Below are positions 1 through 64,000 of a stretch of DNA of 64,000 nt, piece after piece. Numbering within the stretch: position 1 is the stretch's first letter; every line of letters starts with the position of its first letter. Both the position numbers and the translations under genes were made by a program. Location of the stretch: positions 1 through 64,000 of IMG/VR virus record IMGVR_UViG_3300017971_000001; one strand, 5' to 3'. The notes beneath the pieces were generated by a model that did not search any database, was not told the origin of the DNA, and saw only the letters and a program-made list of their open reading frames with translations.

Positions 1-25
1 GCCCCTTCGTTATGAGGTTTGAATC

Positions 26-736
26 ATGAGCGGTCCTCCTGCAAATCCCTGGGACGCGATCGCGCGCATGGAGCGCGAGGAGCGCGCCCGCCGTCGCTCC
101 AAGAAGAAGACGACGCGCAAGAAAGCCGCGAAGAAGAAGACAGCGAAGAAAAAGACCAAGAAAAAGACCAAGAAGAAGGTGACCCGGAAGAAGGTGACCC
201 GGAAGAAGGTCGCCAAGAAGCGTCGGACCAAGAAGGTTGCCAAGAAGAAGGCTGCCAAGAAGACCGCTCGCAAGAAGGTCGCCAAGAAGAAGACTTCCAA
301 GAAGAAGGTTTCGAAGAAGCGCGTTGCCAAGAAGGCTCGCAGGAAGAAGACCTCCTCCCGAGCGGGCACCCGCTTCCAAATGGGGCTCGAACGAAAGCGG
401 ATCAAGGTGATCGACGCTCAGGCCCGCAGGCTCGTCAGCCATGAGGTCGAAGTGATCACGCCCGACAGACTGCTCGGCTACATGCGCAAGGGCCGTAAGA
501 CCTTCTTGGTTCATGTCCCCTCGGGCGGCGCCTTAGGCTCTTCGCCCTCGAGGGCCAAGGTCGAACGCGCGGCTCACCGTGCGCTCCAGAGCGATTCGGT
601 CAAGGCGTTCCTCAAGAACCGCGCGACCAAGAACGCGATCCGGGGCGCTGGCCTGCGCGGAACTCCTATCCCCTCTTCTGTTGGCAGGAGTTCGAGCGAA
701 TTCGTGCAGATCCTGGCCGAAGAGGGCATTTCTTGA
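26..736 (+). CDS. Lys/Arg-rich histone H1-like basic protein
   Basis: ~100-aa run of KKxAKK/KKVxKK repeats followed by a small globular C-terminus. Confidence 0.7.
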   Translation: MSGPPANPWDAIARMEREERARRRSKKKTTRKKAAKKKTAKKKTKKKTKKKVTRKKVTRKKVAKKRRTKKVAKKKAAKKTARKKVAKKKTSKKKVSKKRVAKKARRKKTSSRAGTRFQMGLERKRIKVIDAQARRLVSHEVEVITPDRLLGYMRKGRKTFLVHVPSGGALGSSPSRAKVERAAHRALQSDSVKAFLKNRATKNAIRGAGLRGTPIPSSVGRSSSEFVQILAEEGIS

Positions 737-797
737 AAGTCGCGATCGGAGCAGGGGGCGCAATCTCCAGTAACCTGGAAAGTAGGAGTTAGCGTCC

Positions 798-3478
<2,681 letters not shown>

Positions 3479-3483
3479 GGTAG

Positions 3484-6225
<2,742 letters not shown>

Positions 6226-6227
6226 GC

Positions 6228-7472
6228 ATGCCTGAGACAAATTACGAATACAACGTCTCTCAGACGCAAAACAATGCGGTTGACCCGCCTAGCCTTCGCG
6301 CGGAAATCGAGGCGCCAGACAGCTTGATTCCTGTTCAGCTGTCGCAGGACCCACGCGTAACGGTCTTCAACAACATTCCGAAGCTGAACTTGTACTTCAA
6401 AGACGCGTTGGACCTTAGCGGCAAGGCGGCTCTAGACGCGATCGTCTCTGCTCATGACGGAGAGCCTTCTTTCACGATTGATCGGGTCGAGGTCTCCAAC
6501 CAGCCCAACACCCGCGAAGACGGCACGCTCTACGCCACACCGAAGCCGGCCTCGTTTGGGTTCGAAATGTGCGACCGGGACTTTCGGGTGATTTGCTCGA
6601 AGGTCGACAGCAAGGCCATGCACACCGTGGTGAACGGCGCGAACGGAAGTGTGACCTACGCTTCAGCCCGCGCTGGCTCCCAGGGCAACAACCTGACGAT
6701 CACGGTCCAGGTTGGCGACACTGGCCTGTCCGCGCTGAGCCGGCCGCTCTCGGTCGCGCGAGCGGGAGCGGACGTCGTCGTCACCTTCGGTACGGACGAA
6801 AACGGAGACTCGGTCGTTCCGACGGCGCTCGAGGTCGCCAATCTGATTAACAACGATCTTTCAATCGCGCTGTACCACATGAATGCCGTTCCTTCGGGCG
6901 ACGGCTCGGGAGAGGTGGCGGCGACGGCTCAGGCGAGCCTTTCCGGTGGGACGAACCCTTCCTGCGAAGACCTTTACGTCCGCCTCAGCACCCTCGAGGA
7001 GGTCTCTTGGGGTGAGTTGTATCAGCTGGGGGTCTGGAAGGACGGCGGGGGATCCATGGTTCCCTGCGCCGACCAGGCGGACGCGGACGCCAACGCGATC
7101 TGCACGGCCTGGGAATACGTCGCGCTCGATCCGCAGACTCAGAGCCCCTTGAAGTACGAGCTCCGCGACGGGTTCCTGGTCGTCGATCCCAGCTTTCCTG
7201 CCAACGAAATGTGGGACCACCGCTGCTACTCGGTCGCAGCCCCTTTGATCGCTGGATCCCTCGGTGGGTCGATTCGGGTGTTCGACGGATACCTCGGCCC
7301 GGCGCCGGACGGCGTCGTGGCCGCCCTGAGTCCGCAGACCGTGGTCATGGACCCGGAACTCGGCCCGGGTGCCTCCTCGATTCGGGTCTACGTTTTCTAT
7401 CCCGCAGGCAGCGCGCTGAACCACTTGATTCGTTTGGTCACTTACCGTGCCCCCGGCACCTTTCCTGACTAG
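6228..7472 (+). CDS. Hypothetical protein, probably structural
   Basis: 414-aa ORF starting 2 nt after the fibre 2 stop; beta-rich; no catalytic motif seen. Confidence 0.55.
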   Translation: MPETNYEYNVSQTQNNAVDPPSLRAEIEAPDSLIPVQLSQDPRVTVFNNIPKLNLYFKDALDLSGKAALDAIVSAHDGEPSFTIDRVEVSNQPNTREDGTLYATPKPASFGFEMCDRDFRVICSKVDSKAMHTVVNGANGSVTYASARAGSQGNNLTITVQVGDTGLSALSRPLSVARAGADVVVTFGTDENGDSVVPTALEVANLINNDLSIALYHMNAVPSGDGSGEVAATAQASLSGGTNPSCEDLYVRLSTLEEVSWGELYQLGVWKDGGGSMVPCADQADADANAICTAWEYVALDPQTQSPLKYELRDGFLVVDPSFPANEMWDHRCYSVAAPLIAGSLGGSIRVFDGYLGPAPDGVVAALSPQTVVMDPELGPGASSIRVYVFYPAGSALNHLIRLVTYRAPGTFPD

Positions 7473-7481
7473 GAGATCAGC

Positions 7482-7754
7482 ATGCCTCGAGCAGGATCCG
7501 CTGATTACGAATTCGTCGCGCTGCAGGCGGCGAACCGCGGGTTGAACGCCGCGGACAATCGCTGGTACAACCGAAAGACCAGCCTTCCCGAGGACGGTCG
7601 GCAGAGCAACTGGCGCTACGTCCGCAGTCGCCGCGTGGCGATCATGGTTCGCGGGGTCGCTGGCGGGCTCGGAGCCGGCTATCGGGAGCCGACGCGGGAC
7701 GAAATGAAGGCGGCCCTGGCGCACGCTCAGGGCATTCTCGAAGCAAGCGAATAG
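7482..7754 (+). CDS. Hypothetical protein (paralog of 7763-8065)
   Basis: AGGAG RBS; shared YVRxRxVAI motif. Confidence 0.65.
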   Translation: MPRAGSADYEFVALQAANRGLNAADNRWYNRKTSLPEDGRQSNWRYVRSRRVAIMVRGVAGGLGAGYREPTRDEMKAALAHAQGILEASE

Positions 7755-7762
7755 GAGTCGTC

Positions 7763-8065
7763 ATGTCTCGCGAGTATCCCGATCCCGAACCTAAGCGCGT
7801 CCGTCACGCGGAGTGGGACTATGTCGCCGCCCAGGCGCGCAAGGGCGCCGTCTGCAAGTGGTGCAAGGGCTGGCACCTTGCCAGCGACGGGAGGGCTGAG
7901 AGCGGCGACTGTCCTGGCGTTTACGTGCGCCACCGGAACGTCGCGATCATTGTGCTGGGAATCCCCAACACGCGGGCGGGTCAGTTGGGTCAGGCTCGCC
8001 AGGCTCCCGGAAAGCGCGACGTGCAGCGCTGCCTGGCCGCGGCGATCCAGGATAAGAACGGTTGA
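7763..8065 (+). CDS. Hypothetical protein (paralog of 7482-7754) with CxxC
   Basis: AGGAG RBS; shared YVRxRxVAI motif. Confidence 0.65.
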   Translation: MSREYPDPEPKRVRHAEWDYVAAQARKGAVCKWCKGWHLASDGRAESGDCPGVYVRHRNVAIIVLGIPNTRAGQLGQARQAPGKRDVQRCLAAAIQDKNG

Positions 8066-8631
8066 GCGAGCTCGACTACTGGCGCGAAGGCCGCGGCCTC
8101 GGCCACATTACCCCTCCCGGTTGCGACTGGCCCGAGGGGTTCAACGTGATCGAGTGGCTCAGGAAGTCGCTCGGAGGATACTCCAGCGTCCTCGAGTTCG
8201 GCTGCGGCCGCGGGCGCCTCGCGCCGGCGTTTCGTGACGACCAGTACCTCGGCGTGGACGTCAGCGAAGACGCGCTCGCTCTGGCGCATGAAGCAGAGCC
8301 CCGCAAGGCCTTCTTGCATTTGAGCCCCAAGGCGCCGACGCTGCCGCGCGCTGAGGCCGCTTTCGCCTACACGGTCCTGCTGCACGTTTCAGACGAAAGG
8401 ATCGAGCAGACGGTCTGCCGGCTGGTCGCTGCCGCTCCCGTGGTCTACGTGGTCGAGATCATGGGGAGGGAGTGGCGCCGATCCGGGGATCCGCCTGTGT
8501 TCAATCGGGAGTGGCGCGAATACGTGAACATGTTCCGTCGGGCGGGGTGCCACAAGGCCGAGGTCGTTGAAGAGTTGCCCTGCAGGCGCTACGGCGGGAC
8601 GAAGTTCACGGTGCTGCGCGCGGAGCGCTGA
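8062..8631 (+). CDS. Class I SAM-dependent methyltransferase
   Basis: Motif I VLEFGCGRG, motif II YLGVDVS, later YTVLLH. Confidence 0.85.
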   Translation: MSELDYWREGRGLGHITPPGCDWPEGFNVIEWLRKSLGGYSSVLEFGCGRGRLAPAFRDDQYLGVDVSEDALALAHEAEPRKAFLHLSPKAPTLPRAEAAFAYTVLLHVSDERIEQTVCRLVAAAPVVYVVEIMGREWRRSGDPPVFNREWREYVNMFRRAGCHKAEVVEELPCRRYGGTKFTVLRAER

Positions 8632-8687
8632 CCCACCCGTTGCTCGTTTTGCCTCGGAAGCGAGAATCCTGATCAAAGGATTCTTCC

Positions 8688-10313
8688 ATGCCCAGCAGCG
8701 CCCCGGACCACATTAGCCTCCTCTGCAAGAAGCTCCTCGAGCTCAAGCCGCAGACGATTCTCGACGTCGGCGTTGGTTATGGGAAGCTCGGCTTCCTTGC
8801 GCGCGAATACCTCGAGTCGTGGAACGACCGAGTTCACCCCCGGGACTGGAGGGTCCAGGTCTACGGAATTGAGGCCTGGGAGCCTTACACGACGCTGCCT
8901 TGGTATGAAAATTTCTACAACGGCGTCTACCAGGGAACGCTTCAGTCCTGGTGCGACGAGCGAGAACAGGGCGTCGACCCGGACGACCCAGAGGCCTTCG
9001 ACGTGGTCGTCGCGGGAGACGTGATCGAGCACCTGGAGAAAGAAGAGGCGCTTCACTGCCTCAAATTCTTGCTCAAGCAGTGCAAGGGCGAGCTCCTGCT
9101 CTCGCTGCCGATCGGACCTGACTGGCTGGACAACCAAGTCGTCGACGGGAACCCCTTTGAGAAACACCGCTCGTCCTGGAGCGTTTCTGAGATCGAGAAG
9201 ATCGTTCCTCCGGGTCACGTCACGATCCGCCAGCGCTATGGGACGGAGCGGCGCCCGGTCTATTTCTTCGCACTGAAGGGCCAGTACGAGCGCCCGCTTC
9301 CCAAGGTCCCGACGCGCACGGTCGAACAGGCTCCGTTCCGCCGCTCCCCTGAGCGCGACAAGATCCTGCATGTTCACAACGTTCGCCGCTGCGGCGGCAC
9401 GGGGAATTTCGTCTACGACTTCGCGACGGCGTTCCCCGAGTTCCGGCACGTCGCGCTCTGCGTCAACGATCCCGTCGGCGACGCGAGTTGGATCAACGCG
9501 ACGAGTCAGCGCATGCGCGGCATGTATGCCCCCATGCTCACGCCGGAGATCGTCGACGAGATCAACCCTGCCGTGATCGTTCTTCATTGCACGTCGGGCA
9601 AGCGGATCGGAACCGGCGACCCGAAGGCTGACTGGCCTTACCCCTGGCTGAGCGACGGTGGGCGCCGCTACGTGATCTCGTGGCACCACATTCCCACCTA
9701 CCCGCTCATGCCGGCTGACCTCGACGTCTTCGTTTCGGAGCATGTCCGAGCGCGCTACAGCGAATTCCTGAAGCGAATGAACCGGCACGTCACGATCCCG
9801 CCCTGCATGGACTTGAAGCTGATCGCGAACAGGTCGAATATGGCCAGGACGTTCCACCGGACCTTCACCAGCGGCGGCAAGGCGGGGCCTGATTTGAGGA
9901 ACTTCTTGCGCCCGGCGTGGACGGGGGATCACAATCCGCCCGGGACGCTTGGGGCAGCAGTTGACTATCTCGCCAACTTTCCGTTCGCCGTGATCTGGAG
10001 TGGCGAGCAGGAGACGTGGTGCAGGACGGTCACGGAGGCCATGGCGGCGGGCTGCGTCGTCGCTGCTCACCGGGCCGGGGCGATCCCCGAGCAGATCACG
10101 CACAACGAAAACGGGTTCCTGTTCGACGACGCGGCCGGCCTTCACGAAATCATGGAGAAGTGGGAGCAGTGCATGGCCACCGGCGCAGGACAGGACGAAC
10201 TTCGCCAGATTCGCGAGAAAGGTCAGCGCTGGGCGCTGGCGAACGCCGACCTCGACACCTTGCGCCACAAGCTCTACCCCTTTCTGGTGCGCGGCGTGAT
10301 CGGAGGCGTCTAG
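8688..10313 (+). CDS. SAM methyltransferase fused to a GT-B (GT4-like) glycosyltransferase
   Basis: ILDVGVGYG and GDVIEHL in the N-terminal half; ETWCRTVTEAMAAG (Ex7E) and GAIPEQITHNENGFLF in the C-terminal half. Confidence 0.85.
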   Translation: MPSSAPDHISLLCKKLLELKPQTILDVGVGYGKLGFLAREYLESWNDRVHPRDWRVQVYGIEAWEPYTTLPWYENFYNGVYQGTLQSWCDEREQGVDPDDPEAFDVVVAGDVIEHLEKEEALHCLKFLLKQCKGELLLSLPIGPDWLDNQVVDGNPFEKHRSSWSVSEIEKIVPPGHVTIRQRYGTERRPVYFFALKGQYERPLPKVPTRTVEQAPFRRSPERDKILHVHNVRRCGGTGNFVYDFATAFPEFRHVALCVNDPVGDASWINATSQRMRGMYAPMLTPEIVDEINPAVIVLHCTSGKRIGTGDPKADWPYPWLSDGGRRYVISWHHIPTYPLMPADLDVFVSEHVRARYSEFLKRMNRHVTIPPCMDLKLIANRSNMARTFHRTFTSGGKAGPDLRNFLRPAWTGDHNPPGTLGAAVDYLANFPFAVIWSGEQETWCRTVTEAMAAGCVVAAHRAGAIPEQITHNENGFLFDDAAGLHEIMEKWEQCMATGAGQDELRQIREKGQRWALANADLDTLRHKLYPFLVRGVIGGV

Positions 10314-11113
10314 TGTTCTACCGCTACACACAGGCCGGAGCCCGGATCGCCGTCGATCTCCAGGACCTCTACGCCGGGCAGACTCTGTTCCTGATCGGAG
10401 GGAGTCCGATCCTGTCCTCGCTGCCGATGTACTTGCTCCGGCGCGAGGGTGTGATTTCCCTAGGCCTCAATAATGTGCCGCTGGCGCACAGCAGTCCGCA
10501 CCTCTGGGTCGGGGCGGACAAGCCCGAGTGCTTCTCGCCGCACATTTTGCTCTCGCCCGAGATCATGAAGTTCGCCATGATCTCGCGCCGCGATCTTCTT
10601 GTCCCGGGTACAGAGACGAAGTTGCGCCAGGCGCCGAATATGTTCTTCTTCAGCAGCAAGGAGAAGGTGTTCACCTACGAAAACTACTTCAAGGTCGATC
10701 GGGACTTTGCTTGGTGGCGCTCAACCTTCATGATCGCGATCCAGCTGGCCTACAAGCTCGGCTTCCGCCGCGTCTGCCTCGTCGGCTGCTCCATGCGCAT
10801 GGACACCAGGGGCTACCAAGACCTCGAGGGCGGCCAGTACGCCTGGGAGACGAGGCTCAGCGCCGACGAGGCGCAATACAGCCAGAACAGCTATACGCGA
10901 GACGTCGGACGTATGAAGGAGTTGATTCCTTCTATGAAGAAAGCGGGTCTTAAGATCGTGTCTTGCACACCGGACAGCGCGCTCCATGAGGTCGGGTTCG
11001 AGTTCGAGCCGCTGAGCGAGGCGGTCGCCAAGGTGAGAGAGGCGCTGCCGCGCCGCGCCAGACCGGAGGAGCTCAAGCACAGCAGCGCCTTCAAGAAGGT
11101 GAACAAGGGGTAG
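10313..11113 (+). CDS. Maf/DUF115-like glycosylation-associated protein
   Basis: GTG overlaps the upstream TAG; FLIGGSPIL, SLGLNN and AYKLGFRRVCLVGCSM resemble the DUF115/Maf core. Confidence 0.6.
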   Translation: MFYRYTQAGARIAVDLQDLYAGQTLFLIGGSPILSSLPMYLLRREGVISLGLNNVPLAHSSPHLWVGADKPECFSPHILLSPEIMKFAMISRRDLLVPGTETKLRQAPNMFFFSSKEKVFTYENYFKVDRDFAWWRSTFMIAIQLAYKLGFRRVCLVGCSMRMDTRGYQDLEGGQYAWETRLSADEAQYSQNSYTRDVGRMKELIPSMKKAGLKIVSCTPDSALHEVGFEFEPLSEAVAKVREALPRRARPEELKHSSAFKKVNKG

Positions 11114-11147
11114 TGGCAGGGCCCCGATCTCGATTCAGAATCGAGGC

Positions 11148-12038
11148 ATGAAGCTCCTCAGTCAATACGGCGGCGGGATCCGCGGTGTCCTTGAAGTTCG
11201 GCTCATGCGGCGGATTGCTGCGGAGGTCCCCAGATTCGTTGACCTCCCTGACAAATTGGGCGGTGCCTCGATCGGCGGGATCAATGCGCTCTGGCTGGCG
11301 GCGGGCAAGGGGCTCGACGAACTCGAGGACTTCTATCACCGAAACGCCGAGACGATCTTCAAGTCTCGCGGCGTGCTGGACGATCTGACGCCCGACGAGC
11401 TCTTCCGAGCCAACTTCGCGCACGAGGACATTTACGGCGTCCTGACCGAAGCGTTCGGCGACCTCAAAATGGGCGAGCTCGGGAAGCCCGTCCTGATCCC
11501 TTCGTTCGACATGGTCAGCTGGGACTGCAAGTTCTGGACGCGTGGCGACAAGGACGTCTTGGTCCGCGACGTGGCCCGCATGACCAGTGCGGCGCCGACC
11601 TACTGGCCGACGCACCTGTGGAACCTCGACGGCGGCGTGTTCAACAACAACCCCAGCGACTCACTCGTCGCCGAAGCTCACTTCGAACTCCGCTCGGCCG
11701 GCGTCGCCGATCCTTGCAAGGAGATCAGCTGCCTCTCGGTCAGCACGGGTCGCGTACCGCATACTCCGCCAAGCGAGGACCCCGACTGGGACGCCGGGGT
11801 GACCGACATGCTCCCGTTGCTGCTGGACGTGATCTTCGACGGCGGGGTCCGCGCGAGCCATGGGCGCACCAAGCGAATGCTGGGCGAGCGCTACCACCTG
11901 GTCGAGCCGGCGCTCCCTGGTGTGATCAGCCTCAGCGACGCTGGTGAAATCCCGCTCCTGCTGCGGATCGCGGACCTGTTCGACATTGACGAGGCGGTCG
12001 AATGGGTTCGGCGTAACTGGCTGGCAGGGACGGCCTAA
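11148..12038 (+). CDS. Patatin-like phospholipase
   Basis: GGGIRG loop, GASIG (GxSxG) nucleophile elbow, SAAPTY, DGG catalytic Asp. Confidence 0.92.
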   Translation: MKLLSQYGGGIRGVLEVRLMRRIAAEVPRFVDLPDKLGGASIGGINALWLAAGKGLDELEDFYHRNAETIFKSRGVLDDLTPDELFRANFAHEDIYGVLTEAFGDLKMGELGKPVLIPSFDMVSWDCKFWTRGDKDVLVRDVARMTSAAPTYWPTHLWNLDGGVFNNNPSDSLVAEAHFELRSAGVADPCKEISCLSVSTGRVPHTPPSEDPDWDAGVTDMLPLLLDVIFDGGVRASHGRTKRMLGERYHLVEPALPGVISLSDAGEIPLLLRIADLFDIDEAVEWVRRNWLAGTA

Positions 12039-12068
12039 TACGCGAGGATAGAGTCAGGGAGGCTCTGC

Positions 12069-13073
12069 ATGAGCTACTTGACCATGAGCGACCTCAGCAA
12101 CTTTGAGGACGCCTACGCGCGAGAGCGCGCCCGAACCGGTATGCGCCAAGGCGCGTCCCGTCACCACAGGACTCGCCGAGAAATGGTCGGCGGGCGAATG
12201 GCCCCGCCTGGATTCTCGACGATCGCGCGTCGCGCCGGTTCAGAGGCGACGCTCCGGCCAGGCGATCCCGGTTATTACGGAGGCGCCCGCGCCGTTCGCG
12301 AGACACGGGGCGGGTTCGTTGACACGCTGAAGCGAGCGTTCGGCGGCGGGAAGCCGGGCAAGCGGTCCGATCCGGGGCGGAAGCAATACAGCTGGCACGA
12401 CACCCCGAACTACTCACGTTATGACGGGGAGAGCGTGTCGGTCGTGGGTAGAGCGCGCGTTCTGGACCCGAAGACGGGTCGCTACCGCTGGAAGTATCGG
12501 ATCGAGGAGCCTGCCGCGATCGACGCTGGGCCGAACCGCTACGACGCGCCTTCGGCCTCCCCGGCGACTCCGACCCGAGCCCGACGCACGATCACACGCG
12601 CAAGAGCGACTCGCCGATCGACCCAAACCCTGGACCGCGAGCTCGCTGAATCCAGGCGCCGCGAGCAGCGCGCCCGCTACGAGAACCGTATGTACGCCCG
12701 CGCCATGGAGCAGGGTTGGAGCGATAGCTTCCGCGACCGCATGATCGCCCGCGGCGTCCCTGCAGACCGAGCCAAGGCGCTGTGGGAGATCGAGAAAAAG
12801 CGGAAGCCTCCCAGGGTCCCTGCATTCGCCCCCCGCGAGACCTCCCTGCCCTCCGGAACGTCACTTCCGGGCATGGAGCCTTACCGCCCCTCGACGTCGA
12901 TCGCGGCGCGCCAGGCGACTCAGGCGCGCTCGGGCGTTCCGATCGGCCTCCCGGCGCGAAGTTTCCCGCTTCGTTCGACGACGGGCCCTGTTGGGACCCA
13001 GTACACTGTCAGCACGGGATACATGAGCCGCCCGTTCACGCAGACCGGCGGTTCGACCGTGTATCGTCGATAG
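12069..13073 (+). CDS. Arg-rich low-complexity hypothetical protein (putative core protein)
   Basis: GGAGG RBS; basic, probably disordered composition. Confidence 0.6.
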   Translation: MSYLTMSDLSNFEDAYARERARTGMRQGASRHHRTRREMVGGRMAPPGFSTIARRAGSEATLRPGDPGYYGGARAVRETRGGFVDTLKRAFGGGKPGKRSDPGRKQYSWHDTPNYSRYDGESVSVVGRARVLDPKTGRYRWKYRIEEPAAIDAGPNRYDAPSASPATPTRARRTITRARATRRSTQTLDRELAESRRREQRARYENRMYARAMEQGWSDSFRDRMIARGVPADRAKALWEIEKKRKPPRVPAFAPRETSLPSGTSLPGMEPYRPSTSIAARQATQARSGVPIGLPARSFPLRSTTGPVGTQYTVSTGYMSRPFTQTGGSTVYRR

Positions 13074-13082
13074 GAGGCGGTC

Positions 13083-13265
13083 GTGAGGCGGCGCAGCCAG
13101 AGTCTGAAGAGAAAGCTGATCAACGCTCGCCGAGTCGTCATGACTCCAGAGCAGCGTGAGCGGCAGCGCCGCGCCTTCGCCTACGGGAACGCCAAGCTAT
13201 CGGACCCAGGCCTGACTCGCGCAGACGTCGAGCGCATTGCCGATCAACTCAAGGAGGGCCTGTGA
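13083..13265 (+). CDS. Small basic hypothetical protein
   Basis: AGGAGG RBS; coupled to the next gene. Confidence 0.55.
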   Translation: MRRRSQSLKRKLINARRVVMTPEQRERQRRAFAYGNAKLSDPGLTRADVERIADQLKEGL

Positions 13266-14113
13266 GCCACTTCGAGTTCAACAAGATCCGGATCGCCCCC
13301 TCGCCCCACTACGAGGGAATGACGCCGGTTGAGCGCAAGCTCCTGCACGAGCGATTGGTCAAGGCCATGGGGACCGCCAGAGCTCGAGCCTATCTGGACG
13401 GGGCGGCCAAGCGCTACCAGGCGATCATGCGCAACTACCACGGCGTCGACACCGGAATGTCTGGCATGGGCCAGTTCCAGCGTCGGCAGCTGTATCGCGA
13501 TCGCTACGGCAGGCTCCGCCAGCGTTCGGCGGGCTTGGACTACGGCCGCCTGACCCGCTCGCCTGTTCAATACGGCGACAACCGCCTCCTCCGCCAGCAG
13601 TGGTCCTACCAGCGAGGCACGAGTTCGGAGGACCGCTCCTCCTACGAGCGACTCCGCCGCGCCCAGGAAGCGGAGCGCCAGGCGGGCGTGTTCGGCCCCG
13701 CGCGCCAGGCGGGCACAAACCTGAACAAGTGGAAGAGCTACGAGCAGGCCCGCCAGCGCTACGAGCAGCGCCGCAAGCAGCAGGCGCAGCAGAAGGCTCA
13801 ACAGCAGAAGGTTCAGCAGCAACGGAAGCAGCAGCAACAGAAGCAGCAAAAGAAGGCTGCTGAGGAGGCCAAGAAGCAGCAAGGCTTTAAGGCTCCTTCC
13901 TGGGGCGCTTCGGATCGTCCTAAGGTCTACACGCCGCCGGCTGGGTCGAACCTAATCGCTCAGATTCAGGCCAGGGGCCGCGGCGGTTACAGGGGCCCGA
14001 CGCGAGGCGTGCTGCGCTCGAGCGGGCCTCCTTCGAGCGGGGGTGGGACCTACTACGCGCTCAGCGGGCTGGGCGACCTCGGGTGCTGCGGCGGCTGCAC
14101 GGGCCTTGGCTGA
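13262..14113 (+). CDS. Gln/Arg-rich protein with GMG/GLG motifs and a Cys/Gly C-terminus
   Basis: QQKAQQQK tract; MSGMG; ends LSGLGDLGCCGGCTGLG. Confidence 0.65.
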   Translation: MSHFEFNKIRIAPSPHYEGMTPVERKLLHERLVKAMGTARARAYLDGAAKRYQAIMRNYHGVDTGMSGMGQFQRRQLYRDRYGRLRQRSAGLDYGRLTRSPVQYGDNRLLRQQWSYQRGTSSEDRSSYERLRRAQEAERQAGVFGPARQAGTNLNKWKSYEQARQRYEQRRKQQAQQKAQQQKVQQQRKQQQQKQQKKAAEEAKKQQGFKAPSWGASDRPKVYTPPAGSNLIAQIQARGRGGYRGPTRGVLRSSGPPSSGGGTYYALSGLGDLGCCGGCTGLG

Positions 14114-14155
14114 GGCGGCGGATACTACTAGCCGCCCGTGAGGCGGTTCTTACCT

Positions 14156-14311
14156 ATGAAGAATTTCCACCTGCCTTCTTTCCTGCTCGGTCTCGGCGCG
14201 TTCGTCGCTGTGAGTTACGTTGCTCATTGCTATTTCGACCTAGGCCCTTGGCCTTGTCAGAGTGCTGATCCGCGCCACCTCGGAAACCTCAAGAAGATTC
14301 GCGCTGCGTGA
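14156..14311 (+). CDS. Small membrane protein (51 aa, not in the ORF track)
   Basis: MKNFHLPSFLLGLGAFVAVSYV...; its TGA overlaps the GTG at 14308. Confidence 0.55.
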   Translation: MKNFHLPSFLLGLGAFVAVSYVAHCYFDLGPWPCQSADPRHLGNLKKIRAA

Positions 14312-15024
14312 AGGTCTATCAAACTCACCCGACGATCGACGCCGCCGAGGTCTTGCCGAACCTGTGGATCGGCAGCCAGGCGCCTACTGGATCCGCGCTT
14401 CGCGACGGAGGGTTCGACGTCCTCGTCTTGTGCGCGGAAGAGTGGCAGCCCGCGGCCAGCAAGTTCAAGGGGATCCGCGTCCACCACGCCCCCTTTGACG
14501 ACGATTCGGAGGGCATGACCCAAGGAGAGCTCGACACGGCCGCTACGGCGGCGTTCGAGACGCTGCGGCACCTCAGGAAGGGCCGCCGGGTCCTGGTGAC
14601 CTGTTGGGCCGGACGGAATCGATCGGGACTCGTGACGGCCTGGGCGCTGTCCATGTACACCGGACTCGATCCCGCGCTCGCCGGCGAGGCGGTGCGCGAG
14701 GCGCGTGGGAGCGCCGCGTTGACGAACCCGCACTTCGTGGACGTGCTCAACCAGCTGCGCGAGGACGACTGCCAGCTTTGCGAGGCCGAAGAGATCACGC
14801 GTCGCTATCACGAGGACTCTCTCTGCTGGGTCGCAGACTGCGCGACCTGCGGGGTTCCTATGGTCGTGCTGCGCCGTCATTCGACGCAGCCAACTCGGCG
14901 CGAGGTCGCGCACATGCTCGACATGCTGCAGCTGTGCTGCCCACCGCACAAGAAGGGATATTCGATCGACCTCGAGCGTCGCTCGATCCCGGATCACTGG
15001 CACTGCCACGCGAGGCCCAAGTGA
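14308..15024 (+). CDS. Dual-specificity (CX5R) phosphatase fused to a HIT-like domain
   Basis: LWIGS, PFDD, VLVTCWAGRNRSG; C-terminal CxxC..CxxC and HWHCH. Confidence 0.85.
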   Translation: MKVYQTHPTIDAAEVLPNLWIGSQAPTGSALRDGGFDVLVLCAEEWQPAASKFKGIRVHHAPFDDDSEGMTQGELDTAATAAFETLRHLRKGRRVLVTCWAGRNRSGLVTAWALSMYTGLDPALAGEAVREARGSAALTNPHFVDVLNQLREDDCQLCEAEEITRRYHEDSLCWVADCATCGVPMVVLRRHSTQPTRREVAHMLDMLQLCCPPHKKGYSIDLERRSIPDHWHCHARPK

Positions 15025-15314
15025 GCCTGACCCCCGAGCAAGCCCAGGCGCTTATGCACGCCGAGGACACCGAGCGCACCGTTGTGCCGAAGTGTGACAT
15101 GACGCGCCTGGATCTCGTCCGCGCTCAAATGGACTACTACTTCCCGGCCAACGAGTTCCCGGACGCGACGCTTCACAAGCTCGTCGCGCATTGGAAGTCC
15201 GGCGGCGCGATCGTGGCAGCGAAGAACGAGCGGGCCGGCGTGACCGATCCGTTCCTGCTCATGATCTCTTCCAGCGAAGAGCGCGAAATCGGACCGCGGG
15301 GGCAATTCAACTAA
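15021..15314 (+). CDS. Hypothetical protein
   Basis: GTGA-coupled to the phosphatase gene; TAATG-coupled to the next gene. Confidence 0.6.
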   Translation: MSLTPEQAQALMHAEDTERTVVPKCDMTRLDLVRAQMDYYFPANEFPDATLHKLVAHWKSGGAIVAAKNERAGVTDPFLLMISSSEEREIGPRGQFN

Positions 15315-15445
15315 TGGATCGTCGATTCAGAGCGGCGCAGCGCCGCGCGACCGAAGAGGGCGGAGTCGAGGCGCTGCGCGCGCTCATGGCAGAGCACCGG
15401 CGCATTCGGCGCAGGGATTCGAGATTGATTAGGAGAGTGAAATGA
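15314..15445 (+). CDS. Tiny protein consisting almost entirely of a divergent SD-R tag
   Basis: MDRRFRAAQRRATEEGGVEALRALMAEHRR; coupled at both ends. Confidence 0.45.
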   Translation: MDRRFRAAQRRATEEGGVEALRALMAEHRRIRRRDSRLIRRVK

Positions 15446-15672
15446 TTCGCAAGGGATTGATCGCTGAGACCGCGGTGATCGGACTGTCGTCCATGGCGGT
15501 CGCCATGCTTCTGCAGAAGGCCTACAAGGTGACGGGCTACTACCCACCTAACCCGGTGTTCTACTTCGCGATCGGCGCGGGCACGCACCTGGCCTACGAG
15601 GCGCTCGGCGGGAACCGCTGGTACGTCGAGACCCGCAAGGCCGCGGACATGCCCAAGGGGCTGCTAGGGTGA
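15442..15672 (+). CDS. Small membrane protein
   Basis: AGGAG RBS; two hydrophobic segments. Confidence 0.65.
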   Translation: MIRKGLIAETAVIGLSSMAVAMLLQKAYKVTGYYPPNPVFYFAIGAGTHLAYEALGGNRWYVETRKAADMPKGLLG

Positions 15673-16172
15673 GCGACGAGCGCTTTCGCGAGCTCGAGCG
15701 CGCCGCCGCGGCGGGCGACCCGGACGCCCTGGGGGAATATGTCTCTCAGGCGGTGTCTCGAGGCCTGCCGGTAGACCCGGCGGCGATTCTGCCGCTGATC
15801 CGTGGGGCGACGGTCTACGCGCTAGTAGAGCACGAGCTCGAAGAAGAATTCGATCCGGCCAGGGTCACGGTATACGCCACAAGAGAAGAGGCGCGTGCCG
15901 AGGCCGATAGATTGCTCATTAACAGCGCAGTGGAAATTCTTGAAAGAGAGGGGTTCCCCGGTGGAGAGAATTGGGACAAATACCTTGAAGTGGCCTTTGA
16001 GGGGGATTTCGAGGTAGTTGACAGGGTCTGCGAAGTGATCCCTCGTTTCGGCTGGGACGAAGACGGAAACTTTCTTTATTCAAAGAGCGACGTTTTGCGA
16101 CTTGAGCTTATAGAGCTTGTCGAGTTTGAGCTCGGCCGTTTCTACGAGATCCAGGAAACGAGATTCCAATGA
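15669..16172 (+). CDS. SD-R-tag protein with acidic domain
   Basis: MSDERFRELERAAAAGDPDA N-terminus. Confidence 0.75.
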   Translation: MSDERFRELERAAAAGDPDALGEYVSQAVSRGLPVDPAAILPLIRGATVYALVEHELEEEFDPARVTVYATREEARAEADRLLINSAVEILEREGFPGGENWDKYLEVAFEGDFEVVDRVCEVIPRFGWDEDGNFLYSKSDVLRLELIELVEFELGRFYEIQETRFQ

Positions 16173-16453
16173 TCGTCCGGCGTCGAGTCGTTACCTGCGG
16201 ACCCGAGGCCCTGCTCGAGTCTCTGGACCGTGGGAACCGGGTGGTCGAGCGCCAGGTGATCTCGGATCACGAGGCGCGCCAGCTGGTCGAAGAGGGCATG
16301 GTGAGCGACCTGGGCATGATCCACCCTCTGCACCCCATGCACCCGCACCGTAATGGCGTTCCGGCCATGCACGGCCTGGGCGAGTCCGAGGACTACACGC
16401 CCGTCTGGATCATGGGCGCGCTGGGCTTGGCGGTTCTTTACCTGCTCAGCTAG
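16169..16453 (+). CDS. Small C-terminally anchored membrane protein
   Basis: MHGLG followed by the hydrophobic tail VWIMGALGLAVLYLLS. Confidence 0.6.
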   Translation: MIVRRRVVTCGPEALLESLDRGNRVVERQVISDHEARQLVEEGMVSDLGMIHPLHPMHPHRNGVPAMHGLGESEDYTPVWIMGALGLAVLYLLS

Positions 16454-16481
16454 GCCTCGTTGCGGGGCCGGGCGGATCGCG

Positions 16482-16496
16482 TACGCTGGAAGTATG
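16482..16496 (+). promoter_or_regulatory. Leaderless-type -10 element TACGCT-ggaagt-ATG
   Basis: TAnnnT exactly 6 nt before ATG; geometry recurs at eight gene starts. Confidence 0.55.
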
Positions 16497-17075
16497 TCCC
16501 TGCGAGCGCTCGATCCCTACGTTTACAAGGCTCACGTCCAGCGGGTCGTAGACGGCGACACCGTTAAGCTGAACCTGGACATGGGGTTCGGTGATTGGAA
16601 GCTCGCGACCAAGGGGCCACTGACCCGTAAGGAGGGGCCATACCCTCAAGGCGTCTATCGCCTGAACGGGATCAACACGCCAGAAATGCGTGAGAAGGGT
16701 GGCGCGGAGGCCAAGTCCCGCGTCGAGCAGCTGCTCGCCCTGGGAGAGGACCCTGAGTCCTGCTTGATCCGAACGACCAAGCACGGCAAGTTCCGCTTTC
16801 TGGCTGACCTCTACGTCACCCTGGCGGACAACGAAGACGACTACGACAAGGACGACGAGCGCCCTCACTGGCTGACGGAGAGCGAGCTCCGTGAGCTACT
16901 CGCTCAGACAAAGGATAGCTTCAGCGACGACGCGCCGCGCTCCACGATCCGGTCCCTGGTGACCGAGGTCCTCGAGCTCCGCAAGCAACTCGCCGGAGGT
17001 AACGTCCTGCACGTCAATCAGCAACTGATCGACGAGGGATACGCCAAGCCCTACTTCGGCGGCAAGAAGGCCTAG
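16494..17075 (+). CDS. Thermonuclease (SNase-like) with an internal insertion
   Basis: VQRVVDGDTV, YRLNGINTPE, KHGKFRFLADLY, VNQQLIDEGYAKPY. Confidence 0.88.
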   Translation: MSLRALDPYVYKAHVQRVVDGDTVKLNLDMGFGDWKLATKGPLTRKEGPYPQGVYRLNGINTPEMREKGGAEAKSRVEQLLALGEDPESCLIRTTKHGKFRFLADLYVTLADNEDDYDKDDERPHWLTESELRELLAQTKDSFSDDAPRSTIRSLVTEVLELRKQLAGGNVLHVNQQLIDEGYAKPYFGGKKA

Positions 17076-17076
17076 C

Positions 17077-17328
17077 ATGATCACGGACCGCGCTGCTTTC
17101 TTCCTGGGTGCTGGAATCATGGGAGTTGGATCCGGCCTGGGAATTGGTGGGACCGCCCCCAACAAGTGGGCGCTGCTGCTCGGGGTAGGATCGCTGCTGT
17201 ATGCGAACGAACTCTACCCCCTGGTGGACTGGAAGACTCGCCCCGAGCTCAGCGAGAACCTTCCTTCTCTACCTGATCTCCCTTCGGTGCCGAATTTCAG
17301 GAGCGCGACTTCGACGTTCCTGCGTTGA
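17077..17328 (+). CDS. Small membrane protein
   Basis: Two Gly-rich hydrophobic segments. Confidence 0.55.
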   Translation: MITDRAAFFLGAGIMGVGSGLGIGGTAPNKWALLLGVGSLLYANELYPLVDWKTRPELSENLPSLPDLPSVPNFRSATSTFLR

Positions 17329-17368
17329 TCGGTGCCATGTCTCGCGTCCTCTCGACAAGGAGGAAGTC

Positions 17369-17563
17369 ATGCCCGCGGCGAAGCCCCAGGAAGATCGCTA
17401 CTTCGAGCAACGGAGTCAGCAGTTGGACCTCGTCCTGCGCAAGATCAACAAGATCGGCCTCCACTGCCTACCACGTGCTGACTTGGCCTTCCTCGAGCGC
17501 GTCTCAGGAGAACTCCGACATGAACTCGGCCTCTCTCGCTTCGAGGACCTGGACGTCGCGTAG
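17369..17563 (+). CDS. Small protein resembling DUF6576 (rhomboid C-terminal helical domain)
   Basis: AAGGAGG RBS; LDLVLRKINKIGLHCLPRADLAFL. Confidence 0.5.
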   Translation: MPAAKPQEDRYFEQRSQQLDLVLRKINKIGLHCLPRADLAFLERVSGELRHELGLSRFEDLDVA

Positions 17564-17969
17564 ATTCACGCTGATCGAGCTCATGGTCGTGATCGCGATC
17601 GTCGCCCTGCTGCTGGCGATCGCGGTGCCAGGCATGCTTCACTTCCGCCAGACAGCGAACGAGTCCGCGGCCATGGAGTACATGCGCCAGTGGCACCAGG
17701 CGCAAGAGCGCTACCGCATGAAGCACAGCGTCTACGCCACGAGCGACGAAGCTCTGATCAGCGAGGGTCTGATCAGCAAGAAGAGCGCGGCCGGCAACGG
17801 CTACACGTTCGCGATCGACAACGCGGACAACAAGTACGTCTGGTCGGGCCGGGCGACTCCGCAGGTAGAAGGTCAGCGGCACTTCTATATCGACATGACC
17901 GGAGTGGTCCGTCACTCGACCGGCAGCCCGGCGGACGCGAGCAGCCCGCCAGTCCAGAGCAACAACTAG
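17520..17969 (+). CDS. Type IV pilin-like protein
   Basis: AGGAG RBS 9 nt upstream; FTLIELMVVIAIVALLLAIAVP N-methylation helix with E5; residue -1 is Arg rather than Gly. Confidence 0.85.
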   Translation: MNSASLASRTWTSRRFTLIELMVVIAIVALLLAIAVPGMLHFRQTANESAAMEYMRQWHQAQERYRMKHSVYATSDEALISEGLISKKSAAGNGYTFAIDNADNKYVWSGRATPQVEGQRHFYIDMTGVVRHSTGSPADASSPPVQSNN

Positions 17970-18994
17970 TAGCGGTCCCAGCCCTCGAGGTATCCGCCGC
18001 GGGCCCCGTGCCTCCCAGGGTCATTGAGGGGCACAGGCAAGTCCTCGAGCTCCGCCCAGTAACCTTCTGCTTCGTAGAGCCAGGCCTGCGCCGCGTCCTG
18101 GCCAGCGAAGTCCGCTCGCCACTTGCTGGGGTAAGGTCCGTCCGGCGGCAGTTGGTGCATGTAGCCGGTGTTGTCGATCAGAATGTTCAGATACCAGCCG
18201 TTGAAGTGCGGCGAGCTTTGCCAGTAGACGATCGCCTCTTCTCCGTCGCCGAGCGCGTAGGCCTCGTCGAGGTCAATGCGATCAGGGATCGGCTCGTTGA
18301 TCGGCTTGCCGACTCGCTCGCAAACCCGCGAGCAGAATCCGCGCCATGCTGGCGAGTCATGTTCGGGATTCTCAGGAAGTTCGACGCCGCACGCATAGCA
18401 GACCGAGTCGTCGTAGGGCTGCTCTTGGTCCGAGGAAGGGTTGAGCTCGATCCGGCGCGTTGTGTCACCGAACAGCAGCCAGTCGGCCATGGTGCTGTTG
18501 ACTTCCTGCTCCATTCGTCTGGCTCTGCGCTTGCTTTCTTCCTCTCGTGCCTTCGGAGTTCTCGGCCGTTCTGAGGTCGAGTTCGCGGCGGCGTCGATTG
18601 CCGTTTCGACGATTTGGGCGAGAACGTAACGAGGATCGGGGCCCCATTCTTCCTGCATGACCAAATCAAGTCGACTGTGGGCCATGTTCCCATAGAACGC
18701 AGCTGAGAGCTCTGGCAGGTTCCGGCGAGCGTAATCGATCAGCAGGTCGGTGTATTGGATTGCGTAGTCCGGCGACCTAGAGATCTGCAGGAAGTCGTCC
18801 GCCCATTGCCGCTTCTCGGAGTACTTGGCTCCGTAGAACTTCCCTGCCGACTGTTCGAGGAACTCGGCCAGCGCCAGGTCGCGCCGGTCGAGCTCGCCGG
18901 TGCGGAGTCGCTCTCGGATCAAGCGCTCGCGTTCTTCGGGGTCGCCGCTGCGCCGGACCCGGCGACGAGAGGCGTCTGGGTTCCGACGAATCAT
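17966..18994 (-). CDS. Tag-family protein (RRNP variant) with CxxC...CxxxC
   Basis: MIRRNPDASRRRVRRSGDPEERERLIRERLRTGEL. Confidence 0.7.
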   Translation of the reverse strand: MIRRNPDASRRRVRRSGDPEERERLIRERLRTGELDRRDLALAEFLEQSAGKFYGAKYSEKRQWADDFLQISRSPDYAIQYTDLLIDYARRNLPELSAAFYGNMAHSRLDLVMQEEWGPDPRYVLAQIVETAIDAAANSTSERPRTPKAREEESKRRARRMEQEVNSTMADWLLFGDTTRRIELNPSSDQEQPYDDSVCYACGVELPENPEHDSPAWRGFCSRVCERVGKPINEPIPDRIDLDEAYALGDGEEAIVYWQSSPHFNGWYLNILIDNTGYMHQLPPDGPYPSKWRADFAGQDAAQAWLYEAEGYWAELEDLPVPLNDPGRHGARGGYLEGWDRY

Positions 18995-19506
18995 GAGATT
19001 AGCCCGTGCTCCTCAATGTCCACTGAGAGGCTGGAGAGCTCGTAGCTCCCGTTGAAGATTTCGATCGCGTCTTCGTAGCGTTCTTGTTCGATCGCGAGCT
19101 CCACCTGAAGGCGCTGAGGGTCGTCCTCAGGAATCAAGTTCTCGTCGAGCTCGTTGTCGATCCATTCGACCGCTTCCCGGAGCGCGGCCCAGCGGTTCGT
19201 GAAGACGCCATGAAGCGTGTGGTTGGCAACGGTCCCGTCTCCGTCGTCTTCAATGTGGAGCACGTAGACCACGGGGAATGTACCGGTCCCCACCTGGCGC
19301 GCGATATGCCTTAGGTCGTACCTGAAGAGTTCGTGCAGGAGGCGGTTGACGGTCCCGGGCTCAAGGGTTCCCTCGCTGGCCAGCACGAGCTCCGCTGCGT
19401 CTTCGTAGACGCCTCGCCGCGCGCGCTCCTGGTGCAGCGCTTCGCGCTCGTTCAGCCCGCCTTCGATCGCGGCTCGCTCGAGCTCTCGCAGTCGTTCGTC
19501 GCTCAT
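18991..19506 (-). CDS. SD-R-tag protein, acidic
   Basis: MSDERLRELERAAIEGG. Confidence 0.75.
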   Translation of the reverse strand: MSDERLRELERAAIEGGLNEREALHQERARRGVYEDAAELVLASEGTLEPGTVNRLLHELFRYDLRHIARQVGTGTFPVVYVLHIEDDGDGTVANHTLHGVFTNRWAALREAVEWIDNELDENLIPEDDPQRLQVELAIEQERYEDAIEIFNGSYELSSLSVDIEEHGLIS

Positions 19507-19509
19507 GAC

Positions 19510-19710
19510 TCAAGTCTCCCACGGATTCGGCCTGCGGTCCGGCTGGCGCCGCTGGCGGTCTTGATCCGCTCGGTCCCTTCGCTCGACGTAGCAATGACAG
19601 CACTCACCGAAGCGTCCGTTCTTGGTGACCTGATACCAGATCACATGACTTCCACGTCTTCCGCAGCCGTTCGCACAGATTGGAAAAAACGTATCGGCAG
19701 GAAGGGTCAC
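19510..19710 (-). CDS. Small Cys-rich protein
   Basis: CANGC and CCHC; coupled to the upstream gene. Confidence 0.55.
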   Translation of the reverse strand: MTLPADTFFPICANGCGRRGSHVIWYQVTKNGRFGECCHCYVERRDRADQDRQRRQPDRRPNPWET

Positions 19711-20600
19711 ACGGGCGGCACAATCCCGCCGGAGGCGAAGGGGGCGAGTTCGTTAAGCATGGCCCGGCGGACGCGGCGGCGAGCCTGGCGGATAACCTTG
19801 TCGCTTCGGTAGTAGCCCTTCGTTTCGGTGTACGAGCGCGCTTCGATCGCTTCGTTGATCACCATGAGCAACTTCGACTGCAGGTCGCTCCTGTCGTTCA
19901 GCGTCAGCGCCAATCGAATGAATACGGCCATACAAACGGGCACGAGCGGGCTCGTCTGCCCTGCGGGCAGCGCTATGCGGGTCCTCCACCAATCGCCGTC
20001 CCCCCAGGCTGGCACGAGGCCAAGCGAGGGCGCGAGGCTCGTCGCTTCACGCAGTAGGACTCGGACGTCCCGGCGGAGGTCTTCCCCGCCGCTGAAATTC
20101 CACATTGCCGTGCAGCGGGCGTGAACTGCTCCGCCGAATTCAGCCCAGCGCTCTTCCCCTTGAGTCATGTAGCGACTCAGAAGTCGGTCGGCGGCGTGGA
20201 CGATCCGACGCGGAAGTCCGAGCTCTTGCTCGGTGTCGATTCGAATGTAATCAACGCCCCAGATCTCGTCCTGCGACTCCCAGATCTCGAGCGTATCCCG
20301 CGCCGCTGCTTTCGCCATGCAGAACGCCAGCGGACCGCAGAAGCCAAAGGCTCCCTTGGTGACCGTAAGACGCGTAGCCCACTTGAGGCCTTCTTGCTTC
20401 AGGATCGAGCGGGCCGCAGGGTCCTCGAGGTGGCCGAGTAGCTTGATCACTTGCCACGCCATGCCCAGGTCGCCGCGCTTCCCTTCAACACGTCCGAGTT
20501 CCCCGCGACGCAGCGCTTCCAGCATGAGCGCCTCTCGGATCGCCGGGTCGCGCCCTTCTTCGTATTCGCGCTGTAGCTCTCTGATCTGTTCGTCGCGCAC
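19707..20600 (-). CDS. SD-R-tag protein
   Basis: MRDEQIRELQREYEEGRDPAIREALMLEALRRGEL. Confidence 0.7.
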   Translation of the reverse strand: MRDEQIRELQREYEEGRDPAIREALMLEALRRGELGRVEGKRGDLGMAWQVIKLLGHLEDPAARSILKQEGLKWATRLTVTKGAFGFCGPLAFCMAKAAARDTLEIWESQDEIWGVDYIRIDTEQELGLPRRIVHAADRLLSRYMTQGEERWAEFGGAVHARCTAMWNFSGGEDLRRDVRVLLREATSLAPSLGLVPAWGDGDWWRTRIALPAGQTSPLVPVCMAVFIRLALTLNDRSDLQSKLLMVINEAIEARSYTETKGYYRSDKVIRQARRRVRRAMLNELAPFASGGIVPPV

Positions 20601-20602
20601 GG

Positions 20603-21301
20603 CTAACCTCTGCTCCGCCAGGTTAGATAGTGAATGGGGTCCTCCTCGAATCCAGAGCTCAAGAGTCCTGCGAAGTCGCCGGCGCTTTCCGCAAGTTCCT
20701 GCACGGTTTTCACGTGCTGCTCCGCTGCCTCCCTTTGCGCGGATACGAACGCGTCCGCCACGATCTCGAAGGTGTCTTCGTCACGCTCTCCGTCTTCGCC
20801 GATTGCCCAGATCGCGGTCTCCATTCGCTCGAAGCTGTAAGGGGGTCGATAGACGCTTCCGTGAAGGGCTTTGACCGCAATGGTGTTGACGACCCACGAT
20901 TCAGCGTCGTGGAAGTTGACCGTTGTCCGGACAGCCGGAAAGGTCATGAAGCCCTCCTCCATGAGGGCGTATTGCACGCTGAACATGAGCACGATCAAGT
21001 CGACGTTCAGCGGGTCCAGCCTTAGTGCCTGCCGCATGGTTCGGTGGGCCTGAACGAACAGGCGATCGGCTTGATCTCTATCTCCACCCCATTCCAGGTT
21101 CCGCGGCCCGCTGCCGCTACCCCATTCCAGATTCCGCTCAATCGAGCGCGCGAGCTCGAGTTCAAGCCATGAGAGCCTGCCGAGCTCCTCTGCTGTTGCG
21201 TCCTGGGTCCGATCGCGCCGGTCACGCAGATAGGCCAACTCGGCGTCCGGGTCACCTGCTTGCGCGGCTCGGTGAAGCTCTCGTTGCCGACGATCGCTCA
21301 T
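20603..21301 (-). CDS. SD-R-tag protein
   Basis: ATGA-coupled start; MSDRRQRELHRAAQAGDPDA. Confidence 0.75.
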   Translation of the reverse strand: MSDRRQRELHRAAQAGDPDAELAYLRDRRDRTQDATAEELGRLSWLELELARSIERNLEWGSGSGPRNLEWGGDRDQADRLFVQAHRTMRQALRLDPLNVDLIVLMFSVQYALMEEGFMTFPAVRTTVNFHDAESWVVNTIAVKALHGSVYRPPYSFERMETAIWAIGEDGERDEDTFEIVADAFVSAQREAAEQHVKTVQELAESAGDFAGLLSSGFEEDPIHYLTWRSRG

Positions 21302-22080
21302 GCCAACTCCAGCAGCCAGGGAATGAGGGTCTGGCGCATGGGCCGAAGAGTGAGTTCGAGCGAGTCCTCCTCGCTGTAACCGCCCTCCATGTTGTATGAC
21401 TCGTAGGTGTTCACCAGGAATCGATTGAACCCGTCGAAGCGCACGTCGCGGCCTCGTGAAACCTCGTAGGTGTCCCGAGCGCACGCGATCAGCCAGATCA
21501 ACGGACGCTGGATCGCAAAGAAGCTCTCGGCGTAGTCGACCCGCCGAGCTTCGGCTGAAGGGTCGTGAATGACCATGTCGCCAATGTCCTGGCCGAGGAG
21601 TCGAACGCGATCGCGGTGATACCTCTGTTCGATCGCGGTGACCTCCCATGGGCTTGAGACAGGCTGACCCGGACGTGCTGCACGCCGCGCCGCCACGACG
21701 ACGCTATCTGGAACGTCGTCGCCGAATCTGAGCCACGGCTCTTTAGCCTCAGCGACCGGAGCCCAAAAGTAGTCGACCAGGGCGGCGCAGGAGTTTGCGC
21801 ACGCCTCCAGCATGCGCTTCATGAACTGAACGTCGCTGGTCCCCAGGCCCTGCATTTCGAAGTAGAGGGCGGCAGTGATCCCCGAGAGCATGTCTCTTGG
21901 CTCGAGGTTCGGCAGGCCGCGAATCTCGACGAGGGCTGGTTCGAGCAGATTCCAGAGCACGGCGATCCGGGTGTTGGAGTAGATCCCCTGCCGCAGCGCT
22001 TCGGCCATGTAGGCGCGCTGGACGTCCGGGTCGCCCTCCAGATACAGGCGGCCGAGCTCTCGGAGTCTGCGGTCGCTCAC
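21298..22080 (-). CDS. SD-R-tag protein
   Basis: GTGA-coupled start; MSDRRLRELGRLYLEGDPDV. Confidence 0.75.
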   Translation of the reverse strand: MSDRRLRELGRLYLEGDPDVQRAYMAEALRQGIYSNTRIAVLWNLLEPALVEIRGLPNLEPRDMLSGITAALYFEMQGLGTSDVQFMKRMLEACANSCAALVDYFWAPVAEAKEPWLRFGDDVPDSVVVAARRAARPGQPVSSPWEVTAIEQRYHRDRVRLLGQDIGDMVIHDPSAEARRVDYAESFFAIQRPLIWLIACARDTYEVSRGRDVRFDGFNRFLVNTYESYNMEGGYSEEDSLELTLRPMRQTLIPWLLELA

Positions 22081-23243
22081 TGTCTGGGCCCCCTCTCGCG
22101 AAGATTGAACGGATCCTCGCTCTTGTGGCGGGCGACCCAGTAACGACCCGCGGACCATTTGAGCGCCTTGTGCCACGGGTCGTTCATGTAGTCGGCGTGA
22201 CCGTCAGCGTCCTTGCGGTCGAAGTCGACGAGGTTTTGAGCCAGGTCCATGACCCGCAAGACCTCTCCGTCCTCTCCAGCGCGCGTCCAGTAGTTCACGA
22301 GCTCGTAGTAGGCCTCAATGTCCCCCTCGGCCGCAGCGCGCTCGAGCTCCAGGGCGCGCTCGTCGCTTGGGTTCAGCCTGGGGTTGATTCCCAGGTCAAA
22401 CTTGAAGTCCGACGCTCGATCCAGAAGCTTTCGCGGGTCTTCTTCTGAAGCGAGCATGTTAGCCTTGCTCGCTGCGTTGGGAGAGACGTCTACAGCAATG
22501 GGTTGGAGCATGGCCGCGGCGACGCTGATCAGTTCGTTGGCCTGCTTCAGGTTGTTTGCGCGGGCTGCACTCAGAGCAGTGTCGAGTACGGCCAGGGGTT
22601 TCTTGCTGATCCGAGGGGGCGGAGCCCATGGGGGGTCGCCGGGCCCGGGTGGAGGGGCCTCGGGAGGCTCGACCTCGAACTCTTGCCGCTCCCAGCGCGC
22701 AAGTATGCCATTGGACCAGTCAAGTAGCCTGACGGCGTTGAGTAGCCGTGAAGACGCCTCTTCGTAGTCTCCGCGAAGAATGGCGCCTCGGGCCCAGACC
22801 ATGTCAATAAGCGCGTCTTCGATCGCGTCTCGCGGCCAGCCGGCGTAGTCGTCAAGATCTGACAGCGGATTCCCTTTCCATTTCGGATCGTCGTGCCAGG
22901 GGCCGTAATGCCCTGACTGCATTGCCTTGCGCCGCGCCTCGCGTTCGGTGTATTCGACGGCGTTGCTGACCTGGCCCATGCGGCGGTAGAGCTCTGCCGG
23001 CATGCGAATGTCTCGACCGACGGCCCGATCGACCGCGAAGCGGACGGGATACTGCCTGCCGCCAGGTCCGGGCACGAACATGTCGAATTCGATCCAGGCG
23101 TGCGCGTAAGGGATTCCTTCGATCTCTCCTTGCCCGATCACGGTTCCGTGAACGAGTCGGGCTGTGTCGTTGCCGGCGAACTCGCCCATAGGGAAGGCGA
23201 TCTCGTTCAGCGAGACCTCGAAGCAGTCGCCGAGGTCGCTCAT
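22077..23243 (-). CDS. Modular protein: Cys-His-Asp (papain/transglutaminase-like) domain, NP, helical domain, NP, SD-R tag
   Basis: GDCFE...LVHG...HAWIE...AVD...GHYGPW; WKGNP; LNPSDERALELERAAAEGD. Confidence 0.7.
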   Translation of the reverse strand: MSDLGDCFEVSLNEIAFPMGEFAGNDTARLVHGTVIGQGEIEGIPYAHAWIEFDMFVPGPGGRQYPVRFAVDRAVGRDIRMPAELYRRMGQVSNAVEYTEREARRKAMQSGHYGPWHDDPKWKGNPLSDLDDYAGWPRDAIEDALIDMVWARGAILRGDYEEASSRLLNAVRLLDWSNGILARWERQEFEVEPPEAPPPGPGDPPWAPPPRISKKPLAVLDTALSAARANNLKQANELISVAAAMLQPIAVDVSPNAASKANMLASEEDPRKLLDRASDFKFDLGINPRLNPSDERALELERAAAEGDIEAYYELVNYWTRAGEDGEVLRVMDLAQNLVDFDRKDADGHADYMNDPWHKALKWSAGRYWVARHKSEDPFNLRERGPRQ

Positions 23244-23725
23244 GGGAATCGCTCTCGTCCAAAGCCGCCCAGGTCGCGCCGGACCTGGTCGGGAAGCACT
23301 TCGCCCACGCTGCCGCGGAGCGTTCGCTGCAAGCCCTCTGCGTCTTCGTAGAGCACCATGGCAGTCGTCGGGGTCTCGTTGTGGTCCATGCCTGAGTCCC
23401 AGAACCGGAACAGCGCGTATTGCAGGACCGGCGCCCCGGCGGCGCGCGAGAACATAGCGAGCTCGCTGTGCGGGACGACTCCGTATTCTCCCAGCGAGGA
23501 CAGGTGGATCCGAATGAAGTCTCCGGATCCCGCGGAAGCCGAGATCAGCTGAACGTCTCGCTCCAGGCGGTTCAGCGGCCGCGGCGGGAGGAGTCCGCGG
23601 ACGCGCGCGATCTCGAGTTCTCGTTCGGCCTCAGCGTCTCCCGAAGCCGCGGCGCGCTGAAGGCGCTGCAGGCGCTCGTCAGCGTTTCTTCGAACGCTTC
23701 TTCGTTGCCTTCTTCTTGGTCGCAC
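23240..23725 (-). CDS. Tag-family protein; start uncertain and overlapping the upstream gene tail
   Basis: GTG-RPRRRQRRSVRRNADERLQRLQRAAASGDAEA. Confidence 0.55.
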   Translation of the reverse strand: MRPRRRQRRSVRRNADERLQRLQRAAASGDAEAERELEIARVRGLLPPRPLNRLERDVQLISASAGSGDFIRIHLSSLGEYGVVPHSELAMFSRAAGAPVLQYALFRFWDSGMDHNETPTTAMVLYEDAEGLQRTLRGSVGEVLPDQVRRDLGGFGRERFP

Positions 23726-25685
23726 GCTTCTTCTTCGCCTTCTTCTTGACGGCCTTCTTCTTGGCGGGGCGCTTCTTCTTTGGAGGGCCGGTTTTCTTCT
23801 TCGGGCGCTTCGAATACTCTTCCTTCCATTCTCGCACTTCGTCGGCGTCGAACAGAAGAATCTCGCGCTCGCTTCCAGCGTGCTCGGGGACGCGATCGTG
23901 AGGAGCGCCCTTGCGAACCCAGGCATAGACCGTGACCGGAGAGACCCCCAGGGCTTCGGCGACCTCCTGTCGCGTCATGCGTCGGTGCCCACGCTGGGGC
24001 TCGATCTGGATCTTGTTCGAGCGAATGTATTCGCTGATCCACTTGGCCGAGGGGCCGAACCTCTCGGACGCCTCGTTGTAGGAGTGCCCAGCGCGGAGGT
24101 AGTCCACGATCTGCTCGTAGAGCTCAGGCCCGTAGCGAATATTCCCCTCCGAGCGCGCCTTGCGGCTCCGCTCCTTGTAGTCCTCGTACCACTCTCGAAC
24201 TTCGTCAGCGTTGAACAGTCGGATCACTCGGCCTGCGCTGTCCTCGCCAACAAGATCATGAGGGACGTCCGTTTTGCGGAGCCAGTGGTCAACCGTGCTG
24301 AGTCCGACGCCGAGCGCTTCGGCGAGCTCGCGCCGGATTAGGCCTCGGTGACCCTTCTGCCGAGCTCGGACCTTTTCCTCCCAGATTTCCTTGCGCCGCT
24401 GACTGGACTTCTCTCGCTGCCGCTGCAGGTATCCCTCGTGCCAGGTCAGGAACTCGTCCTTGTTCCAGACGAGGTCGTTCTTCCAGCGACCGTGGGGTGC
24501 TCCCTCCTCTCGCGCCAGGCCGCGCAGGTGAGACGGGCTCATGCCAAGCTCGTCAGAGAGATCTTCGGTGCTGTAGAGGCCGCGCTCTTCGAGATACCTT
24601 CGCCGGCGCTCGAATTCGCGCTCTGCCGTCGAGCGAGCCTGCTTGGCCTGATCGGCGCGGACGCGTTCGAGGTATTCGTCGTGCCAGGCAATGAGCTCGT
24701 CGGGATTCCAAAGGATCGCGTGCTTGAGTTTCTTGTGGGGAGCGCCGTGTTCTTTGGCGAGGATTCTCAGGTGTTCTTCGCTGATCCCTGCCAGGTCGGC
24801 CATTTCCCTGGTCCCGACGTAGCGCAGCGCGTAGTCAATCGTGACCTTTTTCAGGTTCTTTCGCCCCTGGAAAGTCCAGAACGCCTGTCCGTCAGCAATC
24901 GCTCGCTTGACGTATTCTTCGATCACCTTCTCCCCGAGCGCAGGGAAGTCTACGGCCAGCTGATTGATCGTGGCCGTCCCGTTGCGCGCCTCCAGCGCGT
25001 CAAGGATCTCCGCCATGACGTCGCTGTCCTCGGCAATGGCAGACTTTCCCTTCCGGCGAACCTCGGTCACCTCGCGCTCCTGGGCCTCCATTCGCTCCAT
25101 GAGGCCCGCGGCGTAAGAACTCTGTTCGAGGTGCTCCGTGCAGTACTTCTTGCCGTGACGGGTCGGCTCGCCGCAAATCGCACAGGGCGTAGGCTTCTTT
25201 CGCCCCGGCCCTCGATCGGCTCCGTAGCTCCGATCGACCGTGCGAGGGTTGACTCCAATCGGCGGCCCGCCAGCGTCCATGTCCGGTCCTTCGTAGGGTC
25301 GGCGCGCGTGCGGCAGCGAGAAGTAGAGGCGCTTGAGGAAGGGGCGCTTCTTGAGTCGGGCGCTGATCGCCTGCGCGGTTACGTCGTATCGGCGCGCAGC
25401 CTCGCTGATCGTCAGGCCGTTGTCAATGAGGTCTCGGAAGATCTGATCCCAGACGTGATCCGGCTGCGGCGGGTTGTCTTGCGGCAGGATCCGTACGACG
25501 TCGGGCGGAACAGAGAGCATGAGACTCCGGCCGTTGTCCCAGTCCACGTCGACCTGAGCGAAACCGCCGCGCCGCACGTCACCGACGATCCGCACGCCAC
25601 GAACGACGCCCCTTGTCCCAGGACGGATCGGGCAGGGATCGTCCATGAACACGAGCTCGATCCGGTCTCCAGCTTCAGGGGTCAT
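23679..25685 (-). CDS. DUF4314-like domain plus multiple winged-HTH repeats and a Lys-rich tail
   Basis: GDRIELVFMDDP...VDWDNGRSLML; CxxC..CxxH; four MerR/Nu1-like repeats (..LA..LG.S......W...G.PH.....F.....W); KKK tail. Confidence 0.75.
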   Translation of the reverse strand: MTPEAGDRIELVFMDDPCPIRPGTRGVVRGVRIVGDVRRGGFAQVDVDWDNGRSLMLSVPPDVVRILPQDNPPQPDHVWDQIFRDLIDNGLTISEAARRYDVTAQAISARLKKRPFLKRLYFSLPHARRPYEGPDMDAGGPPIGVNPRTVDRSYGADRGPGRKKPTPCAICGEPTRHGKKYCTEHLEQSSYAAGLMERMEAQEREVTEVRRKGKSAIAEDSDVMAEILDALEARNGTATINQLAVDFPALGEKVIEEYVKRAIADGQAFWTFQGRKNLKKVTIDYALRYVGTREMADLAGISEEHLRILAKEHGAPHKKLKHAILWNPDELIAWHDEYLERVRADQAKQARSTAEREFERRRRYLEERGLYSTEDLSDELGMSPSHLRGLAREEGAPHGRWKNDLVWNKDEFLTWHEGYLQRQREKSSQRRKEIWEEKVRARQKGHRGLIRRELAEALGVGLSTVDHWLRKTDVPHDLVGEDSAGRVIRLFNADEVREWYEDYKERSRKARSEGNIRYGPELYEQIVDYLRAGHSYNEASERFGPSAKWISEYIRSNKIQIEPQRGHRRMTRQEVAEALGVSPVTVYAWVRKGAPHDRVPEHAGSEREILLFDADEVREWKEEYSKRPKKKTGPPKKKRPAKKKAVKKKAKKKRATKKKATKKRSKKR

Positions 25686-26386
25686 TGCCAGAACTCCTCG
25701 GTCCTTGCGCGCCAACGTCGTGAGGATTCGACCAGGAGGCCGTGCGCGTTCTGTTCCCAGTCGCCCTCGAGGTCCTGCGAGTAGTAAGGCGCGTCCACGA
25801 AGGCGCTGATCTTTTGCAGGCCGATCGCGAAGAGGCCCTTGTATTCCGAAGCGAAGACTTGGACCCCGATTGGGACTGGCGAGCGCGCTTCGCCCACGTA
25901 GCGGTGCAGGTTTTGATCGATTCCGCGCCAGGGTTTATAGAGCGCATAGACGCTCCAGATCGGAATGAAGTCCTCTTCGTTGGCTCCGGTGTGCATGCGC
26001 CGATCGATCAGGCTGGAATCAAGGGCGATCCTCAGCACATAAGGCCCGTCACTGAAGGTCAGGAATTCCTCGCTGTCGATCAGGACTTGTTCGGCAGCGA
26101 TCTTGCGCTCGGGTCCGTCTGCCATGAACCCTTCCGGGTCGACGTATTGACCGCTCGCTCTTTCGTAGTCTGCGGACACGGCGTCCTCAGCGCCTTCCTC
26201 GGTCCACACGTTTCGCCGCGGCCACTCGCTGAACTCTCCGCTTGCCAGCATGTCGCTGCGAACGAAATCGCGGGCCTGGTCCGGGTCGTATCGCTTGTAG
26301 GCGGAATAGAGCGCCCGGAAGATCTCGTCGTTGGACGGGTCTTCCGCGTAGGCGCGCTCGAGTTCTCGGGTTCTCCGGTCGCTCAT
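25682..26386 (-). CDS. SD-R-tag protein
   Basis: MSDRRTRELERAYAEDP. Confidence 0.75.
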   Translation of the reverse strand: MSDRRTRELERAYAEDPSNDEIFRALYSAYKRYDPDQARDFVRSDMLASGEFSEWPRRNVWTEEGAEDAVSADYERASGQYVDPEGFMADGPERKIAAEQVLIDSEEFLTFSDGPYVLRIALDSSLIDRRMHTGANEEDFIPIWSVYALYKPWRGIDQNLHRYVGEARSPVPIGVQVFASEYKGLFAIGLQKISAFVDAPYYSQDLEGDWEQNAHGLLVESSRRWRARTEEFWQ

Positions 26387-26676
26387 TTCTTGGTCTTCTG
26401 GATTTTCCAGGCGTTCAGCGGGTCAGGCACGAAGAACAGCGAGCCCCTGTCGGGAGCGACTTCCGGCGCCATGACGATCCAGCCGCCGAACACGGGTGCT
26501 CGATAGAGTTTCGCTGCGCCCATGGGGCCGCAGCCGATTTGCTCCCAGTCGTCTTCGCAAATCTCGAATCCCAAGTACTCGTCGATCTCTCCGCAGTCGT
26601 TTCGGGTCCACTTGTCCTTGCGGTCCCATTTCTCCCGTGCTTTCTCCAGCGCTTTCTCGTACCGACTGTTGGTCAT
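26383..26676 (-). CDS. Hypothetical protein
   Basis: ATGA-coupled at both ends. Confidence 0.6.
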   Translation of the reverse strand: MTNSRYEKALEKAREKWDRKDKWTRNDCGEIDEYLGFEICEDDWEQIGCGPMGAAKLYRAPVFGGWIVMAPEVAPDRGSLFFVPDPLNAWKIQKTKK

Positions 26677-27407
26677 TCTGGCTCTCCTGGAAGTCCCCAC
26701 CACTCGCGGCAGATCTCTCGCACGCCTCGACGCAGCCAGGCATGCAAGCGGCGACCGCGAAGGCCAGGCGAGCGACTCACGCTCAGCGGTCCGTAAGCTT
26801 TCCGAAGAATCGAGTTCAGCTTTAGCGCTCCCGCTCTGGCGGTCACGTCGTTGGCAGGGTCCGCTTCGCTGATCAGAAGACGAGCGAGTTCGTGCCAGAC
26901 GGTCAGCGCGTTCACCCTGCTTTCGCTGACGCGGCGCACCTTCCGCCTGAATAGGGTCAGAAGCTGGGGGATTCGAACAACGCGCCTCCCCAAGTCCCCG
27001 GCGATCCGCTCGTAGTCATTGATCGCGAGGGCATTCTCTGGAGTGTCTGGAAGGTTCAGGTAGTCCACGGAATTCTCGAGGTCGTCGAGCACGGCGAGGC
27101 GGGTGACAGCGATCGCCAGGTCGATCCACCAGGGCTCGCTACCCTCCAGCTGGATCTGACGCAGCCAGGAACGCAGATCCTCCCCTTGGGCATGCGGACT
27201 ATGAAAGTTCAGCCTATGAAAGTTCAGCGGTCGTTCGATCGGGCGCTCGATCAATGTCAGCGCGACCGGGTCGTTGAGGGCGGCCAGGATCTCCAGCTGG
27301 ACGGGCTCGAGCTCTCCGCTGCGCAGCATGGCGTTGAACAGCTGGACCTGGGCCTCGAAGTCGTCGACCCCGCCACGCGACAGTCCGCGAATGTATCGAT
27401 CGGCCAC
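26673..27407 (-). CDS. Divergent SD-R-tag protein
   Basis: GTG 2 nt after the upstream TAG; MADRYIRGLSRGGVDDFEAQVQLFNAMLRSGEL. Confidence 0.6.
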   Translation of the reverse strand: MADRYIRGLSRGGVDDFEAQVQLFNAMLRSGELEPVQLEILAALNDPVALTLIERPIERPLNFHRLNFHSPHAQGEDLRSWLRQIQLEGSEPWWIDLAIAVTRLAVLDDLENSVDYLNLPDTPENALAINDYERIAGDLGRRVVRIPQLLTLFRRKVRRVSESRVNALTVWHELARLLISEADPANDVTARAGALKLNSILRKAYGPLSVSRSPGLRGRRLHAWLRRGVREICREWWGLPGEPE

Positions 27408-27409
27408 AG

Positions 27410-27817
27410 CTACCTCGATCGCCACCAGGTCAGCACGACGCCTGCGATCACGCCCAGTACGAACCCGGCGACGAAGCCGGGGCCGCGCGTCTTGGTGATC
27501 ACGACGGGCTCAGGCGGTGGCGCGGAGGGGAGGGCGAGACTGTCCGCGAGGGACGCAATCTTCCGCTGCCGCCGCTCTTCGGCGAGCAGCGCCGTCTGCT
27601 GACGCGCTCGATCGAGCTCTGCCTGACGGGCTCGGTCCTGCTGACTCGCCGTCCGCTGACTCGTTACCTGCTGACCCGCCGCCTCGGCCACGCGGCGCTG
27701 AACGACACGGCGCGCACTGGGCCTGGGTTTCTGCTGCGTGGACTGCTGAGACGGACCGTCGGAGCTCATGGCGTAGAGCCGCTCGAGTTCCTCGGCGGAG
27801 GGGATATCGCTGCTCAT
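27410..27817 (-). CDS. C-terminally anchored membrane protein with a coiled coil
   Basis: GFVAGFVLGVIAGVVLTWWRSR tail; preceded by TAGAAT-N6-ATG. Confidence 0.7.
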   Translation of the reverse strand: MSSDIPSAEELERLYAMSSDGPSQQSTQQKPRPSARRVVQRRVAEAAGQQVTSQRTASQQDRARQAELDRARQQTALLAEERRQRKIASLADSLALPSAPPPEPVVITKTRGPGFVAGFVLGVIAGVVLTWWRSR

Positions 27818-27849
27818 ACCTCGATTCTACGAGGTCCGCTGCCCCCTGC

Positions 27850-28371
27850 TCACCCTCCGTAGACCCAGTCCGGCACCGCGATCTCGTAGAACTCGCACGC
27901 CGACTCGGTCTGGGCGACGTAGGCCTCGCGGCTCGGGCAGAGCACGATATGGAGGTCGCCCTCGGTTACGCCCACTTCGGCCAGCAGAAGGGGCGAGCTT
28001 AGGACTTCCTGGAATGGGGTGACGTAGAGCACGCGCCAGGGGAAATCCACGAATCCGGCCCGGGTGGTTGCGGCGATTTCGTCGAGGTCGTTGGGATCAT
28101 GGCCGCCGCCGTAGTTTGCCGCGATCAGGCAGCCGTGTTCGTTCGTGCGCTGCTCCATGTTCCTGGCGAGGCCTTCCAGGGCCCGGCGCCCGTAGTGGAA
28201 CTGCCTCTGCACGAGCTCGGTCGGGCTGAGGATCTCGTTCGGAAGTCGCAGAAGCACCTCGACCGCACGCTCGTCCTCCCCGAGTCGCTCGAGTTCGTGA
28301 AAGAGGGCGTATCCGGCGGACTCGTCTCCGTCGGCGAAGGCGCGCTCAAGTTGGCGGAGCCTGCGATCCAT
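27850..28371 (-). CDS. SD-R-tag protein
   Basis: MDRRLRQLERAFADGDESA. Confidence 0.75.
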   Translation of the reverse strand: MDRRLRQLERAFADGDESAGYALFHELERLGEDERAVEVLLRLPNEILSPTELVQRQFHYGRRALEGLARNMEQRTNEHGCLIAANYGGGHDPNDLDEIAATTRAGFVDFPWRVLYVTPFQEVLSSPLLLAEVGVTEGDLHIVLCPSREAYVAQTESACEFYEIAVPDWVYGG

Positions 28372-28985
28372 TAGCCGCCGCCGGGTGAGATCAAGAAGGG
28401 CGCATAGGTGTTTGCGAACCCGGGCTTGGTCACGACCGGCTGGTAGTTGCCGGGGCTCTGCGTGGCGGGCACCTGAACGATCATGATATCGGGATAGTCG
28501 CCAGCAGCTGGCTGGAGGGCGAAGTCCACCGGGCTGTCGTCCCAGGGGTCGGGCGGGAGTGTGACCCGGTTGTCCGCTCGGGGCAGCACGAGGACCGAGG
28601 CTCCGTCGAAGTTCTCGCCCCAGATCTCGAAGTTGGTCCCGACCGACACGATCCCATTGCTCGTGTTCGGGCTCATGTAGATCACGGGCTGGCCAGCGGC
28701 CTGAAATGACGAGGGGGCCTCAAGCGGAAGATCGAGTCCGCGCGGGTTCGTAGCTCGTTCGATCGAGTGAAGGCGCCTGACCACGAAGTTAGCCGACTCG
28801 GTTCCACTTCCGTCGTTGCGGAAGGTGACGCTTTCTTCGTCGGCCGAGACGATTACGATCGGCGTTGATCCTTCCGGGCGAACTGAGTCTGGCTTGACCC
28901 CATTTCCTGCTTCTTGCAGTCCATGCGGAACGTCCACCGTAGCGCCGGCGGCGAGAGAGTCGACGTTTATCACTGAGATAAGCAT
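28371..28985 (-). CDS. Putative structural protein with an IPT/TIG (Ig-like) C-terminal domain
   Basis: AAGGAG RBS; P.I...VGTNFEIWGENF...IVQVP....GNY.PVVT. Confidence 0.55.
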   Translation of the reverse strand: MLISVINVDSLAAGATVDVPHGLQEAGNGVKPDSVRPEGSTPIVIVSADEESVTFRNDGSGTESANFVVRRLHSIERATNPRGLDLPLEAPSSFQAAGQPVIYMSPNTSNGIVSVGTNFEIWGENFDGASVLVLPRADNRVTLPPDPWDDSPVDFALQPAAGDYPDIMIVQVPATQSPGNYQPVVTKPGFANTYAPFLISPGGG

Positions 28986-29066
28986 GGCTGACTCCTTTTC
29001 AAGGTTCGCTCCGGACCGGGCCCACCCTGCCCCGTGGAGGCTCTACTTTTATGGTCTCACGGAGAT

Positions 29067-30236
29067 TCAGATCTGCCCGTCCAGCCAGCGCATTCGGTCC
29101 CCGATCCCCAGCCCTTCGAGCGGCTCCTCGTAGGTCACCGTCTCGGGCAAGTAGTCCACGACGCGCGCGTAGTCCTTGCTGGTCAGGAAGATCAGGTGGA
29201 CGCGGTCCCCGTAGACCTTGAGGATCTCCTTCGCGACCCGCTTCGCCCATGCGCGCTTCGTGTCGATCTTGGCGCCGACGAGCGTTTCGTTGTAGGTCGG
29301 GATCTTCTTACGCCGCGGCGTGAGCCCGAACTTGGCCGACAGGATCGCCCAGTCGTCCGCCTCACCCTCGTCGATCAGGGCCTCGGCGTAACGGCGACTC
29401 TTGGTGAACAGCGGGCTGACGCTGTAGAGCTCCTGCGCCGCCACCTTCTTCCCGCGCTTGAGCGGGGCCTTGTTCTTCGTGCAGCCGATCAGCACGACGG
29501 ACTCGGCGCGACGGGGGTTGCTCTTCGGCCAAGTTCGGACTCTTTGAGCCAGCCATGCACGATACGCCTCTCGGATAAAGTCCAGTCGACTCGACCGACT
29601 CAGTGACCCCCACGACTTCCCGTCGAGTTCCGCGATCGCGTCGCCAGCGTGAGGCGCAGGGCCAATCGGCTCCGGTCCCACTCCGGACCGAAGATCCGGC
29701 TTCCGCTCCATTCCTTCGTAGGTCTCAACATAGGCCCGGCGCTCAGCGACGCTCATTCCTTCCCAGCGCTGCGAGAAGAGGCTCTCGTAGACCGGTTGGC
29801 GATCGTAGAGCCATAGGCGAGCGAAATGCATGGCTTGAGCGAGCTCGACCGGATCCGAGTAAATGATCTCCGCGCGGATCTCTTCCTGAATCTCCATTTC
29901 GTAGCGCTGGTCTCGCTCTTCGTAGCTGAGCACTCCTCCGTATCTCTTCAGAAGTCGATTGGCTTCGGCCTGAGTTGCCTCAAGGCTGCCGTCGTCCAGC
30001 GCGCCGGTGACCCGGTCACTCACGACGTCGTAGATCGCGTAATGATCTCCTTTGAGGACTCGCATGATTACCATGGGCCCGATCGCGTCCACGAACTCGA
30101 CGTTCTTGGCAGACTCGGCGCGCTTCCCTTCCGGGCTGAAGTGGTGCTGAGCCAAGATCCAGGCGTCTTCAGCCGTGATCTCCTCGCGCGGCTTCCGCAT
30201 GGCCGCGCGCAGCCGTCGGTCGAAACTCACGCCCAA
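29067..30236 (-). CDS. Unknown N-terminal domain, NP, DUF6884-like domain
   Basis: After KSNP: VVLIGCTKNK, AQELYS.SPLF, WAILSAKFGL, YNETL. Confidence 0.65.
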   Translation of the reverse strand: MGVSFDRRLRAAMRKPREEITAEDAWILAQHHFSPEGKRAESAKNVEFVDAIGPMVIMRVLKGDHYAIYDVVSDRVTGALDDGSLEATQAEANRLLKRYGGVLSYEERDQRYEMEIQEEIRAEIIYSDPVELAQAMHFARLWLYDRQPVYESLFSQRWEGMSVAERRAYVETYEGMERKPDLRSGVGPEPIGPAPHAGDAIAELDGKSWGSLSRSSRLDFIREAYRAWLAQRVRTWPKSNPRRAESVVLIGCTKNKAPLKRGKKVAAQELYSVSPLFTKSRRYAEALIDEGEADDWAILSAKFGLTPRRKKIPTYNETLVGAKIDTKRAWAKRVAKEILKVYGDRVHLIFLTSKDYARVVDYLPETVTYEEPLEGLGIGDRMRWLDGQI

Positions 30237-31042
30237 CCTCCGTGTTCGGCGCAGGCGAGGCTACCGTCTTCGTCCCAGCCGATCGCGACGTTCTCGCAGA
30301 AGTCGCACTCTTCGTCTTCCGGTTCAGGGAGTGGCCAGGGGTATTCGGCGTTGATTTCCAGTCCGCGCTCGCGGAGCTCGCGCGCGAAGGTCTCGTCCTC
30401 GTCGCGCCATTCTTCCAGGGTCCACTGTCGGCGTTGGTCGTCGGCGGTATCTGGGTCGAACCCCCACCACCGGATTTCGTCTGCGGGGGCAGGCAGGACT
30501 TGCGGGCTCCACCCGGATCGACTGCTCCCTTGGCAAACGGCGGTGTCCCCTACTTCCCGCGACGCTTCGTAGAGTAGCGCCGCCCTCGTTAGCAGGCCTC
30601 CCTCCATGAACGTCTCGGAGAAATCTTCCTGACAAGAGTTCGAGAAGTGCTCGATTGCTTGCCTCGTCTGCTCGTCCGCGAGGGTCAGCGCCGAAAGGTC
30701 GACCGACCAGTCGTCGATCCAGAAGGGGTAGCCCGGGTCTTGATACCCGTTGTCTCCGATAAGGTCAACGACGTTCTCAATCCTCAGGATCTCTGCGTAC
30801 GAAGATCCGGGTTCCACGCGAGCGAGCACGGCGCCGTGGCTCGTGGCCGACATGTCTCCGCCGATCTGGGTCCAGCGCTCCTCTTCCGGGTCATAGCCAA
30901 CCGGCGGGAGCCCGGCTTCGATCCGCTGGATCTCAATGCCGAGCGGGTCTGTCCGGCGGAGGAGCCGGCGTAGTGCCTCCATGGCGTCCGGGTCACCCAA
31001 GGCGGCCAGTCGTTGAAGTTCTCGAATCTCCTCGTCGCTCAC
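30227..31042 (-). CDS. SD-R-tag protein with a C-terminal CxxC..CxxH
   Basis: MSDEEIRELQRLAALGDPDA. Confidence 0.75.
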   Translation of the reverse strand: MSDEEIRELQRLAALGDPDAMEALRRLLRRTDPLGIEIQRIEAGLPPVGYDPEEERWTQIGGDMSATSHGAVLARVEPGSSYAEILRIENVVDLIGDNGYQDPGYPFWIDDWSVDLSALTLADEQTRQAIEHFSNSCQEDFSETFMEGGLLTRAALLYEASREVGDTAVCQGSSRSGWSPQVLPAPADEIRWWGFDPDTADDQRRQWTLEEWRDEDETFARELRERGLEINAEYPWPLPEPEDEECDFCENVAIGWDEDGSLACAEHGGWA

Positions 31043-32862
31043 TTCAGATCCTCAACAAAGGAACTCGGCACGTCGTAAGCCCAGAAGAGGTGCTGGAGCC
31101 CCAAGGGCGCGCTGAATTTGATCACAAGGTCAGACGGCTCGCCACTTTCTTCTTCGCCCTCGACCTCGAAGTCCGTCTCGAAATACTCTGCCTCGAATTC
31201 AGCTGAAATCGACGCCGAGGCGAGATCAGCGAGCTCTTCGTTCGACAGGTTCACCTGCGCGTCGAGTTCGCCCGCAATGAGTTCGATATCGTTGTCGGAA
31301 AGATCCAGCCCGCTGATATCGAGGTAGGCCTCAATGTGGATCTCTAAGCTCGCTCCAGGACGAGGCGGGTATCGATCCGGTCTGACGGAAATGTTCATGC
31401 CGTTGAGGCGGTGGGGACCGACCTCGGGGGGAATGTAGGGGCTCTCGAGGATTGAGAGCACGGCGGATTCAAAGTATCTGTAGATCTCTGGGTCCAGCGT
31501 GCTGCTGTAGGCGGCCGTGAGCTCAGGGCGCCAATGAAGGAAGTCTTCTTCCAGCCCTCGGCGAGTCCTTGCCCTCGTTCCCGTACCCAGGGCCTCGCGA
31601 ACAGCCTCTGCGTCTCCGTCGAGAATGTTGCTCCAGGCGTTCTGGTAGGCCGCGATCGCGCCGGTCGATCGGCGCCGGCGTAGTTCCCGCTCGAGCGCCT
31701 CTTCGGCGTCGACGTCGCCCGCGGCGGCGCGCCGGCGGAGTTCGAGCTCGCGATCCTCGGGGGAGGGGTTCCTTCGATACTTCCTCTTCACGTAGACAGG
31801 CTCCTCGGTGAGGAGTTCAAGGTTTTTGTTGTGGTGTCTCGCTAGTTCGCGCTCGAACTCGCAGTCCGGGTCGTCGAAGTCTGGATCGGCGCAGTCGGAA
31901 TCGATCCAGTCGTATTCCTTCCAGCCCTTCCAGTAGCGACGCGCCGCTTCACGCACGCCAGGTTCGTAGAGCGCGACGTCGCGGGGGTCGTCGATCCTCA
32001 CCGAGCGCATATAAGGCGCAGACGAAGCGAGACCGCTGATATGCCCGCCTGCGTCGTTGAAGTGGTCCATGTCGAACTTGTGAACCGGGCCCTTGGTGCG
32101 GACTTCGTAGATCCCAGCTTCTCCGGCGGGGCAGCGTGGCATGTATTGCCCTGGGCTCGGGCTCACGAACACGCTGCGGATCCGGCTCGGCATTCCGGCA
32201 GGGCGCTCCTCCTCGAACACGCGCTCGACGAACTGCTTGTGGGGCGTCAGGTCGTCCCAGGGCTTGGGGCGGAGTCGCTGGTTCGGTTTGAGCTCGGCGC
32301 ACGAGGAGTGGTAGTAGGGCGGGTTCCGCAAGTAGCCTGCCCAGCGCGCCTCTTGCCGCAGGTCGAGCTCTTCGACCAGCCCGAGAAACCGATTCACGTT
32401 CTCGCGTCGCTGGGGGTTGGGGGCCAGGTCCTCAAGAGCAGCGCGGAATTGGCATGCGCTAGGCTCTCCCGCGGCCAGGATCTCGTAACGAGTGCTCAGT
32501 GGCTCAATGTCCGAGAACCATTCCCAGTCCTCAAGGATCCATTCGTAGGCTTCTGGATCGTGAGACTGATCGATCAAGCTCTGCGCGATCACGGAGTACA
32601 TGATCTGGAAGGGGAGGTCTGCGAGCGACCCTTCGAGGTTTTCGATCCGGGCCCAGATCACCGACTCTGCAAACGCGAAGTGCCAGGTGCTATACGAGAT
32701 CCGCGCGGGCAGCATGTAGCGCTGCCCGATCTCCTGGGCGCGATAGAGCTCCCCTCTCAAGCGATCAGCCGCGTCCGGGTCGAACGCGGCTTCACGGGCG
32801 AGTCGTCGCAGGTCTCGGTCTGAAGGGTTCCGCCGGGGCCGGCGGGCGCGCCGGCTCGCCAT
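31039..32862 (-). CDS. Modular protein with two tags and a central ADP-ribosyltransferase-like (DUF2441-like) domain
   Basis: RRNPSDRDLRRLA...; YYH, ERVFEEERP, PSRIRSVF, IYEV, YWKG, ELL; RRNPSPEDRELELRRRAAAGD. Confidence 0.7.
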   Translation of the reverse strand: MASRRARRPRRNPSDRDLRRLAREAAFDPDAADRLRGELYRAQEIGQRYMLPARISYSTWHFAFAESVIWARIENLEGSLADLPFQIMYSVIAQSLIDQSHDPEAYEWILEDWEWFSDIEPLSTRYEILAAGEPSACQFRAALEDLAPNPQRRENVNRFLGLVEELDLRQEARWAGYLRNPPYYHSSCAELKPNQRLRPKPWDDLTPHKQFVERVFEEERPAGMPSRIRSVFVSPSPGQYMPRCPAGEAGIYEVRTKGPVHKFDMDHFNDAGGHISGLASSAPYMRSVRIDDPRDVALYEPGVREAARRYWKGWKEYDWIDSDCADPDFDDPDCEFERELARHHNKNLELLTEEPVYVKRKYRRNPSPEDRELELRRRAAAGDVDAEEALERELRRRRSTGAIAAYQNAWSNILDGDAEAVREALGTGTRARTRRGLEEDFLHWRPELTAAYSSTLDPEIYRYFESAVLSILESPYIPPEVGPHRLNGMNISVRPDRYPPRPGASLEIHIEAYLDISGLDLSDNDIELIAGELDAQVNLSNEELADLASASISAEFEAEYFETDFEVEGEEESGEPSDLVIKFSAPLGLQHLFWAYDVPSSFVEDLK

Positions 32863-32864
32863 GA

Positions 32865-34184
32865 CTAGAAGGTCTCGACGGACGTTCCGGGCAGCGGGAA
32901 CGAGCCCGAGTAGGGGTTGTAGGCCGGCGGCTGTGCGACCGAGACTCCTTGACCGGGCTGGGAGACGAAGCCGGGCGAACCGAAGATCGCCATGGGAACC
33001 TGGTAGGGCTGAGCCTGAATCGCAGTCTGCTGCGCCAGCCAGTACTGGTAGGCCTGGTTAGGATCGACGCCGTAGGGGCCGAGGGTCGGGTGGCTGTAGA
33101 AGGCCGGCAGGCTGGTGCGGCCCTGGACGAAGCTCGACTCGACCAGCGCCTTGTCAGGGGCCTTGTACTGGATACAGGTTCCCGTGTCGGCGTCGCAGAT
33201 CTTCGGGAGCGTGATCCGACGCTCAATGAAGCTGGTCGCCAGCTGGCTGTCGGGGCTGTTGTAGGTCAGGCGTCCCATGCCGAGGTCGAAGCGCTCGTTC
33301 TTGCCGGCGATCTTGCTGGCGCTCTCGCGGTACTTGGCGGGGACCTGGTCCGGGGCGAGGAACGTCCCCTGCGCGTAGTCGGGCGAGGCCTTGGGCAGCG
33401 CGCCCATGCCGAACAGCTGACGGTGACGCATGAGCGCCTTGCTGCTCATGAGCTCGCGCTTGGGCACCTGACGGGGCGAGAGGTAGGTGCCCTGGCCGTA
33501 GTCTGGACTCGCCTTGGGCAGCGCACCCATGCCGAACATTTGCCGGTGCTTGATCAGCTGGCGCGCGCTCATGCGAGTCGCGGCCGCGGCCTGCCGAGGC
33601 GAGAGGTAGGTCCCCTGCGCGTAGTCAGGACTCGCCGGCATGGCGCCCATGAACCGCTCGGGCGCGTTGTAGAGCTTCTTGTCGCTCATGCGGTACTTTT
33701 TGGGCACCTGGCGCGGCGAGAGATAGGTCCCCTGCGCGTAGTCGGGCGAGGCCTTGGGCAGCGCGCCCATGCCGAACATTTGGTGAGCGCGCATGAGCTC
33801 GCGATCGCTCATTCGCTCCCAGCCCGGCACCTGACCCGGCGAGAGGTAGGTCCCCTGTGCGTAGTCAGGCGCGCCCTTGAGCGAGAACGACTCACGCGAC
33901 TGCGCGACCTTGTTCGTCGGCACGATATCGCGAACGATCCCCGCCTCCGGGGAGAGCCAGTTGCCCTGGCCAGCCGTTCCGCCCATAGCGAGGCGCCGGC
34001 GAGACGCTCGAGCGGCAGCCCACTGGCGGCGCTCGGCGGCTCCGGGGGCAGAAGGACTCGTGTTAGGAACGCGCAGGTACATGACAACCTCCAGCTGGAG
34101 CTTTCTTTCAGTGTCGCCGGGATCTCGACCCCTGCCACCTCGAATCCTGACAACCGAAACCGACTCCTGCGTCTCGAATGGCAC
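32865..34184 (-). CDS. Repeat protein with five ~40-aa units
   Basis: PDYAQGTYLSP.QV......MS...L......FGMGALPK repeats; start codon uncertain. Confidence 0.7.
   Translation of the reverse strand: MPFETQESVSVVRIRGGRGRDPGDTERKLQLEVVMYLRVPNTSPSAPGAAERRQWAAARASRRRLAMGGTAGQGNWLSPEAGIVRDIVPTNKVAQSRESFSLKGAPDYAQGTYLSPGQVPGWERMSDRELMRAHQMFGMGALPKASPDYAQGTYLSPRQVPKKYRMSDKKLYNAPERFMGAMPASPDYAQGTYLSPRQAAAATRMSARQLIKHRQMFGMGALPKASPDYGQGTYLSPRQVPKRELMSSKALMRHRQLFGMGALPKASPDYAQGTFLAPDQVPAKYRESASKIAGKNERFDLGMGRLTYNSPDSQLATSFIERRITLPKICDADTGTCIQYKAPDKALVESSFVQGRTSLPAFYSHPTLGPYGVDPNQAYQYWLAQQTAIQAQPYQVPMAIFGSPGFVSQPGQGVSVAQPPAYNPYSGSFPLPGTSVETF
33270..33875 (-). repeat. Five imperfect ~120-bp tandem coding repeats
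   Basis: Recurring plus-strand cccatgccgaaca and gtcccctgcgcgtagtc segments; boundaries approximate. Confidence 0.85.
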
Positions 34185-34186
34185 AG

Positions 34187-34273
34187 CGCGGGGTCAACTA
34201 GTCAGGTCCATGTTCTCGGGCTCATAACCCGAGGGGGCGAAAGCCCCACGCAGGTTCGAATCCTGCCCCGCTA
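34187..34273 (+). tRNA. Initiator-type tRNA-Met(CAT) with an atypical long variable arm
   Basis: CGCGGGG/CCCCGCT+A acceptor with C1:U72 mismatch; anticodon arm TCGGG-CTCATAA-CCCGA; GGTTCGAATCC T-arm; extra GGGGC-GAAA-GCCCC arm; no encoded CCA. Confidence 0.8.
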
Positions 34274-35140
34274 TCAGACCGAGCGGAAGTAGACCGTGGC
34301 GGTCATGCCCTGACTCGCGGCGCCAGCGGTGTAGTTCACGCGCAGGCTCTGGGCCGCCGTGAACGCGACGTTATCCACGAAACCGACGTCGCCGCTCGCG
34401 AACACCCCTGAGTTGCTGAGCGTCATTTGCGTGACGCCGTTTCGCTGGATCTGAACGGTACCCGCGCCCGAGGCGAAGTTGAGCGCGATCGCAAGGATCT
34501 CGGCGTCGCGGGGGACGATATAGTCCGTCTCGACGCCCGGCGTGTTCGTTCCGATCACTGAGGCGTCGCCGTTGACGAACGCCAGCGGCTGCGTCGTGAT
34601 CGTCAATTCTCCGCCGAGGTTGGCGCAGAAGCTGTCGAGCGAGGACAGCGAAGCAATGTCCGCTGTGTTCTGGGTAATGTCTGCGCGGTTCTCGTTCAGC
34701 GCCGCGATTAGCGAGGCCGCGCCGGCGAACCCCGACAAGTTCAGATTGCTTCCGTCATTGAAGGGGAGTTGCTGACCTCGAGCTCCGAGAACCAGGTCCT
34801 GCGCGGCGCCGGCGAGAACCTGCAGAACGGCGTTCCCGCCGCCGTTCCCGATCTGGATCAGGGTCGCGGCGACGTCTGCCCACAGCTGGCGCGACGTCAG
34901 CGATCCTTCGATCCGACTGAGGAGTGCCTCGTCGAGCGTTTCGTTGAACTTGCGGGCGTCGGCGCCGTCGCCCGCGGCGAGCATGATTCGTTGCACGGTT
35001 ACCACCTGGAGAATGGTCATGACGACCGGGCCAACAAACCGATCGGGAAGAACGTTCAGCGCGCTCTGCGTCGCCGGGCCGACGTAGCGGTCGGGGAGGA
35101 CTGAGAGTCCGCGTTGGGCTGCTGGTCCGACGAAGGTCAT
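34274..35140 (-). CDS. Putative structural protein (N-terminal short repeat, coiled coil, beta-sandwich C-terminus)
   Basis: FVGPA.Q..L.VLPD repeated two to three times; beta-rich C-terminus. Confidence 0.6.
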   Translation of the reverse strand: MTFVGPAAQRGLSVLPDRYVGPATQSALNVLPDRFVGPVVMTILQVVTVQRIMLAAGDGADARKFNETLDEALLSRIEGSLTSRQLWADVAATLIQIGNGGGNAVLQVLAGAAQDLVLGARGQQLPFNDGSNLNLSGFAGAASLIAALNENRADITQNTADIASLSSLDSFCANLGGELTITTQPLAFVNGDASVIGTNTPGVETDYIVPRDAEILAIALNFASGAGTVQIQRNGVTQMTLSNSGVFASGDVGFVDNVAFTAAQSLRVNYTAGAASQGMTATVYFRSV

Positions 35141-35142
35141 GG

Positions 35143-36783
35143 TTAGGGCAGGACCCTGGGCATGAGGTTATGTTGCTCGCCCTTGAAGAGGCCGTCGTTG
35201 ATCGCCTCCCAGTTAGCGAAGACGGTCGTTGCGCCGTTGTCGAAGTCCATGGCCGTCACGTTGCCGCCGGATAGGGTGGGAGTGGCTCCCGGCCCGCTGA
35301 CTTTCCCGACCGCGCTGAGAGTGCATTTGTTTCGCGCGGGGCTGGTAGGCGACCCCCCAAAGGTTCGCGAGTAGAGCAACTCAACGTCGCGCGAAGGGGT
35401 TGAGGGAGTGCCACCCGTCTCGTCAAAGGCGAAGCCCTGGAGTTGGATTTGGGACTCACCCTCCAATGCGACGCGCCCAACCTCGTGAACGTAGAGCGCG
35501 GGAACTGCTGTAGAGCTCCCCTCGTAGATATTCTCGCCGCCGCCGTTGCTGTCAACGTGCGTGATATTGGTCAGGACTGTCTGGCCGCCGCCGACGTTGG
35601 TCATGGCCGATCCGACGCCGTTCCATTGATACCAAGTGTAGCTCCCGCCAGCGAGCAGGATCCCAATTGTTGCGACGGGGTTGGCGGGGTCGGTGTTCGT
35701 GTCGTAGTTGATCACCATGTCCACAACAATGTCCGTTGTGAACATGTCGGGGCCGGTCGGGAACGCGATTCCAGCCGGCGCGACTGTCGGGGTGATCTCG
35801 GTCGGGACGAAGGTGTTCAGGTCGACGCTGAACGCGCGCAGTCCGCGGGTGGTGTCCGACACGCCAGCAGCAAACTGCTCATAAAAGAGTATGACCATGA
35901 CCCGGGTCGCCGGGTCCTCGAAGATCACAGCCCTGCGGGAGTTGAGGCGCTCGGTCTTGGTGGCGCCTCCGGCGCTCGTTCTCCCAAACGCAGCGTCAGC
36001 CGACTGGTTGTTCACGATCCCGGGAGACAGGCCGTTCCAGCGTTCAAGCCAGCTTCCGGTGAACTCAAGCAATGAGTCGGCGGCAATGGCCGACGAGTTG
36101 TAGTCGGTGGCCACCAGGGCGAACAGGCGGCCTTGGACGACGCCGAAGATCATTCGCCCGTAGCTGGACGACGGCGTTCCATAAGCTTGGACCGAGAAAG
36201 ACAGGGCGATCGGGTCCGTTGCCAGCAGCCGGCCTCCCAGGCCGCCGTGCAGAATGTTCCGATAGAGGATCCCGGTGCTCTGGTTGGTGTTCATGAGGTT
36301 CACGCCTGGCGCGATCAGCACGGGGGTGCTTTGAATCCAGCCAGCCGGTCCGTCAAGGTCGCGGTAGATCACCCCTCCAGTGGAGGCACTGCTGCTTCTC
36401 GTCTGGGTCGCGAAGACACGAGGGACGCCGGAGGCGTTGAGGCCGACCTTCAGGTTGCAGATCGCGCGGTCCCCGACGTTGGGAGTGAATCCATTTCCGG
36501 TCGTGACCCAGTTCCCGGTGGAGGGGTCGTAGACGTAGATCGAGCCTACGCGGTTGAGCGCGGACCCCGTTCCGTCCTGGTGAACGAGGATATAGAAGTC
36601 GTTGCCGAGTCGAGCGCCGACGCCTGCGTGAGCCCCAGTCGGGAAGTTGAGGGCGTCGTTCGTCGGATCGTCCGGCGCGACGGGGATCACGTTGCCGAAG
36701 GTGGTGGGCGTTCCGTTGAGCACCCGTACCGGTTGCTGGTTCACGCCCGGGGTGTAGAGCATTCCGAGGACTTCTGCGGCCAT
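35143..36783 (-). CDS. Beta-rich putative virion protein
   Basis: 546-aa Gly/Thr/Asn-rich ORF with no catalytic motif seen. Confidence 0.6.
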   Translation of the reverse strand: MAAEVLGMLYTPGVNQQPVRVLNGTPTTFGNVIPVAPDDPTNDALNFPTGAHAGVGARLGNDFYILVHQDGTGSALNRVGSIYVYDPSTGNWVTTGNGFTPNVGDRAICNLKVGLNASGVPRVFATQTRSSSASTGGVIYRDLDGPAGWIQSTPVLIAPGVNLMNTNQSTGILYRNILHGGLGGRLLATDPIALSFSVQAYGTPSSSYGRMIFGVVQGRLFALVATDYNSSAIAADSLLEFTGSWLERWNGLSPGIVNNQSADAAFGRTSAGGATKTERLNSRRAVIFEDPATRVMVILFYEQFAAGVSDTTRGLRAFSVDLNTFVPTEITPTVAPAGIAFPTGPDMFTTDIVVDMVINYDTNTDPANPVATIGILLAGGSYTWYQWNGVGSAMTNVGGGQTVLTNITHVDSNGGGENIYEGSSTAVPALYVHEVGRVALEGESQIQLQGFAFDETGGTPSTPSRDVELLYSRTFGGSPTSPARNKCTLSAVGKVSGPGATPTLSGGNVTAMDFDNGATTVFANWEAINDGLFKGEQHNLMPRVLP

Positions 36784-36786
36784 GGA

Positions 36787-37023
36787 CTACTCCTCGTCGG
36801 GGTGCGTGGCCCCGATATAGGTGATCTCAAACCCATTGGTCTGGTATGGGCTGCCTGGCGAGTAGGTGCAGAGGTAATCGCCGACCTCGAGCTCGGAAGC
36901 TGGCTTCACGCTGTGGAGCTTGTTGACTGGGTTCTGCACGCAGACGTCGACCGAGTCGTCGCTGTAGGCGTGGACTCGGGTGGCGCCCTCGCCAAGATCG
37001 ACCTGTACGTAAACTGCCGGCAT
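36787..37023 (-). CDS. Small hypothetical protein
   Basis: GGAGAG RBS before ATG 37023; its TAG lies just before the next ATG. Confidence 0.5.
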   Translation of the reverse strand: MPAVYVQVDLGEGATRVHAYSDDSVDVCVQNPVNKLHSVKPASELEVGDYLCTYSPGSPYQTNGFEITYIGATHPDEE

Positions 37024-37128
37024 GACTCTCTCCGCTTCTTTCAGGTTAGCAGGAATAGTGGTCCCGTCCCGCTCACTTGAAAGCGTAACAGCGCAGTGCA
37101 AACTGCGATCTCAGAAGAGGAGTTCTCC

Positions 37129-37413
37129 ATGACCACTACGACCAAGACTACGATCGTTCCTCTCGAGGACCACGTCCTTGTCCGCCCGATCGCTGACGAC
37201 GACCGCAGCAAGGGCGGCGTGATCATTCCTCAGTCCGCCAAGGACAAGCCGACTCGCGGTGAGGTGATCGCGACCGGTCCCGAGGTCGCCTCGGTCGGCG
37301 AGGGAGACGTCGTGATCTACAGCCGCTACGCCGGCACGGACGTTCGGATCGACGACGAAGACCTGCTGATCCTGCGCAAGAAGGACCTGGTCTGCCGAAT
37401 TCTGCAGTCCTAG
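37129..37413 (+). CDS. groES: Co-chaperonin GroES
   Basis: IVPLEDHVLV, GGVIIP.SAKDKP..GEVIA.GP, GDVVIYSRYAGT; GAGGAG RBS. Confidence 0.95.
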   Translation: MTTTTKTTIVPLEDHVLVRPIADDDRSKGGVIIPQSAKDKPTRGEVIATGPEVASVGEGDVVIYSRYAGTDVRIDDEDLLILRKKDLVCRILQS

Positions 37414-37543
37414 TCCAACTGACGCAGCAGTCCGATCAGATAGTCCGGCGGAACCGGCCCCGTCTGGAGGCGGCAGTGTTGTAGGCGCTGGATCAGCAGC
37501 AGAAGCACGTGAGCGGAGCAGGGGCACATACTGACTCCCAGTG

Positions 37544-37558
37544 TACAGTGGAACCATG
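37544..37558 (+). promoter_or_regulatory. Leaderless-type -10 element TACAGT-ggaacc-ATG
   Basis: Same geometry as at seven other starts. Confidence 0.55.
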
Positions 37559-37741
37559 ATCCGGATCGTAGGTTTCACGCACGGCCGCGGGCTGGGCGAT
37601 CAGTTCCCCAGTGAGCCCGAGCGGCTCTTCGCCCCGCCGACCGCGGGCCAGAAGCAGTTCGGCGAGCTCTTGATTGCTGCGACCGGGCTTATGCTGCTCT
37701 GGATCGTGGCCGGCGCGCCTGGCGTGCCCGCCAAGGGGTGA
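37556..37741 (+). CDS. Small protein with GLG and a C-terminal TM segment
   Basis: GRGLGD; LLIAATGLMLLWIVAG. Confidence 0.55.
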   Translation: MIRIVGFTHGRGLGDQFPSEPERLFAPPTAGQKQFGELLIAATGLMLLWIVAGAPGVPAKG

Positions 37742-37745
37742 TCGC

Positions 37746-39026
37746 ATGAGCCTGCGGAAGTTGAGGTACGAGCCTAACCCTCCCGCGCCCTTCTTGGTCA
37801 AGAAGGCGACGCGCGACAAGATCCTTGGCCTCTACGACAGCTGGCTGACCGAGGTTTGGCTCGAGCTCCCGCGCACGCGCGCCGGCAAGGCAAGCCCACC
37901 CATGCTGCTCTTCGCCCCTGAGCTCTACAGCGAGGATTTCGCTGAAGCCGGAATCGAGGGAATGTATAGCTCGGTGCTGGCGGAGCACCTCAAGCCTCAC
38001 CACCGCGTTGTGGGCGAGCCGCGGGTGAACCGTGAGACGGGGGCCGTCTACTACCGGATCGGCGGCATGTACAAGGGCGCCTCGTTCTTCAGCAACACGA
38101 GCAAAATGAGTTGCCCGTCCTGGTCGGTTCCGGCGGGCCCGCCGATCATTGGCGGGTCGTGCCCTGGCGCAGGGCCTATGCTCGAGACGCCAGATCAGCA
38201 ACGCCGGGCCTCGATTCAACAAATCGAACGTCAGATCGCGCTGGGGATCGAGTCCGGGCGGCTCGATATGAGCGAGCCTCTGAAGGTCCGCGGGCGCCGC
38301 CTTCCGTCCGCCGACGCCGGCCCTGGCGAGCTAAAGCAGTTCGTCTGCGATATCTGCTACGCCGGCAAGGCGAACTACGGCAACGCCTCCACCCAGGCTT
38401 GGCAGATTCTCCGCTTCGAGTGGTTCAAGCGCTGGGAGCGGAAGGATCCGGCCGAGCTCGTGCGCCAGCTGGTGCTCGCGATCAACCACATGCGCGAATA
38501 CCTGCTGACCTATCACTCCAAGTCGAAGAAGAATCCGATCGATCGCGCCGGCCGCAAGATCGGCGTGAAGCACGAAGTCTGGAGCCAGGTAGACCCCAAC
38601 TTCTTTCGGATCTACGACTCGGGCGACTACCACAGTGTCACAGCCGTTCGCGTCTGGAACGAGGTCGCCAAGCGGGTTCCCGAGGTGCTGTTCTGGGCGC
38701 CGACTCGCATGTGGTGGAGCGAGAAGTTTCGGCGCGAAATGGCAAAGGCGCCCAAGAACCTCGCGATCCGCCCGAGCGCACTTCATACAGAAGACCCTCC
38801 CCCGAGGGTCAAGGGTCTCGCCGGCGGCTCCGGCGTCAGCAGCGACGATTCGTCCTGGTTGTGCCCGGTCTATACCGGTCAGGCTCGCACATGTTGGAAG
38901 GCAAGGCGGCCTAAGGGGAAGACGCTCAAGCCGGGCGGCAAGGAGCACTGCCGCGTCTGCTGGGGCGGGTTCAAACCCGGCAAGCTCCCCTACAAGCAGA
39001 CTACGGTCAGCTATCACGCCCACTAG
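37746..39026 (+). CDS. GP88-like (gene product 88) Cys-rich protein
   Basis: SKMSCPSWSVPA, SCPG, CDICYA, FRIYDSGD, FWAPTR, CxxC C-terminus. Confidence 0.7.
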   Translation: MSLRKLRYEPNPPAPFLVKKATRDKILGLYDSWLTEVWLELPRTRAGKASPPMLLFAPELYSEDFAEAGIEGMYSSVLAEHLKPHHRVVGEPRVNRETGAVYYRIGGMYKGASFFSNTSKMSCPSWSVPAGPPIIGGSCPGAGPMLETPDQQRRASIQQIERQIALGIESGRLDMSEPLKVRGRRLPSADAGPGELKQFVCDICYAGKANYGNASTQAWQILRFEWFKRWERKDPAELVRQLVLAINHMREYLLTYHSKSKKNPIDRAGRKIGVKHEVWSQVDPNFFRIYDSGDYHSVTAVRVWNEVAKRVPEVLFWAPTRMWWSEKFRREMAKAPKNLAIRPSALHTEDPPPRVKGLAGGSGVSSDDSSWLCPVYTGQARTCWKARRPKGKTLKPGGKEHCRVCWGGFKPGKLPYKQTTVSYHAH

Positions 39027-39034
39027 GAGTCCTC

Positions 39035-39595
39035 ATGAGCATGTTGACGCTGGAGGGCCTCGGTAACCCGCCGCGCGAACCGAAGTCCGAAGAACTTTTC
39101 TGGCGAGACGTGCGCTCGGCCTGGCACCGGCGCGGACTTCCGCTCGCGCCTTGGAGTCGGACAACTCGGGAGACGGAGGCCGCGGCTCGCTATCGAGCTC
39201 GATACGCCGACGAGCTCCGCGCGCGTCGCATGCGGCAGGCGGCTGAGAATCAGCGGCGCCGGCAGATCCTCGCTCAGCAGCGCGCTCGGGCTCAGAGCCA
39301 GAACTCAGCGGCGAAGCGAGTTCAGCGGCGCGAGCCGGTGATCGCCAATTGGCGCGAGGAGCAGGATCGGCGCCGGGCGCAAGACGAGTTACTGGCGCGC
39401 CAGCGAGCTCGCTCCGTCGCAAGGACTGGCCTCGTTTCAGCCCAGGCCAGAGAGAGGGCTGCGGCCAAGCGGACGCCGCCCCCCTTGATCGCCCGCCCGA
39501 CCCGTCAGGCGAGCATGCCCCGCTCAGGTGGTTATCTGAGCTTCAGCACGCCGACCGTCTCCTACCAACCCCAGACCCATATCCTGCTGCGCTAA
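39035..39595 (+). CDS. Arg/Gln-rich basic coiled-coil protein
   Basis: AGGAG RBS; LEGLGNP near the N-terminus. Confidence 0.65.
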   Translation: MSMLTLEGLGNPPREPKSEELFWRDVRSAWHRRGLPLAPWSRTTRETEAAARYRARYADELRARRMRQAAENQRRRQILAQQRARAQSQNSAAKRVQRREPVIANWREEQDRRRAQDELLARQRARSVARTGLVSAQARERAAAKRTPPPLIARPTRQASMPRSGGYLSFSTPTVSYQPQTHILLR

Positions 39596-40989
39596 TGCAC
39601 ACTGCCGACACACTCAACGAACTGGTCGACGACTTCCTGGCGCTGCCTCAGCGCCCCAGTGAGCACTTCGTTGACTTCGTCCTCGCCAACGGATTCACGC
39701 TCGAGCTCTGGGCCGAGGAGGACCTGCGCGGGGCTGCTATGCGCCTGCTGAACACCGACGACATGCTGGTGATCGAAGCCTGGCTGGAGAACTTCCAGAA
39801 CTTCACTGGGCAGCCGGTCTGCCACGAGGAGCCGGTGTGGCGCGTCGCTGCGAATCCAGACGAACGCCGACGGCGGGCTCAGCGCGGGGAAGTTGAAGAG
39901 CAAGCAAACTACCTACGCAGCATGGAGCGATCCGGCGAACTCGACCCGTGGATCGTTCCTGCTATGGCGGCGCTCGGCGACCCGGCCGCGGGGAGGATTT
40001 ACCAACCCGGCGGGAGCTTTTCTTCTGTGTTCAGAGAGCTCTCGCGCCACATGCCCCTTGAGGCCGCCTACCTTCTTTATTTGATCCCGGCGACCCGTGC
40101 TCTCGAGATCGCTCTTCCTTTCGCGCCTGCCAAGGCGGCTACTCCTGGCGGGCTGACCAACGAAATGATCACCGACGCTGTGGTGCGATCTGCTGATCGG
40201 TACATGCGCCAGCGGGGAGACTGGGCGCCCCCGAGTATGGATTCAATCCGTAGTTCCTTCGGAGAGCGGGCGCCAGAGCCTGTCGACAGTCTATCTGTCG
40301 CGGTCGTCGGGGCGGCCCAGCTGCTGAGACTTTCTCCCTTGAGCCCCGAAGGGACTTTGAGCGATTTCATGCGGGGGCACCTGCGAGATCAATACCTGTC
40401 CGCCGTGCTCTCAATGGCCGAGAGTTTCGTCAGGCGCAGTTCGGCCCAAACGCCCCCTTCGATCCGAAGCGAAGCGTCCGAGGCCCTGTTCGAGTGGCTC
40501 ATGCAGAACGCGCCCTTCCCCTACGAAGTTCCGGCGCGGCGCGTTGTTGCGAATCCAGACGGGCGCCGTCCGGATCTCTGGCGTTACGCTGACGAATGTT
40601 ACGACTTCGCTCGAGAGCGGATTCTTGAACTCCAGCGCCGCGGGTCGCCGTCCTGGCTACAGCCGTTCAATCGCGACCTGCCCCTCAAGCACTTCTGCGT
40701 CGAAGTGAGCGGGCTCATGCTGGCCTGCGCGCTGCTGAGGCAATTGCCCGTCAGCGCCCAGGTCGCGAGCGTCTGGATCGCCGACGAGTTCGACGAAGGT
40801 CACTACCACGACGTGCTCGTGCTCTACCAGCCAGGACAGGAACTCTGGGTCGACCCCTCGACTCACGCTGAACTGAGGGAATGCTCCGAGCTTGCGGACT
40901 ACGAGATCGACTGGGTCGATCAGCGCCTTGCGTTGCAGAAGATCGACGTATTGCTGACGCCTGCCGAGCGCAGAAAGCTGGGTCTATGA
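39595..40989 (+). CDS. Three-module NP-linked protein ending in a Cys-His-Asp (transglutaminase/papain-like) domain
   Basis: TAATG coupling; AANPDERRRR tag variant; VANPDGR; FCVEVS...HYHDVLVL...WVDP. Confidence 0.7.
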   Translation: MHTADTLNELVDDFLALPQRPSEHFVDFVLANGFTLELWAEEDLRGAAMRLLNTDDMLVIEAWLENFQNFTGQPVCHEEPVWRVAANPDERRRRAQRGEVEEQANYLRSMERSGELDPWIVPAMAALGDPAAGRIYQPGGSFSSVFRELSRHMPLEAAYLLYLIPATRALEIALPFAPAKAATPGGLTNEMITDAVVRSADRYMRQRGDWAPPSMDSIRSSFGERAPEPVDSLSVAVVGAAQLLRLSPLSPEGTLSDFMRGHLRDQYLSAVLSMAESFVRRSSAQTPPSIRSEASEALFEWLMQNAPFPYEVPARRVVANPDGRRPDLWRYADECYDFARERILELQRRGSPSWLQPFNRDLPLKHFCVEVSGLMLACALLRQLPVSAQVASVWIADEFDEGHYHDVLVLYQPGQELWVDPSTHAELRECSELADYEIDWVDQRLALQKIDVLLTPAERRKLGL

Positions 40990-41237
40990 ATCGCCTCGCC
41001 CTCCTGTTTCTCCTCCCTCTCCTGGCCGTCATTTGGGGTTGCTCGACCCCCTCCGCCTACGAAAAGAAGACTCGGGAGGCTGAGCAGAAGCTGAAGCGCC
41101 TCGAGCTCGAGGCGGAGATCCAGCGGGTTGAGATCCAGATCTGCAAGGACCTCACGGCGCATTCGATCCGCTGCCATGTCTGCGAGCGATCCAAGGGCTG
41201 GCACGCAAAGAAGTGGGGACGCAAGGCCAAGCCCTAA
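40986..41237 (+). CDS. Small lipoprotein
   Basis: MNRLALLFLLPLLAVIWG-C lipobox-like signal followed by a coiled coil. Confidence 0.65.
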   Translation: MNRLALLFLLPLLAVIWGCSTPSAYEKKTREAEQKLKRLELEAEIQRVEIQICKDLTAHSIRCHVCERSKGWHAKKWGRKAKP

Positions 41238-41403
41238 TCCCGCCCCCCGCGTGCGGATCCGCGCGCTTTCCACGTCGCGGCCGCGCGCAAGTTTGCGTTT
41301 TTCTGCCAGAATAGCGAGAACAGCGCGATCGCGGCTTCGCCTCCCGCGGTTGGCCACACACTTTCAACAGCAATTTGACGGCGCAGCCAGAAAAGGAAGT
41401 GAA

Positions 41404-41670
41404 GTGGACGAAGCTAAGTTGGACCTCGACGGAATGATCGACGAGGCGGTCAAGGTCGAGCCAAAGGGCGTGCTAGACGAAGCACGCCGGGACGCGCTGA
41501 AGCGGGTCGTCGATCGCCTCATGGAGCGAAAGGTCAAGCTTCCCCTGGTCAAGGTCAAGAAGATCGCTGAGGACATGCTCGGGGAGGGAGAGTGGTGCAA
41601 GCGGCGCACGTTCTACGACGTCTTCGCGAGGTTGCACCCTGAGTACCGCAAGTTCATTGGTCGCGCATGA
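41404..41670 (+). CDS. Hypothetical protein
   Basis: AAGGAAG RBS-like sequence; coupled to the next gene. Confidence 0.55.
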   Translation: MDEAKLDLDGMIDEAVKVEPKGVLDEARRDALKRVVDRLMERKVKLPLVKVKKIAEDMLGEGEWCKRRTFYDVFARLHPEYRKFIGRA

Positions 41671-42938
41671 GCGGCGACAAGGACGAACAGAGCGATCTGG
41701 ACGACCTGATCGACTCGCACAAGCCGCCCAGTCACCCCAAACGCGACAACGAGCCCCCGGGCGGCTTTCAGCCCGGCGTGACCATGAAGGGCAACACAGG
41801 GCACGCTGAGCTCGTCCTGCCGGCCGGGCAAGATCCTCGCTGGGGGGAGTTCCTGGAGGAGTTCGGCTACGGTAACGTTCTCGAGCTCGTCGAGGTCGTC
41901 GAGGTGCGCGCCTGGCAGACCTTCTCCAAAGACCACGGCAAGCAGAACCTACGCTATATCAAGGCGCGGGTCGTCAAGCGACGAGACGCGGCCGACGTCG
42001 AGGACCTGGAGCGCCTCAAGGACTGGATCATGAAGGACGAGCCGCCGCAGGAGCCGCTCGCCCCTTTCATTTCCGGCAACGAGAAGACGCTGCTCGTGTT
42101 CTTGTCCGACTGGCAGTTGGGTAAGCGTGAGGGCGGCGGCAGCCGGGCAACCGTCGAGCGGATCAATCAGGCGATCGAGCACCTGATCGAATACGTCTCT
42201 GTGCTGCGCAACAACGGGCACGTGATCAACGAAGTCGTCCTGTGCGGCATGGGCGACATGGTGGAATCGTGCAGCGGTTTCTATCCCATGCAGGAATTCC
42301 AAGTCGATCTCCACATGCGCCAGCAGCGCATGGTGGTCCGCCGCCTCCTGATCCGGATCGCCAAAAAGCTCCGTCCTCACTTCGCCAAGATCACCTTCCG
42401 GGCTGTTCCCGGAAACCATGGTGAAGTGCGCAAGGGAGGGGCTGGATCCAAGGCATTTACGTCGTTCAGTGATAACAACGACGTTTGCATTTTCGATCAG
42501 TTGCGCGACGTAGTCGCCGAGGCGCGCTGGGGCGAGGGGATCGACGTCCATACGACTCAGGTCGGCAAGCCCGAGCTCACCATGAGCTTCAAGATCGAGA
42601 ACGGCGAAGGGGCCAGCGTTGCTGTCGGGCTTGCCCACGGCCACCAGGCCGGCAGTCACAGCCGGGGCGACCCGGCGGACAAGATCAAGAAGTGGTGGAC
42701 CGACTGCTCCGGATCCCGCCACCCGATTGGCTACGTGGACATGCTCTGCACTGGGCACTACCACCACCTTCGCGTTGAGGACCGTGGCGAGCGGCGGACC
42801 TGGTTCCAATGTCCGACTCTCGACGGCGGATCCTTCTGGTACTGGGCTCGCGGCGGTCGCGGCTCTGTTCCCGGCATGCTTGTTGTTCTGGCAGACCCTG
42901 CGCACCCGCGGGGCTGGTGTGAGGTCAAGGTCCTATGA
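41667..42938 (+). CDS. Calcineurin-like metallophosphoesterase (phage type)
   Basis: SDWQLG, GD, GNH, HGH and GHYH motifs. Confidence 0.88.
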   Translation: MSGDKDEQSDLDDLIDSHKPPSHPKRDNEPPGGFQPGVTMKGNTGHAELVLPAGQDPRWGEFLEEFGYGNVLELVEVVEVRAWQTFSKDHGKQNLRYIKARVVKRRDAADVEDLERLKDWIMKDEPPQEPLAPFISGNEKTLLVFLSDWQLGKREGGGSRATVERINQAIEHLIEYVSVLRNNGHVINEVVLCGMGDMVESCSGFYPMQEFQVDLHMRQQRMVVRRLLIRIAKKLRPHFAKITFRAVPGNHGEVRKGGAGSKAFTSFSDNNDVCIFDQLRDVVAEARWGEGIDVHTTQVGKPELTMSFKIENGEGASVAVGLAHGHQAGSHSRGDPADKIKKWWTDCSGSRHPIGYVDMLCTGHYHHLRVEDRGERRTWFQCPTLDGGSFWYWARGGRGSVPGMLVVLADPAHPRGWCEVKVL

Positions 42939-43291
42939 GCTTGGGAGAGATCAAGCCCTTCGCGAAGTTCCTCGCCCGTCGCGGCGAGGAGGAGAAGGAA
43001 TACAAGCTGTTCCGAGTCCCCTGGCAGCTAAGCACCGAGGAGGACGAAGAGTCTGCCGAAGAGACCAAGGGGGACTGCGATCCCCCTTGGCGCGAGGACC
43101 CGGTAATTCGGTTCGACGCCAAGACCGATATCAAGAGCCGGAAGTTCCTGCAGGACGTGATCCACGAATGCACGCACGCGCGCTTCTGGGACATTGCAGA
43201 GAAGTCGGTGGACGAGTTCGCGGTCGAGCTCGCCAAGACGCTGGAGGAGATCGGCTACACGCTCGTTCTCATGAAGAAGCGCGAGTCTTGA
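42935..43291 (+). CDS. Small HExxH (zincin-like) protein
   Basis: VIHECTHA followed by a downstream Glu. Confidence 0.55.
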   Translation: MSLGEIKPFAKFLARRGEEEKEYKLFRVPWQLSTEEDEESAEETKGDCDPPWREDPVIRFDAKTDIKSRKFLQDVIHECTHARFWDIAEKSVDEFAVELAKTLEEIGYTLVLMKKRES

Positions 43292-43292
43292 T

Positions 43293-43583
43293 CTAGACCC
43301 ACTCGAACCCAAGCGTCTCGAGCAGCGAGTTGGCGAGCTCGCCAGCGGCGTCTCCGACGTAGACGTTCCCTGACTCCCAGAGTTCGGTCAGGTGCTCGAT
43401 CGCTTCATAGGCCTCGTCGACGGTCCACGGTCCTGCCGGGTTGAGCTCGGCCCTGCTCCATTCCAGGACCTCGGCGTCCCGATCGTTCAGGCTGAGCGGC
43501 ATGAATCCGTCCGGGCAGGCCTGCTCAAAGACCTCTTCGAACTCCTCATAGCTCGGAAGTTCACCGAAGCTAAGACTGCTCAC
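43293..43583 (-). CDS. Acidic hypothetical protein
   Basis: Last gene of a short leftward three-gene unit. Confidence 0.6.
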   Translation of the reverse strand: MSSLSFGELPSYEEFEEVFEQACPDGFMPLSLNDRDAEVLEWSRAELNPAGPWTVDEAYEAIEHLTELWESGNVYVGDAAGELANSLLETLGFEWV

Positions 43584-43776
43584 ATGTCCCCTCAGGCGAA
43601 ACCGGATCGGGAAAGTCGGGCCCCTCCTCGAGCACCTCGTCCTCCTCTCCGTGAACGATCACTATGAACTCTTCGGACGAAACCTTGTAGCCGTAGTTCA
43701 GCAGCGCGGCCAGCACGATCAGCGCAGCGGCTATCGCGCATAACAGCAAGATCGCAAGAGATTCCCAGCCCGTCAT
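43570..43776 (-). CDS. Small membrane protein
   Basis: ATGA-coupled; LAILLLCAIAAALIVLAALL. Confidence 0.6.
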   Translation of the reverse strand: MTGWESLAILLLCAIAAALIVLAALLNYGYKVSSEEFIVIVHGEEDEVLEEGPDFPDPVSPEGTCEQS

Positions 43777-43979
43777 AGCCGCCCGCTTCGCTTTCGCAGT
43801 TCTTCTTTGATTAACTCGATCCGTTTCGTAGCCATGACCGCTCGCTTCGCTCGCTTCGTTTCTGCGGTCGCGCACGGAAAGATCAAGTAGTCGGTGAGCG
43901 CTTTTTGTTCTTTCCGCAGCCATTCTTTCAGCTGGTCGTTCGCGAGCTCACTGAGCACTTGTCCGGCGAGTGGGTCCAT
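43773..43979 (-). CDS. Hypothetical protein
   Basis: Preceded by TAATCT-ggaaat-ATG. Confidence 0.6.
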   Translation of the reverse strand: MDPLAGQVLSELANDQLKEWLRKEQKALTDYLIFPCATAETKRAKRAVMATKRIELIKEELRKRSGRL

Positions 43980-44088
43980 ATTTCCAGATTAGCTTTCGGG
44001 TCTGACCCTGCACGCCAAAGTTGACAGTTCGGCAATCTATTGGTGTCTTGTTGATTCCTCTTGAACTCGAGCCACTGGAGAAGAGAAC

Positions 44089-44475
44089 ATGGCGACCAAG
44101 AAGAAGACGAAGCCGCGGATCGGCTCGAACAAGCCCTCCGCGAAGGCGCGCAAGCGGTCCAAGACCGCGGCCAAGAAGTCGGTCAGCGCGGCTGAGATCG
44201 TGGGCAAGAAGGTCAAGTCCCACGGAAGCAGCGCGCGCAAGGGCGCGACGGGGATCAAGCGCCCTCGCGTGACCGACAAGGAGATCACCAAGGCGCGCAA
44301 GCTCGCGCAACGCAAGAAGGGCACGACCCGCAAGGAGGTCGCCGAGCGCCTGAAGGTCAGTCCCGTGCGGGCCAAGTCGATCATTGACAAGGCCATGCAG
44401 GAAGGGAAGTGGAACTCGGCTCCCAAGGGGTCGGGTAAGGACGGTCGCACCCTGATCTACACGTGCGCGAAGTAG
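44089..44475 (+). CDS. Lys-rich DNA-binding protein with a winged HTH
   Basis: GGAG RBS; KK-rich N-terminus; TTRKEVAERLKVSPVRAKSIIDK. Confidence 0.7.
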   Translation: MATKKKTKPRIGSNKPSAKARKRSKTAAKKSVSAAEIVGKKVKSHGSSARKGATGIKRPRVTDKEITKARKLAQRKKGTTRKEVAERLKVSPVRAKSIIDKAMQEGKWNSAPKGSGKDGRTLIYTCAK

Positions 44476-44558
44476 CGCAGTAGCTCTCAGAGAGATCGAG
44501 GCCAGGTTGAGCGAGGCGCGCTGGGGAAGGCGCGCCTCGCTCCCTGTACAGTGGATCT

Positions 44559-44645
44559 ATGGACGCCTCTGAAGTCCTGATCCTCTGCGCTGCTTGCTTC
44601 GTGCTTGGCTACTGGTTTCGCCTCGCGAACGAACGCACGCAGTAA
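44559..44645 (+). CDS. 28-aa membrane peptide (not in the ORF track)
   Basis: TACAGT-ggatct-ATG; MDASEVLILCAACFVLGYWFRLANERTQ. Confidence 0.45.
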   Translation: MDASEVLILCAACFVLGYWFRLANERTQ

Positions 44646-44670
44646 GCCGTATGCTAGAGGAGGCAGATCC

Positions 44671-44847
44671 ATGCGCTTCCTCAAGGCCTTTGTCCTCGGA
44701 CCTTTCTTGGTCGTCCTGTCGATCACGCACATGGTCTGGATTCAACTGCCGCTGGTCTACGTCAATTCTGCGTTCGTGCTAATCGGACTAATTGGGGTAA
44801 CGGTGCTGCTGGACAACATGCGCAGGATCTTTCGAGAGGGTCGGTAA
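44671..44847 (+). CDS. Small two-TM membrane protein
   Basis: GAGGAGG RBS; two hydrophobic helices. Confidence 0.65.
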   Translation: MRFLKAFVLGPFLVVLSITHMVWIQLPLVYVNSAFVLIGLIGVTVLLDNMRRIFREGR

Positions 44848-44963
44848 GGGCTGCGTAGAGAAAACCCGGATAGGCGCTAACCTAGAAGTAACGCGGGCCC
44901 CCGGGAGGGCGCGGCCCCACGAGCTCACTGGTCACGACATTCGGCGGCAGCCGCAAAGGTGAA

Positions 44964-45287
44964 GTGAGCGTGCGCCTCAGCGACAAGCAACTCGAGTCCT
45001 TGCAGAAGAAGGCTAAGAACGCCCTTGATCTCCATGGCTCCCGGATCATGCTCACGCCCCACCGAGTCCTGGCCCTAGTTGAAGAATTGATCGATCTCCG
45101 CGAACGCGATTTCCGTTCGAGCGTAAGCGAGGAGGCCGATCGAATGGACAGCCAGGAACTCGAGTATGAGGAAGACGATCCAGACGTTGACGAGGCTGCT
45201 GAGCAGCTTGCTGCTGAGCGCCGCCGTGCTCACCTTCGCGAGCTCGCGCCCAGTCCTCGGCGAAGGTTCACACGCCGCGGCCTTTGA
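44964..45287 (+). CDS. Hypothetical helical protein
   Basis: Protein-like composition; its 3' end overlaps the vWA gene. Confidence 0.55.
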   Translation: MSVRLSDKQLESLQKKAKNALDLHGSRIMLTPHRVLALVEELIDLRERDFRSSVSEEADRMDSQELEYEEDDPDVDEAAEQLAAERRRAHLRELAPSPRRRFTRRGL

Positions 45288-46056
45288 GCGGCTCACGAGC
45301 TTTCGGCCCGTTCAGGTTCATTGGCGTCGAGACCTCGCGCTCGCCGGCCTGAACTTCCTCTGCTCGAACGAGCTCGATTTGCCCGTGGTTCCACCGCGCT
45401 CCCCTTTCGCCCCTCCTCTTCCGCCGCCTCCCGTTGAGCCGGAGCAGGACCCCGCCGTCGAGGAAGAAGATCCGCGCGACACGCCGCCGGCGATCTTCTT
45501 TGGCGAAGAGATCGAGAGCGAGAACGAGACGATCTACTACGTGCTCGACCAATCGGGCTCTATGCAGAGTTACAAGACCAACGCGTCGTTCGTCGATCCG
45601 GACGGCAATCAAACGGTCGGGAATCGTTGGGAGCGCGCGAAGGCCGAGGCGATCAAGTCGATCCGCGGGCTCAGCGACAACTTTCGCTTCGGGGTCTTGT
45701 CCTACAACTGCGGCCAGATCTACTGGAGCGCGGATCTGCGCGAAGCGACTGCCGCCAACAAGGCAGACGCCGAGGCCTGGATCAAGAAGCAATACTGGGC
45801 GACCGGAATGACGGGGACCGGGCCAGCGGCGAGCATTCCGCTCGCGATCAAGGATCTGCGGGCTATGGTCCTGCTGACCGACGGGGAGCCGAACTGCGGC
45901 GCCAATGGGACAGCAGGGCACCGCGCCATGATCTCGCAAAACAACGTCAGCGGTGCGGTGATCAACGTGTTCGGAATCCAGGCCTCTGGGCCCTGGCGCG
46001 CGTTCTGCCAGGGCGTGGCCGCGGACTCTGGCGGAAGCTACTACGACCTGCCCTAA
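45166..46056 (+). CDS. Secreted vWA-domain protein
   Basis: Signal peptide; YYVLDQSGSM (MIDAS DxSxS), TGT, LLTDGEPN. Confidence 0.85.
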   Translation: MRKTIQTLTRLLSSLLLSAAVLTFASSRPVLGEGSHAAAFERLTSFRPVQVHWRRDLALAGLNFLCSNELDLPVVPPRSPFAPPLPPPPVEPEQDPAVEEEDPRDTPPAIFFGEEIESENETIYYVLDQSGSMQSYKTNASFVDPDGNQTVGNRWERAKAEAIKSIRGLSDNFRFGVLSYNCGQIYWSADLREATAANKADAEAWIKKQYWATGMTGTGPAASIPLAIKDLRAMVLLTDGEPNCGANGTAGHRAMISQNNVSGAVINVFGIQASGPWRAFCQGVAADSGGSYYDLP

Positions 46057-46297
46057 GCGATCAGCGAGAGGAGCTCATGGGCGACGTCAAGGATTCTTGA
46101 CCTGCACCCTGCGCACAGAGGCTTCACTTCACGTGGGTTGATCGCTGGCAGTAGCGCGTCAATCTTGGCGAGCGCGGCGTCGATATCGTTCATACAACCT
46201 CTCCCGCCTCCAGTCTTCAGCGTAAAGTCCCTGCTGAGGCCCGCCATGTCTCATTTGTGGAACAAGCGGGCGCCGCTGAAGAACTTAGACTGGAGCT

Positions 46298-47179
46298 ATG
46301 AGCCGCGATCGCCGAATCCAGCAGCTGATCAGCCGGGCCTCTGAGGGCGATTACGACGCCGCAGAGTCTTTGATCTTCGAGGCGCTCAGGTCCGGGCGCC
46401 CTTACTGGGATCCGGACCACAGGATCGTCAACGAATACAGGGCTTCCCTCGCTCGCTTCCTGGGCTACCTGCGCTGGCCGCGTTGGGAGGAATTCCTTCA
46501 GGTGATCGCCCCGATCCCCTGTTCGCTGCCGCGCTTTTCCAAGATTGGCCCAGAGACCGTCAAGAGGATCCCGCCCGACGTGCTCTCGGCGGCCGTCGGA
46601 GGCGCCGCCGAGTTCGTCGCCCCTCTGATCGGAATCGAGCGGGACGTGATCCTTGAGGCGGCGTCGCTGGGCGGACAGCACCGTCTCCTTGTGGGCAAGC
46701 TGCGCTCAGCGGACGAGCCGATCACCAGTAACCCCGAGGTGCGGGCGATCCGAGGGAGGCTCCACGACCTGCGTCACTTCGTGCGCGACGAGGCGCTCGG
46801 CGCTGACTTCAGAAACGACGAATACATTTCGTCGATCGGGGAGGCATTAACGAAGGCGGGCGCCAAGGGGATTCGTGAGTGGATCTCTTCTCAGGACATG
46901 AGCCGCTACAACCGTCTAGGCTATCTCTACGAGGCGACCTTCTACCTCGAGCTCGCGCTGGCGATTCAATGCGAGGCGGACGAGTTCGGCAATGACTTCC
47001 CAATCGTGCGTCAGGACGGCACGCCTTACGGCCCTTACCTCCCTTACCCCGGCCGGCCTGACCGCGGCTGGCGCCCGAGTCGCTCCTGCTCGACCAAGGG
47101 CAAGCGCGCGGCCCGCAAGGCCATGCTCGGCCCGGCGATCTTCGCGACTTCTTCCTACCTGCTGGAGCGCTTGCTGTGA
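46298..47179 (+). CDS. SD-R-tag protein
   Basis: TAGACT-ggagct-ATG; MSRDRRIQQLISRASEGDYDA. Confidence 0.75.
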   Translation: MSRDRRIQQLISRASEGDYDAAESLIFEALRSGRPYWDPDHRIVNEYRASLARFLGYLRWPRWEEFLQVIAPIPCSLPRFSKIGPETVKRIPPDVLSAAVGGAAEFVAPLIGIERDVILEAASLGGQHRLLVGKLRSADEPITSNPEVRAIRGRLHDLRHFVRDEALGADFRNDEYISSIGEALTKAGAKGIREWISSQDMSRYNRLGYLYEATFYLELALAIQCEADEFGNDFPIVRQDGTPYGPYLPYPGRPDRGWRPSRSCSTKGKRAARKAMLGPAIFATSSYLLERLL

Positions 47180-47664
47180 GCGACGCACGAATCCGCGCCG
47201 CCTTGCGCGACCTCTCGAGCACTGAGGAGGTCCAGGAGTTCGTGTTGCGACACATGATTCGGACGGGGGACTGGGTTCCTGCCCCTGAGAACAGGGGGGT
47301 CGACGACCCCGAGATTCCGCCAGAGGAGCTCTGGAGATCGGACCTCGAAAAGTACACGGGGTCGATCATTCTCACGAACGACTTCAGAGTCTTGGGTGAG
47401 GGTCCTGCGGATATCTTTTACTACGAAGGGCCCCGAGGCACACCCCCGTTGCCCTTCTTGCTCGAAGGGGGCAGCGAAGAGGTGGAGCAGTTCGACGGCT
47501 GGGCCGACGGTTGGTGGGATCTGAGTCCAGTCGTTCCGCTTTACTTCCCAGGCGTCGAAGGACCTTATTCCTTCGACGCCTACGGACCCTCCTACAGTGT
47601 CGACGGAAAGAGTCAGGGCCTGGGCTCTATCTGGGTCGAGCGGGAACTGGCGGATTTATTATGA
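47176..47664 (+). CDS. SD-R-tag protein (divergent)
   Basis: MSDARIRAAL...MIRTGD. Confidence 0.7.
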   Translation: MSDARIRAALRDLSSTEEVQEFVLRHMIRTGDWVPAPENRGVDDPEIPPEELWRSDLEKYTGSIILTNDFRVLGEGPADIFYYEGPRGTPPLPFLLEGGSEEVEQFDGWADGWWDLSPVVPLYFPGVEGPYSFDAYGPSYSVDGKSQGLGSIWVERELADLL

Positions 47665-49367
47665 GCGACGCACGTCAACGGCGACTCGAGCGCGCGGCCG
47701 CGGCTGGTGACCGGGAGGCGGTCAACGCTCTGGTCGTACAGGAATACCTCGAGAATGGTCGCTACGACTTCCTGGTCAATGACCGAGGGACCGAGTGGCA
47801 GGTCAGCGTGATCGCGCCGGAACCGGGCGACTGGGCGGACGACCCCCTCGTTCACTTTGCTCGCATTCCTAAGAACAGGCCTGACCTTGGGTTCGTTGTT
47901 GGGCTAAGGCGCTATTACGCCAGCACGATCCTAAAGACAGCGGAAAAGGGCGACGGGATCGGATTTGGTAGAGACTGGGGCTCCATTTCTGGAAAGGCGG
48001 TCAAAGAGGCCGCCCGCACGATCCGCTTGCTGGTCGAGGAGTCTGGGCGGCGCTTGGATCACCGGTACGTCAGTTTCGGCGAGGGCTTCAGGATCGACGC
48101 GCCGGGCTTCGAGTTCGGCAAGGATCGCGTCTGGGACCTCTGCCTTCACCGAGATTTTCCCAAGTGGGAGCGCTGGTATCCGTCCGGGTCATGCCCCGAA
48201 GGGAGGAGCTTGGGTGACCTGGTTTTTCGAAGGATCTCAAAGCGCCGGTCTCGCTTCGGAGGATTCCCGGGGCTCAAGGGCCTCCGGAACCTGCGTGGCC
48301 TCTCGCGCAGGCGCTTCGACGAGCTCGCCCGCGAGCAGAAGATCCACCCGCTCCCCCGCGGTTGGTGGGAGAGAAAAAAGAACCCGATCAGCACGGTCCG
48401 AAAGGGGCGTCGACTGTTCCGCAGTGTCTCGCCCTTTGAAATGAACGCGATCCTGACGACGGGCCGGGTTCTCGGTCGTCGGGCGTCGTTCTCGGAGGAC
48501 GTGACCCAGCACAAGACCAAGCGCTCGGACTGCGTGACCTTCTGGGGCACCAAGCTCAAGGACGTCCTCCACCACGGCGAGGACTACCTGCGCTACTTCC
48601 AGTCCCTGCCGATCGTGCGCGACGCCTTCGCTGCGCTGTGGCCGGTCTCGAGCCTGGCGGACAACCTCTACATGAAGACCAGGGATCAGCCGCACCGCTT
48701 CCGCTACACGAAGCTCGCCGTGCGACTCGCGCTCGACCTGACCCGCGAGCTCCAGGAGGGCCTCCGGCGGGCCCTGTTCGTCGCTGCGCAGGAGTCCGAG
48801 TCCCAGAAGCCAGAGCTCGAATCGACCAGCTACGTGATCGAGACGAAGCCGTTGAGCGGCGGGACGCTGTTCACCGGCAAAGACTCGCTCTCCGGGGGGC
48901 GGCGAGGACAGAGGCACAGCCCGCCCGAAGTCTGCACGAAGGACGCTGTCGGCATTGAGGACGTGCGGGTGTTCTACCTGGTCAAGGACGGAGAGGTCTG
49001 GGCAGAGATCTTTGACGAGTTCGACCTCCCCTTCGTGCCCGTGCCGACCTTCGACGACCTCGCGATCGAGCGCGCCGTCGCCGCGGTCTACGAGGCTGGC
49101 CCTCGCCTGGCCGAGCTCGAGCTCGCGCTGAAGGAGGCGGCGGAGAAGTTGAAACGCGGCGAGGACCTCCGCAAACCTCGCCCCTTGGAACGCTTGCTGT
49201 CTCACGCCTCCCTCGGGATCGACCGTCGCGAGCTCGGTGAATACGACAGCCAGCTGACCAGCAAGGCCAAGCGCCAGGGCTGGATCGAATTCGACCGCGC
49301 CGAGCGCCTCTGGGTTTTGACGGAGGCCGGTGAGGAGCGCGAGGAAGCGCTGAGGAACGAGTTATGA
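47661..49367 (+). CDS. SD-R-tag, NP-linked two-module protein
   Basis: MSDARQRRLERAAAAGDREA; KKNP linker; second module begins RLFRSVS (weakly ART-like). Confidence 0.72.
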   Translation: MSDARQRRLERAAAAGDREAVNALVVQEYLENGRYDFLVNDRGTEWQVSVIAPEPGDWADDPLVHFARIPKNRPDLGFVVGLRRYYASTILKTAEKGDGIGFGRDWGSISGKAVKEAARTIRLLVEESGRRLDHRYVSFGEGFRIDAPGFEFGKDRVWDLCLHRDFPKWERWYPSGSCPEGRSLGDLVFRRISKRRSRFGGFPGLKGLRNLRGLSRRRFDELAREQKIHPLPRGWWERKKNPISTVRKGRRLFRSVSPFEMNAILTTGRVLGRRASFSEDVTQHKTKRSDCVTFWGTKLKDVLHHGEDYLRYFQSLPIVRDAFAALWPVSSLADNLYMKTRDQPHRFRYTKLAVRLALDLTRELQEGLRRALFVAAQESESQKPELESTSYVIETKPLSGGTLFTGKDSLSGGRRGQRHSPPEVCTKDAVGIEDVRVFYLVKDGEVWAEIFDEFDLPFVPVPTFDDLAIERAVAAVYEAGPRLAELELALKEAAEKLKRGEDLRKPRPLERLLSHASLGIDRRELGEYDSQLTSKAKRQGWIEFDRAERLWVLTEAGEEREEALRNEL

Positions 49368-49810
49368 GCGACGTGCGCCTGAGGAAGCTCGAGGCAGAGG
49401 CCCGGCAGGGCGGGCAGCCCGAAGTCTGGGCTTACCTTTCCCTGAAGGTCCGGGTTGCGCCGGACGCTCTCACCCTAGCCGACCTCAACATGGCCCAGGA
49501 CTTCGGCTTCGTGTTGCCGCCCGAGATTATCCAGCCGCTCGCGACCTTCGTGGGCCGGCAGTGCTCGGCGGCCGACGTCGTCATGCACACGGAGTATCGC
49601 GGGGCCGATATTTCGATCTTCGAGTCCGAGGGTTACGGACTTGAGGGCATGGGCCCTTACCTGGTCGTCTCGGTCGAGACGGCCGAGATCGAGCCGATCT
49701 TCCGCTTCGACGAGGAAATTGCGGCTCAGTGGGAGATCCCTCGCCTGCGCTTTTACGCCAACGAGAGCATGATCGAGACGGGTGCTGACGGCGGCTGGGT
49801 GAGCGAATGA
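49364..49810 (+). CDS. SD-R-tag protein
   Basis: MSDVRLRKLEAEARQGG. Confidence 0.72.
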   Translation: MSDVRLRKLEAEARQGGQPEVWAYLSLKVRVAPDALTLADLNMAQDFGFVLPPEIIQPLATFVGRQCSAADVVMHTEYRGADISIFESEGYGLEGMGPYLVVSVETAEIEPIFRFDEEIAAQWEIPRLRFYANESMIETGADGGWVSE

Positions 49811-50706
49811 GCGACGAGCGAATCCAGCGCCTCGAGCGCGAGCTCACGATCGACTCTAGCAACGTCGACCTTCAGCACGCCCTGGTCCGCGAGCGGGTTC
49901 GGGTCGGTGACTACCTCCCGATCGCGCTCGAGTATCTGCTCGAGGGCAAGCCGGTGCTGCCCTGGCAGTTCAACGCGATCAGCTACGTGTTTCTGGAGGC
50001 CGAGCGCCTCGGTCGGGAAACGGGCTATCAGGAGGGGCGTGTCGAGGCGATCTACCGGCCGGGCGTGGTCAACGCGAACGGCATGGTCCCTATGTGGGGA
50101 CTGGATCAGGCTCCCGACTTCGACGGCTGGGGGAACCCGACTTTCGCGCCCGCCTTGCGGCGCTTCTACGTCAAGACGGCAAGCCTCTGGCTGCAAGGAA
50201 TGGGAGCCCTGGGCGGATTCAGCGAAGAGGAACTCCATGAACTCCCAAGTCGTTTGCGTTATTTGCCCGGCGACCGCCCTGCCTATTCGCTTGAGGTCAC
50301 CCGGCGCTTCGTTCCCCCGCGTCACGTTCCGGCGCTGCACCTGATCGAGGGCTGTCGATACGAATACATGCACAAGGGCAAGCTGAGTCCGGAAGACTCG
50401 GCTTCGATCCCTCGCTTTTTCCTCGAAGAGTTCGAGGGACGCACGTATTACGCAGGCAGGGATCGCTACGACTGCCGGCACGCACGCATGCCCTACAACC
50501 CTCTTCTGCGTCGTGAGTTCGCAGGCAGGTTCCCCGAGCTCCACATGCCTCAGAGGGTCCTGGCGGCCGTCAGGCGCCCCGGCGGATACGTCGACAACTC
50601 CTCGATCTTCCTCGACGTTCGTATGTTCGAGGCGGCGCGGATCATGAAGCGCGTGGGCAAAGGCCGGCGCTGGAAGAACAACCCGTGGCGTCGCTCTCAC
50701 CGCTGA
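49807..50706 (+). CDS. SD-R-tag protein ending in KNNPWRRSHR
   Basis: MSDERIQRLERELTID. Confidence 0.72.
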   Translation: MSDERIQRLERELTIDSSNVDLQHALVRERVRVGDYLPIALEYLLEGKPVLPWQFNAISYVFLEAERLGRETGYQEGRVEAIYRPGVVNANGMVPMWGLDQAPDFDGWGNPTFAPALRRFYVKTASLWLQGMGALGGFSEEELHELPSRLRYLPGDRPAYSLEVTRRFVPPRHVPALHLIEGCRYEYMHKGKLSPEDSASIPRFFLEEFEGRTYYAGRDRYDCRHARMPYNPLLRREFAGRFPELHMPQRVLAAVRRPGGYVDNSSIFLDVRMFEAARIMKRVGKGRRWKNNPWRRSHR

Positions 50707-50955
50707 CGGCGTTCCTGCTGCTGGCGCTCGCTTTCCTGATCGACTACCTGCGCGATCGTCGCGAGCGCGGCCGCAGGAAGTAGTGTTCGACGCGGAGGCG
50801 TTGCCTCGAGTTGCCTCGAGTTCCCGGCACTGAAAAACTGGTTGTAATAGCTCTAAGAGCAGTTTTGCGGGTTCCCGGCGCCGCCCCTGGGTTTTCCGGC
50901 GCCGCTGATTTGCTGGGCAGATCGCCAGCAAGTCTCGAGTCGGAAGCTGAGGGAA

Positions 50956-51060
50956 GCTGAGGGAAGCAGGCGGAAAAAGTCGCCATAACTTCTTTCAGAG
51001 CAATCGCTGAGGGAAGCAGGCGGAAAAAGTCGCCATAACTTCTTTCAGAGCAATCGCTGA
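50956..51060. repeat. Exact 50-bp tandem duplication plus a partial third copy
   Basis: gctgagggaagcaggcggaaaaagtcgccataacttctttcagagcaatc at 50956-51005 and 51006-51055; nearby 10-bp tandems at 50801-50820 and 50946-50965. Confidence 0.95.
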
Positions 51061-51299
51061 CGCCGGCCGTCAGTAAATGACGCGGCCTGTCTCCGCCTTC
51101 ATGTACGATCTATCCGCCACGAAGGGACGGTGCTTCGCCGTCCTGGCCACAACGACCCTCGTCGGCTGTCGCGTCAGCCGAGCTCCAGGCCTTGGCGGCT
51201 GGGCAAGGACGACCCCGCCACGGTACATGGATCTGCCCGGTGCGGGCTGCCACCCATTGCACCGGGCAGTTCTATGCACGGCGAGGCCGTAAGGGCAGC

Positions 51300-53401
51300 C
51301 TAGCTGAAGATCATGTCTCGGCCAAGCCCGTGACCGATCGATCGGTGATTTCTGGGCCGAACCTCTCCCCGGCCGCCCTTCCCCTGGAAATGGCCCGCAC
51401 CCTCTCCCTCGACTGCTCGAGCGTAGCCGGCGTCGCTGCCGAGGCCGCGGCCGACCATGCAGACGGTGTTCACGTAGAGGCACATGAAGACGTGCGGCCG
51501 CCGACGCCTCACTAGAAGAGTCCGTATCCGCGGCTGCAGCCAAGCGCCCGGCCCATTCGGTCTCGCGTGCGCGTGCCCCTGAAGACCCCCAAGCCTCCCT
51601 CTAAACTTCCCTTTACCTTAGAGGCCCAGCGCCTGCAGCCAGCACCTTTCATGGCGCGACCCAAAGGCGATCCGATCATTCTTCTCCTTCGCTTCAATTC
51701 TGCACGAACCCGTTCTGGCTCCAGCCGCAGCTAGCACCCGTGCCGCGGGCGACGCCTCTTCTGCGTCGGATCGACCCTCCTTCGCCCTTGTAATACGTGA
51801 TCCCTCTCCCGTCCCGAGATCTCAAGCCCAGGGGCGACTCGGTTCTGGAATCCGTAGAGGCTCAGCGGGATCGAGATATGCGAGCGCCTCACTCGGTTCA
51901 TGGAAACATTCCCGTTCCCAGTGGAGGTCGCTCCTCGGTCCCCTTGCCCGTGAAGCGCGCGAAGGGCACCGCGATCGAGAAGCCCTGCCCTCGACAGGCC
52001 ATGCAGTCAAAGCGCAGGAGGTAACGGCGGCGACGGCGCTTCATTCGACGTCCCGCCGCCCGCAGCGACGAAGCAAACCGGACCCAACGGCGTTTCCGAG
52101 GCTGCGGCCTGCTTGCGCGCAGCCCCAGCCGAAATGGAAGGTGGCGGAGTCATGACTTCCTCCGCCCGTCGATTCGTTCTTCTCGATCCCCCAGCCGCAC
52201 TGCATAGAGCGGACATAGTGACTGACCACGCTATACCCCTTCCTGCGCCTGCGTCTCACAGGATCCTCGCGGATCCGTGACCGCGGCCGACCGTAGAGCA
52301 GATCCCGTAGCTGAAATGAGAGCCGATTCCGTCATTGTCCTTGAGGCCCCACGCGAGGTCGAGCCATTGACCTCGACCGCTGAAGTCAAAAAGGCCTATG
52401 TCGCGATTGCTCCAGCTGGAGGTATGGCAGCCGCCCGTCCTGCGTCGACGCCTCATGAAGACCTCCGACGGAACCACTTCGCAGAGCGGCTTAAGCCTCG
52501 GCCGAACGAACGAAAGAGCCCGTAGCCCAGAACCCCCCTTAATCTTGAAGACGGGCAGCATTTTCCCAGCCCGATCGATCGCTCGAGCCCGAAGCCTCGC
52601 CCCTCCCACAGCGACCACGGCATTCTCTGCCGTCGCTTCACACGCGCCTCCAAAGTACGCCGCTGCCCCTCGACCTGCGCAAGCCGATTCCCGTGGAAAA
52701 CCCGACCCCTATTCCTGAGAAGTCCATAGGAATCCCTCTCCAGCGCCTTCCGCAGCCAACGACCGAGCGCAGTCCTCGTCCGTGCATGGTCCAAAATGGA
52801 GCCGAGCGGAAGCAGCGCCTTCTCCTTCTCAACGACGGCATGAGGAAATGTACCAAGAGGCCCCCAGCGCCCTCCTTAGCCCAGCAGAATAAGCCTTACG
52901 CCCGCCAACTCCAAAGAAGTTCCCGAGTCCATGAGAGACGCCGGCGTTCGCCTTCGACCTTCCGTCGTTTATCTCCAGGCGGACCCAGCGGGCCTTGAAA
53001 AGTCCGGCGCCTGATCGCCTCCTGATTCTCACCACCCAGTGAACTCCCCTCGGTCCCGATCGAGACCCATGCCAATTCGGTTGGTCTTCCTGCGACCCGT
53101 CTGCGAGAGGTAGATCGAGAACCCGCCCGACCTCGGCGTCCTGCGAGCGCCTCCGAAGATCACTCGAGGGAACGCGAGGAAGCTGACCTTGAATTCGTGA
53201 AGGCTGTTACGCCGTCGCCGCACGACCCGCTCCCACGAATCCGATCGAGCTTTTGAGGCTCAAGCGAGGGTCTCCGAACGAAGCGCCTGCGCCCCAGCCA
53301 ACAGTTATCGCCAAACTTCCTCCCCAGCTGCGCCGCAGCCCATAGGAGCGGTTTGAGAACCTCAGCGATACGCCCCTTGAGTTTCTGCGGCGTCTTCTCA
53401 T
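51300..53401 (-). other. Array of translationally coupled M-(R/K)-RRRR Gly-rich microprotein genes
   Basis: ORFs 53207-53401, 53029-53223, 52829-53032, 52638-52832, 52453-52641, 52256-52456, 52041-52259, 51898-52044, 51512-51697 and 51300-51512, mostly joined by NTGA or TAG/GTG overlaps. Confidence 0.75.
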
Positions 53402-53673
53402 GCCAGGTCTCCGTATTTCCGCTGCTCCTCCTGAATCGCCCTCTTCTCCTTTTTGCTTAGCGCGATCCGCTTGGCGAAGTGAGCTCGCTTGTACTGGGAT
53501 TCCCATGTTCCCTTGCGGGGTTGGTGCGGAGCCTTTGCACCCGACGTCGGCCAAGCCTGGATCCGATCGCCGCAGGTCACGCAGGGCTGAGCGACTCTTT
53601 CTTTGGCGCGGCCCTCCGGTGCAATTCCGAAGGTTCCGCAGAAGTCGCAGGAGAAATACCAGATACCGCTCAT
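53398..53673 (-). CDS. Small Zn-finger-like protein embedded in the microprotein array
   Basis: CDFC...CVTC; ATGA-coupled at both ends. Confidence 0.6.
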   Translation of the reverse strand: MSGIWYFSCDFCGTFGIAPEGRAKERVAQPCVTCGDRIQAWPTSGAKAPHQPRKGTWESQYKRAHFAKRIALSKKEKRAIQEEQRKYGDLA

Positions 53674-53876
53674 GACGTCCGTGGGATCTTGTAGGGCCTT
53701 GACCACCCGAAGGATCTTGTGAGTCCATAGGCAGCACTCGAAAACAGGCCTCGGCCGCAGGTTGTCCCCCAAGCCCCGCCGAAGCGAACGGAGACAATGA
53801 ACACGCTGTGGTGCAAGCCAAGCCCTTTCGACCGAGGGGCCCGCGTGTAGACCCTGACGCGCCGACCTCGGGTCAC
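53670..53876 (-). CDS. RRRR-family microprotein (divergent)
   Basis: MTRGRRVRV...GLGL...GRGL...YGL; coupled at both ends. Confidence 0.55.
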   Translation of the reverse strand: MTRGRRVRVYTRAPRSKGLGLHHSVFIVSVRFGGAWGTTCGRGLFSSAAYGLTRSFGWSRPYKIPRTS

Positions 53877-54064
53877 GAATAGACCTCTTCGTCCGCTTCC
53901 TCCTCAAGCGCCTCTTTGCAGATCCTGCTTATCTTGAGCCGGATCGTGCGCAGTCGCTTGAGCTTACGCCGCCGGTCGATCGTTTTGGAAACGACCGCAG
54001 CGAGAAAGACCGTCGCGAACAGGACGATCAGGACAATCGCGAGGAGGTAGTGCCAGCGAATCAT
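53873..54064 (-). CDS. Small membrane protein
   Basis: N-terminal TM followed by RRRKLKR. Confidence 0.65.
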   Translation of the reverse strand: MIRWHYLLAIVLIVLFATVFLAAVVSKTIDRRRKLKRLRTIRLKISRICKEALEEEADEEVYS

Positions 54065-54267
54065 TGGCCCTCCAAGACCTCGACCGTGCGCGCCAGGAGC
54101 TCTTTGCAGGCTTCAAGGTCCCCGTCGGCCAGCCGGCGCAAGAGAGGGTCACCGGACCTCCGCAGGATCCTCCGGTCTTCGTCGTCCAGGCCCGCGAAGT
54201 CCTCCAGCGTCAAGGCGTCGAGCTCCGAGCGCTTGATCGTCACGCAGTAGACCGGCCAATCGCTCAC
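54061..54267 (-). CDS. Hypothetical protein
   Basis: Coupled at both ends. Confidence 0.6.
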   Translation of the reverse strand: MSDWPVYCVTIKRSELDALTLEDFAGLDDEDRRILRRSGDPLLRRLADGDLEACKELLARTVEVLEGQ

Positions 54268-54533
54268 TGCAACAGCCCCTTGATCTTGTTCGCCGCCTGC
54301 CGACGCAGGAACGATATCACGCGGGGCCTCATGATCGCGTGAGGCAGATTGTTCCCCGCGCGCCAGCGCGCCACCGTCGGCCGAGAGACGTGCAGCTTGT
54401 TGGCGGCCTCCTGGTTGGTCATGCCGATCTGCTCAAACGCCTCCTCGAGCGCGGACACGAACTCGCCGTCGTCATGCGGATTGGACCGGCCTAAATGCTC
54501 AATGAGAGCCTTCAGTCGATCGATTTCCGTCAC
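54264..54533 (-). CDS. XRE/Cro-like HTH protein
   Basis: GMTNQEAANKLHVSRPTVARWRAG. Confidence 0.8.
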   Translation of the reverse strand: MTEIDRLKALIEHLGRSNPHDDGEFVSALEEAFEQIGMTNQEAANKLHVSRPTVARWRAGNNLPHAIMRPRVISFLRRQAANKIKGLLQ

Positions 54534-54817
54534 TCCGGCTTCCAGTTCGCCGCTTCACGGAGACTCTCGAGCGAAGTCGTGCGGGCCAGGTAGTCGTAGG
54601 GACCGTCCCCGTCCTTGTCGAACAGGCTCTCGTCCGCAAGGTCTTCGTAGGGGATCGTGTCCACGTCGCCCGCTCCGTAGTTGGAGGATCCGTCGCTGAA
54701 GCCCTCGGCATAGGCCGTTCGTTCCGCCTCGGTCTTGAAGTGAACGACGCCTTCGAGGTAGCCCTCGCAGCAGCAGAGCAAGGTAAACGGCTTGTCTTCG
54801 TGATTCCCGGTTTTCAC
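54530..54817 (-). CDS. Acidic hypothetical protein
   Basis: Coupled at both ends. Confidence 0.6.
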   Translation of the reverse strand: MKTGNHEDKPFTLLCCCEGYLEGVVHFKTEAERTAYAEGFSDGSSNYGAGDVDTIPYEDLADESLFDKDGDGPYDYLARTTSLESLREAANWKPE

Positions 54818-55227
54818 TAGTAGTCCTCCCGCTTGCGGGCTCCCTCTTTGAGGCTCTTGAACAACTCGACCGCCTGATCCCGCGTCGGCGGCACGCCCTC
54901 CGATTTCAGGAGGTCCGTTCCGCGCCTCCAGATCTCGTAGTATTCGTCGTCGGTCGCGCAGATCAAGTTCAATTTGCCGAACATGAGCTTCTCCTTCTCG
55001 TCGCTGAACTGCTTCAGCCAGTCAGCCAGGCGCGGGTCGATCCGAATGACGAGATCGACGTCGCTGTCCGGCCGCGCGTTTCCGTAAGCATGACTCCCCG
55101 TCAAGAAAGCGTGCTGCTTCCCCCTGCGCGTGACCCTGGCCAGCGCTATGAGCAGCAGAAAGACCGCCGTGCTCGAGATCAACGACATGAAGCAGGCAAG
55201 CATGCCCAGCGCTCCCAACTCTTCCAC
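54817..55227 (-). CDS. Minimal nucleotidyltransferase (MNT/Pol-beta fold) with an N-terminal hydrophobic segment
   Basis: FLTGSHAYG...DSDVDL (GS, DxD); start inferred from a TAG/GTG overlap. Confidence 0.75.
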   Translation of the reverse strand: MEELGALGMLACFMSLISSTAVFLLLIALARVTRRGKQHAFLTGSHAYGNARPDSDVDLVIRIDPRLADWLKQFSDEKEKLMFGKLNLICATDDEYYEIWRRGTDLLKSEGVPPTRDQAVELFKSLKEGARKREDY

Positions 55228-55818
55228 TACCAACTCCCGTGCAGCTTGTTTAAACCTTCGCCGCAGCAATGTTGAACTCCTGAGCCAACGACCCCCTCGG
55301 GGTAGATCAGGTGAAAAGAGAACCTCTTCAGGAATGTGTCCATAGGTCCCGTGCCTACCCTTCTCCTCAACCCAACTCCGTCCTGGACGACGTAGCAGCG
55401 ATACCTTCTGCGGCGGTTCACTACCAATCACCATGGCAGAGGGTCAATCCTGATCCGGTCTGTGCATACAGACCCTTGCCGACGACCCCTTCGCCATACA
55501 CAAGGTGCTTGCCAATGAACTTCGAGAAGTCGTCCATGGCCCCAATGCCCGAGGCGCAACTCTGACCGACGCCGCCCTGAATCGAGAACATGCGATACCT
55601 TCTGCGACGCCTCAAAGGTGGATCGTGTAGTTGCCGGACATGCGTGACGTGCCGCGACCAATCCAGACGCCCGATCGAAGCAGGCGAGAGGACCGCCACT
55701 TCCTAGCCCCGGTTCCGAGTGCTCGGTTCAAACCGATTCCGGTCCCCGTTTGATTGCCGACGCCCGTTGCCGGAGCCGCTGAATAGCGATAGAGCCGCCT
55801 TCTTCCCGCACGATTCAT
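55227..55818 (-). other. Second cluster of three RRRR-family microprotein genes
   Basis: 55612-55818, 55421-55615 and 55227-55421; the last two are clear paralogs. Confidence 0.75.
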
Positions 55819-55847
55819 GTTCGCGCTCCAGGGCTTATCCTTGCCCT

Positions 55848-56327
55848 ATGGACGATCCGCCTGTGATCCAGTTCAAGCCGAAGCCAGACCCTCCTCCCAA
55901 GAAGGAGGAGGAGGTCAAGGACGACGGTTACCTCGCGCCCGAGCTCGGGAAGCTCGTCAACCGCCGCGTGTCCCTCCCCAACGAACTGTGGGAAGAAGTG
56001 ATCGACATGGCGAAGGCGGGCGGGAGTAACTACCAGGACCTGCTGGCTTGCTTGATCGACCTCGGCATGAGGGCTCAGGCGCTGGGAGAAGACCGGCCTC
56101 GTCGGGTCCTGGTCGAGACAGGGATTCACACGCGGATCGAGCTCCTGCGCGAGGGGCAGACTCCAGAGTTCCTCGGCGAGGTCCGGATCCCCCAGGTGCC
56201 CGCGGTCGGTGAGGCGATCTCGTTCCAGCGGGCCGGTTACGTCGTCGAGCAGCGCGCCTGGCGCCTGAAGGAGGACGGGGCGACAGCGTTCCTGCGGGTC
56301 AAGCGGTTCGGCAAGAAGAAGCATTAG
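55848..56327 (+). CDS. Ribbon-helix-helix-like regulator fused to a small domain
   Basis: TATCCT-N6-ATG; RRVSLPNELWEEVIDMAKAGG. Confidence 0.6.
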   Translation: MDDPPVIQFKPKPDPPPKKEEEVKDDGYLAPELGKLVNRRVSLPNELWEEVIDMAKAGGSNYQDLLACLIDLGMRAQALGEDRPRRVLVETGIHTRIELLREGQTPEFLGEVRIPQVPAVGEAISFQRAGYVVEQRAWRLKEDGATAFLRVKRFGKKKH

Positions 56328-56956
56328 CGACAGGCCAGGCTTCCTTCGACGTGGCGGATCCCCTCGTCACCGACAACGAACTCCATACCGCGCTGGATCT
56401 CCTTGCCGCACTCGAAGCACGTTCCGTGTCCCTCTGCCCTAAGTACTCGGGCGACCTCGTCCGGATCCTCTCCGATCGTGCTCGTCGGATCGAACTTCCC
56501 CATGACCGCAGGCTCGATCGGGCTGAGCTCAGGGGCCGTGCGCTGCTGCTTGATCTGCTGGGCCATTCCCTTGATCCGCTGGCCGAGGCGGTTGATCTCT
56601 TCAATGAACACGTCCCGGTCGCCCGCTCGTTTCTCGAGTCGTTCGAGCCGGAGGCTGATCTCGGTCAACTGCTGCTTCAGGTTGGGGCTCAGCGCTTCGT
56701 CCGTGCGCAGGCGATCCGTTTGCGGCTTGGCCTGGCGGAGCAGGTAGTCGCTATCGGGGCGGCGTCGCTTCTCCTCCTTCGCCTGAACGCGCTGAATCTC
56801 GAAGACCAGGCTTTCGTGTACCTCTTGGACGAGCAGGGTCGCTTCTTCGAGCTCGGGGGCCGCGGAGCCCCTCGACGCGGCAATGATCACGTCGCCGCCG
56901 ATCGCAATGTTGTGTAGGGCGCGGGCGACCTCAAGGATCGATCTCAGGTTCTTCAT
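56324..56956 (-). CDS. Coiled-coil protein with a C-terminal CxxC
   Basis: ATGA-coupled; CFECG...H...C. Confidence 0.6.
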   Translation of the reverse strand: MKNLRSILEVARALHNIAIGGDVIIAASRGSAAPELEEATLLVQEVHESLVFEIQRVQAKEEKRRRPDSDYLLRQAKPQTDRLRTDEALSPNLKQQLTEISLRLERLEKRAGDRDVFIEEINRLGQRIKGMAQQIKQQRTAPELSPIEPAVMGKFDPTSTIGEDPDEVARVLRAEGHGTCFECGKEIQRGMEFVVGDEGIRHVEGSLACR

Positions 56957-57381
56957 GACTCGTCGTCCCCTTCCGTTCCCTCCGTCGTCCATTCGTAGCC
57001 AGGAGGCGGGGGATACAGTTGATTGCTGGGGCCCGTGAACGTCCCGCCGGGCGGGACAGGGACATAGCCGGGAGGAAGTTGGTGGTGGCGGTGAGCCATG
57101 AGCCGGTCTTCGATATCCTCCCGAATCTCCTGGTTCGTCAGGCCCGAGAAGCTGAGGTCGACGATCCTGCGAGCCTCGAGAACGGCCTGTCCGGCGTCCG
57201 GAGCCATTTGAAACGGGCGCTGGAACTGAGCGGAGTGAATCCGCGTCGCGAGCTCGGCGACCAGGCGAGGGAAGGCAAGGCTCGGCCGTTCGCGCCGAGA
57301 CTTCTCCCGGTCCAGGCGCTGCTGGTCCTCAGGGTCCGCGTCTGCGTTTCGTTCCAACTTGCGTACGTCTTCGTCGCTCAT
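56953..57381 (-). CDS. SD-R-tag protein
   Basis: ATGA-coupled; MSDEDVRKLERNADADPED. Confidence 0.65.
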   Translation of the reverse strand: MSDEDVRKLERNADADPEDQQRLDREKSRRERPSLAFPRLVAELATRIHSAQFQRPFQMAPDAGQAVLEARRIVDLSFSGLTNQEIREDIEDRLMAHRHHQLPPGYVPVPPGGTFTGPSNQLYPPPPGYEWTTEGTEGDDES

Positions 57382-58488
57382 GAACTCTTCTTTCGGGCTC
57401 GCTTGCGCTCGAACCTCAGGGCTCGTTTTGCCGTCCATTCGATCACGTCGGCAATCGAGCGCTCGCTGGCGTATCGGTCGTAACTTCTCCCGCACGGCTT
57501 GCAGAGGACAAAGCCGACGGCTTCTCGCTCACGACAGACGGAGCAAATCCAGACCTTGCCCTCGCTGGGATCACCCACCCTCTTCCTCCTTGTTGGGAAA
57601 GGGGAATTCGTTGCCGTAGACCCGCGGGAACATGATCGTCTTGTGATCTCGGTCGATCTTTCCACCGACCTTTTGGGCCTTCTCGATCCCCTCCCAGAGA
57701 CCGCTGCAGGCCGGAGTCAGGAACGCCTGGTTGGCAGGTAGCCCGCGCCTCATGTTCTCCTGACCCTTGTTGCGCCAGATCTCCTCGAAGATCTCCAGGC
57801 ACTCGTAAAAACCGCGCGAGCGCTCCTCGAGCCGGATCTCCTTCATGGTCTTCCGGCCGACCTTACGGCTCACTTCGCCCACCCTTGCCTCCTCATGATC
57901 TTCTGGGTCCTGCCGCCCGGCTCATACCAGCCCCCTCGAACGAAGTCCGCCAGCTGGACGGTGCCGCAGCGCGAGCAGCAGCGCTGAAAGCCGAGGCCGC
58001 GCTCGGTCCATTCGTGGCCGCGCCCTCTGCAGATCAGCCTCCGTGCTCCCCTGGGCAAGAACCGATCCCAGCGACTCACCGGGCCGTGCTGACCTTGACC
58101 TTCGTCCAGCTGAGGCTGGCGAGGTAGTTCTGCTGCACGTTCGTCAGCGAGCTCCAGTTGTCCCGGTAGCCGAAGATCGGCTCTCCCTCTGCGAACTTCC
58201 AGACGCGCCCCTGCTCGATCAGGTAGGTCTGGTCTTCGTCCCGGGCGCACTTGGGCTCGGTCACGTCGAACTCGTGGAACACGTTCATTCTTCTTCTCCT
58301 CCTTGGTTCAGGATCTTGGTGAGTTGGTGTGCGGCGGCCAGGTGCGGTTCGGCTTCGACGTGCCCTTTGCGCCAGAGTTGCTTGCCCTCGGCTGAGGTGT
58401 GGGTGCAGGGCGACCAGCCGGTCGCGTCCAGGAACTCGACGACCGCGTCCATGAACTTCAGAGCGGCTTGCTCGCTAGATTGGCTCAT
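57378..58488 (-). other. Run of about five small coupled hypothetical genes, several Cys-rich
   Basis: 57378-57665, 57571-57882, about 57870-58079, 58076-58288 and 58285-58488; exact starts uncertain. Confidence 0.5.
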
Positions 58489-58700
58489 GGGTACCAGCGC
58501 CCGGGAACGTAGAACTCAGATCTCTCAGAACGAACGCCTCGCCCAAAGCACCAAGCGATCCCGCCGCCAACAGACCTCTTGGCAAGTATGCCGACAGGGG
58601 CGCCCCAGCCCGCTGCCCGCCTTTCGGAGAATCCGAGGTGGAGGTTGAGCCCTTTTCCGCACTCCTTGCCTAAGGGGCTCCTTCGATTCGATCGATTCAC
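58485..58700 (-). CDS. RRRR-family microprotein (MNR variant)
   Basis: GTGA-coupled; MNRSNRRS...GKGL...FGRGV; 71 aa. Confidence 0.55.
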   Translation of the reverse strand: MNRSNRRSPLGKECGKGLNLHLGFSERRAAGWGAPVGILAKRSVGGGIAWCFGRGVRSERSEFYVPGRWYP

Positions 58701-59074
58701 CGCTTCTGCCTGGACCGCTTCCGCATGAGCTTGAGGCACTCCTCGCAATCCGGGATCCGCTTCTCTCCGCCCCAGCGAGCAATGACCTGACTGCCGCAGC
58801 GAGTCGCGTCGCTCAAGGCTTTCGGGTCAGGTCTGCGGCCGCCCTTGGTCGCGCACCAGCCTTCTCGGTGTTTCACGCACCACACGGGCTTCAGGCCACT
58901 GGGGACGTAATAGAAGGTCGCGGTGCCGTTCTTGACGCGTACCTCGGACAGGTAGTAGCCGGACTCGAGGAGTTCCGGTTCGTCCGCGGGCTTGACGCCG
59001 CAGGCGCCTACGACATGGAGCAAGCTGGACGTCGGCGAGATTCCGACCTGCCGGACCTGGACCGAGCCGCTCAC
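58697..59074 (-). CDS. Cys-rich hypothetical protein
   Basis: Coupled at both ends. Confidence 0.6.
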   Translation of the reverse strand: MSGSVQVRQVGISPTSSLLHVVGACGVKPADEPELLESGYYLSEVRVKNGTATFYYVPSGLKPVWCVKHREGWCATKGGRRPDPKALSDATRCGSQVIARWGGEKRIPDCEECLKLMRKRSRQKR

Positions 59075-59679
59075 AGCGGCTCACCGTCCCGGCGGTCCCG
59101 GGCCCGGATCAGCGCTTCGCGCACCTCTTCCTTGTTCGAGCCGTCCCAGCGCACGACGCGATCGTGCTCGAACTCACGGTTCCAGGGTCGGCAAGGCATG
59201 ACGACGAGCCCGCGGGGTCGAGCGAGGAGCCACTCGCTCGTGTAGGCGACCGAGTCGTCGAAGAGAACGCGACCGTAGACCATTTCCTTCCTGGAGGCGA
59301 TCGTGACCAAGGTCTCTTCGGTGAGGTTGTTGGCGCACCACTCGACCTTCTCGCTCCAGGCAGGGATCGTCGTCCTGGGGCCCTTGGTCAGAACGTGTGC
59401 CTCGAAGCCAAGCCTCTGCAGCATGGAGAGAATGACGAATCCGTCCGCGAGGGGCTCGAGGTCGCGCCACCAGCCGGGCTGGTGACGGATCATGCGCGTC
59501 AGGCTCTCGAACCACTCCGGCCAGTTCTTCGACCGATACGTCGAGATCAACTGGCCCATGAACTCCGGCGGGCAGACCTTCTTCAGGTCGCGGACCATGG
59601 CGGCGTCGTAGCCCGCCAGGGTCCCGTCAAGGTCTACCAGCGCGATCGGCTTATTCAACGTCGTCCTCCTCGTCCTCAT
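59071..59679 (-). CDS. 5'(3')-deoxyribonucleotidase, NT5C/HAD family
   Basis: ALVDLDGTL (DxD), EKVEW, VLFDD, PWN. Confidence 0.88.
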   Translation of the reverse strand: MRTRRTTLNKPIALVDLDGTLAGYDAAMVRDLKKVCPPEFMGQLISTYRSKNWPEWFESLTRMIRHQPGWWRDLEPLADGFVILSMLQRLGFEAHVLTKGPRTTIPAWSEKVEWCANNLTEETLVTIASRKEMVYGRVLFDDSVAYTSEWLLARPRGLVVMPCRPWNREFEHDRVVRWDGSNKEEVREALIRARDRRDGEPL

Positions 59680-61020
59680 GGTCGTCCCCTCGGGCGAGGT
59701 CGTCCTCGAAGAGCTCGGGGTAGGTGTCCATGTTCTCCTGCATGCAGCCGTAGCAGAGCTTGTCGTCGCCGCTCTCGCCGAACAGGGGCTCGTGCTCTCC
59801 GCAGACGTCGCAGGAGACGAAGTAGCTCTCAGGAAGGTCGTCCGGCGTCGGCTTGCTCATGCAGTCCTCCTTATCCAGGCCCCGCGGTGATCGCTGAAAA
59901 GCAGCTGTCCGACGCGCTCGCGGACCCTTGTCCAGCCGCAGCAAGAGAGGTCGTAGTAGTCGCCGACCTCTTTGGCAACGACCCAGAATCGCCCGCAGTT
60001 CATGCAGGTGCAGTGCTGCTCCATGATCGCCTCTTGATTGATCTCAGGCGCGCCTTCGGCGCTTGACGGCACAGTCTCGCCCGGCAGGTCAATCACCGAT
60101 TACCTCTCGAATCTGATCTGCGCGGCGAGGCCACGACTCGTCCAACCAGTCGCGCGCCTTGCCGAGCCATTCGACCAGGGTGTCAGCTGCGGCCCGGGAC
60201 GTTTCGAGGTCCGCGCGCAGTCGTTCGACCTGGCCGCCGGCGTCCTCGAGTCTCCTGCGTAGCTCGACGATCCAGCGCTGAAGCCTGCGGCGGTCGTCTT
60301 CGGTCATGTCCCGCGCGCGAGGGAAGCAGCGGCAGCCGCCGTTGGTGTGCTGACCGCCGTAGCGAGTTCCTTCGCCTCTGCCGAAAATGCAGGAAGAGTC
60401 TCCGCAGCCGATCGTTTCGATCCGGCTCACGGGAACTCCGTCCTCATGACCAGCGGCGTGAACTCACCAGCCCAGGCCCCCGTAACGTTGAATGATATGT
60501 GCTCCTCGGCCTCCTCGTACGAGCACCCGTCCTGCATGAGGATCTCGAGGATCTTCTCGTAGCTGAACACGGCGAGGTCAGGCTTGCTGCAACGGCTAGC
60601 GATTCCGATCAAGGCGTCTTCGAACCCGTCCAGCAAGAGCGCCTCTTCGTTGAACTCGGCCAGCCATTCCCGGATATCCTCCGGCTTGCTGACCTGGATC
60701 GAGGTCGCAAGCAAGCAGCGCGCTCTCCAAACCCTGTATTGCTGCCCGTATCCGTTGTCTTCGAGGTGACCCTCCCCTTTGCACTCACACGGAACGGCCG
60801 AGGACTGCTGGGCCATGCGCCTGGCCTCCGCGTTGAGCTCAACGATCCGATCGCCCATGAACTGGATCTGCTCTTCGAGTTTCTTCGCCCGGCGCGCAGC
60901 GACGACGAGCTTACCGAGCTCTTCGGGGCTCGGGAAGATCTCGCCTGGCCAGCAGACGTCTTCACTTCGCTTGACGGTGTCCTCGAAGACCTCGAGGCGC
61001 TCAGGATCAACAACGCTCAC
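59651..61020 (-). other. Four small coupled phage-type hypothetical genes
   Basis: 59651-59860, 59857-60096, 60089-60430 and 60427-61020; the last ends in a phage-type motif ALIG...EEA.E...FN..GAW.GE.TP. Confidence 0.55.
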
Positions 61021-61290
61021 GGGAGATCTCGTCGAGGCTCATGATCATTTCCGGGAGTTCGGGCGGCGGGATCTGGTGCCCAGAAAGGCAGTAGAGAATT
61101 TGGTAGACCAGGCACACCTTTGAGGGTCGAAATCCGCTCGCTCTCAGCTGATCGTAAGCGGCGATCGTCTTCGGCGTAACTGGTTGGGCGAGATCGTATC
61201 GATCGATCTCTTCCATGTCGAGAAGATCTTGGAGGGCGCCGCAAATGTAGAGGGCGTAGCGCCGCACCTCTTCCTCGTCCAGGCCATTTC

Positions 61291-61914
61291 TCACGATCCG
61301 AGCGCTTTCAGCAAAGACGCCGCGGACCAGCGGGCGTCGAAGAGCGGGTGGTGCCAGAGCGCCTGTTCGTCCGGAGGGAACGCTCGCTGCGTTCCCGTGA
61401 CCTCCAAAGCCGTGCGAACGTCCAGCAAGGGGAACGGGCCTTTGAACTCGCGGTCTGAGGGGGGGAGGACGAGAGAGTCCACTTCTCCGTTGACGAACTT
61501 TTCGATATTCTCCCGGCTGGTCTCGTTTCGCCAACTCCTTCTGCTCTCGACGCATGAGTTCAGGAAGCGCGCCTCGACCGGCCATGGCACGTCAGCCCAG
61601 ATCTCGCCGCCTTTCTTTGAGTGGTCGATCCAACGAGACCAGAACCAATCCGAGACGTCGCTCCCACGCATGAGCCGAGTCCCGGGCGGAAGCTTGAGCG
61701 CCTGACGGACGCCCTCGCTCAGCCCCTTCTCGCCCCAGGGGCAGTTCGTCTTGATCCAGTCGTATCCGTCCGGGCTCCCTGAGCAAAGAGTGGGCGGGCA
61801 GTAGGCCCACGCCTCCTCGACGATCGAGTCCTCGTCCAGGACAACGTATCCCACCGCCCAGGTCTGGCCGTGCAGCCCGATCGACTCGCAGTCGAAAACC
61901 ATGCGCAGCGTCAC
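61291..61914 (-). CDS. DEDDh (DnaQ-like) 3'-5' exonuclease
   Basis: GTGA-coupled; VFDCES (ExoI), LLDVRT, HHPLFDA (ExoIII). Confidence 0.8.
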   Translation of the reverse strand: MTLRMVFDCESIGLHGQTWAVGYVVLDEDSIVEEAWAYCPPTLCSGSPDGYDWIKTNCPWGEKGLSEGVRQALKLPPGTRLMRGSDVSDWFWSRWIDHSKKGGEIWADVPWPVEARFLNSCVESRRSWRNETSRENIEKFVNGEVDSLVLPPSDREFKGPFPLLDVRTALEVTGTQRAFPPDEQALWHHPLFDARWSAASLLKALGS

Positions 61915-62564
61915 CGCTCCTCCGCAGGCGTCGCGTTGAGCCGCCCTTGATACTTGACGACCCGGCCTTCCCAGAAGAGAGGTGCTTCGGGCGGAAGGTC
62001 CCTGGACGACTCGACCACGGCGATCAGATCCGTGTTGTTGCACGTCTCCTGCACACACTCGACCGCGACCCCCAGCGACTTGAGGTAGATCTCCAGGCTC
62101 GCCCTGTCGTTCGACTTGGGAGCAGCCGAGACGATCTCTCCGGTCGCGACCGGATCCGGCAGGATCGCGGGGAGCACGAAGCGCAAATGGACCCACTGCA
62201 ACTTCCCGCTCAGTTCGCTGGCCTCCATGAAGAGGTCGTCTAGCTGAATCCCTTCCTTCCAGGCCTTCTCGTCCTCCCCCTTGTTCCAACCGAGGATCAG
62301 GTATCGGCCGCTCTCGTCCATGAGCGCCATGGCCTCCGCCATGGTCCCCGGCCCCTCGACGACCGCGCCTTCGGCCCTCAGTTCCCCAGCGACCCGGATT
62401 GCCTCGACGATCGTTGGAGCCTTCTCGCAACGAGGGATCAGATCGACCGGCGCGCGATCAACGGTCGCCTTCGCGTCCTTCAGGTTCATTCCCGTCAGCC
62501 TGCGCACGGCCTTGATCACAGCGATCTTACGCAAGCCGGGATTCTTGAGCACCAGAGAGATCAT
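61911..62564 (-). CDS. Ribosomal protein bL12 (L7/L12) C-terminal domain fused to an unknown domain
   Basis: KIAVIKAVRRLTGMNLKDAKATVDRAP...LRAEGAVVE. Confidence 0.85.
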   Translation of the reverse strand: MISLVLKNPGLRKIAVIKAVRRLTGMNLKDAKATVDRAPVDLIPRCEKAPTIVEAIRVAGELRAEGAVVEGPGTMAEAMALMDESGRYLILGWNKGEDEKAWKEGIQLDDLFMEASELSGKLQWVHLRFVLPAILPDPVATGEIVSAAPKSNDRASLEIYLKSLGVAVECVQETCNNTDLIAVVESSRDLPPEAPLFWEGRVVKYQGRLNATPAEER

Positions 62565-62767
62565 GGCTTCACCTCTTGTTGCTGTTCTACGCTCGGGGTC
62601 GGACATTCCGGGGACGCCGTCTCCATACCTTTGCAGAGCTTGCAGAAGTGCCAGCGCGAGCCGTCGCCTCGAGGTTCCGACCAGACACTCCATTCGTGCG
62701 CGCAGCGTTCGTCGAGTGCCCCAGCGGGCCCACAGCGCTTCTTGCGGCGCTTATTCCTCTTCGGCAT
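62561..62767 (-). CDS. Small basic Cys/His protein
   Basis: CAHEW...FCKLC; coupled to the bL12 gene. Confidence 0.55.
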   Translation of the reverse strand: MPKRNKRRKKRCGPAGALDERCAHEWSVWSEPRGDGSRWHFCKLCKGMETASPECPTPSVEQQQEVKP

Positions 62768-63389
62768 TTCGCTCCAATTCCTCTACCCTTTTCTTCATGG
62801 ACGCGAACTCTCGGTAGAGATCGGCCGTCTCGTTGCTGATCAGGCCCCGGATCGCCTGCTGAAATGGATTGCCGTAAACCCAGTTGTGAGGACTGGACAT
62901 GACCTCCGGGACCAGGGCGGCGAACGCCAGCCAGTTCAGCTGCTTCTGGGTGAAATCCCTGCCGGCCTCGAAGGCGTCACGGCGCTCGTGTCGATACAGA
63001 CCCTGATCCCGTTCAGCCCGAACGGGCTGAATGATCCCAGGGTTTACAAGAGGGGGGTTCACGTCGAACGAATCCAGGTTGTAGGTGACGTAGACCTCCT
63101 TCCCGTTTGCCTGCGCCGCCTGGCCGTCGTGCTCCGTGTACATTCCTTCGAAGGTCTCGTGCGTCCCTCCCCCGAGTTCCGGCTCGGGCAGCACCGATTC
63201 GATCGAATCTCCCTTCGGGCCGCAGACGATCCGCGCTAGGTTCGTCCAGCCAATCGCCTGGCCGACGATCGAGATTGCGTCGGCGCCGTTCGATCGCGAC
63301 CAGGAGCGGACGACGCGCTCGGCGAGCTCAGGGTCCGATCGATCCGCGAGCCACTCGTTAACCGCGTTCAAGAGATCGTCGTCGCTCAA
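62751..63389 (-). CDS. Hypothetical protein
   Basis: GGAGG RBS; TTGA-coupled start MSDDDLL. Confidence 0.6.
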   Translation of the reverse strand: MSDDDLLNAVNEWLADRSDPELAERVVRSWSRSNGADAISIVGQAIGWTNLARIVCGPKGDSIESVLPEPELGGGTHETFEGMYTEHDGQAAQANGKEVYVTYNLDSFDVNPPLVNPGIIQPVRAERDQGLYRHERRDAFEAGRDFTQKQLNWLAFAALVPEVMSSPHNWVYGNPFQQAIRGLISNETADLYREFASMKKRVEELERNAEEE

Positions 63390-64000
63390 AACCCCTCCAT
63401 GAGTTCTTCCGTGCGCGTATCCCAAAACAACTGGACCCAGTCGCCCATGTTTCCTTGATTCTTTCGTTGGTAGTCGGCCCAGAGCGTCGCGCTCCCCATG
63501 GTGAAGCTAATGCCAGAGGCGAACGTATAGGACGAAAAGGAGAAGTCGCTGAGCGAAAGGGAGAACCCTTTCCCAAGCCCTGCTGAATATGCAGAAGACA
63601 GCCCCCTGCCGTAGGCCAGAAAGCTGAGCAGGGGCCGGGGGCGAAGCCGGCGCCGTCGCCTCTTCATAGGAAGGCTGATCCCATGCGGTAGTTCAGGCCG
63701 GCACCCACGGGCGCTGATCGCTTCCAACTTTCAGAGCAGTCATAGGGAAAGCGGCCGGGTCTAAGCCTCCAGAACGACATGGAGCGGTTGCCCCCCTTCC
63801 CCCTGACCCGATCCTGACCCCAGCCAAGCGCGAACTGACTCGAGGGCGGGTGGTCACGAAGGTAGGTTCGACGGCGTCGTTTCAAGTCGCCAATCCGAAG
63901 AGTCGAGGCCGGCGAACCTGACTGGAACCCAACGCTTGCTCCAGCCCCCGGCCGAACGATAGCCCCCTGCCGCCTGCACTGCCTCGGGCAAAGTATCCGC
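63386..64000 (-). other. Third cluster of RRRR-family microprotein genes, running off the window edge
   Basis: 63386-63667 (MKRRRRRL), 63664-63885 (MKRRRRTY) and a partial upstream ORF with FGRGL ending in TGA at 63882. Confidence 0.7.

Follow-up and report, generated by a model that had tools for sequence, protein, structure and literature searches.

Gene content of the window and carriers of the motif

The window analysed here comprises the first 64 kb, about a quarter, of a complete 245,276-bp genome of a prokaryotic virus, for which we called 354 genes (g1–g354). It encodes collagen-repeat fibre proteins, a patatin-like phospholipase, very basic proteins and small hydrophobic proteins, among which the pentapeptide (M/L)-x-G-(M/L)-G recurs (Table 1). 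A preliminary description made from the sequence alone had listed this motif in five open reading frames, with a related RGLG in a sixth, and every listed occurrence was confirmed by translation. Five further instances in the window, in g27, g37, g51, g64 and g65, had not been listed. The description of the carriers as basic or membrane-anchored holds for several of them, including g12, g18 and g47, but not for all. The least convincing instance is that of g13, which lies inside a hydrophobic segment.

Table 1. Features of the window, and two protease-like genes elsewhere in the genome (genome coordinates)
Coordinates	Strand	Gene	Product	Motif and position	Supporting evidence
26..736	+	g1	236 aa, pI 12.0, Lys-rich; candidate DNA-condensing core protein at the far end of the virion module that wraps round from 208-245 kb	none
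1265..6225	+		Two collagen-repeat fibre proteins (1265-3478, 737 aa; 3490-6225, 911 aa)		PHROGs collagen-like tail-fibre families down to E = 1e-123, resting on the collagen repeats; blastn hits likewise confined to collagen repeats
11148..12038	+		Patatin-like phospholipase		PF01734, 67.7 bits; orthologs in both relatives at 54% and 38% identity
13262..14113	+	g12	283 aa, pI 10.7, Arg/Gln/Lys-rich, low complexity	MSGMG (aa 66; 13457-13471); LSGLG (aa 267; 14060-14074), 17 residues from the C-terminus	no BLASTP homolog in the two relatives
14156..14311	+	g13	51 aa, small hydrophobic protein	LLGLG (14183-14197), inside the hydrophobic segment
16169..16453	+	g18	94 aa	MHGLG (16367-16381), just before a C-terminal hydrophobic anchor
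21298..22080	-	g27	260 aa, acidic	MQGLG (21841-21855)
29067..30230	-	g37	387 aa, DUF6884 C-terminal domain	LEGLG (29106-29120), 17 residues from the C-terminus	LAGLG at the same position in the ortholog of the 190-kb relative
32865..34184	-	g40	405-439 aa, pI 9.9; tandem repeats of about 40 aa, each ending in Q-(M/L)-F-G-M-G-A-L-P-K, then a conserved C-terminal domain	MFGMG twice and LFGMG (33765-33779, 33525-33539, 33402-33416)	five homologs keep G(M/L)G at the repeat ends; ortholog c66_130
37556..37741	+	g45	61 aa, hydrophobic segment at aa 34-52	RGLG at aa 11-14, partial; does not meet the full pattern
39035..39595	+	g47	186 aa, pI 11.8, Arg/Gln-rich; N-terminal leader MSMLT-LEGLG, of the MSxL(T)(L/M)..G(L/M)G type seen in the virion module	LEGLG (39050-39064)
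41667..42938	+	g51	423 aa	LCGMG (42240-42254), internal
49364..49810	+	g64	148 aa, acidic	LEGMG (49640-49654)
49807..50706	+	g65	299 aa	LQGMG (50191-50205)
174444-175190		g270	Papain-family C1 protease		PF00112, 23.1 bits
212676-213452		g319	Transglutaminase/papain-fold Cys-His-Asp protein		PF01841, 23.5 bits

Enrichment, distribution and conservation of the motif

Across the gene calls of the whole genome, [ML]xG[ML]G occurs 30 times against 5.3±2.2 in within-protein shuffles, and none of 200 shuffles reached 30. The same excess was observed in relatives, with 25 instances against 4.6±2.0 in a complete 190-kb relative, 12 against 3.0±1.7 in a 94-kb relative, and 14 against 0.5 and 12 against 0.8 in the 20-kb virion loci of two further relatives. 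The four fixed positions depend on one another, Met being enriched 8.5x at position 4 and 6.1x at position 1, and Gly 3.6x at position 3 and 3.4x at position 5, while synonymous codons vary freely, indicating that selection acts on the peptide and not on a DNA motif. A compositional effect could be envisaged given that the genome is 63% GC and Gly-rich and that two other reading frames also give 10-11 matches. However, this reading is effectively refuted by the shuffles, which keep composition and never approach the observed counts in any of the five genomes or loci, as well as by the mutual dependence of positions and the conservation of sites in orthologs.

Of the 30 instances, 27 lie in 41% of the proteome (202-245 kb plus 1-51 kb; binomial p = 4e-8), that is, in the two virion-type regions. 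Sites also cluster near protein termini, with 42 of 67 pooled instances lying within 35 residues of the N-terminus or 60 of the C-terminus against 30.0±3.3 expected (1 of 5000), although our gene starts are heuristic and motifs placed at residue 1 are accordingly uncertain. The motif is kept at orthologous sites within divergent flanks in g37, g320 (two sites, of which FDPxxE-(L/M)FG(M/L)G is present in five genomes), g324, g327, g329, g332, g336, the C-termini of g339 and g340, and g341. This evidence does not cover several carriers in the window (g12, g13, g18 and g47), which have no detectable homologs, and some instances internal to folded, conserved regions, such as LLGLG in g354, may be structural.

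In g329 and g320, compared with c66_29 and c66_39, respectively, sequence conservation begins right after the motif whereas the upstream leader differs in length. Enrichment, clustering and conservation would fit any selected linear motif equally well, including one that is not cut but recruits proteins to the assembling capsid, membrane or scaffold, or that serves as a flexible Gly hinge recognised by a partner, and the N-terminal leader consensus resembles capsid-targeting sequences. We consider this alternative doubtful because the motif occurs at N-terminal ends, at C-terminal ends and at repeat boundaries, and because leaders upstream of it vary in length or are missing while conservation starts right after it, which is the pattern of removed propeptides. 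In T4 and adenovirus, targeting leaders are also cleaved.

Predicted double-jelly-roll proteins and absence of recognisable tailed-phage genes

No HK97 capsid, terminase, portal, sheath, tube, baseplate or tape-measure family was found in Pfam or PHROGs for any ORF of at least 125 aa, nor in six-frame scans. Instead, two paralogous proteins encoded outside the window, g339 and g340, are predicted to fold as double jelly rolls (DJR; AF2 model, pLDDT 74.9). In a search of 48,161 representative PDB chains the g340 family model matched only DJR proteins at Z >= 8, the best match being the STIV major capsid protein (Z 11.1), followed by GH172 (11.0-10.3), PRD1 (9.5), PM2 (9.3), PBCV-1 (9.3), EhV-201 (8.8) and faustovirus (8.3); values across comparisons were 9.5-10.0 for PRD1 P3, 9.3-9.5 for PM2 and 9.2-9.3 for PBCV-1. 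The nearest ESM Atlas structures are viral clusters, with TM up to 0.88. The two genes sit in a module full of small tail-anchored membrane proteins and proteins of pI 10-12. As GH172 shows, DJR folds also occur in cellular enzymes, so that a capsid role rests on context; no single-jelly-roll penton was identified, and no FtsK/HerA or A32 packaging ATPase, a hallmark of DJR viruses, was recognised.

It is possible that the element is instead a very divergent tailed jumbo phage or a megaplasmid whose HK97 capsid, terminase and portal escape detection, and whose DJR proteins are fibre or glycan-binding components. Look-alike clusters in IMG/VR are labelled Uroviricota, collagen-like 'tail fibre' proteins are present, GH172 enzymes match g340 as well as capsids do, the DJR genes lie next to fibre-like genes, and a DJR-type packaging ATPase was not found. 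We regard this as unlikely, since the absence of all these families would be unprecedented for a 245-kb tailed phage, the Uroviricota labels are automatic, and the top unbiased structural match is a capsid protein.

Gene organisation is prokaryotic, with 111 four-base gene overlaps, SD-like sites before 248 of 353 genes, and a tmRNA. The predicted DJR protein, with Z 8-11 to their capsid proteins, the many small membrane proteins in the structural module, the fibre or spike genes next to the capsid genes and the lack of tail genes are shared with membrane-containing DJR viruses of prokaryotes (PRD1/Tectiviridae, PM2/Corticoviridae, STIV/Turriviridae, phiCjT23, FLiP). In contrast to the 7-18 kb genomes of the prokaryotic DJR viruses surveyed previously (PMC5894146), however, the genomes here are of 190-245 kb, with two DJR paralogs, no recognisable FtsK/HerA ATPase, and a putative maturation protease and basic core proteins, features otherwise seen in adenoviruses and giant eukaryotic viruses. 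With Nucleocytoviricota the virus shares a large genome, the DJR fold, collagen-like proteins, patatin, a dual-specificity phosphatase and a cysteine-protease maturation theme (here inferred), but it differs in its prokaryotic gene organisation, its tmRNA, its bacterial-type HTH, pilin, Mom and RusA genes, and in the absence of an A32 ATPase, a Ulp1 protease and any NCLDV capsid family hit in Pfam.

A candidate maturation protease and the inferred role of the motif

The preliminary description had related the motif to the adenovirus protease consensus, inferring core or membrane precursors processed at maturation, and had raised the possibility of a large membrane-containing DJR bacterial virus, while noting that neither an adenain-type protease nor a capsid gene was seen in the window. 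This interpretation is partly supported, in that the motif and the virus type hold but the adenain link does not. The finding set beforehand as contradicting it, namely HK97 capsid, terminase and portal genes together with a motif not conserved in homologs, was borne out on neither count. The motif formally fits the type-1 adenain site (M/I/L)xGx-G (hydrophobic P4, Gly P2, Gly P1'), and, as for the adenain (MEROPS C5) substrates, the core and cement precursors pVI, pVII, pVIII, pIIIa, pX and pTP, carriers include very basic, DNA-condensing-type and membrane- or capsid-associated proteins with sites near the N- and C-termini, in a virus with a predicted DJR capsid protein. However, profiles of adenain (PF00770) and Ulp1 (PF02902) gave nothing at E <= 10 in any of the six frames, the wider adenain patterns are not enriched or barely so ([MIL]xGxG, 86 against 69.5; the type-2 pattern [MIL]xGGx, 70 against 68.9), position 4 is restricted to M/L (with F enriched 2.4x), the host is prokaryotic and the genome is about 7 times larger. 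The resemblance is formal or convergent and is not evidence of an adenain.

The only protease-like gene conserved across the lineage is g319, encoded at the head of the virion module next to scaffold-like coiled-coil proteins. Its 51 homologs (38-74% identity) lie on the same large contigs as the DJR gene, D167, C168, H203 and D222 are invariant, and the order Cys-His-Asp is of the transglutaminase/papain type and not His-before-Cys. In one relative a Hint/intein is inserted exactly before the catalytic Cys, and the synteny g316-g317-(g318)-g319-g320 is kept in four other contigs. The predicted fold matches transglutaminase-like proteases, LapG, PNGase and PeiW with Z 13.6-8.9. LapG/BTLCP and other transglutaminase-like cysteine proteases (PDB 4fgq, 3isr, 3kd4, CPR-C4) have the same fold and the same Cys-His-Asp triad as g319. 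LapG is a proven site-specific processing protease that cuts between two small residues, Ala108 and Ala109 of LapA (PMC3032545), although it is a periplasmic, calcium-dependent regulator of adhesins, sequence identity is about 15%, and no virion-maturation role is known to us for this fold.

The g319 fold is equally close to true transglutaminases (factor XIII, TG2; Z about 11), PNGase and the cell-wall isopeptidases PeiW/PeiP, so that it could be a cross-linker or a lysin, and a complex prediction of g319 with a substrate segment gave no verdict. The motif could instead be cut by a host protease, by g270, which has a clear papain signature, or by an undetected clan-CE (adenain-like) protease, as small divergent proteases can escape HMMs; in that case g319 would be a transglutaminase cross-linker or a cell-wall isopeptidase. 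We consider this possible but unlikely, given that g270 has no counterpart in the two relatives that share the motif enrichment, that the six-frame searches with the adenain and Ulp1 profiles gave nothing at E <= 10, and that g319 keeps its place in the virion module.

We posit that (M/L)-x-G-(M/L)-G, often preceded by Gly and followed by Ala, Asp or Ser, is a short linear processing signal on proteins destined for the virion, marking the end of short N-terminal leaders of the type MSxLT(L/M)..G(L/M)G, the start of short C-terminal tails and the boundaries between repeats, as in g40. In this view, which we hold to be somewhat more likely than not, the mechanism would be endoproteolytic trimming during particle maturation by a virus-encoded cysteine protease, for which g319 is the best candidate. 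What the analysis itself establishes is the enrichment, clustering, terminal bias and orthologous conservation of the motif, the (modelled) DJR fold of g339 and g340, the transglutaminase-type fold and invariant triad of g319, the absence of recognisable tailed-phage hallmark genes and the prokaryotic gene organisation; that the motif is cut, at which bond and by g319, that the DJR proteins form the capsid, and that there is an internal membrane are inferences from sequence and predicted structure. The arrangement recalls the prohead proteases of large tailed phages, T4 gp21 (which cuts after L/I-x-E and removes N-terminal capsid-targeting leaders) and phiKZ gp175 (S/A/G-x-E), in that a short degenerate motif recurs dozens of times in head, core and internal proteins, short leaders end in the site, and the protease gene lies in the morphogenesis module, but the motif, the protease fold (those enzymes are serine proteases of the herpesvirus-assemblin type) and the HK97 capsid lineage all differ. 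We thus hypothesise that the capsid is most likely built from DJR proteins around an internal membrane and a protein-condensed DNA core, and that the motif is most likely a maturation cleavage signal in a previously undescribed kind of giant tailless phage.

Genome organisation and motif distribution

The 245,276-bp IMG/VR virus record, of which the window forms the first quarter, is rated complete by CheckV and its two ends overlap by 123 bp. The genome has a GC content of 63% and carries five tRNAs and a full-length tmRNA. A codon-usage model trained on the genome's own long ORFs yielded 354 genes, the starts of which are heuristic. Gene organisation is prokaryotic: 111 same-strand neighbours overlap by 4 nt, and an SD-like site precedes 248 of 353 starts against 85 of 353 in a control window, although our gene caller gave a small bonus to such sites. 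Near-identical DNA was detected in sediment and seawater metagenome runs of three studies, some of which may be the source sample, and in no RNA run.

The observation made in the preliminary description holds, as translation of the ORFs recovered all of the motifs listed there, together with five more in the window. Genome-wide, [ML]xG[ML]G occurs 30 times against 5.3±2.2 in within-protein shuffles, and none of 200 shuffles reaches 30. The motif is thus about sixfold enriched, a subset of the type-1 adenain pattern with M/L at the fourth position, while the general adenain patterns are barely or not enriched ([MIL]xGxG, 86 vs 69.5; [MIL]xGGx, 70 vs 68.9). The positions are mutually dependent: given the other three positions, Met is 8.5x, Leu 2.5x and Phe 2.4x enriched at position 4, Met is 6.1x and Leu 2.4x enriched at position 1, and Gly is 3.6x enriched at position 3 and 3.4x at position 5. 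In addition, Gly is favoured just before the motif, Ser at the x position and Ala just after. Codons for the Gly and Leu positions vary freely, so selection acts on the peptide and a DNA-level motif was rejected. Of the 30 sites, 27 lie in two regions, 1-51 kb and 202-245 kb, which hold 41% of the residues (p = 4e-8), and 42 of 67 pooled sites lie near a protein end, against 30.0±3.3 expected. Combined with the conservation described below, we consider it virtually certain that the motif is a selected peptide signal.

Coordinates of features in the virus genome and in relatives (positions refer to the 245,276-bp genome unless stated otherwise)
Position	Strand	Feature	Observation
6228-7472		Tail-sheath hit	E = 0.003; no ortholog in the relatives; treated as noise
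14308-15024 and 8062-11113	+	Dual-specificity phosphatase-like protein (DSP), methyltransferase, 541-aa methyltransferase-glycosyltransferase fusion and sialyltransferase-like protein	All conserved in the 190-kb relative, in which the second DSP-like gene sits beside the inferred capsid genes
14060-14113	+	End of g12, a motif carrier	Ends in LSGLGDLGCCGGCTGLG, a Cys cluster right after the motif that could be a lipidation or metal site
23679-25715	-	Protein of 668-678 aa	Several helix-turn-helix units (HTH_17, 81 bits, plus many other HTH families) with an N-terminal DUF4314
29067-34184		Stretch with near-identical metagenomic DNA
34186-34275	+	tRNA-Met (CAT), 90 nt	Abuts the start of g40; Rfam score only just at the gathering threshold (29.7 bits); unusually long for a tRNA
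37746-39026	+	GP88-domain protein	PF17338, 66 bits; lies between two motif carriers
109300-109590		FtsK-type hit
113948-116032	-	TnpB/Cas12f-like protein	PF07282, 48.7 bits; PHROG 'transposase'; counterparts in all three genomes
about 120, 128 and 186 kb		Four tRNAs outside the window	The fifth tRNA is in the window
128146-128557	-	tmRNA	Rfam RF00023, 149 bits; ARAGORN tag ADQKAHLPTATSRA
167223-170627		UvrD-like helicase-nuclease
174444-175190	+	g270, papain-family (C1) cysteine protease	Clear Cys/His/Asn-Ser-Trp signature
228133-228771	+	g337, 212 aa
229357-230481, and locus L016:5350-6948	+ (genome)	Mom-like/HNH gene	Sits between g337 and the double-jelly-roll genes; in the 190-kb relative the same gene also carries a LAGLIDADG domain
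190-kb relative, 40398-42224	-	Ortholog of g319, the candidate protease

Predicted capsid lineage and conservation among relatives

To establish what kind of virus carries the motif we looked for the tailed-phage and double-jelly-roll (DJR) hallmark genes that the preliminary description had named as the deciding comparison. Pfam and PHROGs scans of every ORF of at least 125 aa found no terminase, portal, HK97 capsid, tube, baseplate or tape-measure protein, and six-frame scans with PF03237 and PF05065 were likewise negative. The only 'tail' signals are collagen repeats, the weak sheath hit, and matches to phrog_24134 and phrog_25379 ('virion structural' and 'tail protein'), both of which map to one 50-aa stretch of g349 and say little. 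Inspection of the 207-245 kb block revealed a plus-strand module comprising, in order, coiled-coil, scaffold-like proteins (g316-g318), a transglutaminase-like protein (g319), a run of small proteins with C-terminal membrane anchors (g320-g331), four proteins of pI 10-12 (g333-g336), a highly conserved 212-aa protein (g337), two beta-rich paralogs (g339 and g340) and acidic fibre-like proteins (g342-g351). The run of small tail-anchored proteins and a conserved patatin phospholipase lend only indirect support to an internal lipid membrane.

The beta-rich protein g340 has 40 homologs, all unannotated, on contigs up to 190 kb. An AlphaFold2 model built from 37 sequences (pLDDT 74.9, pTM 0.72) was compared with 48,161 representative PDB chains, and the best match is the STIV major capsid protein (Z 11.1, 233 residues, 4.3 Å), followed by GH172/DUF2961 enzymes (11.0-10.3), PRD1 P3 (9.5), PM2 P2 (9.3), PBCV-1 (9.3), EhV-201 (8.8), faustovirus (8.3) and phiCjT23 (8.2). 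Over all comparisons made, Z ranged from 9.5 to 10.0 for PRD1, 9.3 to 9.5 for PM2 and 9.2 to 9.3 for PBCV-1. All 12 chains with Z >= 8 are double jelly rolls, and the nearest ESM Atlas structures are viral clusters with TM by target up to 0.88. A Foldseek search of BFVD gave a noisy list for g340, in which jelly-roll domains of tail fibres rank among capsids, and we therefore relied on the VIA-align searches. The fold is thus established at the level of a predicted model, while the capsid role is inferred from the context and from the lack of any alternative capsid gene; on this basis a DJR-based capsid appears probable.

A packaging ATPase of the DJR type was not recognised. A scan with the A32 ATPase profile (PF04665) gave no match in six frames, and the FtsK profile (PF01580) gave only an 11.7-bit hit that was rejected because the aligned profile region does not fit the position of the P-loop. 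The only canonical Walker A in the genome is in the UvrD-like helicase-nuclease, and no packaging ATPase of any known type, whether terminase, FtsK/HerA or A32, was recognised. For the single-jelly-roll penton, comparisons at the profile level only, namely hhalign of the candidates g337 and g341 against the DJR family and a g337 profile against PDB, returned no similarity. g337 is the most conserved protein of the lineage, with 88.6% and 58% identity to the two relatives while most other proteins are at 30-55%, and has 86 clusters of homologs in 1.84 billion representatives but no Pfam, PDB or profile match. ESM Atlas feature searches gave unnamed viral clusters at 0.97 and no family for g337, and only unnamed viral clusters below 0.9 for g336 and g316. 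Pfam tallies further revealed accessory genes that are unusual for a DJR virus, including GroES, a type IV pilin-like protein with an N-methylation motif, HiPIP, a 2OG-Fe(II) oxygenase, Fe/Mn superoxide dismutase, DHFR, three DNA methyltransferases, a tyrosine integrase, RusA, PTH2 and cpYpsA.

A search for related loci with g336 found no relatives, and one with the g340 alignment found only one IMG/VR relative. The g340 homolog P0016 lies on a 190,544-bp contig with its own 143-bp end overlap (JAJDAN010000066.1), from a MAG labelled Deltaproteobacteria bacterium OFTM107, and a 94-kb IMG/VR fragment is a more distant relative. A total of 111 proteins of the present genome have BLASTP matches in these two, and the virion module is syntenic. 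The motif is enriched in both (25 vs 4.6±2.0 and 12 vs 3.0±1.7), and about 20-fold in the 20-kb virion loci of two further contigs of 126 kb and 102 kb (14 vs 0.5 and 12 vs 0.8).

In alignments the motif stays put while the flanks change. The window protein g37 has LEGLG and its ortholog LAGLG, each about 17-20 residues from the C-terminus, and both sites of g320 are kept, the second of which, FDPxxE-(L/M)FG(M/L)G, is present in all five genomes. The motif is also kept in g324, g327, g329, g332, g336, g341 and the C-terminal tails of the DJR proteins. In g329 and g320, conservation starts immediately after the motif and the upstream leader varies in length or is absent, which is what removal of a propeptide predicts. 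Within the window, g40 consists of repeats of about 40 residues that end in Q(M/L)FGMGALPK, and five homologs keep G(M/L)G at the repeat ends. The carriers g12, g13, g18 and g47 have no detectable homologs, so their sites rest on the genome-wide statistics only.

A candidate processing enzyme

Adenain (PF00770) and Ulp1 (PF02902) gave no match at E <= 10 in six-frame profile scans, and no such family appeared in the Pfam scans of ORFs. The best candidate is instead g319 (258 aa), which reaches the Pfam cut-off for Transglut_core (PF01841, 23.5 bits against a cut-off of 23). Its 51 homologs are 38-74% identical, which is more conserved than the DJR protein, and lie on the same large contigs. 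D167, C168, H203 and D222 are invariant, the Cys-His-Asp triad in 38 sequences, and the order g316-g317-(g318)-g319-g320 is kept in four other contigs. The g319 model (pLDDT 81.7) matches the putative proteases 3kd4 (Z 13.6) and 3isr (11.6), factor XIII and TG2/TG3 (about 11), PNGase (10.5), LapG (9.8), CPR-C4 (8.9) and PeiW/PeiP (8.9), indicating a predicted transglutaminase-core fold. LapG, of the same fold, is a proven site-specific protease that cuts LapA between Ala108 and Ala109 (PMC3032545). However, the fold alone cannot tell a protease from a cross-linking transglutaminase or a cell-wall isopeptidase, and a complex prediction of g319 (65-258) with g320 (440-490) scored 0.00, which is not evidence either way.

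In the 190-kb relative the g319 ortholog is interrupted exactly before the catalytic Cys by an insert of about 350 residues, which begins with Cys, ends in His-Gln followed by the Cys, and gives weak Hint-domain hits at its first residues (Hint_2/Vint, aa 196-265, E about 1e-3). This is an intein at the active site. The papain-family protease g270 was rejected as the shared enzyme because it is absent from both relatives.

Proposed maturation model and its implications

We propose that virion-bound proteins carry (M/L)xG(M/L)G at the end of short N-terminal leaders, before short C-terminal tails or between repeats, and that the putative g319 cysteine protease would trim these sites during or after assembly, as adenain, T4 gp21 and phiKZ gp175 do in their virions. 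That the motif is a cleavage site appears likely, and, given cleavage, it is somewhat more likely than not that g319 is the enzyme. The sequence data establish the enrichment and conservation of the motif and, at the level of models, the folds of g340 and g319, whereas cleavage, peptide-bond hydrolysis by g319, the capsid role of the DJR proteins, the membrane and the particle shape are inferred without wet-lab evidence, and the host assignment rests on binning and on gene organisation. The preliminary description had matched the motif to the adenovirus protease consensus and inferred core or membrane precursors processed at maturation, and had raised the possibility of a large membrane-containing DJR bacterial virus. 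That interpretation is supported in part, as the link to an adenain is not borne out.

The proposed system works like the adenovirus maturation system but is not a member of it, since the defining protease was not found in profile scans and the type-2 site is not enriched. The virus shares the predicted DJR fold with PRD1, PM2 and STIV, but its genome is more than ten times larger than the 7-18 kb reported for prokaryotic DJR viruses (PMC5894146), and the FtsK-type ATPase that defines that group was not recognised. Literature searches found no description of large prokaryotic DJR viruses, although their coverage was incomplete and prior description cannot be excluded. It is possible, if somewhat less likely than not, that these genomes represent a previously undescribed lineage of giant (190-245 kb) tailless, membrane-containing DJR-capsid viruses of bacteria, occurring in marine sediment and seawater, with one complete genome binned with a 'Deltaproteobacteria' MAG. 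In this view the lineage would have independently evolved an adenovirus-like maturation programme, comprising basic core proteins, membrane proteins and capsid proteins carrying (M/L)xG(M/L)G sites and a dedicated protease recruited from the transglutaminase fold, and would package its DNA without any recognisable FtsK-type or terminase-type ATPase.

The motif offers a concrete handle on such viruses, as it predicts which of the roughly 350 unknown proteins are virion components and where their mature ends lie, and nominates one enzyme. A transglutaminase-fold maturation protease with an adenain-like site preference would be a clear case of convergent specificity, and the missing packaging ATPase points to either a very divergent motor or a different packaging mode. 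Prokaryotic DJR viruses are known as some of the smallest dsDNA viruses, and gigantism in this capsid lineage has been tied to eukaryotic hosts. A 190-245 kb DJR virus with prokaryotic gene organisation would show that large genomes, protein-condensed cores and protease-driven maturation also arose on the bacterial side.

What the first reader, a model, noticed from the sequence alone, without database searches (positions are those of the whole stretch)
15314..57381. About 20 unrelated proteins share one ~30-aa helical 'SD-R' tag: a possible targeting or packaging system
Seen: the motif S-D-x-R-[LIQ]-R-x-L-[EQ]-R-x-A-x-x-G-D-x-x-A-x(8-10)-R-x-G(EL) starts the ORFs at 15314, 15669, 19506, 20600, 21301, 22080, 26386, 27407, 28371, 31042, 46298, 47176, 47661, 49364, 49807 and 57381. 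It follows RRNP/RRNA near the N-terminus at 18994, 23725 and 32862, and recurs internally after NP at about 22370, 31765 and 39855. Examples: MSDERFRELERAAAAGDPDA, MSDRRQRELHRAAQAGDPDA, MSDEEIRELQRLAALGDPDA, MSDARQRRLERAAAAGDREA. The sequence after the tag shows no mutual similarity, and the genes sit on both strands in several operons. Established: T4 internal proteins use a short shared N-terminal capsid-targeting sequence, and AxxGDxxA resembles a Sel1/TPR half-repeat. Inference: a portable helix-hairpin that docks diverse cargo onto one partner (capsid interior for co-injection, scaffold, chaperone or membrane), with cargo swapped by recombination at the tag. I do not recognise this family.
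Basis: partly seen in the sequence, partly recalled or inferred. Interest (0 to 1): 0.92.

Follow-up and report, generated by a model that had tools for sequence, protein, structure and literature searches.

The report
Shared helical-hairpin tag on phage proteins
About twenty otherwise unrelated proteins of an uncultured 245-kb phage each begin with the same 32-residue two-helix hairpin, an undescribed module that is also found on some Planctomycetota proteins and probably docks its varied cargo onto a common partner that is still unknown.

Summary
A profile built only from 235 tags of other contigs recovers 19 in-frame copies in the window (14-43 bits). Shuffled translations score at most 12.1 bits. 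Three claimed copies (47176, 27407, 39855) are marginal.

The tag is predicted with high confidence as a helix-turn-helix hairpin, flanked by Pro-rich or basic linkers. Conservation is at protein level, not DNA level. The sequences after the tag show no mutual similarity.

The window is the first 64 kb of a 245-kb IMG/VR contig, a jumbo phage. The profile finds 538 proteins among 1.84 billion representatives. All 20 that were looked up are unnamed or called hypothetical. Among the best 149, 79 carry the tag at residue 1 and 60 carry 2-6 tags as beads on a string. Internal tags are preceded by [RK][RK]-N-[PSAG]. Related phages fuse or split modules exactly at tag boundaries.

No Pfam, NCBIfam or PHROG family matches the tag, Sel1 and TPR included, and no cultured phage has it. 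It also heads chromosomal Planctomycetota proteins, for example Imm5-like ones.

Best reading: a portable adaptor hairpin heading modular accessory proteins. Capsid targeting remains possible but is untested, and the cellular copies weaken it.

The parts
15314..15445 (+). 43-aa ORF that is little more than a divergent tag (begins M-D-R-R-F-R)
   Evidence: 18.5 bits; 14.1 bits with the independent profile
15669..16172 (+). tagged ORF, 167 aa; tag at 15669-15764
   Evidence: 42.9 bits; no Pfam, NCBIfam or PHROG hit
17966..18994 (-). tagged ORF, 342 aa, with the short leader M-I-R-R-N-P-D; degenerate tag plus an extra helix of the 'GEL..LALAEFL' type
   Evidence: 20.7 bits
18991..19506 (-). tagged ORF, 171 aa; tag at 19411-19506
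   Evidence: 37.0 bits
19707..20600 (-). tagged ORF, 297 aa (GTG start, begins V-R-D-E-Q-I-R-E-L-Q-R)
   Evidence: 16.1 bits
20603..21301 (-). tagged ORF, 232 aa
   Evidence: 32.1 bits
21298..22080 (-). tagged ORF, 260 aa. In relative P0028 the equivalent module is fused in frame to the upstream protein
   Evidence: 33.0 bits
22077..23243 (-). 388-aa ORF with an internal tag at 22275-22373, preceded by R-L-N-P; 56 residues follow the tag
   Evidence: 38.3 bits
23240..23725 (-). tagged ORF, 161 aa, with an Arg-rich 13-aa leader ending R-R-N-A-D. The leader overlaps, out of frame, the Lys-rich end of the multi-HTH gene 23679-25715
   Evidence: 35.9 bits
25682..26386 (-). tagged ORF, 234 aa. Its cargo is homologous to the second module of the two-tag protein P0022
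   Evidence: 18.2 bits
26673..27407 (-). ORF, 244 aa, with a marginal, divergent tag
   Evidence: 12.2 bits, E 0.009; 7.0 bits, not significant
27850..28371 (-). tagged ORF, 173 aa (begins M-D-R-R-L-R-Q-L-E-R)
   Evidence: 33.9 bits
30227..31042 (-). tagged ORF, 271 aa, net charge -40. Its cargo is homologous to the second module of P0095
   Evidence: 36.6 bits
31039..32862 (-). 607-aa ORF with two tags: one after an Arg-rich leader (32731-32829) and one internal after R-R-N-P (31669-31770)
   Evidence: 17.3 and 19.9 bits
39853..39948 (+). marginal internal copy (N-P-D-E-R-R-R-R ... S-G-E-L) inside ORF 39349-40989
   Evidence: 14.5 bits, E 0.002; not found by the independent profile
46298..47179 (+). 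tagged ORF, 293 aa, conserved over its full length in L108 (24 % identity) and P0168 (63 %)
   Evidence: 19.3 bits
47176..47664 (+). ORF, 162 aa, with a divergent tag (keeps S-D-x-R-I-R and R-T-G; lacks L-E-R and G-D)
   Evidence: it was a seed; not recovered by the independent profile
47661..49367 (+). tagged ORF, 568 aa
   Evidence: 35.2 bits
49364..49810 (+). tagged ORF, 148 aa
   Evidence: 18.4 bits
49807..50706 (+). tagged ORF, 299 aa
   Evidence: 19.6 bits
56953..57381 (-). tagged ORF, 142 aa
   Evidence: 23.2 bits

Best explanation
The tag is a small, autonomously folding adaptor domain. It consists of one helix, a G-D-(P) turn and a second helix, 32 residues in all, and it looks like a single unit of an alpha-solenoid repeat (Sel1/HEAT-like in pattern but not a member of those families). 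It heads each unit of a large, fast-diversifying set of modular accessory proteins in a small clade of high-GC phages, jumbo phages among them, that are probably associated with Planctomycetota. Each unit has four parts: an optional basic leader or junction [RK][RK]-N-[PSAG], the hairpin, a Pro-rich linker, and a variable cargo of about 60-350 aa. Units are encoded either as separate, translationally coupled ORFs, as in this window, or fused into proteins with 2-6 units, as in relatives.

Shown: the fold prediction, the autonomy of the tag, the protein-level conservation, the copy number, the heterogeneity of the cargo, fusion and fission at tag boundaries, and the presence of the tag on cellular Planctomycetota proteins.

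Inferred: the invariant charged stripe (D2, R6, E9, R10, R29) is a binding surface through which all units dock onto one common partner or onto each other. This would bring diverse, mostly acidic and soluble effectors to one place. Host proteins carry the same tag, so the partner is at least as likely to be a host-conserved cytoplasmic component as a virion part. The identity of the partner is unknown.
For: Significance and independence of the copies. AlphaFold2 on a 64-tag alignment gives helix 2-14, a turn, and helix 18-32, with pLDDT 90-97 over residues 1-30. Position frequencies over 257 tags: D2 0.91, R6 0.89, L8 0.87, R10 0.92, G15 0.82, D16 0.77, A19 0.79, R29 0.78. Pro is enriched about 2.5-fold at +33 to +36 and at -8 to -4, and basic residues are enriched at -1 and -2. 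Selection acts on the protein: codon position 3 is 49 % identical against 59 % and 65 % at positions 1 and 2, only 55 % of identical residues use the same codon, and the upstream DNA is not conserved. Cargo is unrelated within the window and heterogeneous across 135 tag proteins: GNAT, NUDIX, GGACT, Mg-chelatase-like, DUF5591, L5 gp82 and Imm5-like domains, with most proteins hitting no family. Density: 19-22 copies in this 64 kb and 7 more in two other pieces of the same contig; 12 in 23 kb, 10 in 21 kb and 11 in 15 kb in other phage contigs. Module families occur both stand-alone and as downstream units of fused proteins. At one junction the window has a stop plus restart where relative P0028 reads on in frame through K-Q-Y-N-P-P. 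Cellular copies: 8 of 11 credible genome hits are Planctomycetota MAGs, set among ordinary housekeeping neighbours. The bacterial cargo is Imm5_like, 26.9 bits against a cut-off of 25. 150 of 161 tag proteins lack any strongly hydrophobic 19-mer.
Against: No partner was identified. No non-tag protein recurs across the sampled tag-bearing contigs. The strongly conserved residues could be explained largely by hairpin stability alone: helix caps, an Ala/Leu core and salt bridges. Consistent with that, the best PDB sequence matches are de novo designed helical proteins. Retention of a tag on every unit of fused proteins is not required for simple docking. No structure of tag plus cargo could be obtained, and only pLDDT and secondary structure are returned by the prediction tool, so packing of the hairpin against the cargo cannot be excluded.
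Confidence: 0.45

Rival explanations
1. Virion-packaging signal. The hairpin binds the prohead core or scaffold, so tagged proteins are encapsidated and ejected with the DNA, like T4 internal proteins with their capsid targeting sequence.
For: The logic is the same as for the T4 CTS: only the N-terminal tag is conserved on an otherwise diverse set of proteins (PMC3012670). Jumbo phages can carry tens of head-internal proteins (PMC7411985). In L003 a four-tag protein lies about 2.5 kb from a homologue of window gene 6228-7472, which follows the tail-fibre genes. Multi-domain phage proteins are often predicted to be packaged (PMC5512222).
Against: The same tag heads chromosomal Planctomycetota genes that sit among housekeeping genes. 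Fused proteins keep one tag per unit although one per polypeptide would suffice. There is no conserved cleavage motif after the hairpin, only a variable Pro-rich linker. Most tagged window genes sit in arrays of unknown genes next to HTH and exonuclease genes, not in the structural block. The window cargo is strongly acidic; by my recollection, not tested here, DNA-embedded internal proteins are basic.
Confidence: 0.17
2. Cis-acting structural element without a common partner. The hairpin would be a generic N-terminal cap, folding nucleus or solubility helper, derived from an alpha-solenoid repeat and copied along with each module by duplication and shuffling.
For: Every unit keeps its own tag even when fused. 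In the bacterial Imm5-like family the tag is followed, by eye, by a second similar 'L-A-A-x-L-G-D-P-A-A' helix and then an all-alpha domain. The conserved residues fit helix caps, a small core and salt bridges, and designed helical proteins are the best PDB matches.
Against: The cargos have no detectable relation to one another and include different enzyme folds. A Pro-rich linker separates tag and cargo. About 90 % conservation of three exposed charged residues across phages and bacteria is more than a cap usually shows.
Confidence: 0.2
3. Maturation signal of polyproteins. The junction [RK][RK]-N-[PSAG] would be a cleavage site, cut either by a protease or by Asn-Pro autocleavage, with the hairpin serving as the recognition element. 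Beads-on-a-string precursors would thus be cut into units that start like the stand-alone M-S-D proteins.
For: N is at position 0 in 54-72 % of internal or leader-preceded tags, R at -1/-2 in 40-56 %, and an extra upstream NP occurs in 24 % against a background of 0.46 % per residue. N aligns with M1 of the stand-alone ORFs. Processing of polyvalent phage proteins has precedent (PMC5512222).
Against: Most leaders are only 3-8 residues long, so cutting them off seems pointless. No protease domain was detected in or beside the tagged proteins. The one candidate N-domain (window 22854-23243) gave an unusable model, pLDDT 41. N-P-D-E is also a canonical helix N-cap (own knowledge).
Confidence: 0.1
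4. DNA-level element: a recombination hotspot, a translation-initiation signal or a promoter-linked repeat at gene starts, with the peptide similarity as a by-product.
For: The copies sit at gene starts, and the first three codons are nearly always ATG/GTG AGC GAC.
Against: Third codon positions are the least conserved, Arg is spelt CGC, CGA, CGG, CGT and AGA, and the 30 nt upstream are not conserved. 123 of 257 tags lie inside long ORFs. The peptide is conserved across contigs with no DNA similarity.
Confidence: 0.02

Closest known systems
Capsid targeting sequence (CTS) of T4 internal proteins
   Same: A short N-terminal element is the only thing shared by a diverse set of phage proteins, and it is transferable in principle (PMC3012670).
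   Different: The tag here is a folded 32-residue hairpin rather than a short peptide. It also occurs internally, once per unit, in fused proteins, and it occurs on cellular proteins. Neither removal by a prohead protease nor presence in virions is known for it.
Effector-associated domains (EADs) of bacterial conflict systems (PMC7159879)
   Same: Both are small, non-enzymatic, mostly alpha-helical adaptor domains at the termini of many different effector domains. Both have many paralogues per genome and are lineage-specific. EADs are proposed to couple proteins by homotypic contacts.
   Different: No core NTPase or vWA component carrying a cognate copy was found beside the cellular or phage copies. 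None of 64 isolated tags matches an EAD model. One of 135 full proteins hit EAD8 at 4.4e-4, at an unknown position.
Polyvalent proteins of phages and conjugative elements (PMC5512222)
   Same: The relatives' 2-6-unit proteins are strings of unrelated domains in one phage polypeptide.
   Different: Here every domain is preceded by the same hairpin and junction. The usual polyvalent repertoire (MuF, ParB, ArdC, metallopeptidase) was not detected.
Sel1-like, TPR and PBS-lyase HEAT-like repeats
   Same: Both show a helix-turn-helix with the signature A-A-x-x-G-D-x-x-A ... L ... G. The tag profile weakly cross-hits a Pseudomonas lipoprotein with that signature (15 bits).
   Different: The tag occurs as a single unit per module, not in tandem arrays. 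No significant hit to the Pfam Sel1, TPR or HEAT models was found: 0, 1 and 1 of 64 tags at E up to 10, and none in proteins with 4-6 tags. The PDB Sel1 protein 3rjv matches only at E 0.33.
Encapsulation peptides of bacterial microcompartments and cargo-loading peptides of encapsulins (own knowledge, not tested)
   Same: A short helical tag, joined by a flexible linker to unrelated cargo enzymes, directs them into a protein shell.
   Different: Those are single amphipathic helices or short linear peptides, and no shell gene is linked here.

Membership tests
Sel1 repeat (Pfam PF08238) | Significant match to the family profile | tested here: not met
   No Sel1 hit in 64 isolated tags at E up to 10, in 9 multi-tag proteins at E up to 1, or in 135 tag proteins at E up to 0.001. 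PDB Sel1 protein 3rjv matches only at E 0.33.
Sel1 repeat (Pfam PF08238) | Tandem arrays of 36-44-residue repeats forming a solenoid | tested here: not met
   There is one tag per unit. Tags in fused proteins are separated by unrelated segments, median 178 aa.
Sel1 repeat (Pfam PF08238) | Helix-turn-helix unit with the A-x-x-G-[DNH]-x-x-A signature | tested here: met
   AlphaFold2 predicts a hairpin with pLDDT 90-97. Position frequencies: A12 0.77, G15 0.82, D16 0.77, A19 0.79.
TPR / PBS-lyase HEAT-like repeats | Significant match to the family profiles | tested here: not met
   TPR_14 hit 1 of 64 tags at E 0.15, and HEAT_PBS hit 1 of 64 at E 0.037; both are below the curated cut-offs.
T4-type capsid targeting sequence | N-terminal element shared by otherwise unrelated phage proteins | tested here: met
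T4-type capsid targeting sequence | Tagged proteins are present inside virions, and the tag is removed by the prohead protease | not testable with these tools
   The phage is uncultured and there are no proteomic data. No conserved cleavage motif follows the hairpin.
Effector-associated domains (EAD1-10) | A cognate copy on a core NTPase, vWA or VMAP component in the same neighbourhood or genome | tested here: not met
   The cellular neighbourhoods are unrelated housekeeping genes with no recurrent core component. The phage neighbourhoods have none either.
Effector-associated domains (EAD1-10) | Profile match to an EAD family | tested here: inconclusive
   No EAD is among the hits of the 64 isolated tags. 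One of 135 full-length proteins matches EAD8 at 4.4e-4, but the member and the position were not identified.
Polyvalent proteins | Two to fifteen distinct domains in one phage-encoded polypeptide | tested here: met
   60 of the 149 best hits have 2-6 tags with unrelated intervening modules. This applies to relatives; within the window only 22077-23243 and 31039-32862 have more than one unit.
Polyvalent proteins | Characteristic domain repertoire and virion-gene context | tested here: not met
   No MuF, ParB, ArdC or metallopeptidase domains were found, and the contexts are arrays of unknown genes.
Imm5 / Imm5_like (cargo of the bacterial tagged family only) | Match above Pfam's gathering score | tested here: met
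   P0162 scores 26.9 bits against a cut-off of 25, over residues 77-161, that is, downstream of the tag. Four relatives score below the cut-off.

The most novel reading that the evidence does not exclude
The hairpin is an address label used on a proteome scale. More than a tenth of this phage clade's genes, and some host genes, would carry it to send soluble effectors to a single destination: the capsid interior for co-injection, or a phage- or host-built compartment or hub in Planctomycetota cells. The [RK][RK]-N-P junctions would be processing sites that release the units from beads-on-a-string precursors. That would amount to a polyprotein-plus-address strategy not described for tailed phages.
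Probability: 0.15. Interest if true: 0.9.

Novelty: new variant of a known kind. Interest (0 to 1): 0.72.

Why it matters
Shared short tags on unrelated cargo are how cells and viruses address proteins; examples are the T4 CTS, microcompartment and encapsulin peptides, and EAD/Death-like adaptors. Here one undescribed 32-residue hairpin heads roughly a quarter of the genes in 64 kb of a jumbo phage. It heads hundreds of unnamed metagenomic proteins and also occurs on proteins of the probable host phylum.

If it is an address or docking label, it defines the accessory (probably host-interaction) proteome of a whole group of uncultured phages in one stroke. It would also give a handle for finding their common partner, and it would provide a compact, portable tag for protein recruitment. 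In addition, it links this phage clade to Planctomycetota, for which very few phages are known. Even if the hairpin is only a structural cap, the one-tag-per-unit architecture is a clear example of how phages build, fuse and split modular proteins.

Tried and rejected
- Family searches on the tagged proteins found nothing: Pfam, NCBIfam and PHROGs (apart from one weak cargo hit).
- No related DNA turned up in cultured phages: megablast of 25 kb and tblastn of one tag against 50,697 phage records both gave no match.
- Three DNA-pattern scans of IMG/VR gave mostly chance matches. True tags appeared only in this contig and four others.
- A by-eye resemblance of the L104 protein to the TIGR02996 domain was not confirmed by NCBIfam and was dropped.
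- Foldseek of the hairpin model against the PDB gave nothing below E = 4.6.
- The N-domain of ORF 22077-23243 was considered as a possible peptidase. It has no PDB sequence match, only one homologue and an unusable AlphaFold model, pLDDT 41, so the idea remains untested.
- A word-based homologue search for the cargo of 46298-47179 found only itself and one relative, so no deep alignment was possible for any cargo.
- A search for a recurrent non-tag protein (a candidate partner) across 13 loci, 12 of them from phage-like contigs and one from a Planctomycetota MAG contig, found none.
- EAD-type coupling was rejected on gene context.
- The DNA-level repeat explanation was rejected on codon evidence.
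- Literature searches for the tag strings and for comparable descriptions found nothing.

Full report
**1. What is in the window**

The window has 62-67 % G+C and is densely packed with genes on both strands, many with 4-nt stop/start overlaps. It equals positions 1-64000 of IMGVR_UViG_3300017971_000001, a 245,276-bp viral contig.

Recognisable genes are:
- two collagen-repeat tail-fibre proteins (1265-3478, 3490-6225);
- a glycosyltransferase-like protein (8688-10313);
- a patatin-like phospholipase (11148-12038);
- a GP88-family protein (37674-39026);
- an MRE11-type exonuclease (41667-42938);
- a 678-aa protein with DUF4314 and several HTH motifs (23679-25715).

The exonuclease's nearest cultured relatives are actinophages at about 27 % identity. 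No cultured phage shares DNA with the window. This is therefore an uncultured jumbo phage.

**2. Check of the observation**

- A profile built from 13 copies recovers 7 further copies at whole-sequence E values of 4e-6 to 3e-4. Nothing else in the six-frame translation scores below E = 0.3.
- Reversed and shuffled translations never exceed 9.2 and 12.6 bits.
- The strictest test used a profile built only from 235 tags in 139 proteins of other contigs. It recovers 19 window copies at 14.1-42.9 bits, against shuffled maxima of at most 12.1.
- Three copies (47176, 27407, 39855) are divergent. They are supported only by window-derived profiles or by eye.
- The regions after the tag are unrelated: all-against-all BLASTP gives nothing below E = 0.02.

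**3. Protein or DNA?**

Over the first 14 codons of 11 M-S-D copies, identity is 59 %, 65 % and 49 % at codon positions 1, 2 and 3. Only 55 % of identical residues use the same codon. Arg is spelt five ways. The 30 nt upstream share nothing. Selection therefore acts on the peptide.

**4. Anatomy of the tag**

AlphaFold2 was run on a 64-tag alignment. It predicts helix 2-14, a three-residue turn and helix 18-32, with pLDDT 90-97 over the first 30 residues and low confidence after that.

Position frequencies were taken over 257 tags from 161 proteins:
- Position 0 is M or N, and position 1 is S, P or G.
- Conserved positions are D2 0.91, L/I5, R6 0.89, L8 0.87, E9 0.78, R10 0.92, A12 0.77, G15 0.82, D16 0.77, P17 0.40, A19 0.79, L23 0.63, R29 0.78 and G31 0.57.
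- Pro is enriched about 2.5-fold just after the hairpin (+33 to +36) and before it (-8 to -4). Basic residues reach 36-52 % at -1 and -2.

My reading, which is an inference, is this: S/N, D2, G15, D16-P17 and G31 are helix caps; L5, L8, A12, A19 and L23 form the small core; D2, R6, E9, R10 and R29 form an exposed charged stripe. The hairpin is bounded by linker-like sequence on both sides, so it looks like an autonomous unit.

**5. Distribution**

The 20-copy profile was searched against 1.84 billion representative proteins. It finds 538 proteins at E up to 0.001 and 18 at E up to 1e-10.

Among the best 149:
- 79 have one tag at residue 1;
- 60 have 2-6 tags inside proteins of up to 1,630 aa;
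- 10 have one tag that is not at residue 1 (behind a short leader or internal).

Of the 257 tags, 98 start M-S-D at residue 1, 36 follow a 3-20-residue basic leader, and 123 are internal. Leader-preceded and internal tags begin [RK][RK]-N-[PSAG]-(G)-D-E. The N aligns with M1 of the stand-alone form. A second NP a few residues upstream is present in 24 % of internal tags.

The twenty proteins looked up carry no informative name (one is called 'hypothetical protein'). All but one come only from metagenome assemblies in Logan, JGI or ENA, and nearly all are singletons. In IMG/VR, true tags were found only in this contig, a 275-kb contig and three shorter ones.

Copy density is high in phage contigs:
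- 7 more copies in two other pieces of this contig (L016, L036);
- 12 in 23 kb (L004);
- 10 in 21 kb (L217);
- 11 in 15 kb (L218).

These contigs share a few non-tag proteins with the window at 24-47 % identity. They therefore form a loose clade.

**6. The tag is not confined to viruses**

After profile confirmation, 14 loci held the tag. Eight of the 11 credible ones are Planctomycetota MAGs, and three MAGs appear two or three times. One further locus, in a 190-kb contig binned as Deltaproteobacteria, has 7 copies in 8 kb and looks like a phage.

The Planctomycetota genes carry a single N-terminal tag. They sit among ordinary cellular genes: sigma-54 activator, response regulator, Ser/Thr kinase, cytochrome bd oxidase, malate synthase, isocitrate lyase, BatA/vWA.

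One bacterial family of about 225 aa has 17 members. Those that carry a source name are called hypothetical proteins, two of them of 'Planctomycetes bacterium'. It has the tag, then a further 'L-A-A-Y-L-G-D-P-A-A' helix, then an Imm5/Imm5_like domain that starts at about residue 77. The tag therefore lies outside the Pfam model.

This has two consequences. The phages with the expansion probably infect Planctomycetota; this is an inference from the motif sharing and G+C content, and there are no CRISPR data. And the tag cannot be purely a virion-specific signal.

**7. Units are fused and split at tag boundaries**

Segments between tags in fused proteins have a median of 178 aa, and cargo in single-tag proteins a median of 133 aa. 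Several cargo families occur both ways:
- the cargo of window ORF 25682-26386 matches the second unit of P0022;
- the cargo of 30227-31042 matches the second unit of P0095;
- a Mg-chelatase-like unit is internal in P0001, P0003 and P0005 and stand-alone in P0135.

The clearest case is ORF 22077-23243. It ends with a stop that overlaps the GTG of the next tagged ORF (21298-22080). In relative P0028, which is 83 % identical in the N-domain, the same C-terminal sequence runs on in frame through K-Q-Y-N-P-P into another tag and unit. The evolutionary unit is thus tag plus cargo.

**8. What the cargo is**

Pfam over 135 tag proteins gives only scattered hits: DUF5591 (3), GNAT (2), DUF5754 (2), and one each of NUDIX, GGACT, Mg-chelatase, L5 gp82, Imm5_like, EAD8, YadA head and others.

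150 of 161 tag proteins have no strongly hydrophobic 19-mer. The window's tagged proteins are mostly very acidic, with net charge -9 to -40. They look like soluble accessory or host-interaction proteins, not structural ones.

**9. Comparison with known families**

- No Sel1, TPR or HEAT model matches significantly, even in proteins with 4-6 tags. The refuting condition 'maps to an ordinary Sel1/TPR repeat' is therefore not met, although the signature resembles one such hairpin.
- A profile search of the PDB gives only de novo designed helical proteins at E 0.01-0.05 and a Sel1 protein at E 0.33. Foldseek gives nothing.
- The logic resembles three known things: the T4 capsid targeting sequence, effector-associated adaptor domains and polyvalent proteins. 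The defining features that could be tested for the latter two are not met (see the membership table).
- No paper in the library holds the tag strings or describes such a family.

**10. Mechanism**

The best-supported reading is a portable adaptor hairpin that marks each unit for binding to a common partner or to other tags (confidence about 0.45). The evidence bears on the alternatives as follows:

- Capsid targeting. The cellular copies, and the retention of one tag per unit in fusions, argue against a pure packaging signal (about 0.17).
- Structural cap. The fact that every fused unit keeps its own tag, together with the helix-cap and salt-bridge logic, keeps a purely structural role alive (about 0.2).
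- Processing site. The conserved basic-Asn junction keeps a processing role alive (about 0.1), although most leaders are only 3-8 residues long.
- DNA-level explanation. This is rejected on the codon evidence.

No partner was found in the sampled fragments.

**11. Verdict**

This is a real, statistically robust and undescribed protein module with an unusual one-tag-per-unit architecture. It is greatly expanded in a small clade of uncultured phages, jumbo phages among them, that are linked to Planctomycetota. Its function is not established.

Noticed in passing
window 34186-34275 (+): A tRNA-Met (anticodon CAT), 90 nt long, lies between two minus-strand ORFs inside the tagged-gene region.
   Followed up: no
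window 33357-33879: A 123-bp tandem repeat, 4.3 copies at 68 % match, lies inside ORF 32865-34184 (-). It corresponds to a 41-residue protein repeat in an unknown 439-aa protein next to a two-tag gene.
   Followed up: no
window 50956-51060: A perfect 50-bp direct repeat (2.1 copies) lies in the intergenic space just after the plus-strand block of tagged genes (46298-50706). It may be a regulatory or origin-like element.
   Followed up: no
window 99-319 and 23690-23801: There are Lys-rich coding repeats in the first ORF (26-736) and at the C-terminal end of the multi-HTH protein (23679-25715). The Arg-rich leader of the tagged ORF that starts at 23725 overlaps the second of these in another frame.
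   Followed up: partly
window 1265-6225: Two large collagen-triple-helix tail-fibre proteins (737 and 911 aa) are followed by a gene (6228-7472) that is conserved at 47 % identity in the tag-bearing contig L003.
   Followed up: partly
window 11148-12038: The phage encodes a patatin-like phospholipase (Pfam E 2e-18).
   Followed up: no
L216 3182-4243 and 18319-18762: A related tag-bearing phage contig encodes a full-length DnaJ (J domain, Cys-rich and C-terminal domains) and a protein with a trigger-factor N-terminal domain. These phage-borne chaperone parts could be relevant to handling many modular proteins.
   Followed up: no
L108 (JAJDAN010000066.1, 190.5 kb) and L174 (JBFWYD010000002.1, 249 kb): These are large contigs binned into a 'Deltaproteobacteria' MAG and a Planctomycetota MAG. 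L108 has 7 tags in 8 kb and looks like a mis-binned or integrated jumbo phage. L174 has one tag with the N-P-D-E junction that is typical of the phage copies.
   Followed up: partly
L096 2027-2497 and L116 5061-5531: Planctomycetota proteins of 156 aa carry the tag in front of a segment that resembles, by eye, a formylglycine-generating-enzyme/sulfatase-modifying domain. The only support is a weak NCBIfam hit to SenA, E 0.043.
   Followed up: partly
window, starts of tagged genes: No obvious Shine-Dalgarno sequence precedes the tagged ORFs. Most starts overlap the previous stop (ATGA or GTGA), which suggests translational coupling along the arrays.
   Followed up: no

What the first reader, a model, noticed from the sequence alone, without database searches (positions are those of the whole stretch)
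17966..50706. Asn-Pro (often RRNP/KNP) marks domain junctions: polyprotein-like architecture
Seen: NP lies at apparent module boundaries in many large ORFs. Examples: 22077-23243 (WKGNP, RLNP|SDER), 23679-25685 (QDNP, GVNP), 29067-30236 (KSNP before DUF6884), 31039-32862 (RRNP|SDRD, LRNP|PYYH before the ART-like domain, RRNP|SPED), 39595-40989 (AANP|DER, VANP|DGR), 47661-49367 (KKNP|IST); also near termini (19510 RRPNPWET, 49807 KNNPWRRSHR). The same tag occurs both after an initiator Met and after NP. Established: Met aminopeptidase removes Met before Ser, so MSD.. proteins would begin SD... Inference: cleavage after NP would give the same N-terminus as de novo initiation, so NP may be a protease site that releases individually tagged modules. 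It could alternatively be a recombination joint.
Basis: partly seen in the sequence, partly recalled or inferred. Interest (0 to 1): 0.72.

Follow-up and report, generated by a model that had tools for sequence, protein, structure and literature searches.

The report
Asn-Pro boundary motif of phage cassettes
In this uncultured marine jumbo phage and its metagenomic relatives, a large undescribed family of modular proteins is built from swappable cassettes that each begin with Arg-Arg-Asn-Pro plus a 33-residue helical tag, so Asn-Pro does mark module junctions, but whether it is cut there is untested.

Summary
The window is the first 64 kb of a complete 245-kb phage genome from marine sediment and seawater metagenomes. 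About 40 of its proteins carry a 33-residue helix-turn-helix tag (S-D-E-R-L-R-x-L-E-R-x-A-x-x-G-D...).

- **Tag position.** At a gene start the tag follows Met directly. Anywhere else it is preceded by [RK][RK]-N-P.
- **Independent check.** A profile of the window's tags found 527 unnamed metagenomic proteins with up to six tags each. In the 137 best non-own hits, 105 of 123 internal tags have NP within 8 residues upstream, against 3.4% of background windows. Most of the rest have N-S or N-A.
- **Enrichment.** [KR][KR]NP is about 14-fold enriched in tagged proteins and not enriched in the phage's other 318 proteins.
- **Homologues.** They gain, lose or swap whole modules exactly at NP, including NP sites with no tag (before the ART-like domain, after "KGNP").
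- **Level of constraint.** Codons at the motif vary, so the constraint acts on the protein, not the DNA.
- **Cleavage.** It is neither shown nor excluded, and no protease was found.

My best reading is a structural boundary signal (turn or helix N-cap) for freely shuffled cassettes. The main rival is a true RRN|P processing site. The family matches no Pfam, NCBIfam or PHROG model.

The parts
18875..18994 (-). N-terminus of gene 17966-18994: M-I-RRNP leader followed by a tag variant
   Evidence: The ATGA overlap with the upstream gene fixes the start codon.
19408..19506 (-). Tag at Met1 (MSDERLRELER...) of gene 18991-19506
19510..19710 (-). Small uncalled Zn-ribbon ORF ending ...RRPNPWET*. It lies in frame with the next tag gene, separated by one TGA. 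NP is at 19522-19527.
20499..20600 (-). Tag at the start of gene 19707-20600
21203..21301 (-). Tag at the start of gene 20603-21301. The true start is the internal ATG of the longer ORF 20603-21649.
21982..22080 (-). Tag at the GTG start of gene 21298-22080, with a GTGA overlap on the stop of 22077-23243
22272..22373 (-). Internal junction RLNP plus tag (aa 291-324) of gene 22077-23243
22866..22871 (-). KGNP junction without a tag (aa 125-126 of 22077-23243). The about 155 aa between this NP and the NP at aa 291 are absent from homologue P0037.
23597..23692 (-). RRNA plus tag near the N-terminus of gene 23240-23725 (Ala in place of Pro)
25470..25475 (-). QDNP, 4 aa after the DUF4314 domain of the multi-HTH protein 23679-25685
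26285..26386 (-). Tag at Met1 of gene 25682-26386
28276..28371 (-). Tag at Met1 of gene 27850-28371
29514..29519 (-). KSNP, 5 aa before the DUF6884 domain of gene 29067-30230
30947..31042 (-). Tag at the GTG start of gene 30227-31042
32731..32835 (-). RRNP plus tag 1 (aa 10-44) of gene 31039-32862, after a 9-aa basic leader
32320..32325 (-). LRNP(P) junction before the ART-like domain (aa 180-181). Homologue P0154 carries an extra module of about 140 aa inserted exactly here, flanked by NPP on both sides.
31672..31776 (-). RRNP plus tag 2 (aa 363-397) of gene 31039-32862. Modelled as coil followed by a helix-turn-helix.
39853..39858 (+). RVAANP|DER before a weak tag variant in gene 39595-40989. 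A second RVVANP|D at 40552-40557 is unverified as a junction.
46298..46399 (+). Tag at the start of gene 46298-47179
47176..47274 (+). Tag at the GTG start of gene 47176-47664
47661..47762 (+). Tag at Met1 of gene 47661-49367
48381..48386 (+). KKNP, 8 aa before a domain that lies at the N-terminus of P0064
49364..49456 (+). Tag at Met1 of gene 49364-49810
49807..49911 (+). Tag at Met1 of gene 49807-50706, whose C-terminus is ...KNNPWRRSHR
15669..15767 (+).

Best explanation
The range 17.9-50.7 kb holds two arrays of genes from a phage-restricted cassette family that matches no model in Pfam, NCBIfam or PHROGs.

**What a cassette is.** It has three parts: a boundary motif [RK][RK]-N-[P>S,A], a tag of about 33 residues, and a variable body with a median of about 160 aa. 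The tag is a helix-turn-helix hairpin with the pattern D-E-x-L-R-x-L-E-R-x-A-x-x-G-D-P-x-A...R-x-G. The bodies include ART-like and other unknown folds.

**How cassettes are arranged.** They are encoded either singly or concatenated into proteins carrying 2-6 tags. In single genes the start codon sits where the Asn would be, giving M-S-D-E. Evolution inserts, deletes and swaps cassettes exactly at the NP.

**What NP most likely does.** I think it is structural punctuation, not a cut site.
- N-P-D-E uses residues that established helix-capping statistics favour at the helix N-cap, N1, N2 and N3 positions.
- N-P-G, N-P-S and N-P-P are classic turn or linker starts.
- The motif would therefore end whatever lies upstream and nucleate the first helix of the tag, letting each cassette fold on its own in any context.
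- On this reading the multi-cassette proteins work as uncleaved beads on a string, like the polyvalent proteins of phages.

**Shown:** the motif, its association with tags and module junctions, its protein-level conservation, and the hairpin fold.

**Inferred:** the capping or insulating role, and the absence of cleavage.
For: - **Motif-tag association.** 105 of 123 internal tags in 137 independent metagenomic proteins have NP within 8 aa upstream, against 3.4% of background windows. Spacing is 0 aa in 68 of 124 cases.
- **Conservation.** Asn is invariant in the 93-sequence junction alignment. Upstream, only positions -2 and -1 (R or K) are conserved.
- **Fold.** AlphaFold2 on the 93-sequence junction alignment gives pLDDT 84 overall and 95-97 in the hairpin. 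The model shows coil through RRNPS, then helix 18-30, a turn, and helix 34-64.
- **Helix starts elsewhere.** In the low-confidence full-length model, other NPs also sit at helix starts (N149-P150) or just after helix ends (N180).
- **Cassette mobility.** The same body follows an N-terminal tag in one protein and an internal tag in another.
- **Breakpoints.** 27% of internal BLAST HSP ends lie within 3 aa of NP, against 3% for random positions. For left ends (module starts) the figure is 44%.
- **Homologues.** P0154 and P0037 differ from the window proteins by whole modules bounded by NP.
- **No DNA-level motif.** Codons at RRNP vary.
- **No protease.** No recognisable protease family was found in the genome.
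Against: - Capping does not explain the conserved Arg-Arg at -2 and -1.
- Capping does not explain the near invariance of Asn (about 91% of internal tags, my tally from the listing), when Ser, Thr and Asp cap helices equally well.
- The spacing between NP and the helix varies from 0 to 6 aa, which is unexpected for a fixed structural cap.
- RRNP is kept after leaders of only 2-10 aa (MIRRNP, MSYRHNP) yet is dispensable in M-S-D forms.
- RRNP repeats occur in Pro/Gly-rich or very basic, non-helical contexts at 222-228 kb.
- All five points fit a recognised linear motif, whether a cleavage or a docking site, better than a passive cap.
Confidence: 0.45

Rival explanations
1. True polyprotein processing. 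[RK][RK]-N|P (or NP|) is a cleavage site, used either by an unidentified phage or host protease or by Asn-cyclisation self-cleavage. Cleavage would release each cassette with a small N-terminal residue ahead of D-E-R-L-R. That is the same end that Met aminopeptidase produces from M-S-D-E genes.
For: - Asn aligns with the initiator Met, and the +1 residue is always small (P, S, A, T, G), as after Met removal.
- A conserved element of 4-5 residues (R-R-N-P-D) sits at every junction whatever the flanking modules are, as in viral polyprotein sites.
- RRNP is retained after very short leaders but is absent from M-S-D forms.
- Fused and split versions of the same junction both exist. Gene 22077 ends ...RGPRQ* and is followed by a new gene, while P0037 reads on through YNPPAGDRRIREL. 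The small-ORF junction RRPNPWET*VMSDERL is a second case.
- N|P bonds are known self-cleavage sites, for example the NPTH motif of FlhB/YscU (PMC3430611) and, from my own knowledge, reovirus mu1.
Against: - There is no proteomic evidence.
- No protease family was detected in the genome.
- NP here lies in a linker next to a helix, not in a strained loop of a folded autoproteolytic domain.
- Cleavage at the tandem RRNP repeats of the proteins at 222-228 kb would chop them into peptides of 10-17 aa.
- Spacing to the tag varies, so the resulting N-termini would differ from one cassette to the next.
Confidence: 0.3
2. RRNP is a short linear docking motif. A common partner would read it on exposed linkers, for example a packaging or assembly factor, a chaperone or a nucleic acid. 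Tags and RRNP together would recruit many different cargo modules to one place, such as the capsid interior or an early-infection complex.
For: - The motif occurs independently of tags and in tandem copies in four very basic proteins: RR-NP-RVYGDYGPPALPP repeats, RK-NP-ARKKK and KK-NP-MGA.
- One of these four shares its C-terminal region with multi-tag proteins from other phages. I noted this by eye for gene 224768-226051; the BLAST matches among P0013, P0028, P0065 and P0143 are.
- Enrichment is confined to these protein sets.
Against: - No partner has been identified.
- A tag homodimer prediction gave no answer.
- M-S-D forms lack the motif, so it cannot be essential for tag function.
Confidence: 0.12
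3. DNA-level recombination joint. The sequence encoding NP or the tag would be a homology patch that drives cassette exchange, in the way the VENN-coding region does in cdiA loci.
For: - Cassettes are clearly exchanged at this position.
- A GC-rich run of 17-20 nt (CTCGAGCGCGCGGCCGCG, encoding L-E-R-A-A-A) is shared by a few tags.
Against: - RRNP uses many different codons.
- Mean tag nucleotide identity is 49% over the first 42 nt, and the 95th percentile of exact runs is 12 nt. Codon identity at identical residues is 0.50, which I judged to be near expectation from codon usage without a formal test.
- The conservation is therefore of the peptide, not of the DNA.
Confidence: 0.05
4. Chance, or the generic preference of NP for turns. 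On this reading nothing is specific to these proteins.
For: NP is mildly over-represented (1.41-fold) even in the 318 unrelated proteins of the phage. About 18 of the 30 NPs in the range are not at demonstrable junctions.
Against: - [KR][KR]NP is enriched about 14-fold, and only in tagged proteins.
- 85% of internal tags have an upstream NP, against a 3.4% background, in independent metagenomic proteins.
- Homology breakpoints are about 9-fold enriched within 3 aa of NP.
Confidence: 0.03

Closest known systems
Polyvalent proteins of phages and conjugative elements (Iyer et al. 2017, PMC5512222)
   Same: Both are strings of unrelated modules in one phage polypeptide. Both show fluid domain architectures. 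Processing into separate modules has been proposed for both but is mostly unproven.
   Different: None of the signature domains is present; MPTase was tested and absent. The cassettes here are punctuated by a repeated tag and an RRNP motif that I did not find in a term search of that paper. Virion packaging is unknown.
Junction motifs of polymorphic toxins (VENN in CdiA, PxxxxDPxGL in Rhs). This comparison rests on my own knowledge.
   Same: A short conserved peptide marks the point where variable cassettes are exchanged.
   Different: Those motifs occur once, ahead of a C-terminal toxin, and exchange uses DNA homology. Here the motif repeats before every module, the codons vary, and the proteins are phage-encoded with no secretion domains.
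Asparagine peptide lyases and N|P self-cleavage: the NPTH motif of FlhB/YscU (PMC3430611, PMC3708937); reovirus mu1 N42|P43 (from my own knowledge)
   Same: Both have an Asn-Pro dipeptide with a near-invariant Asn at a position where two polypeptide parts could separate.
   Different: In those proteins NP lies in a strained loop inside a folded domain. Here it lies in a linker 0-6 aa before a helix. TH does not follow it, and there is no FlhB-like fold.
Helix N-capping and repeat-start motifs: the Asn N-cap / Pro N1 / Asp-Glu N2-N3 preferences and the ankyrin TPLH motif (established structural knowledge)
   Same: N-P-D-E at the start of helix 1 of a helical hairpin. The AlphaFold2 model starts the helix 1-2 residues after NP.
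   Different: The conserved Arg-Arg, the variable spacing, and NP sites unconnected to helices are not explained by capping.
Viral polyprotein sites and T4-type capsid-targeting sequences removed by a prohead protease
   Same: A short motif is shared by many otherwise unrelated proteins of one virus, and a common N-terminal tag is carried by many cargo proteins.
   Different: No S77, S78 or ClpP-type protease was detected. The motif is not L/I-x-E or S/A/G-x-E. Nothing shows that these proteins are in the virion.
2A 'StopGo' peptides (D-x-E-x-N-P-G|P)
   Same: Both contain N-P, often followed by G, at a junction between protein modules.
   Different: No upstream consensus exists beyond R-R. 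NPGP itself is rare. From my own knowledge, 2A is not known to work on bacterial ribosomes.

Membership tests
Polyvalent proteins (Iyer et al. 2017) | Two or more unrelated effector-type domains in one polypeptide of a phage or plasmid | tested here: met
   Gene 31039-32862 reads tag-body, then an ART-like domain, then tag-body. Database relatives carry up to 6 cassettes.
Polyvalent proteins (Iyer et al. 2017) | Presence of the recurrent signature domains, for example the MPTase zincin | tested here: not met
   PF18818 gave no match in the genome. Pfam found only DUF5591 in 8 large relatives.
Polyvalent proteins (Iyer et al. 2017) | Delivered with the DNA or packaged in the virion | not testable with these tools
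   No proteomic data exist and the host is uncultured.
Asparagine peptide lyase, YscU/FlhB type | An NPTH motif within the FlhB C-terminal fold | tested here: not met
   NP is followed by D/G/S/P, not by TH. The context is coil followed by a helical hairpin.
Asparagine peptide lyase (any type) | Demonstrated cleavage C-terminal to Asn | not testable with these tools
   This needs protein chemistry.
2A-like ribosome-skipping peptide | A D(V/I)ExNPGP consensus with a conserved upstream stretch | tested here: not met
   Information content upstream of position -2 is below 0.5 bit. The residue at +2 is D in 53 of 110 cases and G in 23 of 110.
TIGR02996 repeat-companion domain (Gemmata/myxobacteria) | A match to the NCBIfam model | tested here: not met
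   No candidate was found in the genome, and hmmscan of 10 tagged proteins gave none.
TPR / Sel1-like repeats | A Pfam match above the gathering threshold, with tandem repeats | tested here: not met
   Only a sub-threshold TPR_7 hit, and it lies elsewhere in the protein. PDB profile hits to designed TPRs have E-values of 0.8-10. Foldseek found nothing at E<=0.001. The tag is a single hairpin.
Prohead-protease-processed head proteins (T4 capsid-targeting or phiKZ type) | A prohead protease gene in the genome | tested here: not met
   PF03420, PF04586 and PF00574 gave no match. This is a weak negative, because the ten large proteins tested at 208-242 kb, a region I guessed to be structural, also match no PHROG.

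The most novel reading that the evidence does not exclude
These dsDNA jumbo phages use a true polyprotein strategy. RRN|P would be a dedicated processing site, cut either by a novel protease or by Asn-lyase chemistry assisted by the adjacent hairpin. Concatenated cassettes would be cut into individually tagged proteins, equivalent to those made from the stand-alone M-S-D-E genes. The tag's exposed N-terminus would then serve as a common address for about 40 different cargo or effector modules.
Probability: 0.27. Interest if true: 0.85.

Novelty: new variant of a known kind. Interest (0 to 1): 0.62.

Why it matters
- **A usable rule.** [RK][RK]-N-P plus the tag profile delimits modules in hundreds of otherwise unannotatable proteins of uncultured large phages. 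It also gives clean construct boundaries for expression and structure work.
- **If the junctions are cleaved.** This would be, to my knowledge, the first systematic polyprotein strategy in a tailed dsDNA phage, with a new protease specificity or a new Asn-lyase context.
- **If they are not cleaved.** It is a clear natural example of an insulator motif that lets cassettes be shuffled freely, which is relevant to how phage accessory and counter-defence repertoires diversify.
- **Either way.** About 40 proteins, more than 10% of the genes of a 245-kb phage, share one N-terminal address. That points to a single unknown hub that they all engage.

Tried and rejected
- **Close relatives in phage collections.** Megablast of 12 kb against the phage collection found nothing. 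An IMG/VR scan with protein 31039-32862 also found nothing.
- **Known families for the tag.** TIGR02996 was a lead from memory; the genome has no match. NCBIfam, Pfam and PHROG scans of tagged proteins gave no family covering the tag.
- **Structural relatives of the tag.** A PDB sequence profile search gave only weak hits to designed helical repeats. Foldseek of the hairpin model found nothing significant.
- **Full-length structure.** AlphaFold2 of 31039-32862 with a 2-sequence alignment gave pLDDT 44, too poor for a fold search.
- **Tag self-association.** The homodimer prediction returned "no answer", which is not evidence either way.
- **Proteases.** Searches for S78, ClpP, S77, C13 and MPTase families found none.
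- **Bacterial genomes.** A scan of GTDB representative genomes with a canonical tag found no relative.
- **RBS-origin idea.** I considered that RR might be an in-frame AGGAGG from a ribosome-binding site. It is rejected because the codons are mostly CGN or AAG.
- **2A-like skipping.** Rejected.
- **More homologues.** A homologue search for 39595-40989 returned only the protein itself.
- **The basic RRNP-rich proteins.** PHROG and Pfam scans of the proteins at 222-228 kb and of the shared C-terminal module found nothing.
- **Literature.** Searches found no description of the motif.


Full report
**Context.** The window is the first 64 kb of a 245,276-bp virus record with direct terminal repeats and 63% G+C. 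It is found in marine sediment and seawater metagenomes. It encodes collagen-like tail fibres, one tRNA-Met and mostly ORFans. I made my own gene calls with a codon-usage model, giving 366 genes. Several ORFs that appear long are really two tightly coupled genes with ATGA or GTGA overlaps.

**The tag.** Many genes in 17.9-32.9 kb (minus strand) and 46.3-50.7 kb (plus strand) begin M-S-D-E-R-L-R-x-L-E-R-x-A-x-x-G-D-x-x-A...R-x-G. An HMM built from these starts finds 19 copies in the window (plus one at 57381) and 38 copies in 34 proteins genome-wide at E<0.01. Further degenerate variants are visible by eye. No Pfam, NCBIfam or PHROG model covers the tag. TIGR02996, which I recalled as similar, does not match. 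AlphaFold2 on a 93-sequence alignment of junction segments gives a confident helix-turn-helix hairpin, with pLDDT 95-97 in the core. The RRNPS stretch is coil immediately before helix 1. Foldseek and PDB sequence searches find no specific relative.

**NP and the tag in this phage.** Wherever the tag is not at Met1, it is preceded within 0-4 residues by [RK][RK]-N-[P/A].
- Internal cases: RLNP|SDER (22077-23243, aa 291) and RRNP|SPEDRE (31039-32862, aa 365). Outside the window: QMNP|DD, RRNPERG|D and ENPNKG|D.
- Cases after short leaders: MIRRNP|D (17966-18994), MASRRARRPRRNP|SD (31039-32862) and RRNA|DER (23240-23725). Outside the window: MSYRHNP|SD.

**Statistics within the phage.** NP is the 4th most over-represented dipeptide (observed/expected 1.78). 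[KR][KR]NP occurs 25 times, against 1.8 in residue shuffles. The excess is confined to particular proteins.

| Protein set | NP obs/exp | [KR][KR]NP observed vs expected |
|---|---|---|
| 44 tagged proteins | 2.32 | 11 vs 0.8 |
| 4 very basic proteins at 222-228 kb | 6.99 | 11 vs 1.6 |
| 318 other proteins | 1.41 | 3 vs 2.2 |

The generic turn preference of NP therefore does not explain the signal.

**Independent replication.** A profile of 18 window tags (alignment A1) was searched against 1.84 billion representative proteins. It gave 527 hits at E<=1e-3. The best are proteins of 400-1,500 aa with up to six tags. All are unnamed metagenomic proteins. One lies on an 85-kb phage-like contig with 69% G+C, next to other tagged genes. 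In the 137 best hits that are not this phage's own proteins there are 234 tags:
- 76 tags start at Met1.
- 105 of 123 internal tags have NP within 8 residues upstream, against 3.4% of background windows.
- Most of the remainder have N-S, N-A, N-T or N-G at the same place, so by my tally Asn is present in about 91%.
- The spacing from NP to the D-E anchor is 0 aa in 68 cases, 1-2 aa in 39, and 3-6 aa in 17.
- Thirty-five tags follow short leaders of the MxxRRN[P/S/A] type.

Aligned on NP, only position -2 (R in 51%) and position -1 (R or K in 42%) are conserved upstream. Positions -15 to -3 carry under 0.5 bit each. The consensus is [RK][RK]-N-[P>S,A]-D-E-x-L-R-x-L-E-R, and the Asn occupies the position of the initiator Met in M-S-D-E genes.

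**NP as a module junction.** I split all tagged proteins at their tags and compared the bodies. The same body follows an N-terminal tag in one protein and an internal tag in another, in 21 of 87 significant pairs. The alignments often start at residue 1 of both bodies. Full-length comparisons place homology breakpoints exactly at NP:
- P0012 reads ...GQ|RPNPDEDL where P0123 reads M|RRNPDEDL.
- P0012 reads ...VVKNP|tag where P0046 reads ...VVRNP|non-tag sequence.
- P0034 continues ...PWLL|EGKRKKKNPGD where P0008 ends.

Of 121 internal HSP ends, 27% lie within 3 aa of an NP, against 3% for random positions. For left ends (module starts) the figure is 44%.

**Window-specific cases.**
- The only homologue of 31039-32862 is P0154, 64-75% identical.
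- The domain after that site resembles stand-alone proteins of about 158 aa with a DUF2441/Arr-type fold. These are ADP-ribosyltransferase-like leads only.
- P0037 is a homologue of 22077-23243. It lacks the about 155 aa between KGNP (aa 125) and NPSDER (aa 291). It also reads on through ...KQYNPPAGDRRIREL where the window gene stops and a new GTG-SDRRL gene begins.
- KSNP lies 5 aa before DUF6884, and QDNP 4 aa after DUF4314.
- KKNP lies 8 aa before a domain that is N-terminal in P0064.
- GVNP, VANP|DGR and the C-terminal KNNPW could not be verified as junctions.
- RRPNPWET is the end of a small uncalled Zn-ribbon ORF. It lies in frame with the following tag gene across one TGA codon, and its last codons carry that gene's ribosome-binding site.

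**Level of constraint.** The RRNP codons are diverse: CGN, AGG or AAG for the basic residues, AAC or AAT for Asn, and all four Pro codons. Tag DNA among paralogues averages 49% identity over the first 42 nt. The longest exact run is 20 nt and the 95th percentile is 12 nt. I saw no clear excess of identical codons at identical residues. The conservation is therefore of the peptide, and a DNA recombination signal is unlikely.

**Mechanism.** Two readings survive.

(a) *Structural punctuation.* N-P-D-E matches the preferred residues at helix N-cap, N1, N2 and N3. N-P-G, N-P-S and N-P-P are classic turn or linker starts. This rests on established structural statistics. The models place NP 1-2 residues before helix 1, and at other helix starts or ends. 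A strong terminate-and-restart signal would let cassettes fold in any context, which would explain why selection keeps it at every junction of a freely shuffled family.

(b) *Processing site.* Five observations are better explained by a recognised linear motif than by a passive cap:
- the conserved Arg-Arg;
- the near-invariant Asn with a small residue at +1;
- the variable spacing to the helix;
- retention of RRNP after leaders of only 2-10 aa, while M-S-D forms do without it;
- the exact Asn-to-Met correspondence.

Cleavage after Asn would give the same kind of N-terminus as Met removal. Against reading (b): no protease was detected, there is no folded autoproteolytic context, and tandem RRNP repeats in the basic proteins at 222-228 kb would be cut into tiny peptides. 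Those repeats suggest a third possibility, a docking motif. A tag homodimer prediction was uninformative.

I put reading (a) at about 0.45, reading (b) at about 0.30, docking at about 0.12, a DNA joint at about 0.05 and chance at about 0.03.

**Comparison with known systems.** In architecture these proteins resemble the polyvalent proteins of phages (PMC5512222). In having a junction motif they resemble the VENN-type boundaries of polymorphic toxins. They lack the defining domains of both. The NP dipeptide recalls Asn-lyase self-cleavage sites such as FlhB/YscU NPTH (PMC3430611), but the context differs. 2A-like skipping is excluded by the absence of an upstream consensus. Literature searches found no description of the tag or motif.

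**Verdict.** It defines an undescribed cassette family of uncultured large phages. The protease interpretation is plausible but unproven, and the recombination-joint alternative is disfavoured.

Noticed in passing
G000 222324-227917 (loci L002, L003, L006): Four adjacent, very basic proteins are extremely NP-rich (observed/expected about 7). They carry tandem RRNP-type repeats such as RR-NP-RVYGDYGPPALPP (x3), RR-NP-MLA(V/I)VG-NP and RK-NP-ARKKK. By eye, the C-terminal region of 224768-226051 (...KAYKRFHKANP...) resembles the C-terminal module shared by the multi-tag proteins P0013, P0028, P0065 and P0143. No Pfam or PHROG match was found.
   Followed up: partly
G000 143401-146778 (minus strand): A 1,125-aa helicase-like protein appears to carry an intein. 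It shows LAGLIDADG-like blocks (GWLIGDG, YMDAEGS) and ends ...VAEGILCHN|T. Judged by eye only.
   Followed up: no
window 17520-17969 (+): A 149-aa protein has a prepilin-type N-terminal motif (RRFTLIELMVVIAIVAL). This hints at a host whose genomes are rich in such pseudopilins, for example Planctomycetota or Verrucomicrobiota. The host was not determined.
   Followed up: no
window 32865-34082 (-): This protein has five tandem repeats of about 42 aa (...ASPDYAQGTYLSPRQVP...MS...FGMGALPK...). It lies directly upstream of tRNA-Met (34186-34275) and of two Gly/Thr-rich proteins that look like fibres (34274-36783). None of the three has any PHROG match.
   Followed up: no
window 23679-25685 (-): A 668-aa protein has DUF4314 at its N-terminus, about five HTH_17-type repeats each followed by a W-x-E-x-Y helix, and a Lys-rich tail of about 45 aa. 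The tail overlaps the start of the next tag gene (23240-23725).
   Followed up: partly
window 19510-19710 (-): A 66-aa Zn-ribbon ORF (CxxxC...CCHC) fills the apparent 200-nt gap between genes 19707-20600 and 18991-19506. It has a GTGA overlap with the gene upstream. My gene caller missed it.
   Followed up: partly
window 37746-39026 and 39035-39595 (+): Two neighbouring genes without tags both have NPP at residues 11-13, after 10-aa leaders (MSLRKLRYEP|NPP and MSMLTLEGLG|NPP).
   Followed up: no
G000 133058-140637 (locus L005): Large proteins contain internally duplicated cassettes, each starting NP-PRGD(E/Q)RIRELER or NP-DERMRRL(G/E)R. This shows recent tandem cassette duplication within single genes.
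   Followed up: partly
window ~50.7-55 kb: The cumulative GC skew peaks near 50 kb and gene orientation switches there. The next 4-5 kb contain only short, weakly scoring ORFs.
   Followed up: no

What the first reader, a model, noticed from the sequence alone, without database searches (positions are those of the whole stretch)
34187..34273. Initiator tRNA-Met with an inserted class-II-like variable arm, antisense and exactly filling a gene gap
Seen: C1:U72 mismatch, G2-C71, C3-G70, A73, A11-U24, three consecutive G-C pairs in the anticodon stem and a CAU loop. Established: these are bacterial initiator/formylation determinants, and initiator tRNAs normally have a short variable loop. Unusual features: a 5-bp GGGGC/GCCCC arm with a GAAA tetraloop (34234-34247); the acceptor and T stems compete for C34266, so the combined helix is one pair short; no encoded CCA. 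It occupies nearly the whole interval between two minus-strand genes (34185-34273). Inference: a modified initiator that may favour viral (leaderless) initiation or resist host tRNAfMet nucleases, or else a decoy or decaying tRNA.
Basis: partly seen in the sequence, partly recalled or inferred. Interest (0 to 1): 0.65.

Follow-up and report, generated by a model that had tools for sequence, protein, structure and literature searches.

The report
Phage initiator tRNA with extra arm
A giant phage carries a start-codon (initiator-type) tRNA gene with an added stem-loop that normally only a few other tRNA types have; it belongs to a recurrent, apparently phage-only and undescribed group, though this copy lacks one base pair and may not work fully.

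Summary
ARAGORN calls tRNA-Met(CAT); Rfam's tRNA model scores 29.7 bits against a cut-off of 29. The window is the start of a 245-kb jumbo-phage genome.

The extra arm is not a one-off. About 80 distinct initiator-type CAU tRNAs with a variable-arm hairpin occur in viral and metagenome contigs, mostly inside phage tRNA arrays. I found no convincing chromosomal example among about 186,000 cellular species.

On 27 members, all five pairs of the extra arm change on both sides and 94% of cells stay paired. The one true homologue (L111, 87.5% identical) differs at 11 positions. Ten are in stems and all ten keep pairing.

Similar hairpins occur in other isotypes of phage tRNAs, including cultured phages, so the arm is a general phage-tRNA trait.

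This copy is atypical. It is solitary, antisense to its neighbours, and the only member whose acceptor/T stack is one pair short. That shortfall is in the DNA of independent assemblies.

"Exactly filling the gap" is not right: the true gap is about 191 nt. The missing CCA is normal for this phage. Expression and the arm's function remain untested.

The parts
34187..34273 (+). Initiator-type tRNA(CAU) gene with extra variable arm, 87 nt, no encoded CCA
   Evidence: ARAGORN tRNA-Met(cat). Rfam RF00005 at 29.7 bits. Own covariance model R1 at 106 bits. Homologue L111 is 87.5% identical over 88 nt.
34187..34193 (+). Acceptor stem 5' strand CGCGGGG. C1 is unpaired against U72, and G7 has no free partner.
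   Evidence: Sequence. The cmscan alignment shows a deletion opposite G7. The MFE fold pairs only G2-G6.
34196..34214 (+). D arm: stem AACU/UGUU (A11-U24; U13 opposite U22) with an 11-nt loop containing GG
   Evidence: Sequence. The same unusual stem is found in the homologue L111, so it is a lineage trait and not decay.
34216..34232 (+). Anticodon arm UCGGG-CUCAUAA-CCCGA with three consecutive G-C pairs. The anticodon CAT is at 34223-34225.
34234..34247 (+). Extra (variable) arm: GGGGC stem, GAAA tetraloop, GCCCC stem. It is flanked by G34233 and by AC at 34248-34249.
   Evidence: Covariation: against L111, two pairs changed on both sides and one on one side. On 27 class members, 5 of 5 pairs changed on both sides and 94% of cells are paired.
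34250..34266 (+). T arm GCAGG-UUCGAAU-CCUGC
34267..34273 (+). Acceptor 3' strand CCCGCU (six bases, one C short) plus discriminator A73
   Evidence: The C-run is verified in independent assemblies. All other class members have seven bases here.
34083..34186 (.). 104-nt non-coding spacer between the tRNA 5' end and the probable true start of the divergent gene. It is the only place for a tRNA promoter, but none was recognised.
   Evidence: GC3 and Shine-Dalgarno analysis. No sigma-70-like site. No RNA family match. No repeated motif.
32865..34082 (-). Divergent neighbour gene (revised start ATG 34082). Its protein has five repeats of about 41 aa and no known family.
34274..35140 (-). Convergent neighbour gene whose stop codon (34274-34276) abuts the tRNA 3' end. 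No known family.

Best explanation
This is a genuine phage-borne initiator-type tRNA(CAU) gene. It belongs to a phage-restricted lineage of tRNAs in which a short hairpin, usually closed by a GNRA tetraloop, has been added to the variable region and is kept by selection.

Shown:
- All bacterial initiator hallmarks are present.
- The extra arm covaries like a real helix.
- The normal home of such genes is a co-oriented phage tRNA array.
- The class is practically absent from cellular chromosomes.
- The same kind of arm occurs in other isotypes of phage tRNAs.

Inferred:
- The transcript, made from an unrecognised promoter in the 104-nt spacer, is matured by host RNase P, 3' trimming and the host CCA-adding enzyme.
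- It is charged by host MetRS, which reads the anticodon and, as a class I enzyme, should leave the variable side of the tRNA facing solvent.
- It is formylated and delivered to the ribosomal P site. A long arm poses less of a problem there than for an elongator, because the initiator skips the A site.
- The arm most likely makes phage tRNAs structurally distinct or robust. It could act as a steric shield or mark against host factors that attack or inactivate tRNA, or as a fold stabiliser for rapidly made, under-modified tRNA.

This copy has lost one C at the acceptor/T junction, so its stack is 11 rather than 12 pairs. It is probably a weakened but recently functional member. I cannot decide whether it still works.
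For: Identity:
- C1xU72, G2-C71, C3-G70, A73, A11-U24, three G-C pairs and a CAU loop.

Class:
- 69 viral contigs and 40 metagenome contigs match an initiator anticodon arm, an over-long gap and a T arm. About 80 distinct sequences remain after cleaning.
- 1:72 is mismatched in about 80% of members and A73 is present in 79%.

Extra-arm helix:
- 5 of 5 pairs change on both sides and 94% of cells are paired.
- For the whole structure the covariation score is 0.603, against 0.172 in shuffles (0 of 500 reach it) and at most 0.10 in slid registers.

Homologue L111:
- It differs by 11 substitutions. Ten are in stems and all are pair-preserving, including four double compensatory changes. The anticodon, T and tetraloop sequences are identical.
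- In L111 the gene lies 4 nt after a normal tRNA-Met and 6 nt before tRNA-Ala, in an array of 25 tRNAs plus a tmRNA.

Context and distribution:
- 85 of 114 long-arm CAU tRNAs have a same-strand tRNA neighbour within 300 nt.
- Cellular hits are artefacts, archaeal intron-like cases or array-borne.
- Arms occur in other isotypes and in cultured phages. They are more frequent in phages that also have the long-arm initiator: 8.8% against 3.7%.

Literature:
- A long arm must avoid the A-site finger during translocation (PMC11231383).
- Phages cannot escape tRNA-fMet nucleases by changing the anticodon loop (PMC10264068).
Against: - No RNA data exist for this region, so transcription, processing and charging are unshown.
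- No promoter or terminator was recognised.
- This copy is the only class member with a one-base shortfall in the acceptor strand. It has the lowest Rfam score: 29.7 bits, against 37.5 for L111 and 41-53 for others.
- It is solitary and antisense to an operon, unlike most members.
- The phage has no formyltransferase, deformylase or CCA-adding enzyme of its own.
- The protective role of the arm is pure inference. Because the arm also occurs in other isotypes, a neutral or purely structural origin is possible.
- The pattern search fixed the anticodon arm and T loop, so those features are invariant by ascertainment.
Confidence: 0.6

Rival explanations
1. The class is real but this copy is a recently disabled relic. 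It was stranded outside any tRNA array, and a one-base deletion shortened the acceptor/T stack, so it is no longer matured or charged efficiently.
For: - It is the only member one base short.
- The deletion lies in a slippage-prone C-run and is real DNA.
- It has the lowest Rfam score of the class.
- It is solitary and antisense, with no recognisable promoter or terminator.
Against: - Every other helix and all loops are intact.
- The 11 differences from L111 are almost all pair-preserving, so selection acted until very recently.
- No polymorphism appears across four runs from three studies.
- Other members tolerate a one-base insertion at the same junction (L118, L128, L146).
- L124 tolerates two mismatches at the top of the stem.
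Confidence: 0.3
2. It acts outside translation, as a decoy or sponge. The initiator-like body attracts a host factor that attacks or inactivates tRNA-fMet (a VapC-type nuclease or an acetyltransferase toxin), while the arm and the short stack keep it out of normal use.
For: - The initiator determinants are kept while the stack length deviates.
- Host toxins that target tRNA-fMet are known (PMC10264068).
Against: - Most class members have a canonical 7/5 stack and many encode CCA (31 of 82). They sit in arrays that otherwise form near-complete tRNA sets, in which they are the only initiator. That argues for ordinary use in translation.
- No direct evidence exists.
Confidence: 0.07
3. The functional strand is the minus strand. 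The reverse complement forms a structured element in the polycistronic mRNA between the two genes, acting as a processing or stability signal.
For: The reverse complement folds strongly (-41.1 kcal/mol, z -4.15) and lies between two co-oriented genes.
Against: - Any complement of a structured RNA folds well.
- The conserved features are those of the + strand: T loop, anticodon loop, GG in the D loop, and the initiator hallmarks.
- In L111 and 85 of 114 other cases the gene is co-oriented with tRNAs, not embedded in mRNAs.
Confidence: 0.02
4. It is not an initiator but an elongator tRNA-Met, or a tRNA-Ile2 whose C34 is converted to lysidine.
For: The CAU anticodon is shared by all three kinds. 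CcrColossus has a long-arm CAU tRNA of elongator type.
Against: - The 1:72 mismatch, A11-U24, the three G-C pairs, and A73 with G2-C71 and C3-G70 are all initiator features.
- By my own recollection, the acceptor pairs 4:69 and 5:68 are G-C here, not the C-G pairs reported as TilS determinants in E. coli.
Confidence: 0.02

Closest known systems
Bacterial initiator tRNA (tRNA-fMet)
   Same: - The first seven bases (CGCGGGG U) and the anticodon arm (UCGGG CUCAUAA CCCGA) match my recollection of E. coli tRNA-fMet.
- Also shared: the 1:72 mismatch, G2-C71, C3-G70, A73, A11-U24, the three G-C pairs and the CAU anticodon.
   Different: - The variable region is 17 nt with a 5-bp stem and a GAAA loop, instead of 5 nt.
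- The acceptor/T stack is 11 pairs, not 12.
- The D stem is AACU/UGUU with a U-U mismatch.
- The 1:72 mismatch is C-U, not C-A.
- It is phage-borne.
Class II tRNAs (bacterial Leu, Ser, Tyr, Sec)
   Same: A base-paired variable arm emerges between the anticodon and T arms, with one unpaired base before it and two or three after. Rfam's tRNA-Sec model aligns the arm (36.4 bits, below its cut-off of 47).
   Different: - The anticodon and identity set are those of the initiator, not Leu, Ser, Tyr or Sec.
- The arm is usually closed by a GNRA tetraloop (27 of 73 hairpins).
- In Ser and Sec tRNAs the arm is a synthetase identity element. Here no such role is known.
Long-arm tRNAs of class I isotypes in cultured jumbo phages: Caulobacter phage CcrColossus tRNA-Met and tRNA-Cys, Xanthomonas phage X1 tRNA-Lys and tRNA-Asn, phiCbK-like tRNA-Lys
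   Same: - They have the same kind of inserted hairpin, for example GGGC-GAAA-GUCC and GGC-GAAA-GCC.
- The CcrColossus tRNA-Met is also antisense to its flanking genes.
   Different: - They are of elongator type. CcrColossus Met has G1-C72 and no three G-C pairs.
- They are annotated simply as tRNA, with no comment on the arm.
- No cultured phage with the initiator-type version was found.
Non-canonical tRNAs from metagenomes and phages (allo-tRNAs with 8/4 or 9/3 stacks; Mukai et al. 2017, PMC5389517) and nematode nev-tRNAs (PMC3333845)
   Same: They are precedents for tRNAs that combine a long variable arm with an unexpected anticodon or altered stem lengths, some of them in phages.
   Different: - Those derive from Ser, Sec or Leu tRNAs and keep a 12- or 13-pair stack.
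- This one derives from the initiator and has 11 pairs in this copy, 12 in its relatives.
Phage tRNAs proposed to evade host anticodon nucleases (van den Berg et al. 2023, PMC10264068)
   Same: Both involve a phage-encoded tRNA that differs from the host's in a way that could block a host tRNA-directed defence.
   Different: - That model relies on anticodon-loop substitutions, and it notes that phages mostly avoid encoding tRNA-fMet.
- Here the loop is unchanged and the difference is an added arm. Evasion is untested.

Membership tests
Bacterial initiator tRNA | No Watson-Crick pair at 1:72 | tested here: met
   C34187 lies opposite U34272. 1:72 is unpaired in 21 of 27 aligned class members.
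Bacterial initiator tRNA | Three consecutive G-C pairs at 29:41, 30:40 and 31:39 | tested here: met
   GGG at 34218-34220 pairs with CCC at 34228-34230. In the class this feature is invariant by ascertainment.
Bacterial initiator tRNA | A11:U24 in the D stem (elongators have pyrimidine 11:purine 24) | tested here: met
   A34197 pairs with U34213. A-U is present in 24 of 27 members.
Bacterial initiator tRNA | Formylation determinants G2:C71, C3:G70 and A73 | tested here: met
   Sequence. They are positional only. If RNase P measures 12 pairs and cuts one base earlier (ARAGORN's model), they shift by one position.
Bacterial initiator tRNA | Short (5-nt) variable loop | tested here: not met
   The variable region is 17 nt with a 5-bp hairpin.
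Bacterial initiator tRNA | Aminoacylation with Met, formylation, and IF2- and P-site-dependent use | not testable with these tools
   No RNA run holds the region. Biochemistry is needed.
Canonical cytoplasmic tRNA | 12-pair acceptor/T coaxial stack (7 + 5) | tested here: not met
   The 3' acceptor strand has six bases, and this is verified in independent assemblies. L111 and all other members have seven.
Canonical cytoplasmic tRNA | Cloverleaf with a conserved T loop and G18G19 in the D loop, recognised by tRNA models | tested here: met
   ARAGORN. RF00005 scores 29.7 bits, only just over the gathering score of 29.
Class II tRNA | Variable region of more than 10 nt that forms a stem-loop | tested here: met
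   34233-34249 with a 5-bp stem. Covariation supports the stem.
Class II tRNA | Leu, Ser, Tyr or Sec identity | tested here: not met
   The anticodon is CAU and the identity set is that of the initiator.
Phage long-variable-arm initiator-type tRNAs (class defined here) | Initiator-type anticodon arm plus a variable-arm hairpin, on phage DNA | tested here: met
   The window copy scores 106 bits with model R1, though it was one of that model's three seed sequences.
Phage long-variable-arm initiator-type tRNAs (class defined here) | Located in a co-oriented tRNA array | tested here: not met
   The nearest other tRNA in this phage is 86 kb away. By contrast, 85 of 114 members have a same-strand tRNA neighbour within 300 nt.

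The most novel reading that the evidence does not exclude
Phages have repeatedly equipped their own tRNAs with an added variable-arm hairpin, most strikingly the otherwise near-invariant initiator. The hairpin serves as a phage-specific structural mark. It could let the phage tRNA escape host factors that cleave, modify or sequester tRNA-fMet and other tRNAs. It could also let a phage factor tell phage tRNAs from host ones. Either way this would be an escape route outside the anticodon loop, which the initiator cannot afford to mutate.
Probability: 0.3. Interest if true: 0.8.

Novelty: new variant of a known kind. Interest (0 to 1): 0.62.

Why it matters
Initiator tRNA is among the most conserved RNAs in bacteria. 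In textbook accounts, a long variable arm is confined to Leu, Ser, Tyr and Sec tRNAs.

This finding would matter for three reasons:
- **tRNA biology.** A phage-restricted, covarying extra arm on initiator-type tRNAs, and on other class I isotypes in the same phages, would be a new structural class of natural tRNAs.
- **The phage tRNA question.** It offers a concrete handle on why phages carry tRNAs. The arm can be deleted or transplanted, then tested against tRNA-directed host toxins and defence nucleases.
- **Engineering and annotation.** Such tRNAs could serve as naturally orthogonal initiator scaffolds. Annotation pipelines score them weakly or mislabel them: 29.7 bits here, and one X1 example is labelled tRNA-OTHER.

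For this particular window, the practical message is that the gene is real in origin but may be a crippled copy.

Tried and rejected
- **Syntenic relatives through the neighbouring protein.** The search found none. L111 shares only the tRNA with this phage and no proteins.
- **D-arm pattern for this exact lineage in IMG/VR.** It found nothing.
- **Decayed second tRNA or other RNA family in the 104-nt spacer.** None was found. The TCGAATCCTG repeat at 34140 is a chance 10-mer.
- **Promoter, terminator or repeated-motif search.** This was uninformative.
- **Assembly error in the C-run.** Rejected.
- **RNA evidence.** No RNA run holds the stretch.
- **Cellular hits.** Eight carry NN gaps with duplicated GAAGGTC and are scaffolding artefacts. 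About eleven are archaeal and probably carry introns. Several are tandem-duplication artefacts or not tRNAs.
- **Brevundimonas phage match.** It is a true tRNA-Ser(CGA), not an initiator.
- **Phage-encoded CCA-adding enzyme, deformylase or formyltransferase.** None was found.
- **Pfam and PHROG scans of 14 neighbouring proteins.** They gave only an exonuclease at 41667-42938 and families of unknown function.
- **MAFFT alignment of the class (A1).** It misplaced the arm strands, so I used a covariance-model alignment instead. That alignment leans towards the modelled structure.
- **attP remnant.** Rejected, because the whole tRNA is present and the phage has terminal repeats.
- **Archaeal-type intron.** Rejected, because there is no bulge-helix-bulge motif.

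Full report
**What is there**

The window is the first 64 kb of a 245,276-bp IMG/VR phage record with direct terminal repeats and 63% G+C. Its source contig also turned up in the metagenome scan as L145.

ARAGORN finds one tRNA in the window, tRNA-Met(cat) at 34186-34275. Rfam's tRNA model places it at 34187-34273 with 29.7 bits, just over the gathering score of 29. Read directly, the gene is:
- acceptor CGCGGGG (34187-34193), then U8 and C9
- D arm AACU-AGUCAGGUCCA-UGUU
- C26
- anticodon arm UCGGG-CUCAUAA-CCCGA (anticodon 34223-34225)
- G44
- extra arm GGGGC-GAAA-GCCCC (34234-34247)
- AC
- T arm GCAGG-UUCGAAU-CCUGC
- acceptor 3' strand CCCGCU
- A73 (34273)

The 3' acceptor strand has six bases, not seven, so G7 and G49 compete for C34266. 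ARAGORN can only build seven 'pairs' by starting one base earlier and accepting two mismatches at the top. The minimum-energy fold pairs G2-G6 only.

**Is the shortfall real?**

Yes. Logan contigs of two runs from different studies span 33749-35200 with no difference and no gap, at depth about 9 and about 28. Two further low-depth runs show the same letters from 34264 on. At most one of these samples can be the source of the assembly. No RNA run holds the region, so expression could not be tested.

**The gene gap**

The minus-strand gene at 34274-35140 does end right against the tRNA; its stop codon is at 34274-34276. The other neighbour is different. The GTG at 34184 is only the first possible start after a stop.
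- The first 34 codons have third-position GC of 0.62, against 0.76-0.96 further in.
- ATG 34082 has GGAGG five bases upstream.

The non-coding interval is therefore about 191 nt, and the tRNA occupies its right-hand 87 nt. The remaining 104 nt hold no RNA-family match, no sigma-70-type promoter and no motif repeated elsewhere in the genome.

The tRNA is antisense to a long run of minus-strand genes of unknown function.

**Not a one-off**

I searched for an initiator anticodon arm, an over-long gap (16-34 nt, where 10 is normal) and a T arm.
- The pattern matched 69 IMG/VR contigs.
- A narrower version matched 40 metagenome contigs.
- ARAGORN calls nearly all of them tRNA-Met with a long variable arm.
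- After removing duplicates and artefacts, 82 distinct sequences remain, counting the window's copy.

Within this set:
- Almost all have a seven-position acceptor stem with only 1:72 unpaired, plus a five-pair T stem.
- 1:72 is mismatched in about 80% and A73 is present in 79%.
- CCA is encoded in 31 of 82.
- The variable region forms hairpins of 5 pairs or more in 18% of members, against 6% of shuffles.
- 27 of 73 hairpins are closed by GNRA tetraloops.

**Distribution**

The same pattern matched only 39 places in one genome each of about 186,000 cellular species. Those break down as follows:
- About eleven are archaeal, with insertions that look like introns.
- Eight contain NN gaps flanked by duplicated GAAGGTC. 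These are scaffolding artefacts.
- Several are tandem-duplication artefacts or not tRNAs.
- The remaining nine or so lie on short MAG contigs or inside dense co-oriented tRNA arrays of 7-17 genes, which is the typical phage arrangement.

I found no convincing chromosomal example.

**Covariation**

A covariance model seeded from the three sequences with the window's exact geometry was used to align 27 class members. On that alignment:
- The extra arm has 5 of 5 pairs with changes on both sides and 94% of cells paired. This is as good as the canonical stems.
- For the whole structure, 94.4% of cells pair, against 71.8% in shuffles.
- The covariation score is 0.603, against 0.172 in shuffles (0 of 500 shuffles reach it). 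Sliding the partner by 1-3 columns gives at most 0.10.

There are two caveats. The alignment was fitted to the model, and the pattern fixed the GGG/CCC pairs and the T loop.

**The one true homologue**

L111 is a 19-kb metagenome contig with 55% G+C. It carries a tRNA 87.5% identical over 88 nt, with the same odd D stem (AACU/UGUU) and a full seven-base acceptor 3' strand.

The two copies differ by 11 substitutions and one indel. Ten substitutions are in stems and every one keeps pairing:
- 6:67 changes from A-U to G-C.
- 28:42 changes from A-U to C-G.
- 27:43 changes from U-G to U-A.
- Arm pair 2 changes from C-G to G-C.
- Arm pair 4 changes from A-U to G-C.
- Arm pair 5 changes from U-G to C-G.

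Only one substitution is in a loop. The anticodon loop, T loop and GAAA loop are identical. This is the signature of an RNA under structural selection in both lineages.

L111 shares no protein with this phage. There the gene lies in an array of 25 same-strand tRNAs plus a tmRNA, 4 nt after a normal-length elongator-type tRNA-Met and 6 nt before tRNA-Ala. Across all loci, 85 of 114 long-arm CAU tRNAs have a tRNA neighbour within 300 nt, always on the same strand.

**The arm is not specific to initiators**

BLAST against GenBank phages found hits that cover the arm region in cultured jumbo phages:
- Caulobacter phage CcrColossus has an elongator-type tRNA-Met with GGGC-GAAA-GUCC, also antisense to its flanking genes, and a tRNA-Cys with GGC-GAAA-GCC.
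- Xanthomonas phage X1 has a tRNA-Lys(CUU) with GGC-GAAA-GCC and a long tRNA-Asn.
- phiCbK-like phages have a tRNA-Lys match over the same region.

In the fetched loci, about 9% of tRNAs of class I isotypes other than Met are 80 nt or longer. Most have a small hairpin, often GAAA-closed, in the variable region.

Such tRNAs are more frequent in loci with a long-arm initiator (60 of 684) than in loci with a normal initiator (11 of 301). Fisher's test gives p = 0.003, though the loci are not independent. This suggests a genome-level tendency.

No cultured phage with the initiator-type version was found.

**How it most likely works**

Shown: the gene has initiator identity. The arm is a selected helix. 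The family's natural setting is the phage tRNA set, where it is the only initiator.

Inferred:
- Maturation and charging use host enzymes, because the phage has no CCA-adding enzyme, formyltransferase or deformylase and none of its five tRNAs encodes CCA.
- From established knowledge, MetRS reads mainly the anticodon and, as a class I enzyme, approaches the side of the tRNA away from the variable region.
- A long arm has to move out of the way of the A-site finger during translocation (PMC11231383). The initiator skips that step.

The function of the arm is open. My preferred reading is a structural mark or shield that makes phage tRNAs poor substrates for host tRNA-directed toxins or defence nucleases. 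That is attractive for the initiator, whose anticodon loop cannot be altered to escape. The published evasion model notes that phages mostly avoid encoding tRNA-fMet for this reason (PMC10264068). A role as a fold stabiliser for fast-made, under-modified tRNA is equally compatible with the data.

**This particular copy**

It is atypical in four ways: it is solitary, it is antisense, it has no recognisable signals, and it is the only member one pair short.

Its Rfam score of 29.7 bits compares with 37.5 for L111 and 41-53 for other members. The arm and the odd D stem already cost this lineage points, and the deletion costs about 8 bits more.

Some observations argue against simple decay:
- Every other element is intact.
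- No polymorphism was seen across samples.
- Three members tolerate an extra base at the same junction (L118, L128, L146).
- L124 tolerates two mismatches at the top of the stem.

I put about 0.3 on 'recently disabled relic' and somewhat more on 'weakened but used'.

**Literature and novelty**

Five full-text searches and three papers read turned up no description of initiator tRNAs with a long variable arm, or of class I phage tRNAs with inserted hairpins. A 2020 review of non-canonical tRNAs mentions neither phages nor initiators.

The nearest precedents are allo-tRNAs (PMC5389517) and nematode nev-tRNAs (PMC3333845). The library lacks most subscription journals, so this absence is not proof of novelty.

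I rate the finding a new variant of a known kind.

Noticed in passing
G000 (same phage, outside the window) 128149-128557, minus strand: The phage encodes a tmRNA (tag peptide ADQKAHLPTATSRA) next to tRNA-Gly(tcc). It also has tRNA-Thr(tgt), tRNA-Glu(ttc) and tRNA-Leu(aag) at 120-186 kb. None of them encodes CCA.
   Followed up: partly
L111 13712-14128, 4167-4299 and 3570-3705 (minus strand): The contig with the true homologue carries 25 tRNAs and a tmRNA (135.6 bits). It also has two Y-RNA-like (YrlA) matches inside the array that fall below the cut-off: 58.5 and 40.3 bits against 69.
   Followed up: no
L119 1752-2158 (+): A full-length GOLLD RNA (265 bits) lies about 600 nt downstream of a long-arm initiator-type tRNA on a metagenome contig.
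   Followed up: no
window 32865-34082 (minus strand): The neighbouring protein contains five tandem repeats of about 41 aa beginning SPDYAQGTYLSPRQVP. It has no Pfam or PHROG match.
   Followed up: no
window 34089-34100; also 27143, 52410 and G000 108621: A 12-nt palindrome, CTCCAGCTGGAG, overlaps the Shine-Dalgarno of the neighbouring gene and recurs elsewhere in the genome.
   Followed up: no
L149 (CcrColossus JX100810, 132216-132302 and 133537-133623); L150 (Xanthomonas phage X1 OQ427096, 139513-139595 and 140237-140318): Cultured jumbo phages have tRNA-Cys, tRNA-Met, tRNA-Asn and tRNA-Lys with inserted variable-arm hairpins, several with GAAA loops. They are annotated as plain tRNAs. X1 also has a 'tRNA-OTHER' at 140850-140923.
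   Followed up: partly
L070, L074, L083, L085, L089, L091, L094, L108 (cellular genome contigs): The initiator tRNA genes of several MAGs carry an NN gap flanked by a duplicated GAAGGTC in the variable loop. This recurring scaffolding artefact mimics a long arm.
   Followed up: yes
L118, L128, L146 (metagenome contigs): Three long-arm initiator-type tRNAs have one extra base between the T stem and the acceptor 3' strand. This is the opposite of the window's missing base.
   Followed up: partly
L090 1877-1952 (Lachnospiraceae MAG contig): A tRNA with anticodon CTA (an amber suppressor, called tRNA-Pyl by ARAGORN) lies about 200 nt from a long-arm initiator-type tRNA. This hints at a stop-codon-recoding phage.
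   Followed up: no
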